From assembly GCA_015680685.1 (NCBI GenBank), contig MNCI01001083.1:177989-241988 (forward strand): DNA of 64,000 nt, given 5' to 3'. The notes below the pieces were generated by a model, which worked only from the letters and a program-made list of their open reading frames with translations, was not told the DNA's origin and ran no database searches. Of the stretch, positions 1-64,000 are shown piece after piece; within the stretch, counting starts at the first letter, position 1; the number at the start of each line of letters is the position of its first letter. This DNA comes from Gnetum montanum (taxonomy: Eukaryota; Plantae; Gnetophyta). A program made the position numbers and the translations under genes.

Positions 1-59
1 TAGGTAAGTTACAACAATTTTGGGTGGTTTAAACCATAAAAGAGATAAAAATGCTGCAT

Positions 60-312
60 CTGACATGTGTCCCATGTAATTGCCAAGTGTCTTCATTTAG
101 TTGCCAAGTGTCTTCATTGAGTTTCCAAGTGTCTTCATTCAGTCGCCAAGTGTTCGCCATGGAGAGAAACAAGTTGCAGTTGACACGTGTCCCATGTAGT
201 TGACAAGTGGCCTTTCAGTCGCCAAGTGTCTTCGTTTAGTTGACAAGTGACCATTTTGGAGACAAAAAGGCTATAGTTGACAAGTGGCCTTGGTGGTGGT
301 TATAACCACCAC
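60..312. repeat. Degenerate short tandem repeats (~21-bp unit, GCCAAGTGTCTTCATTnAGTT-like) ending in a perfect 20-bp palindrome; possible DNA-transposon subterminal region
   Basis: About 10 copies of (gc/ga)caagtg between 60 and 290; GTGGTGGTTATAACCACCAC at 293-312 is its own reverse complement. Confidence 0.6.
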
Positions 313-626
313 TTCAATTGAAAGGCTACAATTGTCATGAAATTACAACATTTACAAGAAATATAAAATGAAGCCAAGTATCTAGTGCCTATATTTACCA
401 TAGGTTTAAATATTTATAGGTGAAATCTTCTATATGATTAAGTTCTGTCACATCACTCTTTATAGTTCTTTCCAAATCTTGATCTCCTTCAAAATTTTTA
501 TTACAAGAACTTTCAATTCCTGAATTTTCAATCAAATCAAGATCTCCATTAGTATTTCTGGTTTTTGTGTGGAATGTAGCTTCAATTAATCGGTATATCA
601 ATTCTCCCAGATTACTTTCCATCAAT

Positions 627-751
627 AGGATCATCTATTTTATCCAAATCAACGGTGCCTTCGTAGGATAATGGATGGAATAAATTATCTGCACACAAGA
701 CATCCTTATTTGAAGAAAATCGGAAGGTAGGGTAAAGAACTTTGGAATCAA
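627..751 (-). pseudogene. Two fused fragments of a BEACH-domain gene
   Basis: Minus strand gives LIPKFFTLPSDFL (713-751; cf. BEACH ELIPEFF.LP.FL) and, in another frame, ADNLFHPLSYEGTVDLDKIDDP (627-692; cf. BEACH NVFHPLTYEG.VDLD.I.DP). The BEACH segment normally between them is absent. Confidence 0.75.
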
Positions 752-1339
752 CGGCGTTATTCGGAACATGATCCCATAATTTACTTCCTGCCTACCACCG
801 TAAAACAAGGCCCTGCCACGTTGTACCACATATGCATTTGGTTCATAAGCCTCAGCAGAAAAAAAACACAGAAAGGATTATCTCCTTGTCTTCACTCCTG
901 GCCACAGTGTAGATCTCGTCCTCCATCCACGCACCGCGGCCAATGTCTCATCCGCCCGTCACTCGCCATCTGTCCTATTGTTTCTGGAGCATGCACAGGC
1001 GCTCTCACTAGTGCTCACGGCGCAATGGCTCATGCGCAAGACGGTGCTCAGACTGGTGCACACGAAGACGGCAACGACAGAGACCAGAACAACTCCCGTA
1101 GCGGCGCTCACGGTCGTTGCAGTGACAGCGGCAGCAGCAAGATGATCTTCACCGCAAGTGCCCATCAATAAGGGTTTTAAGGGTTTGCAGGCAGTGGATT
1201 TGCCTTTCCCTATAACTGTTATTGAATTGAACAAGGTTGTAGAGAGGGTTTCAAAAAATTCCGGAGAAAATATTCGAAGAGAGGAAGCCATCATATCCAG
1301 CTTCTCCATAGGCAATTTCAAAATGTTTCCTTCCACCCT

Positions 1340-1690
1340 TAGCTCTGAGGAATATATGTCCACAGGAACAGAAATGCAATTCAAACCGCAGTTATTCTTC
1401 CTAGATAATTTTGAATGATGGTCCAAGTAAACCACAATAACTGTAATGTCATCATGGAAATGGCGTTGAATGCCTTTCTCAATCTCTCTAAGGTCTGAAT
1501 ATCTCATTTCCCACTTCCTTGCTGCACGTTCGAGAGCAGCTCTAACCAACCTTTTTGCGATACCCATTCGTGGATTATTGTGCACAATGTCAACTGCCTG
1601 ATCATCTGAAAGTTGCTCCCATAAGCCATCCGATGCGAATATAAGAAATCTGTCCTGAGGTCTAAGCTCCCTCACATGTATAGATGGTTC
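1340..1690 (-). pseudogene. C-terminal fragment of a clade-D protein phosphatase 2C, intronless, fused to unrelated sequence
   Basis: [90 protein letters not shown] contains the ASDGLWE and [11 protein letters not shown] motifs of PP2C.D. There is no N-terminal part upstream of 1690. Confidence 0.9.
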
Positions 1691-2169
1691 CAGTGATTCC
1701 GAGAAAACCAGGTTCCTCCTATCGGTGTCCCCTCAGTGCCACGACCCTTAATTTCCTTGATTTTGCGTGCTTTTGTGCTCTAGTTTATTGTATAGCATAC
1801 TCCCATGGATAGGCCTTTTTTTAAATGATAATTTAAGGTTTCGTTTTTGTCTGAATGCCAACAAGGAATGAAATCCCATGGAATGGTAAGATTTTTGCAT
1901 ATGGACAACATGGTCCTTGGAAGGAGGCTCTACAACCTTTGTGGATTGGTTGGTTCAAGGATGCAAGTCGGACAAGGCCTCTAAGATTTTGGGACATTCA
2001 ACCATGCCTTTGTGGATGTGAACCAATTAGCAAAAGCTTGTCTTAATCAACATGGTAGACTTCAAGGTGAAGAAACAAAATCTCAACAATCTCTTTTAAA
2101 TTTTTCAAAAATCACCATAACCTTATAAAGCCTGCTCCATTAAATGGCCAAAATGTGCCAACACTAACG

Positions 2170-4215
2170 AATAATAAGAAGGTGGTAGAAGAAAAAGAGA
2201 AGGCTATTTGGGATGCCTCTACAACACAGGTGCAAACTCATGTGCATAGCAAGGCACTCAAAGCCTTACAAGAGCAAAACAAGCATCTTGTTACTGAAAA
2301 CCTTTGGTTGACTTTTGTGGAGAAGCAAAAGAATGTTTTCAAATAACACTTTCATCAGTTGTGAGAAAAATTCATCCAGGTCAACCAAGACATGAGCTAT
2401 TTAGCCAAGGATAATTGAATCCTCTCAATGGAGGAGGTACACATCATTTTCCAAAAGACAGCTATCAAAATAACTACATGATAAAATGAGGCTAAATGGC
2501 ATGAAAATTTAAAGAAGCACTTCCAGGACCAAGTGGGGATGTACAAAAAAATCCTTGAGAAGGAGATCTATATGGCCAAGGCCCACATCAATGCTATCTG
2601 TGCTCAACACACTAACTGGCAAGCCATATTGGACACATATGCCTTTGCCCACCAGGTGGAAGTTAAGAACCGAGACTTGCAAATCTAGGATCTTATAGAA
2701 TACATGGAGTTGGCAAACCTACAATATGCCAACCTTGCCATGTTAACAGCAAGGCATCCAAGAATAGAGCTTGAACAATAGGTAGCTACCACCTATAGCA
2801 AATATTAAACAGAATTTGTAGAACTCATGAAGATATTGCAAAAACTAGAGATTGCAAATTTTGAACTTGAGGTGGTGAAGGCAAGCTACCATGGACAAAA
2901 AGGTGTCACAACAGATTTGGCTTGACAGCTTGTGGATTTTCAAGAATATAAAGACAAAGCTAGAGCCTATGAGGAGGAACGACAGGTGTTTACAGCTTGG
3001 TAGGTCAAGGCAAATCAAATGTTTCCGCAACTACCCTACCCATAGGAGGTGCCAACTCCATCAAACATCAGAAAATTAGCATAGATGACACAAGATCCCT
3101 AGACCGAAGAGGAGAAACTCTAGGCCATACTTCAATGCCATCAAGTCCGAAGACTTGGAGCACAAGACAAGGGGAAAGCACCTATGGAGGAGCTACCGCC
3201 ACCAAGAACTACATGAGTTCCATCAATTTTGTAGCTATAGGATTTCCTTTTGCGTTCCTTGTGTTGTGTCTAAATTTTGTTTTGATTCCACACTGCAGTA
3301 TAAACCCATTCTTACCATTCAATAATCCCGTACCTATCCACTGTGTAATCAATGGAGCTTGTTCTCACTGTAACTCGAGGACAAGTTTTCATTTAGTCAT
3401 GGGGGTGTGATGAATCGTCATTTTAGTTAATCGTGATATCGCGTATGTGATCTCGCATACGTAATATCACAGCCTATCTCCTCATCTATAAATAAGAGGT
3501 AGATAGTTCTGATAGGCATTTTTTTCAATTCTTAGTTTAAATGTTAAGTTTTATGTAGTTCTTCTCTTAACCCTTCTCTCCTAGTGTATGTCCACAGTTT
3601 GGTGATTGTAATTGTACGACATTCCTATTCAAGTATGACGTACTTGGACATGCACATCACCAGAAATAAAGGTCGAGATTACTTCATCATTGCAGAATTC
3701 ACTTAGCTTAATTATTTATTTAATTGTTATTCACTGCTTTCTTATATTAATATCTTCTTACCCTGGACTCCTGTTAAAGGTGGAATGAGTACGACTTGAT
3801 CACGAGCATTTAAGTGTGACTACTTGGTAACCCAATAGCATACCTAGGATCTATGCTTGGTAAGCCTAGTGGTAGTCGTGCACGAAGTCCAAGATGTGTA
3901 TGGATAATTAAGGAATGGATACTCATCGCACTTAGGCTAGCTTAGACTCTCTCTCACCCTTTCTCTCTTACCTTAGTTAATATTACCTTCCATTACACTC
4001 AGTAGTAGCATTAGCATAGGAACACATCATACACCTCACTCTAGACTAAACCATACGTGACAAGTTAACACTAGTCTAGATGGGAATACAGTGAACTACG
4101 ACCTAAGGATAACTATCTAGATACCACAACTATTCTGTCTATGAAGTTCGATCGGATCATGCGTGAAACACTCGTATTCGTATGGTTGAGTGTAAGGGTA
4201 CCTCACCACTCATCA
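2170..4215 (+). mobile_element. 3' fragment of an Athila-like Gypsy element (decayed coiled-coil ORF2 end, PPT, 3' LTR)
   Basis: 2170-3240 aligns with the reverse complement of ~6960-8030; PPT ATGGGGGTG at ~3399-3407; the LTR follows. Confidence 0.85.
3408..4215 (+). repeat. LTR (~0.8 kb) of the Athila-like family
   Basis: Termini TGATGA...TCATCA; reverse complement of the LTRs at 5948-6782 and 13866-14706. Confidence 0.9.
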
Positions 4216-5947
4216 GAAAGGTAAAGCAAAAATTGTAGAACATGAAGGTCACCAATAGGATCAATAGATGAAAAACCTAAAGGTTCATGGATCTATGATC
4301 TAAGCTTAAGATGTAATGAGGAACTAACGAACATACACTCTCTTAAATTCTAATACTAATGAATATATGATGCTACAATTATATAGGTCTTGATCTCCCA
4401 AGAATAGATTTGAAGAGATAATCATAAATCTAGGAAATCATGGGGATGATCTTTATCATCTCATTTAGGATTAACTCATCATAGGATTAGATATGAATTA
4501 TATGAATAGGATCTAATCATATTTAATATAGATTCATGGAAGAGATCAATCTAATTATTTTGTGGAACATATAATTATTATATTCCATAAACCACCTTCC
4601 CCATCCATCCTCTCAACCACCCCCCCTNNNNNNNNNNNNNNNNNNNNNNNNNNNNNNNNNNNNNNNNNNNNNNNNNNNNNNNNNNNNNNNNNNNNNNNNN
4701 NNNNNNNNNNNNNNNNNNNNNNNNNNNNNNNNNNNNNNNNNNNNNNNNNNNNNNNNNNNNNGAGGTTCCTCTACAAGGAAATTTATGAAATATTCAAACT
4801 TCTCACAAATTAGAATGTTGGTAAAAATATATACCATTTATACCTTATTTCCATAATTCTCAATGATGAGTGTGTTATCTTGGATTAAGCTTATGAGATG
4901 ACGATGCTTGATATCTATGTGTTAGGAACATCCATTATGGACAAGATTATGAGCCATTGAAATAATACTTATGCTATCAAAGCATAAACAAATGAGAGTT
5001 TTAAGTATATATCACATTTTAGTGAAAATGGAGGAGATCCATATGGCCTAAGTAGTAGTGTTTGATGTGGTTATGTATTCTACTTCTACTAATAAGAATA
5101 TGACTATAGTTTGCTTCTTTGATCCCTAAGAGATAGTTGATTAACCAAAGAAAAAATAAAAACTAGAAGTTAATTTACAATCTTCAAGGTCACCTACCTA
5201 GTCTCCATCAATGTATCCCCATATGTCAATGAAATGTTATTCCATAATCTATTGTAGTTATTAGATATTATAGAACTTGCTTCATAGATTTTTAGCATGA
5301 TTTATATAAATATTTTATGAACTAGAAGAGATAATTTATAGCAAATTAGATGTTTGGATAGGTATTAGAAAGATACATAATACTAACAATAAGGGAATGG
5401 TATAATGAAGGATTGAAGGATGGGGATGTATCTTCCTTCATAAGTTTTGTTTCAAAGAAGAGTGGTGTTTGTGAGGAATTACAATTACTCATGCCAAATT
5501 TCTCAATTAAGGACTACATAAATTTCATTTGGCATATGGAAATTCATTTTGTTCTTTGTATACATTAAAATCCAAAAAAAATATGACATGTTTCCCATAT
5601 TAGACATTTCAAATTCATTTTTCATGGCATTAAGAAAGTTATCTTCCAATGCAGTTGTAGATGAGAAATAGATTAAATCATCTAGTTATAAACAAACAAA
5701 TATGTAATCATCATCGAATACCTTTTTATAAATTATAATTTATCATTGAAGATTGGTAAATCTTGCTTACATAAAAATATATGAATTCAGAAATACTTAG
5801 CATGTGGATCTTGCTTAAGCCCATATAACGCTTTATGGAGCTTGTAGACATAAGTTTTCTTTTCTTCATCAATGAAACCTAGTGTTTTCTTAAAATATAC
5901 CTCTTCATTAGGAATTCCATTAACAAAGGTAGATGCCATATCTAGTT

Positions 5948-6782
5948 TGATAAGTGGAGAGGTAACCCTACACTCAATCATATGAATACGAGCATTCACG
6001 CACGATCTAGTCAAACTTTGCAGATATATTAGTTGTGGTATTTGGATTGTTACTCATTGATCGCAGTTCTCTATCTTCCCACCTGGACCAGTATTTGCTT
6101 TTTCATGTATGGTTTAGTCCAAAGTGAGGTGTATGATGTGGTTCTAACTAGTGCTACTCTTAGAGGCGATGGAAAATAACTTTGTTTTAAGCTAAGAGGG
6201 AAAGGGTGAAGAGAGTCTAAGCTAGCCTAAGTGTGATGAGAATCTTTCCCTTAATCATCCGTACACATCTTGGACCTCATGACTACCACTGGGATTTCCA
6301 AGTGTATGGCCTAGGTAGACTACTGGGATATCAAGTAGTCACACTTGAATGCTCATGATCAATTCGTACTCATTCCATGTTTAAGGAGTTTCAGGTGAAG
6401 AGATATTAACTATGAAATCAATAAATAACAATAAAAATTAAATAATTAAACTAAGTAAATGCTACAATGATGAAGTAATCTCAATCTTTATTTTTAGTCA
6501 TGTGCATGTCCAAGTACATCACACTCAAATAAAGATTCCATACAATTACAATCATCACACTGTGGGCATGCACTAGGGGAAAGGGTTGAGAAGAACTAAA
6601 AATGAACTAACTTCTATCTACTAATTGAGAAAAAACTCCCTGACTCCTTGTGCCTACATGTGTATGTATAGACCTTCATAGAAGTCACGATATCATGTAT
6701 CTAATGTCGCTTCTTAGGTCGCGATATCATGTACCTAATATCGGGGGTCCAATATCAAAGCCTATTGAATCATGATTCATCA
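5948..6782 (-). repeat. 3' LTR of the Athila-like element
   Basis: Near-colinear with 13866-14706; adjacent to the PPT (TACCCCCATC on the + strand from 6783). Confidence 0.93.
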
Positions 6783-6959
6783 TACCCCCATCACTGAATG
6801 AAAACTCGTCCTCGAGTCAAACAAAATGAGAACAAGCCACATTGATTACATAGTGGATAGGTATGGGATTATTGATTAACTAGGAATTTATTCATGCCAC
6901 AGTGGAGAATTGAATACAACAAATTGGGACATGGACACAAAAATTACAAAATCACAAAA

Positions 6960-9768
6960 TTACAAAATTTTGTGGAACTCATGTTGTTCCAGGTGGTTGT
7001 GGCTCCTTCATGGGATGCTTCCCCTTGTCTTGTGCTTCAAATTTTGGAATTTTATGGCTTTGCAATAGTGCTTGGAGATTTTCCTCTTCAGTTCGGGGAT
7101 CCTATGTCATCCATGCTAATGCACCAATGTTTGATAGAGTCGACACATCCTATGGACATGGTAATTGTGAGAACATTTGATTTGCTTTAACATACTAGGC
7201 TACAAACAAACATCATTCCTCCTTGTAGGTTCTAGCTTTGTCCTTGTTCCTCTAGAAATCTATAAGCCATCAAGCCAAGTCTGTTGTGACATCTTTCTAC
7301 CCTTGGTAGCTGGCCTTAACCACCTCTAGTTCAAAATTTCTAACTTCTAGCTTCTGCAACATTTTCTTATGCTCTATAAATTTTGCTTCATATTTGGCAT
7401 AGGTGATAGCTACCTACTTCTCAAGCTTTATTCTTGGATGTCTTGCTATCAACATGGCTAGATTGGCATACTGCAGGTTTGCCAATTCCATGTACTCTGT
7501 GAGATCTTGAATCTGCAGGTCCCAGCTTTTAAGCTCTACTTGGTAGAAAAATGCATATGTGTCCAATATGGCCTGCCAATTAGTATGTTAAGTACTAAAA
7601 ATGTTGATGTGGGCTTTGGCCATATGGATCTCCTTCTTGATGACTTTCTTGTACATCCCCACCTAGTCTCTGAAATGCTCTTTTAACTTTTCATGCTACT
7701 TGGCCTTGTTTTGTCATGTGCTTATTTCAATGGCCATCTTCTAACAGATTGAATGTACCTCCTCCATTAAGAGGGTTTGATTCTCTCTGGCCAAATGGTT
7801 CATGTCTTGGTTTACCCTGACCAACTGTTCTTGTAACTACTGAAAATTCTCTTCAAGAACATTCTTCTATTTCTCCACAGTGGTCAACCAAAGATTATCA
7901 ATAATGAGTTGTTTATTCTCTTCTTGTAAGGCTCTAAGTGCCTTGGCATGTGCATAGGTTTGCGCTTGTGCCTTCGAGGCATCCTAGTTAGCCTTCTCCT
8001 TCTCCTCTACCACTCTTGTATTATCTTCCAGTAGCTTATTGAGTTGCTCCATCCTAAAAGTGTCTAGCTAGTCTATGGGAACAAATTGAGATGGGACACA
8101 CTGTGCAGCTTGTAGGGTAACAAGCCTCTCTTGGAGTCTTGCTAACTCTGCTTCCATGTGCTTAGCCCTAGTCTTTGCCATGACTAGCTTCCCTTTGGTG
8201 GAGATGAGTTCTGATTGCGCTACCGTGACATCTTGTGCGATGTTGAACAAGGACGTCATTACTTGTCCTATTTGTAGCAATAGATCAAGGACATCCTCAT
8301 GCTGCACAAGAGTCATTGAGGGACTAGCTAGAGTTTGAGCATCCCATGCTTCTATGAAAACTGCTGATGGCATAATAGGAACATTGAAAGATTCTTTGAT
8401 GTTGTCTATGACCACTTCTGTAGCTCCCACTACATCTTGGTGCTACATGACCACTACTATGGCCCCTTCACCCATTTCCAATTGCACCTAGAAAGATGTA
8501 GTATTCCCTGAAATATATTATGACCAATGGATCTCCCCTCCTCCCGTTTGGATGGACACATCACCCTGTGCATGATCAATAGAAACTATGGGTTGTATGG
8601 TGTCATCGATGATGTGGAAGAGATTAACATCATCATGACTTACCCAATTGACCATCTCAGCAATGGCCTTGAGATGGCTCATCGACGGTCGATAACCCTA
8701 CAGCAGTGGTGGTAGTTGATCTCACTGGCTCATGATAGGCCGTGCTTCTTGTTGACTAGGCCTTGTGCTTGGGCATTGGCTAGGCCCTATAGTTTGAGTT
8801 GTAGTGGGCCCCACTGTCTGTTCTTACCTTGGCTTCAGTGTCTCACTAGCACTTTTCCTTAGGGCTAGGGACATCAACAGTTTTGTGAACGAAGAATTTT
8901 GGGCTCTTCTGGGAACATCATTGCTGTACCCCAGAATACCAACATATTTGCACAGCTTCCTAATGAGATGAGGGAAGGGCTACGTGAACTTCTCTATCTT
9001 GCATTCTTCAAACCACCTTAAGAGATCCATGAAATACAAATGAGAAAGGATAGCATTAAACCTTCCCATCAATATCACACTTCCTCTTGCCGCATATGTT
9101 GAAATTTTGTTTAATCCTCTTGTGGGGAAGATGTGATAAGTACCAATCTTCAAGTATATCCTTTCTTCTAGCATCAAATCTCCATATGTCTTATCTTCTT
9201 TGTTGTATGTCCTCTTCAACCAAATCTTTTGCACATTAGCATCAGAGCGAGTGGGTAGGTGAACAACTTTTGGCACTATATTTGAAAGGTTTAACACTTC
9301 TGAAATGGCCTTGGTGAAAAAATCAATAGATACACCACCAATGTCAATTGTGGTGCCTTCTTCCTTATTGTGCCAAAATTGGTACATTTCTCCTAAGTAC
9401 TAGGCACCACTTTCAAAGAGGATAGGCCCTAATGGGGACCCTTTGAGTTGGCCCCTAATAGCCTCAAGAGTGAATTAAGTGAAAGGTCCAAAGTTTAATT
9501 CCACAATCATAGCTACTAACATGGGCCTTTCTTGGATAGCCTGGACACACTCTGAGGACAACGTGAGGTGTCTTCCCTATTCAAGTACTTCAGCAGCTCC
9601 TCCTTCTTCCTATCCCAACTACATAGTAGTAGGAGTCTCTTGGTGTATGCTAAATGATTACGCCTTCTACTTTGCATGTCTCTTAGGAGTTGCTTTTCCT
9701 ATGCCTCTGCTAAGTCATTTGGACACACCTTGAGAACGTCCTTCTTATTGTCCATGTTTAGGGGCCAT
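6960..9768 (-). pseudogene. Decayed accessory ORF2 (env-like position; N-terminal plant-transposon/PMD-like domain, C-terminal coiled coil)
   Basis: Starts MAPK directly after a TTGCAG acceptor; MYQFWHNKEEGTTIDIGGVSIDFFTKAISEVLNL segment; heptad-rich ends (AQSELISTKGKLVMAKTRAKHMEAELARLQERL); many C>T stops. Confidence 0.7.
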
Positions 9769-12700
9769 CTGCAATCACACAGGGGTGACCATTAGTAAGG
9801 TTGTTTAAAAAATTTAAATTATACCTTACTTCTACCTTAATGAATTCATTTCTTATTTCATGTGATTCAGAGTTAGAAAATTTTGTGGTAATGTCCCCTA
9901 AAAATTTTAATATTGGGTCCCATTTGATTAGGTGGCTTCAAAATTTTAATTTCTTGGTATAGGTAGGGAGATGAGATTGTTTTTGGCAACATGTTTATTA
10001 TTTTTATAATCAATTACCCTTTATAGTATCCTTTGGATGATGATGAATTTTGAAAAATTTATACACAATTTGGAGTGTACCCCACCCCCACAACTACGCT
10101 TAACAATCTGGGTTCAGGTAGGTTCGAACAGAATGAAAATCATAGCATTAGTGAGCAAGTTATGGCGAGTAGACCAAGAGGTGCACGAGTCGTAATTTGT
10201 AGAAGAAAATTTAAAAAACTCCCCCCACATGAATAGTTGAGAATGATGTTGACATGTGTGGGGGCGAGGCAGCGAGGGGTGGTCCATATATATAGTTTTT
10301 GAGGATGAAATATCGTGTACATGATAATGCGACCCTCATATCACATATGACCCGATATCTGGGACCCAATATCACGACCCAACAAAAATAGGGTACTTAA
10401 AAAAATTGATAAATTTCTGAAATTCTAAACTCAAAAATGAAGGACTTGAGGTTTGTGTAAAAGGTTCAGGGTAATATTAAATAGTCCAGAAGGCACAAAA
10501 AATATAATGGTGTAGAATCTGGTAATGAAATGCATGAACTGAATGAGGAGAAAGGACATGTTTCAATACATAGGAACATTTGAACTAGAAGGATGATGAG
10601 GGAAAGAGTATTGTAATACTTGGAGGATATAAAATTATATGATGGTGATGTGTTACAAGTGAAAATTACAAAATTCATGCAAGTGGATCCTCCCCAAAGC
10701 AGGTTCCAACCTATAATGTGCTTATGTAACCACACCTCAAAATGTCCATAGGCACTACAAAGGTTAAATGTAATCCAAACTAGTTCCACAAAACACACAC
10801 ATGTAGATACCATCGTGATGAGGTATGAATTCAATGCTACATAAGACACAAGTCACAATTACAAGATTAGTGAGGTGAGGCAAATTATAGAAGGGATTAC
10901 AGAGATTGGGACGTGAGGTAACTAGCCTAGGGCACAATGAATCCTCAGTGTAAGGCATGATTAATGTGTCATTAACCTATCGCTCAAAAATTAGGACCTA
11001 GTCTATTCCTCTGATCAGTGACATCGCATTGTTTCATCTTAATGATAGACAACAATGAGAGCATCATGATGGTATGGTGTATGATCACTTGGCGTTTTGT
11101 ACAAGGGAGGAGTGATTCTTGCTTTGTGGCACTCTTTTTATTTTTTATATCTAAAATTCTTAATCCAGAGAAGCTGCTTACCTTTAGGCATGGGTACATG
11201 TGTTTCTAGTGTGACCCCCTAGAATAGCATTAGGTTTCTTTATTAAGTGCCTTTTTATTACTCTTACTCCCATTTTTTGTTAGATCAACAAGGATCTTAG
11301 TACAACTAGGCTACATGATAACTCCCACGAATGTCACCAAAGAGAATCCACAAAGTCCCCTTGATGTCACATCCTAGCCATTTCTACTTAGTCCATCCTT
11401 CTTCATGCTAGGTATAATGAACATAAGATTACTTTAATTTTTAATGATTAGGAATATCATTGTACCTATGGTAGAACCTCTTATTAATAGAATGGGTGGA
11501 TGGATGTTGTGGACTCACTATTCAAATAATTAGTTACCTGAGACTTGATAGCATAGAACAACACCTCAACCAATGAGTCACATGAGTTTTTTATTCGTAG
11601 ATGAGATTACTCATAAAAAGACAAAAAGAAAAAAAGACAAAACAATAAATTGAAACATGAAAAACTAGAAAACAAAAAATTGTAAAATTAAAGAAAACGA
11701 AAACATTTATTAATTCTACTATTTTTAGAATGGGGGATACCCTCCATAACTAAATGGTTGAGCATGGCTAGAATTAATAAATGGAAGGTTGGGATCCTTG
11801 CATGTTGGAAATATTGGGACCTAGTCATACTTAACCCCATTAGGGTTCACACACTTGATTAGAGTTGACAGAGTGGGCTAAGTTATAAGATGTGGTTAAT
11901 TTATAAGGAGTTGACACACTATGGTACTTGTGACCATAAGATGGTATGCAAGGATCAACATGTCTCCCCATGTGGCCATATTCATTGGGCCCCATGGTTG
12001 TTGGAGTATTGAGTGGTGGCCCTGATAAGGTAACATGAGGCATTGGGTTTGAAGAGGAATATGCACCACAGTGTTAGACTTGTGTTGAGTTAGTGGATGT
12101 AGTGGTTTTTGAACTATGATGTCCCTTTCTATGGTCATGTTTAAAGAAGGGATGTCTTTGATGTTGTAGAGGGTTCCCACTATTGTTGACAGTAGAAGAA
12201 CAAGTAGTGTTCGTGGGTTGATGTTGTGGTGAAAATCCTTTGAGTACAATTGGTGGCAATGTAGAAGGAGGTGAAGGATGAAAATGTTGTAATTGAGGAG
12301 AAGTGTAAGGTACCCAAGGTGGTGGTCCTGTTGGTGAGGATACGAGTTGATAGTATTGAGGAGAATAATAATAATGTGGCGAGATAGAGGATGTTGACCC
12401 AATTGGGGAAACAGAATGTTGAACTTGATAAGCACTTAGGTTTGGATGGTATGAAGGGTGTAATCAATTTGGGGATGGCCTCCCCCATGACTAGGATTGT
12501 TGCCACTGTGATTAAACACAGTATTTTTGCATGAACTCTGGATGTAACATTCTTTCCCAATGCTCATGTAAATGTGAAAAGATTGGGCATTGGCCCTTGG
12601 GATGATCGTACAGGAAAATGTTACATTAATATGTAAGATTGGTAGTTAAGTTCTTATTCTCTTCAACCCTTCTTTCTGATTGTCTTAAGGTGTTTTTTCT

Positions 12701-12899
12701 TGTTTCTTCGATTGTCATAATTCTACCTCTAATAGCATTGGCATATTATCCACATTTTTCATGCATCCATTTCATCATCTTATTGATATTTACCTCAATT
12801 TCATCTAATGATTGTAGTATTGGCAAAGATGATTCCTCCTCCTTGGGGTGAGTTGATTTCTCCTCTTCATAATCATGGGCCCTTGTTCATTTTTGGGCC

Positions 12900-13717
12900 T
12901 ATTGAGATTTTTCAGCATTCTCCCATTTAGCTATTTCTCCTTCTTCTTTTGCTACCCACTTGAGAAGCTCTTGGAATTGATGGGTTCATAGCTCATATAG
13001 TTGACCTTAGGTGTACATCCCTAGGATCTCCCTTATTTCTTTGCAGAGCCCATCCATGATTTAATACATTAGCCTTTCCTCAGAGAACCCATGGCCTGGG
13101 CAGTTGTTTAACAATGCATAATATCTTTCTAAGGCCATGACTAAGGGTTCATGTTGCACTTGTTTCCACTCTTGGATTTTTCTCCTCAAGGTTGACACTC
13201 TTGCATAAGTTTGATATCTTTCGTTGAAGAGTTCTACCATTGTTGGCCAATGTTAGATTGATTTTGGTTTTAAGGACCTATACCATACTTTTGCGTGGCC
13301 AATGAGTGTCATAGGAAAGAGCTTAAGTTTTTTCCGTCCATTATCAATGGTGTTCCATGCACAGGCATCGTAGAAGGCTTGTAAATGTTGCTGCAAATCT
13401 AATTCATAGCCTCCTAAAAATTTGGGAAAGTTGTTTAAATCAAGCCTAGGTAGACAACTTTCCTTGTGATGCCTATGGGATATTTGAACAGCCTCTTGTA
13501 TTTGTGTTAAGCTTGTAGTCACCAGTAGGGGTTCATCGTCACTAGGTATGTTATGCATTTGTGAGTTGGGACAATGTTTTTTGCATTTATGCTCATAGGA
13601 GACCCCTACATTAGATTGGGTACTCCAAACTTCATCTTCATCATTATATAATTCTTTGGTTATCCAATGAATTGCCTTACTAGTTGTTGCATTATCATGG
13701 TCTTGTGATAGAGACAT
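12900..13717 (-). pseudogene. gag: Retrotransposon gag (Athila type)
   Basis: FPKFLGGYELDLQQHLQAFYDAC...KLKLFPMTLIGHAKVWYRSLKPKSI followed by ...LLNNCPGHGF (cf. Athila CPHHGF). Confidence 0.88.
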
Positions 13718-13846
13718 GGTTGTAAATTTGTGTGTGATTTAATTACAATTATTATTATTATTTGTTCTTTTTTCCTGAAAGATATATCATTAATACTTTG
13801 TTACAGTGATCTTGTATGATGTAACTAATCTAAATAACTAGCACCA

Positions 13847-13864
13847 TCCCTAGCAATGGCACCA
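13847..13864 (-). promoter_or_regulatory. Primer-binding site, tRNA-Asp type
   Basis: TGGTGCCATTGCTAGGGA, 1 nt inside the 5' LTR, is the Athila PBS TGGCGCCGTTGCCGGGGA with four transitions. Confidence 0.88.
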
Positions 13865-13865
13865 A

Positions 13866-14706
13866 TGATGAGTGGCGAGGTACCCATACACTCAACCATA
13901 CAAATACGAGCATTCATGCACGATCCGATCAAACTCCATAGATGGACTAGTTGTGGTATTTGGATTATTACTCATTGATCAGAGTTCATTGTCTTCCCAC
14001 CTAGACTAATATTTTCTTTGTCACGTATGGTTTAGTCTAGAGTGAGTTATATGATGTGGTTCTAACTAGTGCTACTCCTAGAGGCAATGGAAAATAACTT
14101 TGTTTTATGATAAGAGGGAAAGGGTTAAGAGAGTCTAAGCTAGCCTAAGTGTGATGAGAATCTATCCCTTAATCATCCATACACATCTTGGACCCCGTGC
14201 ATGACTACCATTGGGATTACCAAGCGCATGGCCTAGGTACACTACTGGGATACCAAGTAGTCACACTTGAATGCTCATGATTAAGTCATACTCATTCCAT
14301 GTTTAAGGAGTTTAGGATGAAGAGATATTAACTACAAAAGCAATAAATAATAATAATAATTAAATAATTAAACTAAGTGAATGCTACAATGATGAATTAA
14401 TCTCAATCTTTATTTTTGATCATGTGCATGTCCAAGTACATCACACTTGAATAAAGGTCTCATATAATTACAATCATCACACTATGAACATGCACTGAGG
14501 GAAAGGGTTGAGAAGAACTAAAAATGAACTAACTTCTATCTACTAACTGAAAAAAAAAACTCTTTGACTCGTTCTGCCTACATGTGTATTTATAGGCCTA
14601 CACAGGAGTCACAATATCATGTATTTAATATCTCCTCTTAGGTCATGATATCACGTACCTGATATCGGGGGTCCAATATTGGAGCTTATTGAATTGTGAT
14701 TCATCA
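13866..14706 (-). repeat. 5' LTR of the Athila-like element
   Basis: Matches 5948-6782; TG...CA termini; adjacent to the PBS. Confidence 0.93.
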
Positions 14707-15849
14707 TACTTGATAAACTTCAAGGCCAACTTGAGTAGTAGTAGCCAAAAATATTCTCACAAATTCCATTCGCAAAAAAGAAGAAAAGCTTTTTTCAAAA
14801 ATGCAACCTTGACATTGGAGATAGTCTTTGGTAGCTAGGTGAGCTTTAAATTTTTTCACTTGATCATCATGAACTTTTTTATTTTAAATACCCATTTTAA
14901 TCCAATGATTGGCTTACCAGATGGAAGAGAAACAAAGCTCCATGTATTATTTTTGTTGTTCTAATGAATTTTCTTCTCCATTGTGTCTATCCATCAATCA
15001 TCTAGCATAGCTTCAATGACTGTAGATTGGTTTACCAAACCATCAATTTTCCCATTAGCATAAGCAGTGCAAAGAAAATCATCATTCTTTCTAGCAATGA
15101 AGATAGCATTTTCAATGGCCTCCACATTCTATGCTATGCATGTATTGGCTACCTAAAATTGACTATGAGCCATGCACTAGGTAAATTTAGAGTCCTATAT
15201 ATTGGAGCATGGATGATATGCAAAAATATGGTAAATGAACAAGAGTTGTGGAAAGAATGAATTAGCTAAACTAGAAGGAAGAGATGCAACCATAATAGAT
15301 GAAGATATGTGGCATGACTATTTGTATGTATCAACCAAGCTATAGGAAAGAAGATGAACTATGCTAAAATGAAAGGAGATGTGCTAATGATGGAAAATTA
15401 AGATGGGAAAATATTTTTATGTGGAAATAGAGCATCAAGAAATGAGGAATCTATATTTCAAAGCTATAGATCAGGCAAAAAATATTGTGATAACCATAAA
15501 ATCTAGTCACCCTATTATCCTATGCAGTGTTGGAAGTGAGTAGGGTTAAAAATAGTAGTTGCAGGGTTCATGGATGAGGGACAATCAGATGAAAAAAAAT
15601 ACATCTAGAAATAGATGATTGATGAAGGAGTTGAAGTACTAAGGATGGGTGCAATGCATGAACAACAAAAGAGACTTTAAGTTCTTGTCATTGGGTTGTG
15701 CTATTAGAAAGCATTGAGAAGGAAGTGGCTAGAGAAAAATCAAGTAGATGGAGGTAGAGAGGAATAACTCCTGAAAGGATTATTATCAACTACATAAAGA
15801 GAGGAATTGTTATTTTTGTGGCATCAACACCCATAATACTTTTGGATGT

Positions 15850-18800
15850 TAGTCTAGAAAGATGTATGAAAGAAAGGTAAAGAAAAAATTGTAGAACATG
15901 AAGATCAGCAACACTATCAACAAAAAGCTGAACTATTATTTTACATTGAAAAAGAGGAAGATCAATTCTTGATTTCATCAAAGCTACCAAATTTTAATAG
16001 TAATAACAATATTTTTTATGTTGATAATGATTGTAGAAGTCACATTACAAGTAATAAGATATTATTCTCAAGTTTAGAAAAATATGATGGAAAGGTAACA
16101 ATTGGTAATGGGAAGAACATAATCATTACTAGGATTGGATCACTTGCCTTCACAACAACTCAAGGTAATAAATATATTATCTTCTAGATATATTATGTTA
16201 TGGATATTTCAAAGAATTTATTAAGTATTGGTCAACTATGTCGTAATAATTCTCATGTAGAATTTGGAAAAGATGCTTGTAAGATTTTTAAGGCTAATGA
16301 TGATAAAAGTATTTCCATTATCCCTATTAGAAAGAATAAGATGTATAAGTTACGAATGCAAAAGGATGTTCATTGTTGCATCATCATAGATGACATAGCA
16401 TGGCTATGGCATGAATGGTTGAGACATGTCAACTTTGGCTCTTTCGACCACATGTAAGAAGGAGAAATTATAAGAGGTATAACCAAATTTTCTTTTGTAG
16501 ATAATCATGGTGGTAGCATATGTTAACCAAAAAAAATTATAAGGTTATCATTTTCTACGAAAGAACATAGATCTCAAGAAAAATTAGATCTAGTTTGTAT
16601 GGATTTATGTTGTCCAATGAAAACATTGAGCCTAGGAAAAAAACATATATATGCTAGTGATAGTAGATGATTTTTCAAGATTTTCTTGGGGATATTTTCC
16701 CAAACTAAAATATCAAACATTGGGATTTGTTACAACATTCAAGGTGGAAGTTGAAAATTAGTGTGGCAATACAATTAAAAAAATCCAAGCAAATCATGAT
16801 GATGAATTTTTATGTAATGAATTTTATGAATTTTGTAAAAATTATGGGATTATTCATCAAATCACCACATCATTTGCACCTAAACAAAATGGAATAGCTT
16901 AGAGGAAGAACAAGATAGTTAAAATGGCAAGGTGTTTTGTTCAAATATTAGGATTGATAAATTAGCTCTAGATTGAAGCATGTTATAAAACAATTTATGT
17001 TGGATTTATGTTTGTATTTGAAATAAAAGATTAGATGAATTATTGTATGGCTATATTCCAAATAGTTCACATTTAAAAACATTTGGATCTCCTTTCGATC
17101 TACAAATTCCTATACAAAAATGACAAAAAATAGATCATAAATCATTATTTTGTATTTATATTGGATATTGTGCAAATTCCAAAGGATATAAATGTTATGC
17201 TTGTGAATGGAAAAAGGTGTTAGAATCACATGATCTGATTTTTATGGAACATAGTCAGTATGTCAATAACATTGCAAAATGAAAATTTACAGAAAATGTG
17301 AACAAAAACAATGGCTTAAATTTGCAGCTGAAAGGACTTTCCTCCATGATGTTATAATGTGATATGATATTAGCCAATATACATAGCCCTTTTTATAGCC
17401 TTAACAACATGCTGGGTAATAGCTCCGTCTATTCTAGTCTACATCCTTTAGAAATATTTCGTTTGTAAGTACACCAACGATAATGTCTAATCTTCTCTAA
17501 AATAACTGATAATAATCCTTCCATTGATGGCTGCATTCAAAGTCCACCAATTATTTCTCTCTACTATCATCTACCTAATTTCTCTCCTACTACTCTCTTC
17601 TCTCCACTTTCTAGTAGCACAATCCAATGACAAGAATTTTTTAGATCTTCCACTATTCATGTCCTACACCCATCCTTACTACTTTAACTTCACCATCCAT
17701 CACCTATTTTTGGATGTATTTATTCTCCATAGGATTCTCCTTTATCCATGAATCTTATAAATAATGTCTTTAACCCTTTTCACTTTCGAAACTACATAGG
17801 ACAATAGGGTGACTAGATTTTATGGCCATCATAATATTTTTTGCCTAATCTATAGCCTTGGACAATAGATGATGCACTTGATAATGTTCATTTGCTACCT
17901 AGAAACACTGGCTCTTCTCAATTTTCCATCATTATAATACCTTCTTCCATTCTGGAATAGTCCTCTGTCTACCCTGTAGGTCTCTCCTATAGCATGGCTT
18001 ATCCACATAAATAGTCAGGTTGTGTATCTTCAGCCACTATGGTTGCCTCTCCTTCTTCTGGTTCAATTGAGCCATTCTATCTATTGCTCCCATCGAATTC
18101 TATCTTCAACTAATCCTATACAATCATTTATAAAAAATATATTTTGTGATGATTATATTTTCATTTATTTATACATAAATGATTTAATTTATTTCTCATC
18201 TACAATTGCATTGGGAAATAATTGTCTTAATGCCATGAAAAATGAATTTGAAATGTCTAACCTAGGGAAGATGCCATATTTTTTTATATTTCAAGTTATC
18301 TAAAGATCAAAATCAATTTCTATATGCCAAATGAAATTTTCCTAATCCATAATTAAAAAATTTAGCTTGATTAATTGTAATCCCTTGGGTACATCACTCT
18401 CCCTTGGAATAAAACTTACAAAGGAAGATACATCTCCATTTATCAAATCTTCATTATATGGTTCCCTTGTTGTTAGCCTCATGTATCTATCCAATACCTA
18501 CCCAAACATTTAATTCATTTTAATTATCTCTCCTAGATCATGCAATATCTACATGAATCACATTGAAAAGCTACAAAGAAAGTTCTATGATATCTAAGAA
18601 CTACAACAAATTATGGGATCATATTTCATTAACTTAAAAATTTCAACATATAGGGATACACTAACATAGACTAGGGAGGTGACCTTAAAGATCATAAATC
18701 AACTTCTAGTTTTTGTTTTTTCTTTAGTCCATTACTTATCTCCTAGGAATTAAAGAAGTAAACTACAGTCACCCTCTCAATAGTAGAATTAGAATACATA

Positions 18801-19551
18801 GTTACATGAAACACTTCTACTTAGGCCATATGGGTTCACTCCATTTTCCCTAAAATGAAATATACTCTTGAATCTCTCATTTGTTTATACTATGATAGAA
18901 AAAGTGTTATTAATATTGCTCATAATTCTATCCCTCATCAACATATCAAACACATAGATATCAAGCATCTTCATCACAGAAGCTTAATCCAAGATAACAC
19001 ACTCAACATGGAGCATTATAAAACTGAAGCATAAATGGTAGATATTTTTACCAATATTCTAATTCATGAAAATTTTGAATCTTTTAGAGACATCCTTGGA
19101 GTGAAACCTCTTACCATCATGGGGTTTGGGGTTGTGTGGAGAGGGTGGGCAGGGGGGGGGTGCGGGGGTGTGTGTTTTGTGGTGGGAAGGGAGGGGGAAG
19201 AGATTTTATGAAATATAATGATTAGATGTTTCACAAAATTATTAGATAGATCTCATCCATAAATCTATATTAAATAAGATGAGATCTAATTCATATAATT
19301 CCTATCTAAGCCCCATTATTATTTAATCTCCTATTAAGAATATCGTTAATGAGATGATAAGGATCATCCCCATGATTTTCTATATTTATTCTTATATCTT
19401 CAAATCTATTCTTGAGAGATCAAGACCTATATAATTATAGCATCATATGTTCATTAGTAATAGAATTTAAGCAAGCATGTGTTTTTTATAACATATTTCC
19501 TCATTACTTCTTAATCTTAGATCATAGATCTAGGGTCCTTTAGGTTTTTCA
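15850..19551 (+). mobile_element. Ty1/Copia remnant B (protease, GAG-pre-integrase, integrase, 3' half of RT, RNase H, PPT, 3' LTR ~19205-19551)
   Basis: FYVDNDCRSHITS (protease), WLWHEWLRHVNF, DLVCMDLCCPM and PKQNGIA (INT), NAMKNEFEMSNLG (RT), KHIDIKH (RNase H); 5' half of RT deleted near 18110; same family as remnant A. Confidence 0.88.
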
Positions 19552-20779
19552 TTTCATTCATTCTGCTTCTCTATGCATCCATCCTCTTGCAACTATGGTT
19601 GTCTACCATGTATGATTTTCTACACCCTTATGTAGATTAATAGTCAAATGAGTTTATTATACTAAAGCAAAACCCATGAGATGAAAAGGTTTTATCACTT
19701 TATTTAGGCACTTTCAATATGCTACTACATCCTCTACAATATGAACATTTAAATATTTTAGCCTTCTAAACTACTTCATAAGTGCTTGCTAAATGGTCCT
19801 CCTACCATTAGTGTTGAAGTAATCAGGTTGATATTATTCATTGTTAACAAAATTAGAATAATTTTGACTTTTGATATAGTTAAACATCTCCCTCATTACA
19901 TTAGTTTAAATGTCTTTCTAACTAGGATGATCAAGGTTTGCACTATCTAGGATCTTATAAATCTTTCTTTGCAATATTCTATAACACAAATATGAGCTTA
20001 CTTGTCAAACCTAAAGGAATTTTAGGCAACAAAGAAATTTATTGTCTTGAATTCATAATGATTGGTTAATAAAATTTATATTTCTGAAAACCTTAGGAAG
20101 TTCTCTACAATTTGGAACTAAGAAGTAATACAAAGGGTATCCAAAATTTGAGGGTATATTATGTTCTTTCCAATCTATAAAAAATTATAGTAATTTAGGT
20201 CATTCAAATTTGAGAGATTATAACATAAAAGTTGTTCAATTTATAATGCTTAAATGTTAAAAAATTCTTTCCATAGATATTATCTTTCAAAAAAATCTAA
20301 TATCACATCAAATCATTATACTATGNTTGATGATTTGATAATTAAATAATCAAATTCTTACTGAATTTATGTTAATGTTTACATGATACATATTTCCAAG
20401 AGATGCCTTTGATATATATATATCACAAGTAGGACAAAATTTATTAAAAATAACACTATATCCCCAATGAAAAAAAAAACTTAAAAACTATATATAAATA
20501 TATGGATTGGGACTAAAATAATATTACAACTATTTTTCAATCTATAAATTTTCTTATTTTATTAATATAAACTTCTATAGTATAAGAAAAAATAAAAAAT
20601 TATTATCTTCTACTCTAAAAAGCCATCAATCGCTCCTTTGAATGGAAGACAATCTTCATTCTTCATCTTTGATTTCTTCTTTCTTTATCATTATCTGAAT
20701 TCCTATAGATTCATTGAGGTACTTGATCTTATGATATAAAATATTTTTTATTACCAAGTTAGGAAATTATTCTTACAAA

Positions 20780-23700
20780 CTAATATGAATGGGTTTGATG
20801 GTTTCTTCTTTGACTTATTCTTTGATGAAATAGTACTTGATGTCAATGTGTTTGGATTTTTTGGGATGCAAATAATCTTAGTATATTTAAATTATAACTA
20901 TATTGTCATAATACAAATTTGTAGGAAGATCAACATCAAATCCTATGTAAGAGAATTTTATTTAGCTAGATTATGTGTTGTAGGCATTCAACCATGCTAA
21001 TAAACTTTGCTTTAAAACTAGATAAGCTTATGGATGATTCTTTCTTTGATTTTCATTATATGGATCTTTTTCCATGCATAATAAGAAATCCTAATGTGGA
21101 TTTTCTATCATCATTATCTCCTATCTATTTAGCATCAAATTATACATGAGGATTATAGTCTTCTTTCATAAATTAGATCCTAAAGTTTCAAGTTCCTTTT
21201 ACATACTTGAGGAGATGTACAAGTTCTTGCATTTGAGATTTTCTTGGCTCTTGCATGAATATGGATAAGTATGATGTTGCATAATTTAAATTTGGTTAGC
21301 TATGGTATGGGAAATAAACTAATCCAATAATGGTTCTATACATAGTTGCATATATGAGATGAGTCTTATCTTTGTTGGTTAACTTTAATTTATATTGCAA
21401 AAGACTATTGACTAGCTTCTCATTCTTTAGATTTAATTTTTCAATGATGGAATTTACATATTGGTTTAAGAAATCTTTACTTCCTACTTATTTTAGTTCA
21501 CTTGAATTACTAGAAATTATTTGAATTTTCATGGTCCTTCATTTTGAATTTAATTTCCATATGATTCTTAAAATCTTCTACTAGCCTTTTACTAGTGAAA
21601 ATAAAAATAGTGCCATCTACATATACTAATATGATGATGAAATCTTCCCCTTTCTTCTTGATATATAGTGTTACTTCAAACATGAAATTTTAATAATTTT
21701 TTCTTTTAAGATAGTTGTTAATTCTCTAGAACTAGGTCCTATGTACTTTCTTTAAATCATATAGAGCTTTGTTAAGTTTGCATATGTTGTTTTATTTTTG
21801 TTTGATAACATAACCTTCAAGCTAGTATATGTATACTTCTTCTTTGATGTATTGATTTATAAATGCTAAGTTGACATACATTTGTTTAACCTTTAGATCT
21901 TTCTGTACTACTATGGAAAGAATAATCTTAATTGTTTTAAATCTTGCCACTAATGCAAAGATTTCTTCATGGTCAATTTATTTTTTTTTTTCAATTCTCT
22001 TTCAACAAGTCTTTCTTTGTATGTTGTAACTTCTCCTATCTCATTGTACTTTGTTTTATATATATACTTGTAATTAATAACCTTTTTTATCTTTATGTTT
22101 ATCCACTAATTCACAAGTGTTATTTCTTATGATGGCATTGTACTCTTTATCCATGACTTCTTTCTAGACTTCTAATTTCATGACTTCATTAACATTGATT
22201 ACCTTACTTAAGACTAATAGACACATCATATTTGTAATATTATAAGATCTTGTAATTCTTCTTTTAAAATTTATTCCTAGCATTTGAGTGTGATGATGGT
22301 CTCTTTAAATCCAAGGTTTTGAACTTTGATATATGTTTGATTTCTTTTAGTATTTAACAAAGTTAGTTGTACCAAATATTGGCACATTAAACATAACATT
22401 TTTTGAAACATGCCATTTTTGATTCACTAGTGTGAGAATCATAACTAAGGAACATGTATTTCTTTTTAAATTCTTCAAGTTTTTCAATAAAATTTTTTAG
22501 GGTCTTTACATAGCAATGATACCCAAATATTCTTATATGACATAGGTTAGAAATTCTATTGTATATAAATTTATATGGAGATCGATCTTCATACTTTTGG
22601 TGATGATTCAATTAGAAATATAACAAGAAGTTATGATTATCATAGTCTAGTATTGGGTTGACAATGGGGCATGCTTTAGGAAGAACCATAACATATCTTA
22701 TATTTTTATATTCTTTCTTTTAGCTACTTCATTTGATTGCACATTATATCCATATCTGGTCTAATGAAAGATACTATTTTCTTTATAGAACTTGTAAGAT
22801 TGTTTATTTATTAATTTACCTTCTTTCTCTCATCTAATGATCTTAATCTTGATATTCATGGAGTTTTCAATTACTTTTTGGAAAATTTTAAAGTATTTCA
22901 TAGCTTCATCCTTTATCTTTAAACTATAAGTTAAGGTTTATCTTTTGTATTCATCTACTATGTCCATGAAATAATTTGCCTCTATTATTAAAATATTAAG
23001 CATCAACTCAAATATATCCATATTTAGAACATCGAATTATTTTTCCTTCATTATCATGTAAGAGTTATGATGAGAATTCTATGCAATTCTTACATTTATC
23101 TTGATAAAAAATATGACTTTTTTTTCTATATTTTTTCGTATTTAAACATTCTTTCAATTTTGTGATAGGATGTGTGACCATGCCTTGCATGCAAAAGTTT
23201 GAAATTCATGATATCCTTCTTATTCTTTTACTTGATTTCATCTTTGGTTAGGATTTGATTGGCTTATATTATAAGGACATGATTTTCTTTAGTATGTTTT
23301 CTTATCATGACTCATTTTTGGATGAAATAGTCATATTCAAGGCAATATATTCTATTATTCAAGGCTTTTATTTTTATGATTTCATCACCATTGGATTTTT
23401 TGATAATGAAGAAATTGTTCCAAAACTTATACTATTTCCTCCATTATAGACTTCTTGAACAAAGATAAGATGGTTGGAAAGATTGGAAATATAATACACA
23501 TTGAAAATGGTGACTTTTAGTCCATCGTGTTGTTTAACTATATAATATTCTATTCCTTCTATGAATATGTATTTTCCATCTCCTATTTTGATGTTACAAA
23601 GAATGTTGTTTGTTTTGTAATTTAAAAGATAATTTTTCTAGGGTGTCATGTGACTAGAACATCCACTTTCTATAATCTAAGAATTCACCTTTGTTTCTTT

Positions 23701-23790
23701 AATTGAATTAAAGGTTGCATAATTTCCTAGATCTTCTTCTTAAGTATCCTTTTGAGATGAAGAGGGACTATCTTTGTATTGCATGGAAAA
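20780..23790 (-). mobile_element. Ty1/Copia remnant C, heavily decayed pol, no LTRs seen
   Basis: IESGCSSHMT (protease, ~23650), LHARHGH (~23180), RIFGYHCYVK (INT end), KLNKALYDLK and ILVYVDG (RT), KSKHIDIKYYF-like RNase H (~20830-20860). Confidence 0.82.
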
Positions 23791-23796
23791 TTTAGT

Positions 23797-25200
23797 TGTT
23801 GGAAAATCAAAAATCCCAAGTGTGATAGCCTAACCCTAGATCCCAAGGGCCTCCAAAAAATAGGATCCAAGGTGGTCTAGATGGTCTTGTTGATCACCCT
23901 AGGACTTAAAAAGTGTAAATGATAAAATTAAATAGGAATGAAATTGAAGATTCAAATGAAAATAAATTATCATAAAATTAAACTTGAAATTAAATTTGCA
24001 TTACAAATGAATTGAAAAATTTATTGAATGAAAGTGTAAAGTTCAAGAAGTACAAATTGTATGCTCAAAGCATAAGAATTTGGCTTAGATAGAGCTTGAA
24101 GCCTATTGGAGCCAAAAGGTTGTGTTTTGTAGTCAAACTCCACAATCTGGCTTTCTCCTAACATCAATCTATTACAACTCCTTACTGGTTTTCATTCAAG
24201 TTTATAACTTTGGATATAGGTGGTGTAAATAGCGTCATACAGTCTTGTTCTAATGGTACTATTTTAAGGGTCTATAGTGCTCAGCCTAGATGCCAAATGG
24301 AGTGTAGAAGTGGTCAAGTTTGCAAAACAAGGATATGGGTTGTACAAATGATCATTTAAGATTGCTCAAAATTGCAAAATTGTTGATCCTAAATAATGTG
24401 TTTACATTTGGCTTTTATAAGCTTTAGGTTGTTTATTTTAGGCTATAAATTTCTACCATGATTGCTAAAAAATTGGTATTGGTTGCATGTGTAATAGCTA
24501 TGATTCCCCAACATAGATGACCATTTATAGTAAGTCTTAATGCACCAAGGTCAACAAAACCCATCTGCATACTAAAAATAGTAAACAGACTTTTGGGACT
24601 ATGCTAGCCTTCACCTTAATTACACGAGCCTAGGAGGACTATAATTACACTTGTTGAAATTTTTTGAAATGGGGTGACTACGTTAGTCATACTGTAGTTG
24701 CTCTAAATCCATGATGACTACATTGGCCATGCTGCCACCATTGGAAAATGCCATGCATACACTAGAAATTTCTGGAAAAATGGAGACCCTAATAACTCCG
24801 ACATTAGATGTGTATAGCTACATTGGGTTTTGTGATGACTATGCTAGTTTTTGTTGGAAAACATAAAAGTCCAACATCTATGTTGGGGGTAGGTAGTTCT
24901 AGCATAGTTGAGGCTATATCCCTACAAAAACAAATGAGAATGCCAAATTTGAAAGTCCCAAAGGCATTTTAAGCCTTTCCAAGCTTATATATAGACATGA
25001 TAGAAGTTTTTCTACTTGGGAAGTGAGGCAATAATAGCTTATGAGGCATTTTTCAGCCCAAAATGTTAAGGTATGCAAGATTGTAGCTCATGGGCCACAA
25101 ACCTTGCATTTACAATAAGATCTTACCTCAAGTTGGATGGTGAAGGTTATAAGTTACAAGTATTTTCTTGGTGGTGTTTCATTGGTCCCTCTTTCTTGAT
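23797..25200 (-). repeat. Long-LTR-like segment (probable 3' LTR end of the Tat element)
   Basis: Colinear with 52554-53975; both begin TG(T/C)TGGAA at a sharp boundary. The inner boundary is not resolved. Confidence 0.65.
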
Positions 25201-27656
25201 GTTTGGAGGATTGATCCAAGAGACATTGACAAAGAATACAAAACACCACTGCAAGCCCATCACTAATGTTTCCTCTTTACACTTGATCCTTTAGTGTTGA
25301 ACCATGTCAAAGAGTTCTTATGATAATGATATAAGGTTATGATGAGGTGATAAAAGTTGCAATTTATATTTGGTCACTAAAAGATGGTCATGAAGGCTAA
25401 CAATTAGTTCTAGATGTTGACATCATGGCTACAATATGGAACTGATATGTTAAATAATCAATAAGATCTTTGTGCTTCATGTCTTGAAGTGTTGGCCACC
25501 TATAATGTTCTTGAGGAACCAACACTGCACTCCAAGGTTTCATAGGTCATTAGGCTCCTCCCTTTGCATGTTTTGAGCCATTTGTTCATCTTTTAATCTT
25601 TATTAGTCATTTGGCTTCTTGGTAATTCACTTTTTTTTTGCGGAGCGGGGGTGGGGGGCGAGGGTGGGGTTGTGGAATGAAACTTTCATTAGGTTTCATT
25701 GTTAAGGCCAAGCTTGATTTGGTTTTCCTGTTGAATGAGATGTGTTACATTAAACAAACTTGATGGTGGAGCATGATGCATGGGATATCAAATGACCATA
25801 ATGCATTTGTTAAGCATAGGTTATCATTGTTATTTAGATCAAGGAATGTAATAATTAGGCTATGGGGTTGGACTCAAGGAATGGTAAAAGGAGTGAAGTG
25901 AAATAAGCATGTCTTGGCATAGCTAGACAAACTCACCAAATCTTGCCCATCAAGGTCCCATGGTGAGTTGTTGCCATAATGAGTTGCACCTTCATGATGA
26001 CTCTAGGCTTCATCCTGTAGGCACAACTCGAAGAGAAGAATAAAACAAGATAAACAAAATGTGTCATCACAATACAATGCATAGTGCTCCATGAAAGAAT
26101 CAACAAATAAGCCATAAAATATCACAATTTTTACACCCAAAAGGGATCTACATCTTACATTATAGCTATTACAAAGTTTTTTAGTTCATTTTTCATGCAA
26201 AAATAGGTAGAGAAAAGAATGTTAGCTTCCTTGTTATTGGTTACTATGGTCATTTATGTTGATGTTGGTGCCTACAAAGAAATCATGTTAGATGTAATAA
26301 GGTTTAAATAAAAATGATTAACCAAGTTTTCCAATTCATTCCCATCCCTATCTACTTTTTTGAAGGTTGCATTTCCATAGGCTTAGGTGATTAAAAAAGA
26401 TCCTTCCTAGTTAGCTAAGAATTTTTCCACATGCTCATAGATATCTTTGAGAACCAAGTCTCCTTTCTTAATCTTTTATTTGTTTAGGTCATGGAGATGT
26501 TATTTATGCCTTTCTTGGTATTATTCGATGTGAGCAAGTGTTCATACCTATTGCTCCTCCATTGAGTCTATGTCCATGATACACAACTTCTTATTCTATT
26601 CATCATTAGTAAAATATGATAGAGCTACTCTTAGTGATGGAACATGAAATTCAAGAGGCAAAACAACTTTAGAACCATAAATCAAGCTCTATGGAGTTAT
26701 ACCAGTTATGGTTCGATAGGTTGTTCAGTAGGTCCAAAGTGCATGGACAAGCCACTCATACCACTTGCATCTAATGTTAGTTAGCATCTTTTTTAGCAAG
26801 TTTATGATGGCCTTGTTTCTAGCATTAGCTTGTCCATTGGCTTGATGGTCTATGGTGATGAAAAGGAATGCTTAATGCCTAGGTCATGACAAAAGTTTTT
26901 CATTTCTTAGCTACTAAGTTATGGTCCATTATCTATGACTATGGTCATAGGTATGTTAAAATGTGCTACTATGTTTTCAAGTATAAATCTATAGACTTGT
27001 TGAGATGTTACCTTCCTTAGGGGAATAACTTCAACTCACTTCATGATGTATTTGGTTGCAGTGATGATGAAACTATGCCCCATGGAAGACTTAGGCATTA
27101 TAAGTTCAATGATATCCAACCTCCACTATTGAAACAACCAAGTTATCTGAGTAGTGTGTAACTTAGTTGGTGGCACATGTATTACGTTGCTATTCTATTA
27201 ACACCTTATATAAGAAATTTTTCTTCATATAAGACTAGTCATAGGCTAGTCACCTAATTTTAGCTGCCATGACTTTAGGTCTTATATGTCCTCCATATAT
27301 ACCCCATGAATTTTCTCAAGGATTATGTGGGCTTCAATTTTCCCCAAGAACACTAACAATATGCCATCATAGAATCATCAACATAATGTATTATCACCTA
27401 TGATAACATACTATTTTGATCATTTATGTACAACATCCTTTTGAGAAGTAGTCAGGCCTTATGGTGATTCACCATGTATGAGATAAAACTTGATATCATT
27501 CTACCATTCCCTTGATGGGATGGTACTAATAGAGGCTAAAACGTTATCCTTAGTATTTTGCATGATGGGAATAGAATAGTTCACAGTTAAGAAAGGAAAT
27601 TTTCTAAGCACATCAAGCATCACACTAAGAGTTAAGGTTGCAATGGTGTCAGCAAG

Positions 27657-28227
27657 TGTCATGTCCCCATTACCAAATGATGTTGTTGCATAACAAAGAT
27701 GGTGCCTCTTCATAACAATTGTTATTGTTATCATAACAAGGCCTAAAAGGGTAGTTGTGACTGAGACTTGAAAGGGCACATTATAACAATGAATGTCTCT
27801 GGAGATAACCTTTGGGGGTTTGACCTAAGGCATTTATACCTAGGCTTAGAGATCATGCCCAACATGGAGTCACAGAGTTAGTAAGGCAAGTTACAAGAAC
27901 CAGGTGAAGTAGGATAGGAAGTGGACTAGCCATCCCTTCTGGCTAGGTTATAGGACTAATAGTGGTAGCAGTATTGGATTGCTTCTAAGGGATAGATGCC
28001 AAAGGAAGAAATCCCCAAGGAACACTCTCATATCATGATTTAGATACACTATTCTATATCTATGAAGCATTCTTTTCTTTCTCTTTCTCCACTTTCTCTA
28101 TTATTTTCTTTATGCATAATGTTGAATATTGCATATATTGATGTTTGGTATATTATCTTCTTATGCATAATGTCTAATATAATGTATATTTTATGTTTTC
28201 CTTAACATCTAGGAATAGGATGTCATA
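27657..28227 (+). mobile_element. Solo LTR (~570 bp) of the 57441-63088 family, inserted in the Tat aRNase H
   Basis: Matches both LTRs of the 57441-63088 element; TSD GCAAG/GCTAG; removing it restores ENVLADT on the minus strand. Confidence 0.9.
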
Positions 28228-30104
28228 GCTAGCACGTTTTCAGTTTATGGTACATATTGGGTACTAACATTTGTAAATTGCTAGATCAATTTCTTTCCTA
28301 GGTCATAGTAAGATTGCAAATGTTTGGCTTTGCATGCATAAACCTTGGTTACTTGGTTAACCAGAAGTTGTGAATCACCTTTGATCATTAAGCATTTTAT
28401 TCCTAGGTTAAGAGCTACCATCACCCCCCTAATCAATCCTTCATACTCCACTACATTGTTGTTACATAAGAATATGAAATGTTAAGCAAAGGGTTGGATT
28501 TCACTAGATTGAAATGTTATGATGGTAGTAGCACTAGCCCCATGGGCTTTCAAAGCTCTATCAAAGTACATGACCCCCTCATAGCCCTTGGGTACATTGC
28601 TAACAATGTTGACATGATCATCCAGAAATTTAGGGTCTATGGCTGCATGCTCTTCTACTGGTGAAGTAGTAAGTTATATGGCTATAGTTTGACCTTTCAT
28701 TGAGGCTTGAGAGATGTAATGTAGGTCAAACTTGGCCATTATGGCTTATCAATAGGCTATACAACTACATTCATAGATATTGGTTATGATGGCTCTAAGC
28801 ACATTGTCCTTACAAATTACATTGACCTAGCTCCTACAAAGGTAGTGCTGCCACTTCTTTAGTGAGAAGACTAGGGCTCGACAATACTTCTATACTTCAA
28901 TGTATTAGCTCTTATAGGCAATCAACACATGATTTAAGTATTATATAGCTAACTTCACTCCATCATCTCATATTTGATAGATTAAAGAGGCAATAGACAT
29001 GTTGGAGATAGTAAGGTAGATGTAGAAAGGTCTATCCTTTTGTGATGGATAAATTGTAGGTAGCTGTGCAAACTTTTGATTAAGGTTTTCAAAGGCTTCT
29101 TAGCATTGATTAATCCCCTCATAGTGAACTCCTTTGTTAAGTAAGTGTTCTATAGGTTGTAATTTATCTATAAGACTAGTGATAAAATTATGGATAAATT
29201 GCAATATACCTTGCAATCCCTGAAGCTCCTTAAGGTTAGTTAGTACTTCCAAGTTGGATATGACATTAAGCTTGTCAAGATTGACATGTATTCTTGCTTC
29301 AGATACTACGGAGTCAAGCATCTTACTAGTTTTGATGCCAAAGATACACTTCTTGGGGTTAATCCTAAGCTCATACTTGAGGCATTATTTAAGCACATGA
29401 TCAATATTATGCTCATGATCATTGGCCACTTTGGATGTAATGGTGATATCATCTACATATCCATTAAGAAATCCTAGCAAATAAGATGAAATAGAGGCTA
29501 CATAAGGTGAAATAAAGGCCAACTGATACTCTGATGACCACAAATGAAGCCAAATGACATCATAGGGCTGAAGAATGAAGGTTAACAATGCACAATAAGG
29601 TCAAATCAACCTAAAACATAGTGAAATAAAGATGGTTACATGGTTTCAAATGATGGTCATGGATTATCAAACCCCCTCACCTAACATTAATTAAAGGACA
29701 CACAAGGTCAACAATGGCCACAAGGGATAGTATAAGGTCAAACATGATCAACTATGATTACAGTTTGCCAATTTTAAATGTTAGCAAGCCATGTTGCTAG
29801 TTTAAGGCCTTGGTGGCCCATGGTCTTGCTAGTTTTAGGCATTAGTAGGAAATATAATGGTTACATGGTGTTAAATGATGGCCAAGGATGATCAAACCCC
29901 ATAACCTAATACTAATCAAAGGTCAAACAAGGTCAATGGAGGTCAAAAGAGAGAGAATAAGGTAGATAAGGTGAAACTATGATTACATGTTTTCAATTTT
30001 AGGCCTTAGTAGGCCATGGTCTAGGTCTACAAAGTTGTCAAGAGAGTTTGGGCACATAATGAGCCCATTCTGAGCCTATTTTAAGTTAAAATGACACATT
30101 TTCT

Positions 30105-32280
30105 TGTGATTATGCTAGGCTCTACTGGTGACTATGCTGGCCAATGTAGTCAAACTAGGCCTTAGCATAGTTTGTGGTAGTATAAGGTTTTTTAGACCTA
30201 TTGTGACTAGTGTTGGATTCCTAATGATCTGTATGATTAATTTTTTGGATTGGGATTGAAAATCAATGCATTTTAACTTTTTTTTCATGCTCCAAAATTT
30301 TTAAATGATACCAAAATTGGTGACTACGTTGGGACTACATTGGCCTACATAGTCCAGGTCTACTCTAGCGTAGATGTAAGAGAAAAATGGGTTTATGGGA
30401 CTTCAGAGTTGCTACTAGTGTTCCAACAGCTTCCTAGGGTAGTGCAAGATTTGGAAAGCATTGAATAGGCTATTTGGAGGTCAAAATAGGTTTTAAAAGG
30501 TGGATTTTTGGCATCTAAACCTCATCACTATGTTGGCTAGCATATTTGAGAATTTCTCAACGTAGATGGATAAAAATCTTGATTTTTCATGGTTGACCAA
30601 GGTCAAATTGTAGGAAACATTAGGAAACATTAGGATTTTGGGCTTCTAGGCTTTTGGAATCAAGTTCTTGGCCATTCTAAGTGCTATTGTGCTAGTAAAA
30701 TCACTTTGGGGTAGGGACTACCCTAGCCAATGTAGTCCTAGGCCTGCCTCAACATAGTCACATGGAGTTTGGTATTTCCATGATCAAAACAAGGTGAAAT
30801 TATCACTAGGTGATGTCAAGCAATGTTCTAGATTTCTTAACTTAAATTTTTGGCCATTCGGGATGTCAAGATATTAAGCACATCAATTTCCAACCCTAAC
30901 TATGCTAGGACTATGTTGGCCAACATAATCATGACCTATTCTAGCATAGTAAGGTGTGAAATCTAGCTTTTGATGAGTTTTTCCAATCAATTGACTAGTC
31001 CCTTGGGTTCCTAGGATTATCTTGGCTAGGGTTTTTTCTCATGATAGTTGATTTTGGAGGTTTTTTAAGCATTGAAATGACCATTTTCCATTTGGAGTAT
31101 GCTAGCTAGCATAGTTGAGCCTAGCTTAAATTTAAATAAGGTAAATCTAACACTTCCAGGATCAAAACGAGGTGAATTTGCAACTTCGTAAGGCTAAGCA
31201 AGGTTCTAGGTTTCCAAGCTAGGTTCTAGGCTATTTTGAGTGTCAAACTACTCTTCAATGCTTTCCAAGACCATGACATCACTGGGACTATGCTAACCAG
31301 CATAGTCCAAACTTGATCCAGTGTAGTCACAACATGAATTTTGGATTTTAGTGCAATTCCTTAGTTGATTGACTAGGTTATTGAGTTCTAAGGTCACTCT
31401 ATTAGAAACTAGGATTTGAAGCCTAAGATAGTCAGTTTTTATGATGGTTGTTTGGATGTCAAATTGGTCATACACCACTGGACTACATTAGCTAGCATAC
31501 TACTAGTGTGGATGGGGTATGTATGGTGAGTTTTGGCCATTTTCAACTATGTTTATAGGGTTTAATGATCTCTAAAGATTCCAATAGGGTTTTTAGTTGA
31601 CATTATTCTTCCAAGAGTTAATTGGACATGTTGGTAACCAATTTTGATGTTTTGGGATTGGGACTACACTAGCCAACATAGTCCCAAGCATTCACAGTGT
31701 AGTCAATAAATGAAAATGCAATTTTGCATTCTTTTGTCTCATAGTTTTTCAATGCAAGGTTACAAGAGATTCCAATGGAGTTTTAAGGTCAAGATATGGT
31801 AGTTTGGATTTTGTTACTTGCTTTTGCTAATCCACCATAATCCAAGTACACTAGGACTCTATTGGCTAGCATAATTAGGATCACCCCTAGCATAATCTAA
31901 AGTTTAGAATGAAATTTAGCTTATTTTGGATTAGTTATTTGCTATTTTCAGGTCACCAGAGGTTCTAGAGTGATGTTCAAATCAAAATATGTCAATTCAA
32001 AAGTTATTTAGGTATTTAATTTTTATTCCTTTCTCAACTACACTAGGACTATGCTAGCTGACATAGTTGAGATCTTCCCAATGTAGTGCATGCAAGGAAA
32101 ATTATTTTTAATGCTTTTAGCCTAGTTTCATGGAATTTCAGAGTTGTTGGGGACCTTAGTTAGAGTTTGGTGCATGGTGTTGAAATTTTGGAGTCAATGA
32201 GAAGTTCTGTTAATAGAAAAAGAAATCATCCCACTAGTGATTGCACTAGCCAACATAGTTGGACTACTAGACAACGTAGT
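30105..32280. repeat. Array of 12 decayed palindromes (reconstructed GACTACGCTGGCCAGCGTAGTC) at ~190-bp period
   Basis: Copies start at 30130, 30333, 30526, 30716, 30909, 31095, 31286, 31481, 31662, 31855, 32047 and 32239. Confidence 0.85.
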
Positions 32281-32699
32281 TACTAAAAATGGCAAGTTTC
32301 GATGTGGATTTTAGCCTTAGTATCTAGTTTCCATAAATGCCAACACCTAGTTTTTCATTTTGGGCATAAGGTTTCATAACATGTATGGACCATTGTGAGG
32401 TGATTTTTTATAGTATTTTTTATTTTTGAATCCATTTCAAGGCTTCTAGGTGCCTAAACTATAGTGTAGTAACCATGGGATGTTGAAAACCTAAGTGTGT
32501 TAGGATTTTCATTAGCTTACTACATAGGTGACTAGTGGGGCCAATCTTAAATTTTACTTTTTATGCTAATTGGTTTTCCCACTTTTCAATCTTTATCAAG
32601 GAGTTCATTGTAACTTGGATGAACATTTGGGGAAACCAAGGTTTTGGTAGTTAGGACATAATTTTGTGAGTAATTTCCAAATCATAGTTTTACACAAAT

Positions 32700-35600
32700 C
32701 ATAATCTTCCCATAACTACCAAGCTTCAGCACACATCATTAGAGCTCTAAACCTATTCTTGCATCTACTTCCTTCATCCGTAGCATAATCTAGCATTTCT
32801 ACTCTAAGGAGTGGGTGGAGTTGGTGCAGGAGGCTCCAAAAGCTTAAGGATTTCAATGGTTTTTGCATCATTCATCAACATGTTGAAGAGGAAGGCTTTC
32901 ACCAATAGGAATCCAACCTTGGAGGAGGTGGATGCAACTTCACAAGGTCTCTTTCACCTCCCATAGCTAGTGATCAGTGAAGGTTCTATTTTCGTGACTC
33001 CTAGGTACACAAATCCTAACCATTTCATGTAAAATTTCCTTGGAATCCTAGGCATTTTTAGTCATGTGGGTTTGTTTGTTTGATAGATTTGAATGTTGCA
33101 AAATTCCTAGATTCTATCAAGGCTATGTTTATGGATTTTTGGTGTTTCTTTGGCTATGAAATTGGTGTGTATTGAATTATAAATTTTGTTTCAACTATTT
33201 ATATGCATTCTTGGTAATTTTCAGGAAAAAAGTAACATCAATGTTGTATGTTTTTATCTTCAAACAGTTTGGAAATTTTATTTTTTATTTCCATGAAACT
33301 ATAGTACTATTTTTAATGGTCAAATGATTTTTTAATGACTAAATATTTACTTCTGGTGAATTCTCTACAAATTTTTCTGTAAGCCACTATATAGTGGATG
33401 TTTAGTTTTGGCAGTTTTATAGGGTAATTTGGTATTTTCTCATGTCCTAATGGTTAAGAATGTTTTGGTTATCAGGTTTTGAATTTTTACTATATTTTTT
33501 ATTGATTCAAATGACTATGGAATTACTCAATTCTAATGTGTGGTTAATTTTTGGCGAATTTTTTTGTAAACTTGCACAAAGTGGGGTTTTGCTGTTATGG
33601 TTTTCTTTATGTTAATTTTGCATTTTATTTATTTATTTTTTTGAAAAAATAGCTAGGATTTGTTTTTATGGTTTTAAGTTTTTATTTTTTTGTTCAAGAA
33701 TTCCAATTCCTAAAGAATCATCAAATTTGATTACATAATTGATTTTTGGTAAATTTTTTGATTCGTGTAAAGATATGGTTTTTGGTTGGCATGGTTTTAC
33801 CTATGTCAAGATGAGCAGCATTAGCACTTTGAAAACTTTTTCCATCCAACATCCTAGGTTCTTAAAGATAATCTAAGGTGTTAGGAAGGGTTTTGAAGTG
33901 ATTATGGCAAAGTTAAAAGTTTTTTGATTATTTTTATTGGTCATCTATTGTAGCCATTTTCTATAGTTTTGGGTTGTTGTAATGTTTTTGTTGAATGTTG
34001 TTAAGGCTTTGGGTTGGTGTTCAAAAAGTTTTTTGAAGCTTGGAATTGGAGTGTAGATGTCCAAATTTTATTAAGTTTTGATGCCCACACAAGTCCTAGC
34101 CTTAGAAAAAAAATTTAGTTCTAATCAATCATTTCCTACCAAGAGTAAACTGTTCTGTACAACTGCAATTTTATCCATGAAAACTACAAGTAGTGTTGGT
34201 GTTGTTTTGGCATACTTTTAGTTACATTCAAAGTTTCTTAAGGTTTTTTGCATGTTGGTTTTTAGTTCTTAATATTCATTTGAAATTTTAGAAAATTTTA
34301 ACTAGCCTTCCAAGAGTTTTTAGTGTGGCTAATTTCACCATTAACTAGAATGCTTAGTACAATTTTGCAAAATTTGAATTGGTGTTTGGTGACTGTTGTA
34401 GTAGTTGCAAGCTAGTTTTCATGTTTTTGATGTTTCTACATAAAATAACTTTACACCTTAGTGCATATCTTCCCATAAAAACTACCATCTATTATTGGTA
34501 GGCCACTTGGTTATATATGCTTTTTAGTTGTTCCTAGTTTTGGCTTTGGTTCTAAGTGGCAAAACTATGTTTTTAGTTGTTTTTTTTTTATAAAAATGTT
34601 GATTTAAAGTTGTAGTTATTTTGGTTACTTAGCACTTGTTCATATTCAGTTATGGTTGTTTATAGTTTTAACTATTGTTGTTGTTGTGTGTAGAACCTTT
34701 CTTAGGCACATATTAGTGATGATTGAGCTAGTGGGGCTACTTTTCTTTGTTTATGCATCAAGACACCACACCCTACCCCCATAGATGACATTGGAGCATG
34801 TCTCTCTATGGTTCAGGCCTAAGGCAAAAGAGTTCATGACCTTACTACTGCATATTTTAGTGTGATGGTATGGTCACACTTGTCATCTCTTACGGTGATT
34901 GTGTTCATCGAAACTCTATTGCCTAGGTCCTTAAGCTTGATTGTTAAGTTCCTAAAAGATGATTCTAAAACACATGTAGAGGGTGAAGTTCTTGATGGCA
35001 CTTATACAAGAGACAATTTTAAGCTATCCAAGATTTAGGACATGCTTGAGTTTAGCTTGTATAATGCCAACAACACACTATTGCTTGATCACTGTGCCCA
35101 TACATTGTTTCAAAACCCTTCCAATACTATTATTTTTTTATGGATATCTTTATTATTTTTTTATTAGGCTATTTGCTTGTAATGTTTTTCTTGCTTTAAT
35201 TGGTATGCTTTCAGGTACAGGGTGGATGACAAGGGGTTCATCAAAAGTAACTAGCTTCTACCCTTGGCTCAAATGGCATTGGAGGCTTTTGCCAAAAGCC
35301 TTAAGAGGCTTACAATGCTGGAGCAACTAAGAGGTGACTTGGGTAAGTACACCACATGTTATTCTAATGCATACCAAAGGTGTGTAGATAATGGAATATC
35401 ACATGCTTGGTGGGCCAAGTTAGATCTTTCTTGCATACCCATAGAGGCCCTTATGCAACCCTCTTCTAGCAAGAAAGGTAAGAATTATATATTTTTTATT
35501 TTTTTATGTCAACATTTTCATGATTTCATAGTTGTAGGTTTTTAGGCATTATGTGTATAAAAGGTTTTCCTGATCTTTATTGGCTATAAATTTGGTTTTA

Positions 35601-38400
35601 ATTTGGTTATACTTATTATATTGTCGTTTGATGTGCTTATTCCAGAGCTAATCATCATCTTGTCATATTATAGGGGCTATCACCTCCTTGACCATCATAC
35701 TAGTTATTTCAGGATGCTCTAAGAAGACTTTCAACCTCAAGTACAGGGAGGTGGATTTAGCACAATAATGGTTGGCTAGTAGGGAATCCAAAAACATTCA
35801 AGAAAAAATCACTGATGTAGGTTTGCTTGATCTCTTCATGGCCCCTAGGTCAACTATCCCTAACCCTAAGATGGTGAACATCATCGACTCCTTTGATCAA
35901 GTAGTGAATAAGTTCATCACTCAAGTTCATGGTGTGTCTATCACCCTAGCCACCAATGAATCTGCTTTTAGTGACCTCTTTAGCATTCCTTGTGATGGCC
36001 TAAAGATTTTCACTAAATAATGTAAAGAGGTGAACCACCAGGAGGAGGTGGAGGAGCAATTAAACACTCATCATGATTACAAGGGGTTGTCTCTTAACAA
36101 ATTCAAGGCTGAAGAGGCTAGAGAGGCATATCCCTTATTTTGCTCCCATGGGTTTCCCAAGTTGTTGTTGCAAGGTAAAATCATGCATGTTCAGCAAGCA
36201 TGCACCATGAAGAAGGTCCTTTCATATGATGCTCAATTTAACTAGGCTAGTATCTTAGCTTCTAGGCTACATGGTGAGATCCTTAAACTCCGTGACAACC
36301 TCACAATGAAATGCCACATTCATTATGCATTCTTTGTGGCATATCTAAGGAGGTTCATAGAGTTCTTGGTGGTGATGAAGGATGGAAAATAGGTATTCCA
36401 AGATCCATTCCAACTCTCCAAGCCATGGGTTAAATATGTTTATCCCACTATGTAGGCTTAGAACCAACTAGAGGATGTTGGGGAATCACTATCTGTTACC
36501 ACTAAGACACTTAGTTATAGGTGTTTCCTTTTGTTGATAGCATGAGGATTGAACCCTAGGTTGAGCATGGAAATTTTGAATGGACTAAGACATTGTGAGC
36601 TAAAGCTAAATGTTTAGCTAGATCCAAACTAAAGAGGCCCATGGTTAAGGAATCAACACCAGTGATCGAGCAAGCCTTCATAAGGAGGTTCATGGTTGGA
36701 CTTGGCCAAGCATGCAACATGGTCATAGGTATGTTTTAATTTGTTTTATATTTTATGTTTTTTGCATTTTTATGGCTTATGTTATTAAGGATATATTATT
36801 ATTTTGTTTTAAGTAAGATATGCTAAGTCATATTATGTTTAGCTCTTGTTCTTGTAGGCAAGCAACAAGAGTTGGTAGCCCATGTAGTAACAGTGGAGGC
36901 AAAGAAAAAATGCCTAAAGGAGAAGATGCTACAAGTCCATGAGGACAAGGGATTATCCAATGTCCCATTGGATGACTTTAACTTCACATTTAATCCCTCA
37001 TAGCTTGGTGAACCCCTTGTCATCATTCCAAATGATGCTCCAAGTATGTATTCCTTTTGTTTCATGTGTTTGAGTTCTTGATGTTTTATGCTTAAGCTTT
37101 GTTTTGATCATTTGCTGATTTTTATGCTTTCCTTAGCTACTAATCATTAATCCACCAACTCAACCTCCATGTTTTTCATGAAGACATGGGTTGACACTCC
37201 TAACAAGAGGGAATTCATGTGGGAAATGGCTAAGGATATGATTAACTAGTTGCAATAGGTTTCTTTCAATGTTGATAAGAACTTGGCTTATCTTGTGCTT
37301 TTAGTTTTTTTCTTTATGGTTGTATTATTTTATTTATATTTTAATTTTTTGTTTCTTGGTCATATGGTTACTTACTATTTTTGCATATGTTTTGTTTTTT
37401 GTTGTTTTCAACACCTATGCTTATATGGGATCCCAACCATCACATTGAGACCGATATCCTAGCTAGCTTTCCCTTAGATGTGAAGAGTGTAGCCAAAAGT
37501 TGTATGAAAGTGACACTAATTATGAATTTTCATGTGCCAAAATTTCATGGGAAGTTCAACATTCTAATGAGTTCCTATGGAAACATGTTATAGCATTGGA
37601 AAAACAACATAAGAAGCTACCAAAGGCCTATAGGGATCTCAAAGATCATAAGGAATTTGTGGAGGCCTAAGTGGGCAACAAGAGTTCCTTACAAACTAAG
37701 GAGATCAAGTAGGAATAGTACTAGAATGCCATCAATGGCAAGGTTACACTTGCCTAAGAGGTTGCAGAGTAGAAGCTCCAAATGGACTTGTTGGCATGCA
37801 AGGCTAGGGAGTGGAGAGAGTACTATGCCTAGGTTCTTGAGTGGGGTTGGATATAGAAAGACCACAAGAAGAAATACAAGGCTGAACATGAAGCCTATGT
37901 TAGGTGCTTAAAGTAGGAGTCCATTGAATGATGCAAGTTGAAGTTGTTTGTGAAAGGGATTCAGGTGGAGGATGTCTTCAAACTATTTGAAGGCACTCTA
38001 ACCATGGCTAATTCCTCATCTCCTCAGGTCTCTACAACTTCTAGGAAGGTGACTACTAAGAAATTTTTGTAGGAGCCACCTATATGAAAAAATATTGATG
38101 AAGGCAACATCTCAAATATCAAGAAGGTGGACTAGTCCCACATGACTGAGGAACAAATCCTCCATCATTTGGAGGTTGGCCTTTGGAATCTTCCATCAGA
38201 AGATGTTCCACTTGAGTCCTCCTAGGTTTGCTTATTTTATTTATTTTATCATATTTCATTTTAAGTTAATTTAATTTATAATTTGGTTTCATACTTTGTT
38301 GATTATTGGTTAACTTATGTTTTTTGTTGTGGTATAGGTACTAGGTGACATTGATGCCCCAATGGTGAAGATGAAAGTGCTTCTCAGCCCCCTCTAGTAA
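32700..38400 (+). pseudogene. Decayed multi-exon accessory gene antisense to Tat pol (plant-transposon/PMD-like domain plus coiled coil)
   Basis: GT donors at 33005, 35478, 36729, 37044 and 38226; AG acceptors at 34693, 35214, 35673, 36857, 37136, 37593 and 38337, flanking T-rich introns; exon peptide IIDSFDQVVNKFITQVHGVSITLATNESAFSDLFSIPCDG. Confidence 0.6.
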
Positions 38401-38714
38401 ACCCTTAGTACCATCTATTGGTTATTACCTATGGTTATTCCTTTTGTTATGTTGATGATATTATTTATGGCTATTGTTACCCTTTGATGTGGTTGATAGA
38501 TTGTGTATAATTTAAGCTTTCATGTTTACTATGTTATAGACATTGGACACTTATTATTTTTAAATTTTAATTTGGTTTATATGTTTTAATGTTTAATGTT
38601 TACATTTTCAGTATCATGTCATAGGCTATGTTGGTTAACTTATGCGATTATGACTAGTTATAAAAAGTAACATTGGCTACTAAGGAGTGAACTAGGTTGC
38701 AAATGGTGATAAAC

Positions 38715-38975
38715 ATTTTACTAGTTTTAGGCCATGATGGACCATACTTTTTGCCAATTTTAGGTCATGGAGGGCCATGTCATTTGATAGTTTTAGGCCA
38801 TGGTGATTTGTGATATTTGCCAATTTTAGGCCATGGTGGGTCATGCGAATTATTAGTTTTAGGCCATGGCAAGCCATGCAGTTTGCCAGTTTTAGGCCAT
38901 TGTAGGTCATGCAATTTGCTACTTTTAGGCCATGGTTAGCCATGTGATTTGTTAGTTTTAGGCCATGGTGAGTTT
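38715..38975. repeat. 33-bp tandem array (~8 units, core GCYAGTTTTAGGCCATGG)
   Basis: TTTTAGGCCATGG recurs every 33 bp and produces the HHGLKLA repeat in ORF 38692-38988. Confidence 0.9.
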
Positions 38976-41569
38976 TACGTTTTGACAAGAAAAATTTTTG
39001 TTGGTTTTTATGTTTTTTTAAATTTTTATTTGTTTTTTCAAGTTTTAAAGTTTTTATAACATTTTTATAATTTACGTTCTAAGATAAAAGGGATTGAAAA
39101 AGTAAATTATAAATAAGAGTAAACCTTAGGTTATATGTGAAGTAAAGGTCAAAACAAAGTAAAACAAGAGTAAGCAAAATGGTGCATACAAGAGACATGT
39201 AAACTAGGCTAACAAGGTTATAGTTAAAGAAGGCCACATAGTTATAAGTGTAAGGGTGAACAAATCAAGGGCATACATCAATTACACAAGTGTTTCCTAA
39301 TATTTAATACATTAGGAAATTTGTACAATCTACTTTCCACAATTTTGTATTCCTTGTTTTCTTCAATTAAAACATTGAAGGGGAGCTCTTCCCATGGTGC
39401 ATCCATAGGCCCATTGTTGTTGTTTTTGGCCTCTTGTGCTATCTCAGGCTTCTTGACTTTGTGGTTGATAGTAGGAGCTTCTTTCTGAAACTCCAATTTT
39501 GAACCCCTATTCAATGTCAATATTGTTGATCGCCAAAGGAACCACATTGTTACCATGGACAACTATCTCACCTTCCTTGTAATGCAGGTGAATTTCTTGG
39601 TGGATTGATAAGGAAATAGCTCATAATTGAGCTAGCCAAGGTCTTCCTAGGATAAGGTTGAATCCTTGTGTCTATTCCACCACTAAGAAATTGGCCATTG
39701 TGGGGAATTATTCCCATACCACAAAGTCTAATAAAATTAGGCCTTTTATAGACACCTTAGATCTACTGGAGGACTTAAGAGTGGTTGTTGAAGTATGTTG
39801 CATATGCTTGGTTAGGCCTAGATGTTCTATGATGGTGTAAAGCATTATGTTTGTTGTGGCTCCATTGTCAACATCTGCTCTATGCACTTTGTATTGGCCT
39901 ATCTTTATGGTTATAAAGAGGGGATCCTTGGTTGTCTTGCCATATTGAGGATTGGTCGTGACTTCGCTATCACGAAACAGTAGTGTTGTCAACCTCATTT
40001 CTTCCCTTGGTGAAGGTGGAATAATCACTGTAAGGATGAACTCTTCACTAGTGAGGATATCTTCACTAATAAGAATAGAGGTCAACATCTTGACTAATGC
40101 CTCACTGTGTGCAACCTCACAATTCTATTCTCAAGTGACTCACATTTCCTCTCAAATTTTTAACTCACATTATTCTCATTATTCACAACTATTACTCTCA
40201 TTACTCTTATTCAACTCTTAATCTATTCCATCATTATTTACATTTAAATAGAGATATTCTACATCAACATAACATAACCTTGTTTTTTAGTTACAACTTC
40301 AACCAAGGAAGCTTTTAGGGAAGGATGAGTAATTAATTTGTTTTCTATAGAATTAATTTCTTTTTGTTTTGAGAAGTAAAGTTGGGAAAGGTATCAACTT
40401 TTCTAACAATTTGTTTCTTATTTCTTGTAGTTAGTTTCATTTTTCTTCAAAGAGAGTACTTCTTCTCTTTACAATAAATCATTTCATAAAAAGTAAAAAC
40501 TCTTGAGGAAGTTTTTTTAAATAAAGGCTGGCTTGATCCTTTATCTACCCTAGAGAAGATATTTTTAAAGATCAGTTGTAAGGATGAAAACCTAAAAAGC
40601 AACTTCAAAAACATTAAGTTTTTTCTTTAAACTTTCTTTTATATTGATAATATGATGCACTAGAATTTTTTAATTATTATTGTTTTTAAAATCTGCTTGT
40701 ATTATTATTTTTAAAATCAGATGGAACCAATTGAATATATATTTTAGTTAACGAACATATACATATATTAAACTGGGGAAAAAAAAACCTTCGAAACATA
40801 ACATGCTACAAAGATCTTTGTAGTAGTACAGCCCTCACCCTCAAGCCGCCAAAAAATTTCTGTCCAAAATTTTAACTCGTTCTATGCATTTGCTTTTTAA
40901 CAAATTAGCCCATAACAGTGATGGTTACCTAGTACCACTAGGACGTCAAATTTGCAATTTAAGTCCCAGCTTAACAGCTTCATGAAATGTAAAACAATCG
41001 GTATAGAAAATTTCAGTGTCTCGACCAAAACCCCAAGATTTTGAATGTTGGTGTAAATCCGGGTGTACCACCAACATTTTCAGCTCCTTGAGTGGTAGGA
41101 TTTGCATCAAACATTCCTTCGGTAGCATCTTCCTTCTCCCCCAATGCAGAGCACGTAGCGATTCAAGATTCCAGAAATCACTGCATAACTCTTCCAACGA
41201 TTCACATTCATACAACTGCAAATCCAAAGCCTTGTGGCACCGTATCAGCCTTGAACACTGTAAACGCAGAATCTCGAGATGCTTCAGCATTCCAAAACTC
41301 TGTGCAAGCTCGTACAGTGCGTGGCATTGGATGTTGAGTTCTCGGATATTTAAAATACAAAGCTCCTCTGGCATCCGTATTATCTCTGCTTCCATGTTGC
41401 AAAAATCCAGGGTCAATGCTCTTAAGGGGATGGACTCTGCTCTGTCGCGATCACCAGGGGTGGAGATTGTCGGCTGGAAAGAGGTGCCTGCAATCTTGAT
41501 ATGCAAATACCTCACAGGTTCCGGAATCTAAGTGAATAATAAAAGTGCCGTGAGCAGCTTTATTTAAAA

Positions 41570-41733
41570 TTTCAAAATATGCTACGCTATCAAGTTTATA
41601 CAACACATGCAGTGGGCAGCATTGCTTACGCTTTCCCAACCGATATTCTCGTTTCAAAATATGCTACGCTATCAAGTTTATACAACACATGCAGTGGGCA
41701 GCATTGCTTACGCTTTCCCAACCGATATTCTCG
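41570..41733. repeat. Perfect 82-bp tandem duplication within the LRR region
   Basis: 41570-41651 is identical to 41652-41733; the length is not a multiple of 3. Confidence 0.92.
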
Positions 41734-42030
41734 TCCTTCAGTACATGCAAAATCATAATACGCATGGAGCTGTAAGCCATTTTCACACGTTTTTGCACAA
41801 GAAAGTGTGAAGGTCCACGGTAAACTCTTAGGTTAAAGAAGTTGATGTCCCAGACCACCTGGCGTAGAGTAAGTGAGGAACCAGTTGGAAGCCACAAAAA
41901 TTGTAAAGTTTGGGCCAGCCAATCGACGCTTATGCCATCCAATTCTATCTGCTGCAACGCTAAATTCTCACCAAACGTAAGTGCCTTGATCGGGGGTTTC
42001 TGCAACATAACAATATCATGTAAGGGCCTT

Positions 42031-42740
42031 NNNNNNNNNNNNNNNNNNNNNNNNNNNNNNNNNNNNNNNNNNNNNNNNNNNNNNNNNNNNNNNNNNNNNN
42101 NNNNNNNNNNNNNNNNNNNNNNNNNNNNNNNNNNNNNNNNNNNNNNNNNNNNNNNNNNNNNNNNNNNNNNNNNNNNNNNNNNNNNNNNNNNNNNNNNNNN
42201 NNNNNNNNNNNNNNNNNNNNNNNNNNNNNNNNNNNNNNNNNNNNNNNNNNNNNNNNNNNNNNNNNNNNNNNNNNNNNNNNNNNNNNNNNNNNNNNNNNNN
42301 NNNNNNNNNNNNNNNNNNNNNNNNNNNNNNNNNNNNNNNNNNNNNNNNNNNNNNNNNNNNNNNNNNNNNNNNNNNNNNNNNNNNNNNNNNNNNNNNNNNN
42401 NNNNNNNNNNNNNNNNNNNNNNNNNNNNNNNNNNNNNNNNNNNNNNNNNNNNNNNNNNNNNNNNNNNNNNNNNNNNNNNNNNNNNNNNNNNNNNNNNNNN
42501 NNNNNNNNNNNNNNNNNNNNNNNNNNNNNNNNNNNNNNNNNNNNNNNNNNNNNNNNNNNNNNNNNNNNNNNNNNNNNNNNNNNNNNNNNNNNNNNNNNNN
42601 NNNNNNNNNNNNNNNNNNNNNNNNNNNNNNNNNNNNNNNNNNNNNNNNNNNNNNNNNNNNNNNNNNNNNNNNNNNNNNNNNNNNNNNNNNNNNNNNNNNN
42701 NNNNNNNNNNNNNNNNNNNNNNNNNNNNNNNNNNNNNNNC
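42031..42740. other. Assembly gap (others at 4628-4761 and 60696-60804)
   Basis: Runs of N. Confidence 1.
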
Positions 42741-45700
42741 AGGTATGTTTGCTCTGTTTAGAAAGATCCTCGATTCCTGTTCCAATAAAACAATGGACAA
42801 ACAGTACGTTACCTTGTCAGTTCTCATATACTTTTTAAGCTCCTTCTCTAAGTCTTGGATTTCCTTGGCAGAGTTAAGGAACCTATGAAAAGGCTTAATG
42901 TCTCTGCGAAAAATATGTAACGCTGAACAGGGTAAGCAACACGAACTCTCCAAGTCTCCTCTGATACAGGCTTTACGCCTCGGTCTGCCAGAAGCTTCAA
43001 CGCATCATCTTGTATCATCCTTCGCACACCATTCAACAAACCAACATCATCATCACGATCTAACATGGACATGGAAAACCCAGACACCAAGACGGCATGG
43101 GCCTCACACCCCTCAACGCTGGCAAAGACGGAGCTCTCACTCTCAACTCATCATCATTTGGGGGAGGCTTGGGGGAGGCGTCATGTTATTCAGTACACGT
43201 ATCAACTCATCTCTCATCTCTGCTGGCAAACGCCTTAAACCATCCCCACAGAGGTCCCGGTTACAGTCAGGTGTGAAGGGATTATTGCAATGACTGTAAT
43301 GCCAAATAATGTCGAGATCAACAATAATGTCAACATCACCAGCAGTAATGTAATCACCGCCCCACCAGTTTAACTTCTTGTACAGATCTCCCATTTTGTG
43401 CATCAAATTTTCCCATTTCCTGGTATTATCAAAGTTACTTTGGGAAACAAGCAGTTGCTGCTGGAGTACACTGTAGTCGTTGGTCACAGCCATGTATGTT
43501 GCCAATAACACTAACCATTCTGGGATCCCTTCACACATGTTGTGCAACACCTCAGCAACTGCAATCTCTGATGAAGATAAAGATGATGATGTTAAAGTTG
43601 AAGCTGAAGAAGCAAGGAATTCCCACCAATGAATGGGACCGATTATTGATCTGGCCACCTGGACCGTTTTCCGAGTGCAGGCGGTCACACTCATACTGCG
43701 TGTCTGTGGTGATACCTGCTGCACTACCTCTTGAGAAGACAGCATAACGTAGTTGTACATACAATCTTCCGTCCATGTTTCTGGTAGTCAGCAGAATCCT
43801 TTGTTTGCTGCATTTCCTGTTATCGAACAACCAGCGTAGCTTGTCAGACAACTCCCATGTCGGAATGTTGTCAAAGTAGATAAAGTTACACACTTCTTCA
43901 CTCTCAACATCTGCATCATAGGCAACTTCATCGTCATCATCATGTTCCTCCTTCTTCCCTTCACTGTCTTGATAGTATCCTTCATCATCATCACTGTCAT
44001 TATCAATATTTTCCTCCTCCTCCTCCTCTGATGGCTTTTGCTCCTTTTCCTTCCATATATACCTGATCCACTCCTCCTTTGTTATAAAGCCGTTTTGTCC
44101 ATCTGCTGAACCAGGCTGCTCCAACCAAGTGTACCTTATATAATTGCCCATTGGAATGTGAACAGAAGTAAATCCGCATCTGCCAGCGTGGTCTTGCCGA
44201 TGCCGGGGCTACCACTCACAATGAGTGCCATTGTTTTCATACCGCTGTTACGCTTCAGCAGCATTTGTATAACATCCTGTTTCTCCCGCTCTATGCCAAC
44301 TGCATTATATTTTAAACATTATTTTTAGAATACATCGACGAAAACAGGAAAACAAATGAAGAACAACGATGTAACTACAACGGAATGCATCACATACCAG
44401 CATGGCGAGGATAGTTCATTCCAGGACGCCCAGCTAGGGGTGAGGATCTAAGCCCCTCATATATCCCGGGTAATTGAGACCATTCATGCAATGTTCGGTT
44501 AGCAGCTTTCAGTTTTCTTAGAAACCACCTGAACGACTCTTTGTAAGAGTACCCATCCAGGTATCTGCAACATATCAATAACCACATAACTGATTCCTCC
44601 TGACTAACTTATTTTTTTATCTTGTTATTTTTGTTTAAAACAATAAAGAATCAAGGAACACTGGGCACCTTAGGACACTAAGGCCAAAAACATTAATGGC
44701 ATTTAATTAAAGACATGCTATGGACAAAAATAAATGGTGGAAAGTTAAAAGACGAAAGTGTGCACAAACAGAAGGCATAGCCTATCTTCTGAGATACCCA
44801 TCATTTGCAGGATGTGTACACATAATTGATCCCTGCAATAACAACAGTTGAAAGCTACACAATTCATGCTGTAGCGCTGGGCTCTGAGTTTGATGATTTT
44901 TTAATTCCCATAAAAGCTTTAACAATCCCCACATCTCCCAGAAAACGTGCATACATTCTTCCTTTATTTCTTTATCAACATTAAACCAGTCTAATGAACC
45001 TTCCAGCCAGTCGGTCAGTGACGCAGTCCACTTTTCCAATGAAGCACCGATAGAAAGGAGTCCCACAGCCAGCCAAAGGTGGTTGGGAACATCTCTAAAG
45101 ATCATGTATGTAAGTGTACTAGCATCATTTGCTCCTTTTGTAAAATAAAGCCCCTAAGTAATTCACCCGAATCATTATTATAAATGTCCTCCGAGCAACC
45201 ATTAATACTATTACTACTTACTACTAGTACTGAAAAAGGAATCAAATGAACATGCAGCAAATACCAAGATAGACTCATCTGGCTCCTTGTCTCTAAACAG
45301 CTCTGTCAGAATACGCAAGCATGCCAGCTTTTGTCTAAAGTATAGCTTATCTAGTGCCTGTGGCGGCTGTCGGTTACTTTGCCTTGCATTCTGAACAATT
45401 ACAAGATGAGGTAACAGAAAATTCTCAAATAATGGTTATGGCTTAACTGGAAAGGAAAATCGGATATATGAAAAACGGTCGCACGCATCTCTCAATTCAA
45501 ATTCCCCAAGGGACTACACAGGATGCAAATCAGGCGGAATCACTGAAGCAGCGTGCACGTTACCACTGGTTGAAGGCCGCTCATCATCTTGATTTCCAAA
45601 TGTTATGCAGCTTTGATACCTCCAAAATCTGGACAAACCACACTTGCCCATGATATATATATATCTATAGATGTAAGACTCTTCATTAAATTTGAAGGTG

Positions 45701-46639
45701 AATGCCTATTGCAAACTCAGATAGAGACCAGAGTATTTATAGATCTCACTGCAACAAGTGTGATGCCAAACGTATTGGTGAAGTTATTTTTATTCAAAGC
45801 TTAAAAGGGAAAAAACAAGTTATAGTGAGTTATTCCAGCAGTGGAGGTGGACGCAACTCTTTTCCAAATTCCAAAGTTTAAAGTGGAAATTAATTATTCG
45901 ATCAATGCCCAGGTTGCTTTCTAATAAAGAAATGATTTGGATTGGAACTTTCTTTTGTTTCGGTGGCATGTTTGTCGCTGCCTGCTCTATTATATGCAGA
46001 CCTTTAACAGTAACATAACGTTTTCCTTTCTTTGCCATACACACTAACTAGGTGTAAGCAAATGGAATCCCAGAGAGGTTGTGTATGCTTTAATTATTCC
46101 GTAATTCATAGAATGACCCTTTTTTCTTCCGAAACGCGGTTAAAAGGGAATTCCTTGCCTCTCTCTCACGCCAGTAACCCCTGAATTTGGATTAGACCGA
46201 AAGAAATATGATACGATACACGTTAATGGACGTTGAGGATGTACATTTATCCGTTCATTCTTTTCATCTTTTGCATCTAATTTCAAATGGAGAATAATAA
46301 GTAATAAATTTTGTTTCTTTTGAATGTAATGAGGAAGAAATCTTTTCGTCTCTGTTAATACGGATACGTCACTAAGTGTTATCTGCATTAACAAAAATCA
46401 AAAATAAAATGCAGGATTTAACTTTTCACACCTATAGGAATGTTACAATGTTATTCTTTAGGATTTTATTTCAGATTGATGGTCATATTTATTTTGTATT
46501 GTATTAAAGGCCTAACTTAAAATGCAATTCTCCCTGTATTTTATGAAGTTATTCTAAATTTTTTATTGCTAAGAGATAGGCACAATTGGCATGCAACTAC
46601 AATAAAGAATCATATATATGTGTATATATAAAGGATTGT

Positions 46640-46988
46640 TAGCTACATTCATAAACACATGATTAATTGATTAGATTCCTTTGTAGTGTTAGTTTAAAGT
46701 TTCATTGTTCCATGCAAACCAATGTTTTAGGAACATGTTTTAGGAGACTTGAAGCTTAGAGCATCTCCTACATAGGTACAAAAACTAGAGAATAGTCTCA
46801 ACGGATGGTGAAGTCTAATGACTAATGCAAAAATTTTATAAAATATGGTTAACTACACTAATAAATACATAATTAGGTGATTAGATTCCTTTGTCGCGTT
46901 AGATCAAAATTTCATTGTTCCATGCAAACCAATGTCTTAGAAACATGTTTTAGGGGATTAAAGCCTAAAGCATCTTTCATATAGGTAT
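46640..46988. repeat. Imperfect direct duplication, 210-bp period
   Basis: TGATTAGATTCCTTTGT...TTTCATTGTTCCATGCAAACCAATG at 46668 and 46878. Confidence 0.8.
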
Positions 46989-47230
46989 GAATACTTATAT
47001 AAATTATAGAAAATACAATGTTCTAGAAATGAAATATATATCTCTTTTTTATATATGTATTTTGAAATTTAAAATCAACCTTTAAAATAAAATTATGCCT
47101 ATAGTGAATCAGGAAACAAAAGAAATAATTATCAACTAAATTAAAGGAAAATACAATATCAAAATTATTGAACAATTCATTCTAAATTAACCCTCTTACA
47201 AAGACATCAACATTATTATATGATAACTAA

Positions 47231-47231
<1 letters not shown>

Positions 47232-47265
<34 letters not shown>
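47232..47265. repeat. (CT)n microsatellite
   Basis: Direct reading of the sequence. Confidence 0.95.
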
Positions 47266-47268
<3 letters not shown>

Positions 47269-47959
47269 TAACATTAAAATAAATAACAAAACTCTAAAAA
47301 TGAACTTAGCTTTCTAGTTAAGTCTAATATTATTTGCTATGTTTGCTGCCTACCAATAAATTTTCCCAACTCAAACTTGAAGAAAGTCCTTGAAAAAATC
47401 CTAACATTTGAATTTCTTTCAATTAAGTAATTCATTAAAAGTTCCTTTTAAGTTTCCATGTTAAGGTCCTCTTTTTCTAGACAAAGTTATTTAAATTCAT
47501 TCATAAAATAATAAATAAGAAATAATGGTGATATAGTCTTTAGTCAACAATGTCAAAGTAAGTTCTATTGTGTTGATGTAGTAACAATAAATGCCTATAT
47601 AAATGCATGTACCAAGTGCTTTTATAGTATCATTTGGTCAGTAACTTAGTCAAACTCTTATAGTTTTCTATTGTAGAAGTTAGAACTATCAATAAGTGCT
47701 CGTAAGATGATGTAAAGTAATCATCTAGAATCTTTATTGAGTGCCTTGACCTAGACACATTGTATAATGACAATAAAGATCAAGACTATTTTATTTTATT
47801 GCAACACTTTGACATAGATTAAAATTTCTTTTAATGTCATTTAATTTGCAATGCACATTAACTTGATATATACATTTCCTTATATATTAATGCATTGGGT
47901 GAATGAGCATGACTAGTTTCAGGCATAAAAACATACTCATTTGGTCATCCTTGTAGCAC

Positions 47960-50900
47960 TATTGTTTGATTGCACTTAGTAGCATAACATGTGTTCAGTA
48001 TAACTCAACCTATAACATCTGCACTTCCTTCTCTGCATGCTTTATCCTTGTTTCTACCATGACTAGCTTTCCTTTGGTTTCTATTAGATTAGATTGTATT
48101 GCAATGATATCACTTGGGATGTCAAAGAGATTCTACATGACTTGGCCTATCTACAGTAGTCGATCAAGGACATCTTCATGCTTTGCTAGGGTCATAGATG
48201 TAGCGACTAGCATTTGCACATCTCTAGCACCAGTGATATCTATTAGTGGTACAATGAAAACATTGAATAATTCTTTGATCTGATTAGTGATATCTTCTAT
48301 TGCCCTACTGCATCTTGGTGTTGCATCATCATTACCATGGCACCTTCCCTAGTTTCTAGCATAACCTCAAAGGATGTAGCATTCCTTGAGATTTGTTGTG
48401 CCTAGTCATTGTCTCCTCTAGCCTATAAAGATACCTGCCCACTATTAGGTCCTATTAATATCATAGGTCTAATGGAGTTATCTATTATATGGTATAAGGT
48501 ATAACCTTCTCTTGCTCCCCAATTGATTATTTCTACTATTTGTTGCAAGTAAATCATTGAAGATCTATAATTGTATCATGCTATTGGGGCTTGTTGTTTA
48601 GGTCTATCACCAATAGGTGTTGACCCATTGGGTCCTACTTGTTGCTACTATCTAGTTGCTATAACATTACTTGCAAGTGTAGAACTTGATGCTCCCTTAG
48701 TGCCTACTAGCTTCTCTAGCCAATCTTTCTTTGGTGGCATTGGTTTAGACATTTTTGCACATGATGCATTCTGGGATTTTCTCAGAACATCATTGGTGTA
48801 GCCTGGGATCCCCACTTGCTTACACAAATTTTTGATTAAGTAAGAAAATGATAATGTGAGTTTCCCTATCTTCTTTTCTTTGAACCTTCTTTGGATCTCT
48901 ACAAAGAGTAAATGTGCTATGTTGGCATTAAATTTTCCCATTAGAATTGCAATTCCTCTAGCTACATAGGTGGAGATATTGTTGAGTTTTTTAGTTGGGA
49001 ATAACTAATAAGTTTCGATCTTGAAGTAGATTTTTTCCTCAATAGTTAACTCACTATATTCTTTGTCACCTTTTTCATAAGCTCTATGTAGCCATAACTT
49101 CTTTGTGTCAATGTTGAATTTGATTAATATTTATGTGAGATAGCTTATATAGAATAAGGCACTAAGACTCCTTCAATCTTAACTATTGCATCATCCTGCT
49201 TATTCTTCCAAAACTAATATACCTATCCTAGGTACCATTCATCATTATTTAATAGAGTTGGTCATAGAGGAGAGGCTTGGAGTTGCGTTTTGACAACTTC
49301 TAGTGTGAACTCCATGAATGGTCCAAATCTTAGTTCCACAATGACTATGGACATGATGGACTTCTCTTGAATGGCTTGGAGGCATTTTGTTGACAACGTG
49401 AGGTACTATCCTTATTCTACAGCTAGTGGTGCTTCTGCCTTAGCTTGTGTGGATTGTTCAATAACAAGTGTTTGTTGGTGAATACTGAAAGATTGGGCTT
49501 CTAACTTTGCTTCTCACTTTTGCTCTTTACCTTGTCCTCCACCTTAGTCCCTTGGTTCCTTGGTCTTTTGCGTTTAGGCTATGAGGATCCTTCTACTACC
49601 GGTCTCTTAGGAGGCATCTACAATCTCTAAGAATCCAAGGTTATCAAAGGATTTTGAATAGCTTTCTTAATAGCTCATAATCCTTTTTTGTGCTATTGGT
49701 TCTGTGTAAAATGTATCTTTATTATGATTGCAAAGTTAGAAAAATATTAAAAATAAATCCTTGATTGTTATATCTTTGATGGTTAACTAGGAGAATTGGT
49801 TAAGTTCATTAGCTTTTATTCAACTAATTGATTAAAATATTCTTATTTGTTATCTATTCTTACCCTTAATTTGCTCTTCCAACATTAGAAACATTTGGCT
49901 CAAATTTGCTTATCTACATTCAATAGCCTCTACCACGACTAAGTTGAGCACATCAGAATCAAGAGGTTTCAAAGATCACATGAATTGGGGCTATGGTGAG
50001 AAAATTATGAAGCTTGAAAGTTCATGCATTAGAGCTCAGAAAAATTACATGAACTCCCCTAGCTTTGAAATTTGAGAATGAAAAATTTTCTAACTCCTCA
50101 TGCATATATATAGATTTTTATATGCATGACATCATAGCTATGACATTGTAGCACATATGACATCGTAGATACAATGTCATTGCTAGAAAATTTTATATTG
50201 TTATCAATTTTTGAGGAAACCTTTGAGTCAAATGGATAGTTTGGAAGATGTAGAAGTTGTCTAGAGGGTCTTTGATCATAAATTATGCTCATATTACCAG
50301 AATTTTATGGTTAAAGATCATAAAGAAGGAATATTTAATAACTAAGGTCAATCACATCTATAAGAGATGATAGGAAGAATTGCTAAAAGTATGATCAAAT
50401 ATACAAGTATAGGAAAGTGAAAATTAATGTTTAAGTATCTTGGAGGAATAAGATGATGTGGAGTTGGTCATTAGGTATGAAGTATGAGAGTTATACAAGT
50501 GGGTCCTCCCCAAAGTAGGCTTCAGTCCTTAGTGCCCTTGTATAAGCACACCTATAAGTGTCCATAGGCACTCAAGGAGTTGAATGTAGAACTTACCTTT
50601 CTTGCAAAACACTTATTTTAGTATCACTAAAATGAGAAACTAATCCTATATCATACAAAACCATGGATTATGATTATATATATGAGTAATGTGGAGTGGG
50701 ATTAGAAAGAATTGCAAAAATTGGGATGTGAGGTGTCTTACCATAGGCATAATAAATTTGTGTGTGTGATGCATAGTTATGATGATCATTAGCCTTTTCG
50801 TCCAAGATCCAAACCAAGTCCATACCACTTACTAATGACATCACATTGTATCATCCCAAAACTAGCAACCACAATACTACCACTACTACTAGAAGCATTA

Positions 50901-52553
50901 TCACTTGGTAATGTAGCTCAAGGAAGAAGTTTATTAATAGCACATTTTATTTTTGAGATTTCCAAGAAACTACCTACCTTCAAGCATGGGTAACAAGTCT
51001 TTCTAGTGACATGGTAAGGTAGTACTTATTATACCATACTTTCATTTTTTATTAAAACTCAAGAAAATAATTTGAGCCTCTTCAACTCCTCTGTTAGGTC
51101 CTGGATCATTTGGAAGGCTTGATCCAAGCTTTAGGATGTCCCTATCAGTTGTGGGATCTACACAAAGAACTACGATGTCTATTGGGAGGTGTATGGCCTC
51201 CTTATTAGTTTTGACACTAAGGAAAGGGATTGCATTATCATGGTAGTGGGTGGGCCACATAGAGAAAAAGAGATTTATGTTAGTATCTAGGGCACAAATG
51301 GGGTGAAAGGGATATGTGACCTCTATGTTACATGGGGTCCTATAGTGGGCTTCATCTGGGTGGTCAGAGGGTTGGTGGTGGTAACCACCATTGATGATGG
51401 TTGCACTAACCTAGGTTGAGCAGCAAGTAGCATGGAAAAGTGGAATGTTGTGGACTATGACATCAATTATGTTTTATGTGCAACTATCACTAGTGTGGAT
51501 CCAAACATGATTAGGTAAGAATAGGTGGAGGATTGGAACATCTATTCCATGAACAAGGCAAGGGGGTGGAGGTAGGAAATGTGGCCTTGAGGATTTCTTG
51601 TTGAAACAACCAACCTAGGATGTTTTCATGTTTGAATTTTACCCCAAACTCATCCTCCTTCTCTTGTTGCTCATTCATGCTAGCTTTTCCATCTACCTCA
51701 TCCATCTTAATTAATTGAGATAGGATTCAAGCATGAGTTTCATCGAGGGGTACCTGGTCATATGAAGAAGGAATATATTCCTTTCCATCACATCATATAA
51801 GTTTGAATTCCCTCTTAGCTTCTGCTTCCATGAAAGGAATCAACATGCTAGCTTGAATCTTAGGAAAAATGAAATTGTAGTGGTCTTCATTTATGACTGA
51901 GAAATTAGGACTCTACCCCTTAAGCCTCAAGGATTGCCTACACTTGATCATGGTAGGGTCCTTGGGGTCATATACCCTCATAGCTTGCTAGTGGAACCTG
52001 TTGTCAATGAAGTTGAAGGGTTGAATGGTTGATTGGCTAAAAGACATTATCAAAAATATGCTTTTAATTTTTTACTATTTTTAGCAAAAATGAAACAAGT
52101 TGGATAATCTATTAGTGCAATTGACCAAAAATGGAAAGGCAATTGAAAAAACTACTACTATGAAATACTACGTAGTAGACGATCTTGTACTATGTAGTAG
52201 ATAGGGTAGTTACTAACAACTTACACTAAGTAGTAAAAATGGGAAAATTGGTTTATCCTGCTACATAGAAATGGATTTTAGAGGGAAGAGGATTTTAATA
52301 ATCAACTAAACTGGTTCCAAGAAAACCAATAGCTACTATGAAAGTATAGTAAAAGTCCAACTCTATTACTAGAACTATGCTAAGATATGTGGAAAAGGGA
52401 TTGGGTAGTAGGTGTTGACTTTAATAGAATAACATAATGATGAAATAATGGAAAACATAAATGTAACAGACTTGGTATTCAATTTATGACCAAGAATTTA
52501 GGCAAACGCCCTTATTCTGGCTCTAGAAAACTATTGGGCCTAGAAATTTTTAT
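47960..52553 (-). mobile_element. Truncated second Athila-like element (ORF2 5' part from 49617, non-coding spacer, short gag-like remnant, probable partial 5' LTR ~52008-52553)
   Basis: ORF2 starts MPPKR after TTGTAG; GKFNANIAHLLFVEIQRRFKEKKIGK matches GRFNAILSHLYFMDLLRWFEECKIEK at ~9000; 50495-51010 aligns with 10680-11215. Confidence 0.78.
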
Positions 52554-53975
52554 TGCTGGAATAGAAACAAAAATCTCAAGCACTGAAATAGCTTTAACCT
52601 TGAATCCCAAGGGCTTCTAGAAATAGGATTCAAGCTTCTCTAGATGATTTGGCCAATCATCCAAGGATTTAAGTGTCAACGAAAATGAAAAATAAGAAAA
52701 TCAAAATGAATAAAACGAGAAAATGAAAATGTAAGTGAAATTGAAAATCTAAAATGAAAATCAACACAAAAATGAAAACGTGAAATTACATATGCATAGA
52801 ATAAACTGACTTTATTAAAATTGGAAATAAAGTACAAAGTCTAAGAGGTATAGATTATGTGCTCGGTGTACACAAAGCCACTAATGAGAAGTTTGAAGTC
52901 CATTGAAACTTACAATTTGCACTTGAAGCTCCATGATTTGGATGTTTCCTCACTCTTGTTTTTGGAAACTCCTACAGGTTTACACTAACATCTACAATTG
53001 TGGCTATAGTACAACACTATACTTTTGGTACAAAGGTATCATGTAGGAGTCTTTATGCCCAATGTAGAGATTAGTTTTGCTCAAAAGTGCTACAAGGTTG
53101 TAAAAAGGTATCTACTGCAAAGTGCTCTTAGGTGTTCGAAAATACTTGCAAAGTGTCATTTTTCCCAGAGTGGTGGAACTAGAATAAGGCATTTATGTTT
53201 GGTATATATAGGATGGAATTGGCTATTTTGGGATTTTCACACCATTGTTGTGATTGCTAATAGATTGGTTTCAATTTATAGGTGTCAAAAATCATCCATT
53301 CTTAGTGTAGTTATTATTTATAGTAATTTTGGAATACTTTGTAGCTACCAAAACCCATGCATTTACTATAAATAGTAAATGGACTTTTATGAATATGCTA
53401 ACACCACCCTTACTATGCTAAATGTCAACTATGCTGAAGTTTCTAGAACATGTAGTCAACTCCAATCTTGGCAAATGCTGCATATTTCATTGTTCTGTTG
53501 CTCCACAACTACTAAAAACTTCGGGTAATTACACTAGCCATTGCTGGGAAAATGAGAATGGAAAATCCCATCAATTCCAATGCTACATCTTCACTAGGAT
53601 TTGGTGGTGACTATGCTAGGTTGAAAATGGAAAATCCTATCTATTTCATCTACACTTGGGGGTAGATGATTCTAGCGTAGTTGAGGCTATACCCCTTGGA
53701 AAACCCATGAAAATGCTAATTTTGGCAATTCACAAGGCATTTTCAGCCTTCCCAAGCCCAAATATAAACATGAAATACCTTTTTCCACTTGTAAAATGAG
53801 GAAATAGCTAATTTTAAGGCATTTTTTAGCTCCAAAAGCCTAAGTATGTAAGATTGTAGCTCATGGACAACAAATTTTACACTTACAATAAGATCTTACC
53901 TCAAGATGCAAAATGAAGATTACAAATTCACAACATTAATTTTTTATGATGTTTCAGAAACCTTGTTTCATGTTT
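52554..53975 (-). repeat. Fragment of the long-LTR-like repeat also present at 23797-25200
   Basis: Colinear blocks such as CCCAAGGGC.TC.A.AAATAGGAT and CAATAAGATCTTACCTCAAG. Confidence 0.8.
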
Positions 53976-54039
53976 CATTTCTTATTATGTCCTTATATTC
54001 TCTTTCAAGAAAATCATGTACTTGCTAGATAGGTATGGC

Positions 54040-54370
54040 AACATTATGGCCCACTAAGGCTTAAAACTAGCAACATCCTGACCTGCTAAGGCATAAAATT
54101 GGCAATGTTATGGCTTGCTAAGGCCTAAAATAGGTAACATCATTGCCCACTAAGGCCAAAAAATGACAATATCGTGGCTAACTAAGGCCTGAAACTAGCA
54201 ACATTGTAGCCCATTAAGGCCTAACACTAGCAACATCATGACTTGCCAATGCCTAAGACTAGCAATATCATGGTTTCCTAAGGCCTAAAATTAGAGACAT
54301 TGTGGCCTACTAACACTTAAAACTAGCAACAAAATGGCCTTCCAGGGCCTAAAACTAGTAAATTAGTGGC
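54040..54370. repeat. 33-bp tandem array (~10 units), inverted relative to 38715-38975
   Basis: CTAAGGCCTAAAACTAGCAACAT-like unit every 33 bp. Confidence 0.9.
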
Positions 54371-54669
54371 CTTCGTTCCTTTTATCTCTCTTATATTTAC
54401 AATGTAACCTACTACACATTGTTGTGCAATTTTGCATTTCATTGTTAAATTTTGCTTTGTGTCATTATTAAACTTGATTTGTAACTTTATCTATTATAGT
54501 TATTTTAACTAGTATCCTTTTACACCAAAGATTAAAAAACATAGAAAAATATAAAACATAAAAAATGATCCAAAAATTATTATCTTTAACAACACGTAAT
54601 AGTATACAAAGCTTCAACCACTATTGATCTTCACTCTCACACTTTAGACTTAGTTTAGGATGGTCAGCA

Positions 54670-56790
54670 AAGCTTATGTAATGGCCAATGTATCTACATC
54701 ATGCAAAAGGTTTTTCACCAGCTTCCTTGGGTCAAAATAACTTGAAAATCAACTAGTGGTAGCCCAGAGGCCTAGGGCATAACATGAGTTTAAGCTTTGA
54801 CAATGTTTTAACTCATAAAATCTAAATTTAAGCTTTTTACACTAGGAGATAGGATAAATACACTAGCCAACATATTTATATCATGCAAGAATATTTTCAC
54901 CACCTTTCTTAGGTAAAAATGACTCAAAATTAACTATTGGAAGCCTAGAGGCCTAGGGCATAAAATAACCCCAAACTTTGGCCACTTTTTAGTCTTTAAA
55001 AGTTGAATTTAAGCCTTATACGCTAGGGAGATAGGATAAATACATTAGCTAAGAGATATATATCATGAAAAAGACTTTTGGACACATTCCTTGGATCAAA
55101 TGACTCAAAAATTGACTAGTGGAAGCCTAGAGACCTAAGGCATAACATAAGCCTAAATTTTGGGCACTTTTTAGCCCTTAAAAGTTGAATTTAATTCTTT
55201 TATGTTGGGTGTATAGCATAAATATGTTGGCTAGCAAATTTATGAGAGGGATGAAGATAAAATATCCAATTGGAGCATTAGGATACTTATTGATTGATAA
55301 CCCCAATCCTAAAACCTAGCAAGAGCCTTCGGTAGTCACAAAATAATTAAAACTATGTCAAAAGTGTTGAAACCTATTAATCCTCTATTTATACACTAGC
55401 ACCAATACAAAATATGCTAGCTAGTGTATTTATGTGTGGACAGGATGTAAAATCCATCACTAAGACCTTAAATAACCCTCAAAATTGCTAACCCTAACCC
55501 TAGCACTTAACCAGAGACTTTGGTAACCTTAAAACACTAAACAAAAAGTCAAAAAATGGTCAAAATGATCACACCTTGAAACATATGTTCGCACTAGCAC
55601 AAAATGAATTGGTTGGCATATAAATCATCACAAAAAATCAATAATATGCCTTCCACCAATCCAAACAACCTCAAAATGCCTCACTCTAGTTGCCAAACCT
55701 AGTTGAAGCCTTTGATAGTCATGAAACCTCAATAATTGAGCCAAAAAATTGGCAAAATCAGTTCATGCCTCATTTTCACACTAGCACCAACCCAAAATAC
55801 ACTAGGAAACATGTTTTTGTAGAGGGATAAGGTTGAATGATCAAATAGTACCTCAAATAACCTTCTAGATTATCAATCTCAATCCTAAACTCTAGTCACA
55901 GAAACCGGTGATGTTCGAAAGCCAAGAAATCGAGTCAATTGAATACCTAGACTACTTAGACATGATCTCCCATAATAAATACACTATCACTAGCACAAAA
56001 TATGCTTCCTACCATATTTTTGGTTTGGAGGGTGGTTTTAACAACCTAGTGGAATCCTAGATTGCTTGAAATTTGACAAGAAAGATCTAGAACATCTAAG
56101 CCTAAAGCCAAATGTAGTTTGACCTTGATTTAGCATGAACATTTAAAGATTTCTTATTTTTACATTGAGGCCAAGGAAAAATATGTTTGCCAGTGTATTT
56201 TTCACCATGTGAACTCCAAAACCAACTCTTGTTGACTCATTTTGATCTCAAAATAGCCATTTTCCAATATTGAGATCCCTGTGTTACTTTGGGAGCCTCA
56301 TGAATTCAAAATTCCAACTTCAATACACCATGAGATATTTTTTCCTACAAAATATGCTAGAAAACTAACTTGGCTAGTGTATTTTTAAAGTCCTAATAGA
56401 CTACAACAACTTCAAAAGGTCAAATTAATGCCAAAATTAACTTATTATTTTTTTGAGATCACTATAATGACATTCTAAGGCACTAGAACTCAAAAACAAG
56501 CTAAGAAAAAACCTTGGAACTATGTTTCATTAAAAATTATGCAAGCACTAGCACAAAATACACTAGCTAGCATATTTTGTGGTGGAGCCAACATATTTAA
56601 TGCAAAATATCTCTTTTCATCCTTCAAAATAAACCTAAAACAATCATTCAAGGTGCATAAACCCTTCCATAGTCCCTAGAAGCTATCATGGGAGCCTAGA
56701 AATGTCCAAAATTAAGTTTAAACCACCTAGAAGCCATATGTTTTAGTCTCACATATTGGTATACTAATTCCCTACACTATCTAGCACATG
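54670..56790. repeat. Second ~190-bp-period palindrome array (reconstructed AAATACGCTGGCCAGCGTATTT)
   Basis: Copies at ~54674, 54856, 55038, 55220, 55410, 55602, 55795, 55998, 56179, 56363, 56556 and 56770. Confidence 0.8.
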
Positions 56791-59473
56791 GGCACAGTGT
56801 AGAAAGATTTGAGCAAGTTAAATCTAGTTTAGGCTTATTATTTCTTAGCCTCAAAGATTACCACAAGTCCTATAATGACCTTTCCTAGTCAAATAGACCC
56901 CTAGCATGACTTGCTAAGCCCTAAAACTAAGAATGTATGACCATGCTTGATCATATACTACCTTACTTGGCCTTGTTTAGCCTTATTTTACCTTGTGTTT
57001 ACCTTGTTTTACCTTATTTTATTCTATGATTACAATGCTTTGTAGTATTTTAACATTGTTAATCATTATATCAAGCAAATGCTACTTGATGTGCTTATGT
57101 TAACATGCAGGAAATGAGCTAGAAGGATGAGAAAGAAAATTCAACTAGCCTTAAAGCCTAGATAAACCCCTCTCATGATGTTGGTAGACCAAATTAACCT
57201 TAAAATATCATAAACTTAAGCCTATAAACCATTCTGTCATACAACCTTAAGATCTTGAAGTACCCTAATTACCATAGACCTTGATGCTAGAAACATAATG
57301 GAGGGTTCCTTGGTTGAAATTCCAATGTAAACCAAGATGGTAAGAAGAAAATAGATGAAACAAAATTACTCTCTAGAAATTAAGCCTACTTAAGACATCA
57401 TCAAATATTTGCAAAGAAATGTTAAAGCCATCACATAGCCTGTAATGTCCCCATTCAAAAATGATGCTGCTGCATAACAAAGATGGTGCTTCTTCATAAC
57501 AAGTATTATTGTTATCATAACAAGAATCCAAAGGGAATGTTGTAATTGAGACCTGAAAGGGTGCATTGTAATAACAACAATATCTTTTGAGGTGATCTTT
57601 GGGGATTTGACCTAAGGAATTTATACCCAATATTAGAGGTTATGCTAGCATGGGGATGGTTGAACTAATAAAGGTGAGTCATGGAAGCTAGGTGAAGTGG
57701 AATAGGAACTGGATTAGCCGTCTCTTCTAGTCAATTGTAGGCCTAACCATGGTGGTAGTATTGGATTATCTCTAAGGGGATAGATGCTAAAGGAAGAAAA
57801 CCCCAAGGAACACTCTTAGAGCATGATTGAGATACTCTATTCTACATTAATAAAACATTCTTTTCTCTTTTCTTCTACATTTTTCCTATTATTTTCTTTA
57901 CATATAATGTCGAATGTTATATATATTTGACATTTGGTATATTGTACTCTTATGCATAATATATTATATAACATATATTTGCTGTTTCCCATGATAGTCA
58001 AGAACATTATTTCATACTTAGTATTAGAGAAAACCATGATCCAAGGGTCAACTATAACATGAACCTAATGATGAACCATGAAGCCATGACATAGGGAAAG
58101 TTATTGTTCATCACTGAATGCACCATATGTTTAATATGTAAGCTAGAAGATACCTTTCCATTGATTTAATGAATAATGGATCAATCATCTATAGAAAATT
58201 ATAGATGCCACCAACCAATAAAATTCTTTCATGGATATCATTGATCAATGAAAATCTAATTACAACTCATCAATATTCATCAATTACAAGAGATGTTGAT
58301 AAGACAAGGATACACTAGTCTAGATAACTCTTACCAATCTTAATACTATAAATATTAATTAATTAAAATCATTGTTATGTTTCTACAAAAAAGTTAGTAA
58401 CCATGGCTAGAATTGATCTTGTTTTGTTGAAAGTGCTTAACCCTTGTAACTTGACATTATTCTACCATACTAAGACCGAGGTATTGATAAAATAGGAAAG
58501 TCAACCCATTCATAAGATTTTTTGATCTTCATAGGGAAACCAATATTTAGTGAATGATGTCATCATAATCTTCTCCTTAGTACTTGATTAGGGTATAACC
58601 ATGATATGAGAAGATATAACAATCATATTTGTTAATAAGGTATAAATATTATATTTGTATCCTAGGATTGGTACATCATTTACAAACAAATCCACGTAAT
58701 ATAGAAGATCTCAAGTTACTCATATGTCAACCTAGTAATGTCATTTTGGTAGAATAACCTACTTGGAGCTTCCAAAATCTTGAAAAACTCAACTTTATTT
58801 TTGAATCCTAAGACTATGTCTAATGCATATTACTTGTCAAGACAATTCCAATGGTACAAATTTCATCTCGATCGAACTTACGGTTTGAAAGATATCATTG
58901 TTTTAAGTTTCTTATTATGTGTGCATTAAAATAATAATATTATTAAATTATTAAAAATAAAATAAAATAAAATTTAAATAATATAAAATAAAATTTTTGA
59001 AATAATGGAAAGTTGGTGGTCATGGATTCAAACGCAACCCCTAATTTGTAAAATTTAAAAATTTATTATTATTATTATTAATTTTTTTGTTATAGGCTAC
59101 ATAGGCTTGTGAAGGCTATGATAGCCCTATAAGGGCTATGTAGGCCTATGTTGGCTATTTAACCCTTCATAGGGTTGCATTGGCCCTTAGGTGTGCAACC
59201 CCTTCTCAAGGCTACAACCCTTAGTTCACATCACTCCACCCCAGCACTTTGTCTTCATCATGTTGTTGTCTCCCACATTGATGCCATTCCCCTCTCTACT
59301 TGTAGCCCTAGCAAATCCTTTTCCACTTCCATAAGGAAAGGAAATTCACATCTATGTTTTTGATCAATTTTTTTGGAGTCACAAGAGTTGTTTTTTCATC
59401 ACCCTCCACTGCATCATCCATCCTTTGTCATGCCTACCCTCAACTACCTTTCACATGCTAGTGGACACTGATA

Positions 59474-59630
59474 GACACTAATGGAACCACAAATAATAGC
59501 CTCTTCCAACACTCTATAGACATTGATAGTGTTGTAGATAACAACCTCTTCCAAAGCTCCATGGACACTAATGATGCCACAGATAATGGCCCCTTCTGAC
59601 ACTCTTTAGATATCGATAATGCCACAAATA
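59474..59630. repeat. 45-bp tandem repeat, ~3.5 units
   Basis: GACACTAATG..CCACA.ATAAT.GCC.CTTC..ACACTCT unit starting at 59474, 59519, 59564 and 59609. Confidence 0.75.
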
Positions 59631-60177
59631 TCTTTGGCATCTTCATCCTACCAAAAACCCTCATAACAACAATGCACAATGGCTTCATCTAGGCCACATA
59701 GCCCTTGCATGGCCATGCAAGCCCTACATAGGCTCTCATGTGGGCCATGCAAGCCTTTGCCTAGGCCACGCAAGCCAAAAAAATGTCTACTATGCTCTTA
59801 ATACCATCCACTCTATGCTTGATGTCACTACCTTTGCTCTTGATGCTATCACCTTTGAACCTGATGTCATTGTTGCACTAAAATTCCACCACCACATAGA
59901 GACATAGCCACTATGCATGCTACCATAGCTAGTGCAACATTGACCACTGTAGTGCCACCATTGACTTTTTGGGGTAAGCCTACTCACCATTCTAGTGTCA
60001 TCACTACTGTGACCATCAACCCCTACTACTACCATCATCCCTACCCTGTTAGTGATGGAAAATTTAAAATTCCATCAACTAAAAAAAATTAAAATATATA
60101 TCTTAAAAAAATAGTTTAAATTCAAAACATGCAAAAATAATTTTCAAAAAGGAAATTTGTGCATTGGCTACATGTGA

Positions 60178-60260
60178 GATAAAAACTTCAAAATTAAGCA
60201 CACTTGTCCTAGAGTAGTACTAGGATGGGTGACCTCTTGGAAAGTCTTATTTTTCACACC
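60178..60260 (+). pseudogene. 5S rRNA-derived fragment (3' two-thirds, including A-box, IE and C-box)
   Basis: AATTAAGCACACTTGTCCTAGAGTAGTACTAGGATGGGTGACCTCTTGGAAAGTCTT versus plant 5S AGTTAAGCGTGCTTGGGCGAGAGTAGTACTAGGATGGGTGACCTCCTGGGAAGTCCT; the 5' ~35 nt of 5S are missing. Confidence 0.92.
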
Positions 60261-60886
60261 AAAGGGTTTGGATTTTAAAAGTCATAACTTTTGATTTTAG
60301 AAGCCTTTTTCAATGAATGAAGAGTCATTTCCTATAGATTTTAACCTTCCAAACATAATGGTGAAGTTAGATCCACCTCATGGAACTCCAAATATTAGTT
60401 TTCAGCACTTGTCCAATATAGTATCTCAAGACCCTCAAAAGTTTAAATTTAGCATAAATCAAACATATGATGTCCTTTTGCAACATATGACTAGTCATTT
60501 TCAACATTTTTCCACCCTTTTGAACTCAATGATGAGGTAAGATTTATCATCTAGGTACCCAATAATTTGATGATATCATAAATTGTACCTTAAAAAATTC
60601 ATATATTAGGATAACTATCATGCCTAACAACTTGAACTTATATATTTTTAACCTCTTGGATCAAAGTGCTTAACCTTTGTAGATAATCTTAAGATNNNNN
60701 NNNNNNNNNNNNNNNNNNNNNNNNNNNNNNNNNNNNNNNNNNNNNNNNNNNNNNNNNNNNNNNNNNNNNNNNNNNNNNNNNNNNNNNNNNNNNNNNNNNN
60801 NNNNAGTTGATGAAACTGAATGGTCTTTAATGATCAAGAAGATGTATATCAATTTGTCTTGCAATCAAAACATATGATAGAACAAC

Positions 60887-62045
60887 ATGGAGAGTCATAA
60901 TCTAATCTCCACAAGGTGTATGATACCCATGAAGAGAAATGATCTAGAAGAGAATCTAAGAATGAGAATGAAAGTTACAACATACAACATGCTTGTAAGA
61001 TCTCTAGTGAGTGAGAAACAACATCCACTATGTCCACTATGGGTGTTTGATTGGCATGAGTACCAATACCCATGAATATTAGTAGTTACAAGATTTGGAT
61101 GTTGATTTATTTTTCCTAAAGGAAGTCTTTCCATGGGAATTCCTATACCAATTCCAAATAGACTTTGAAAAGGTGGGATACATAGGTATTTACAAGTAAA
61201 AAGGTTCTTATTGAAGTTCTTCTATTGAGTTGTACAAATTAGCCTATTGTAGAAATCACAACATGGATGGTTATGTGATCTTTTATAACGAAGCCAAGTT
61301 TGAATTGGTACAAAAATTTGAATAGATTTTAGAAGATATAATTTTTGAAATTCCAGAACTTCAAATCATGGAAAAGAAAAAATAGTCAAGATTTCAAAAA
61401 AATCATATAGCCTTGATAGTGATTCTAAAAATCCATTTATCAAGGAGATGTGTATGTGTAGCTAACATATATTTGATTGTCAAATCAACATGTATAGATG
61501 TTAGAATGTTCCAAGGAGCATACTTGATTAATAAATAGAGGAAACTTTGAAGAATAAGTTATTTCTTATATATACTGATCCATTGCCATTTATCATTTTT
61601 GGAGACTTCAATGTGAAAGTTGGAAGTAGTGTTTATTAATTTTTAAAATATGAATGTATAAAGGAATCCTTGGAAAATGAACCTAATTTGAAGAATATGT
61701 TTTCATCAATTAAACATGAAATTCCATTAGCCAATGCATATTCTACTTACTTTGAATCTTCAATAGATAAATCAGATCCCTAAATTCAAGAATAGAGAAT
61801 GTTGATGAATAGTACTAATCAAGAATCGCAATTTTCCATTTACTTTTCTATGATCAATAAGGATGGATCAAAACATTATTCATTAAGATCTTAGATTATA
61901 TTTGATATGATGAAAAATTCTTCTAAGTTACCAAATTACTAGAGTTTATTTCTAAAGAAGAAGTAGAGAAGAATCAAGATCATGCCTTACAATCCCAACC
62001 AAGACCATTTGATCATATACCACTAATGGTAGAATTAAAATTACA
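60887..62045 (+). pseudogene. Intronless CCR4-type deadenylase (EEP superfamily) gene, decayed
   Basis: Motifs in CCR4 order: KVTTYNML..CPLWVFDW, DLFFLKEV, GYIGIYK, MDGYVIFY...KFELVQK, VCVANIY, DVRMFQ, LPFIIFGDFN (61601-61612), KHEIPLANAYS, LDYI (61891), LLEFISKEEV, FDHIPLMVEL (62008-). Confidence 0.85.
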
Positions 62046-64000
62046 TTCACCAATTCATAAGGTTGATCAAGATCAAGAAGTACCTCACCCTTACTTTTTT
62101 TATAATCTTATTATTTTCTTCATTTTTTTATTTATATTTTAATTAAGTAAGTAAAATATCTAATGTAATGAAAGTTGGAAATAAAGGATTTTCCCTACCT
62201 TCACTTAGAGAACCAGATATGAGTTGCATTTTATGTGACCCTAGTTAGGACTGGTGATTAGTAATTGATAGATATTTAATTTACCTATTTCCATTATCTT
62301 AGAAAATTAAGTAATTATTAAGAAACTAATATTTAATTTTCCATATATTTTTATCACATATAAATTGTTTGTAGAATGAGGAAGAAGCAACTTCAAGTTC
62401 AAAGGAGAAATCAAATTATTGGAGCATTGGAGCATAATAGAAGTACTAAAGCTGGAAAAGGATAGTGAAAGTGGACTCATTTGAGGATAAAAAAAATCTA
62501 AGAGGGCTAGATTGTAACATTCCCATTCCCAAATGATGTTAGTGCATAACAAAGATGATGCCTTTTCATAACAAGTATTATTGTTATTGTAACAAGACCT
62601 GAAATGGCATGCTATAATTGAGACCCAAAAGGGTGCATTGTAATAATGGATGTGTCTCTCAAGGTGACCTTTGGAGGTTGACCTAAGACATTTATACCTG
62701 GGCTTAGAGGTCATGCCAGCATTGGGGTGGTAGAACCAATAAAGGCAAATCATGGGATTTGAGTAAAGCAAGACAAGAAGTGGATTGGCCATCCCTTCTA
62801 ATCGAATGTAGGCCTGATCATGGTGACAGTGTTGGATTACATCTAAGGGGATAGATGCCAAAGGAAGAAAACCCCAAGGAACACTCTTAGAGCATAATCC
62901 ATATACTCTATTCTGCATCAATAAAGCATTTTTTTACTTAATTCTGTATGCATTTTTTCTATTACTTCCTTTATGCATAATGTCAAATGTTACATATATT
63001 TGACATTTGGTATATGTATTCTTACAAAGAATGTCTTTTATAACATATATTTGACATTTTCCATCACATTTGGGAATAAGAAGTCACATAGCCTTGATTA
63101 CATCTAATACTCACATGTTTTTGTATAGTGTTTTTTGCCATGGTTAACAAGTTGGAATAAATGACTAATGTTAATAACTCAAACAATCAACAAAAAGAGA
63201 GCCTACATGACCTCCACCCCTCTCACTCTTTGTTTGGCATGAAAAATGAACTATAAACTTTGTAAAATTTGTGATACATAACACAGATCATTCAATGTTA
63301 TACCAATAGTAGCATGTGATGGCCTTAGTTTGCTAGTTATCTAATGCAGCCTTATGCAATGTCTTGTAATAACATGTATTATTTGTCTTATTTTCTTATT
63401 CTCTTGGATTTGTTCTTGCAGGATAAAGCTTGGAAGTCATCAAGAAGGTCTAAATCATCATGGTAACAAGTTACCATGTGACTGTGATGCATGATATTTG
63501 GTTAGCTTTTCCTGCTCTTCCAATAGTGCTTATCTTACATCACTTTCATTACCCCTTCTAAGCCACAATTTGACAACCCAATTATAAAATTTCTTACCCT
63601 AAACACCAATGATGACCCATGTTTGATATTCCTGCATTATGATTATATGAAATCTCCTTTGTCATGCTGCATCATTAAGTTTGTTGCATGTAACACATCT
63701 CATCCAACAAGAAAGCCAAACTAATTTTGGCCTTGCAAATGAAACCCAAAAATAAATAAATAAATAAATAAATGAAGGAAAAAACAAGTAAATTTCTAAG
63801 CCAAAAGGCCAATGAAGCCCAAAATCCATTTCAATGGCTTCAAAGAAATAAAGGGAGAAGACTAATAACTAAAGAAGCCTTGGACTAGAGTGTTGATTTC
63901 TCAAAATATTACTAAGTGACCAGCACTTCAAAGTACAAAGCATGAAGACTACACAAATTAGTAAGCATGTTACTTCCATACCATGACCATGATGTCAACA

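What the first reader, a model, noticed from the sequence alone, without database searches (positions are those of the whole stretch)
9768..50170. Candidate system: each retroelement family pairs a spliced accessory ORF with its own CG palindrome upstream
Seen in three families. (A) Athila-like 5948-14706: CGATATCG-type motifs at ~10310-10380 upstream of ORF2, and again in its LTRs (3430-3470, 6685-6760, 14610-14680). (B) Athila-like 47960-52553: three decayed copies of a motif reconstructing to CTACGACGTCGTAG at ~50125-50170, in the same position upstream of ORF2, with CTACGTAG-like motifs at ~52150-52200. (C) Tat element: a TACGCTGGCCAGCGTA array upstream of its antisense gene, and half-sites in the LTR-like repeat. 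ORFs A and C share a similar G-V-S-I-x-(F/L)...SE/SD-x-(L/F)-x-(L/I) segment followed by coiled coil, and B is homologous to A. Established analogy: VANC proteins of Arabidopsis VANDAL DNA transposons bind family-specific arrayed motifs and counter methylation silencing. Inference: LTR elements here may have a comparable family-specific trans-factor/cis-site system, for anti-silencing or activation. No function is shown by the sequence.
Basis: inference. Interest (0 to 1): 0.83.

Follow-up and report, generated by a model that had tools for sequence, protein, structure and literature searches.

The report
Nucleosome-spaced palindrome arrays in plant retrotransposons
Several old jumping genes in this plant genome carry their own palindromic DNA words right at the start of an extra gene, in one family as twelve copies kept about one nucleosome apart and on the same face of the helix, which likely marks docking sites for a protein, predicted but not shown to be the element's own.

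Summary
The motifs are real; the pairing with a cognate protein is not shown. In the two Athila-type elements (A, B), short decayed CG palindromes sit directly 5' of a TATA box that precedes an intron-acceptor/ATG and a Transposase_32-like ORF2. A and B have different palindromes at the homologous position, and A uses one motif at both its LTR and ORF2 promoters. In the Tat-associated block (C), a 16-22-bp palindrome occurs 12 times at about 192-bp spacing upstream of a multi-exon gene. Its spacers are nearly unrelated, the palindrome is conserved, AA/TT steps are phased at 10.1 bp to the palindrome centre, and spacings differ by whole helical turns. A second 12-copy array shares the core, has different flanks and lacks the gene. 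Best reading: selected promoter sites for a symmetric DNA-binding protein, element-encoded at about 45%. Papers already suggest such regulation for plant LTR extra ORFs; I found no report of the phased array.

The parts
13866..14709 (-). Element A 5' LTR; motif cluster 14606-14690 just upstream of its TATA box
   Evidence: (87% identical to 3' LTR)
13846..13865 (-). Primer-binding site of A, TGG-initial, Athila tRNA-Asp type (type recalled)
12500..13738 (-). gag remnant of A; no pol domain hit in the stretch scanned and no room for pol before ORF2 (non-autonomous)
   Evidence: PF03732 E 1.9e-15
10286..10385 (-). A internal promoter: 4-5 decayed GATATC-centred CG palindromes followed by a TATA box; collinear with A's LTR U3
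7000..9768 (-). A ORF2, one frame with 33 stops in 923 codons (61-63 in the other frames); 3' splice acceptor directly before the ATG; Transposase_32-like domain then long E/K/Q-rich helical tail
5948..6785 (-). Element A 3' LTR; motif cluster 6682-6765
2171..4215 (+). A', 3' part of a related copy (74% identical) with motif cluster 3428-3475 before the LTR TATA box
50104..50181 (-). B internal promoter: 4 decayed copies of a 12-14-bp CG palindrome followed by a TATA box, at the position homologous to A's cluster
47990..49617 (-). B ORF2, frameshifted and truncated, acceptor directly before the ATG, Transposase_32-like
   Evidence: PF20167 E 4e-6
52156..52236 (.). Second, different palindrome cluster (CTACGTAG core) upstream in B
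23781..25183 (-). LTR X, 3' LTR of the Tat pol remnant, with C-type half-sites at 24597-24900 and a purine tract at its inner border
26300..29570 (-). Tat pol remnant RT (N-terminal half missing)-RH-aRH-integrase, interrupted by a 550-bp repeat
30130..32260 (.). C array: 12 copies of a 16-22-bp CG/CHG palindrome at 181-203-bp spacing, flanking half-sites, AA/TT phased at 10.1 bp
32880..38400 (+). C gene, predicted 7 or more exons from GT-AG borders and low stop counts; first ATG about 620 bp after the array; no family assigned
38714..38972 (.). 33-bp tandem repeat; shorter related copies at 29682-30029 on the other side of the block
39500..40150 (-). Aspartic protease remnant, same strand as the RT-INT remnant
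   Evidence: PF13650 E 0.01 (below cut-off)
52538..53956 (-). Second copy of LTR X (67% identical) with C-type half-sites
54038..57071 (.). T3 block: 32-bp tandem, 12-copy array 54677-56788 with the C core but A/T-tract flanks, reversed relative to C; no C-gene homologue

Best explanation
These elements carry conserved CG palindromes at the promoters of their extra genes and in their LTRs, and the palindromes are likely docking sites for a symmetric DNA-binding protein, predicted to be the element's own accessory protein. Shown: motif position next to TATA boxes (A, B), the same motif at A's two promoters, different motifs at homologous A and B promoters, and in C conservation of motif, spacing and helical phase without conservation of spacer sequence. 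Inferred: a spliced sub-genomic transcript makes a nuclear Transposase_32/Athila-type protein (A, B) or an unassigned multi-exon protein (C); the protein oligomerises through its helical tail and binds the palindromes; in C the sites would lie between rotationally positioned nucleosomes, one per 182-214 bp; binding would keep the LTR and internal promoters of the family active in trans, by activation or by local loss of methylation. That would explain why pol-less elements such as A keep gag, the sites and ORF2.
For: C palindromes differ by 0.059 transversions per site, spacers by 0.195, shuffled spacers by 0.223 (55 spacer pairs). 10-bp AA/TT score 1.5 and 2.3 in the two arrays, at most 0.66 in the 90 of 108 windows that do not overlap them, at most 0.83/0.94 in 200 run-preserving shuffles, and it survives masking the palindromes. 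Off-mode spacings fall on whole turns (8 of 20 intervals, P about 0.002 after dropping two recent duplicates). Half-sites recur in LTR X. A's internal promoter aligns with its LTR U3 through the TATA box, while its 1-kb surroundings are homologous to B's (62%). A and B are PF20167-like; a sunflower Athila PF20167 ORF is predicted nuclear (PMC11728184, passages); Athila-domain and VANC proteins are both modelled as coiled-coil oligomers (PMC13547354, passages).
Against: No binding, expression or methylation data. A-C homology not detected; C has no Pfam hit at or near a cut-off and only a sub-threshold atlas lead (0.85, PF03078 on 14% of members). The T3 array has the C core without the gene. 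Motifs are not wholly private: A and C share GCGTA in register from the centre and B shares CGTAG with C (noticed after the fact), which fits one host reader as well. Intact CG: 0 of 48 slots in the arrays, 1 of 12 in B, 7 of 32 in A, with no clear difference from the rest of A's LTR. A's motif is statistically weak on its own. Only one copy of C and B, so no co-phylogeny. VANC targets in the paper read are non-palindromic 8-9-mers without CG (PMC5735166).
Confidence: 0.45

Rival explanations
1. The palindromes are sites for host factors (a transcription factor or a CG-reading chromatin protein) that the elements have arrayed at their promoters; the accessory ORFs do something else, and motif differences reflect promoter turnover.
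For: Shared TACG/CGTA arms in A, B, C and T3; position just upstream of TATA is typical of any activator site; the T3 array stands without the gene; LTRs commonly carry host factor sites upstream of the start (PMC13547354, passage).
Against: The centres and spacer lengths differ between families, even at homologous A and B promoters; a 22-bp perfect palindrome is long for one host dimer; I recall no plant factor with these sites (recall only, no motif library searched).
Confidence: 0.27
2. The C/T3 arrays are mainly structural: old tandem repeats selected for nucleosome phasing or DNA curvature (or for a role in RNA dimerisation, packaging or integration), and the short A/B clusters are unrelated promoter elements; there is no common system.
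For: The phasing signal lies in the spacers and persists when the palindromes are masked; A and B have no nucleosome-scale array; A-C homology was not detected; family-specific tandem arrays of unknown function are common in Tat/Retand elements (PMC11963269, passages).
Against: Nucleosome phasing does not need a base-specific 22-bp palindrome; the same half-site is enriched, unphased, in LTR X; helical-face conservation argues for DNA rather than RNA function.
Confidence: 0.2
3. The motifs are neutral by-products of slippage and tandem duplication, seen as a pattern after CG decay.
For: A's motif is at chance level in several tests; A's internal cluster could be a copied piece of its LTR; three T3 units are recent duplicates.
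Against: Neutral duplication would not leave palindromes conserved among near-random spacers with quantised spacing.
Confidence: 0.08

Closest known systems
VANC anti-silencing proteins of Arabidopsis VANDAL (Mutator-like) transposons (PMC5735166: passages and section 9)
   Same: [quoted passage not shown]
   Different: VANDALs are DNA transposons; VANC21 and VANC6 motifs are non-palindromic 8-9-mers without CG; VANC has DUF1985/DUF287 domains and is called dicot-specific (PMC13547354); binding and demethylation are shown there and not here; the passages read mention no nucleosome-length phasing.
Athila 3' extra ORF (env-like; PF20167 Transposase_32 / PF03078 ATHILA) (PMC11728184, PMC7264820, PMC6317226: passages)
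   Same: [quoted passage not shown]
   Different: Here A lacks pol, and A and B show an internal TATA promoter with a palindrome cluster, which the passages read do not describe; sequence is below Pfam's cut-off.
Retand/Ogre (Tat) extra ORFs with TRP28 or PMD domains and family-specific tandem arrays (PMC11963269, PMC6317226: passages)
   Same: Tat-type pol (RT-RH-aRH-INT), extra gene, tandem arrays, proposed DNA-binding regulatory role; Grande's extra gene has its own promoter (PMC7264820).
   Different: Retand repeat units are 8-100 bp; the array here has 182-214-bp units whose only conserved parts are a palindrome, half-sites and AA/TT phase; no TRP28 or PMD hit for C; the block lies between protease and RT, not between pol and the 3' LTR.
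Spm/CACTA TnpA and subterminal repeats (bioRxiv 10.64898/2026.08.24.746577, passages)
   Same: Element-encoded factor acting on arrayed sites and causing sequence-specific hypomethylation; short tandem repeats at both ends of the C block.
   Different: No CACTA ends or inverted termini were found at the block borders; that preprint has no occurrence of 'retrotransposon' or 'LTR' in its main text.
CENP-B box in alpha satellite (recalled, no call)
   Same: A CG-containing site once per nucleosome-length repeat, read by a transposon-derived protein, methylation-sensitive.
   Different: Animal centromeric satellite with homogeneous monomers and a host protein; non-palindromic site.

Membership tests
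Athila-lineage element with PF20167/PF03078 extra ORF (A) | LTR pair, TGG-initial Asp-type PBS, gag | tested here: met
   PBS type recalled
Athila-lineage element with PF20167/PF03078 extra ORF (A) | RT phylogeny in the Athila clade | not testable with these tools
   no RT in A or B
Athila-lineage element with PF20167/PF03078 extra ORF (A, B) | Transposase_32 domain in the 3' sense ORF | tested here: met
   E 0.008 (A) and 4e-6 (B), both under the curated cut-off; atlas 0.91-0.92, 20 hits with PF20167
Athila-lineage element (B as a whole, 47960-52553) | Own LTRs, PBS and gag | tested here: inconclusive
   homology to A ends near 51008; no gag hit upstream; no LTR of its own in the window
Tat lineage (pol remnant) | additional RNase H; order RT-RH-aRH-INT | tested here: met
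   arrangement found in angiosperms, ferns and some gymnosperms (PMC10508981)
Tat lineage (C block as part of that element) | Extra gene and array are integral to the pol-bearing element | tested here: inconclusive
   for: LTR X carries C-type half-sites; against: block splits pol, RT N-terminus missing, orientation relative to LTR X is opposite in C and T3; no listed contig bridges RT and block (list truncated)
Retand/Ogre extra ORF | TRP28 (PF04195) or PMD (PF10536) domain in C | tested here: inconclusive
   no hit in exon-wise scans of a decayed gene
VANC-type anti-silencing system | DUF1985/DUF287 or MAIN-like fold | tested here: inconclusive
   no Pfam hit; models at pLDDT 38-40 are unusable
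VANC-type anti-silencing system | [quoted passage not shown] | tested here: met
   partial sharing of arms noted
VANC-type anti-silencing system | Encoded by a Mutator-like DNA transposon | tested here: not met
   LTR-element context for A and B; no transposase or inverted ends seen for the C block
VANC-type anti-silencing system | Sequence-specific binding and loss of methylation in trans | not testable with these tools
   needs binding and bisulfite assays

The most novel reading that the evidence does not exclude
Plant Athila/Tat LTR retrotransposons run their own sequence-specific anti-silencing or trans-activation systems: the Transposase_32/Athila-type extra proteins are VANC-like readers whose CG palindromes change family by family, and in one lineage the sites are written into a 12-unit, helically phased array with nucleosome-length spacing (147 bp plus linkers of 10n+5) that builds its own promoter chromatin.
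Probability: 0.3. Interest if true: 0.85.

Novelty: new variant of a known kind. Interest (0 to 1): 0.62.

Why it matters
The function of the extra ('env-like' and antisense) ORFs of Athila and Tat elements has been open for over two decades, and these elements fill large plant genomes. This window offers concrete candidate target sites, including a natural swap (homologous A and B promoters with different words), so the idea of retrotransposon-encoded, family-specific chromatin regulators becomes directly testable. The phased array is a striking object whichever protein reads it.

Tried and rejected
No whole genome is held, so no co-phylogeny or copy survey. Protein searches: none at E<=0.001 for A among longer proteins (170 candidates), none for C (107 candidates), only P0001 for the A/B profile (474 candidates); the representative search gave 4 hits, 2 real fragments and 2 repetitive chance hits. 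PDB sequence search for A: nothing. Structure models had pLDDT 39.9 (C) and 38.0 (A); Foldseek and VIA-align gave only generic helical matches, Z<8, with no VANC or PMD entry listed, which is uninformative. Motif scans: 0 in viral contigs; 5 metagenome loci with isolated matches and no array, treated as chance. Runs: no RNA holder listed. Reads were laid on 23700-33100 only: two RNA runs (about 2% and 26% read) put no reads on 30294-32177; most of the C gene and all of A and B were not covered, so splicing is untested. A palindrome-centred nucleosome was rejected (z -5.1 and -7.5), and a dyad exactly midway between palindromes is only weakly supported (z 2.5 and 0.6). A methylation-protection footprint was sought and not found. 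A CACTA or inverted-repeat border for the C block was not found. A simple heptad score did not separate the ORF tails from other parts, so 'coiled coil' rests on composition. Sasaki 2022 (EMBO J) and Tanaka 2026 (VANC21 structure) are not held; no supplements were read, and those of PMC13547354 may bear on Athila-VANC structural links.
Full report
Setting. The window is old, repeat-rich plant DNA with heavy CG loss. No genome is held, so the evidence is the window, its internal repeats, limited database searches and one laying of reads. Broken genes were read with X at stops.

Element A. LTRs at 5948-6785 and 13866-14709 are 87% identical; the element lies on the minus strand with a TGG-initial PBS, a gag remnant (PF03732) and no room for pol. 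ORF2 runs from an ATG at 9768 in one frame with 33 stops in 923 codons, against 61-63 in the other frames. A textbook 3' splice acceptor lies directly before the ATG. The N-terminal domain is Transposase_32-like: Pfam E 0.008, under the cut-off, and atlas scores of 0.91-0.92 with 20 PF20167 hits and a PF03078 row at 0.90. About 520 bp upstream, a TATA box is preceded by 4-5 decayed GATATC-centred palindromes; the same cluster precedes the TATA box in both LTRs and in the related copy A'. The internal cluster aligns with the LTR U3 through the TATA box. Statistically the A motif is weak: 37 decay-tolerant 8-mers against 35 expected; 4 loose 12-mers per 100 bp are reached by 25 of 30 shuffles; an 11-mer arm gives the window's five best counts, all at A sites, with 9 of 30 shuffles reaching 3. 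The unbiased scan did not recover it. Its support is position and recurrence.

Element B. ORF2 (ATG 49617, acceptor directly before it) is 47-54% identical to A's (PF20167 E 4e-6). The 1-kb upstream region is 62% identical to A's, and the alignment puts B's four-copy palindrome cluster and TATA box on A's. The word is different. It is the top cluster among 244 CG palindromes scanned (score 9, best of 6 shuffles 7), and each CG slot shows both TG and CA. A second, different palindrome cluster lies at 52156-52236 (4 per 100 bp, max 2 in 30 shuffles). Homology to A stops near 51008 and B's own LTR is not in the window, so the LTR-promoter match seen in A cannot be repeated.

Block C. Twelve copies of the 16-bp palindrome lie at 30133-32242; 19 window matches at <=1 mismatch compare with 0.8 in shuffles. 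Column counts extend it to 22 bp and show mixing at CG and CHG columns while the central GC is fixed, the signature of a methylated perfect palindrome. The spacers are almost unrelated (identity 0.58 against 0.55 shuffled; transversions 0.195 against 0.223), whereas the palindromes differ by 0.059: motif and length were kept while sequence drifted. A second array (T3, 54677-56788) has 12 sites, three of them 3-mismatch matches placed by position, with the same core, A/T-tract flanks and reverse orientation. Both arrays, and no other part of the window, show a 10.1-bp AA/TT period (1.5 and 2.3; at most 0.66 in 90 non-overlapping windows of 108; at most 0.94 in 200 run-preserving shuffles each; kept after masking the motifs), with peaks 30, 40, 50, 60, 70 and 80 bp either side of the palindrome centre. 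Of 22 spacings, 12 are 190-195 bp and the rest cluster at 181-186, 203 and 214, whole turns from the mode (P about 0.002 after dropping two recent duplicates). By the recalled rule for AA/TT placement, a nucleosome centred on the palindrome is rejected (z -5.1, -7.5); an exactly midway dyad is weakly supported (2.5, 0.6), as expected if dyads shift by half a turn when spacing changes by one turn (inference). The lengths equal 147 bp plus 10n+5 linkers, a class modelled as topologically distinct and linked by hypothesis to transcription (PMC5271602, abstract only). Wrapping around a non-histone oligomer fits the phasing too. Contigs from two DNA runs give summed depths of about 260-1290 over the array bins against 7-10 for contigs of this locus, so related arrays exist elsewhere, though far below pol depth (not a copy number).

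The C gene begins with an MLKRK exon at 32880, about 620 bp after the array, and has six GT donors and six AG acceptors at frame-consistent places; six of seven candidate exons have one plus-strand frame with far fewer stops than the others. No family could be assigned. Models were unusable. The block sits between protease and an RT lacking its N-terminal half, and is antisense to them; LTR X carries its half-sites (4 exact, 0.01 expected). In T3 the same block faces LTR X the other way and lacks the gene. C may therefore be an integral spacer of this Tat family or a nested, partly deleted insertion.

Mechanism. The anatomy says cis-sites under selection, read as DNA by a two-fold symmetric protein. 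I favour an element-encoded reader (0.45) because the word changes between homologous A and B promoters, A uses one word at both promoters, and the sites are long. A host reader (0.27) is favoured by shared CGTA arms in all motifs (noticed after the fact) and the gene-less T3 array; a structural role with no common system gets 0.20. No protection from methylation is visible (0 of 48 array CG slots intact, 1 of 12 in B, 7 of 32 in A), which is expected in dead copies and decides nothing. RNA reads did not cover the genes of interest.

Comparison with print. VANC binds family-specific motifs arrayed by tandem repeats, but they are non-palindromic and CG-free in the examples read (PMC5735166, passages and section 9). 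VANC is structurally tied to MAIN, and VANC and the Athila domain are both modelled as coiled-coil pentamers (PMC13547354, passages and section 10). Retand elements have family-specific arrays of 8-100-bp units and TRP28 ORFs predicted to bind DNA (PMC11963269, passages). A 2026 sunflower paper raises VANC-like action for Athila as an open question (PMC12844716, passages). So the idea is in print as speculation. Ten full-text searches, judged by listings and the papers opened, showed no plant LTR-encoded anti-silencing factor and no nucleosome-phased palindrome array in such an element; subscription papers and supplements were not seen. Earlier scan notes describe nucleosome-spaced motifs in fungal retrotransposons and animal DNA transposons, one with host RFX sites; they are unchecked leads that cut both ways.

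Verdict. Observation partly confirmed and, for C, stronger than stated; interpretation plausible but unproven. It works like a VANC-type arrangement in layout and is not a member of that family. Interest 0.62.

Noticed in passing
window 959-1732 (-): Intron-free stretch of a PP2C phosphatase (PF00481 E 2.8e-11) in a CG-rich region; gene end or retrocopy.
   Followed up: no
window 40946-44208 (-): CG-rich island with a weak LRR hit (PF23598 E 0.0007) and several ORFs around an assembly gap; possibly an NLR-like gene. An exact 82-bp duplication at 41570-41734 may be an assembly artefact.
   Followed up: no
window 27657-28201, 57441-57990, 62513-63086: A 550-bp high-copy repeat in three copies, one inside the Tat pol; it draws most of the RNA reads (related copies, under 90% alike).
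   Followed up: partly
window 24520-24590 and 53313-53376: LTR X shows TATA-like boxes on both strands about 45 bp apart in both copies (read), suggesting a divergent promoter.
   Followed up: no
window 29570 (-) and 57110 (+): At the same end of the C and T3 blocks lies a splice-acceptor-like signal, leading into the RT remnant in C and into an unassigned decayed frame in T3.
   Followed up: partly
window 29600-39000: Runs labelled as five different organisms share this stretch (0.07-0.49 of words; two of them laid), so the insertion is likely old and shared among related species.
   Followed up: partly
window 4268-5736 / 18123-19552 and 15251-15767 / 17551-18081: Two further inverted repeat pairs (72-80% identical) beside copia-like ORF fragments; no CG-palindrome cluster above chance there.
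   Followed up: no
window 47691-47956: Fragment of an A-like LTR in reverse orientation at the truncated 3' end of B (64%).
   Followed up: no
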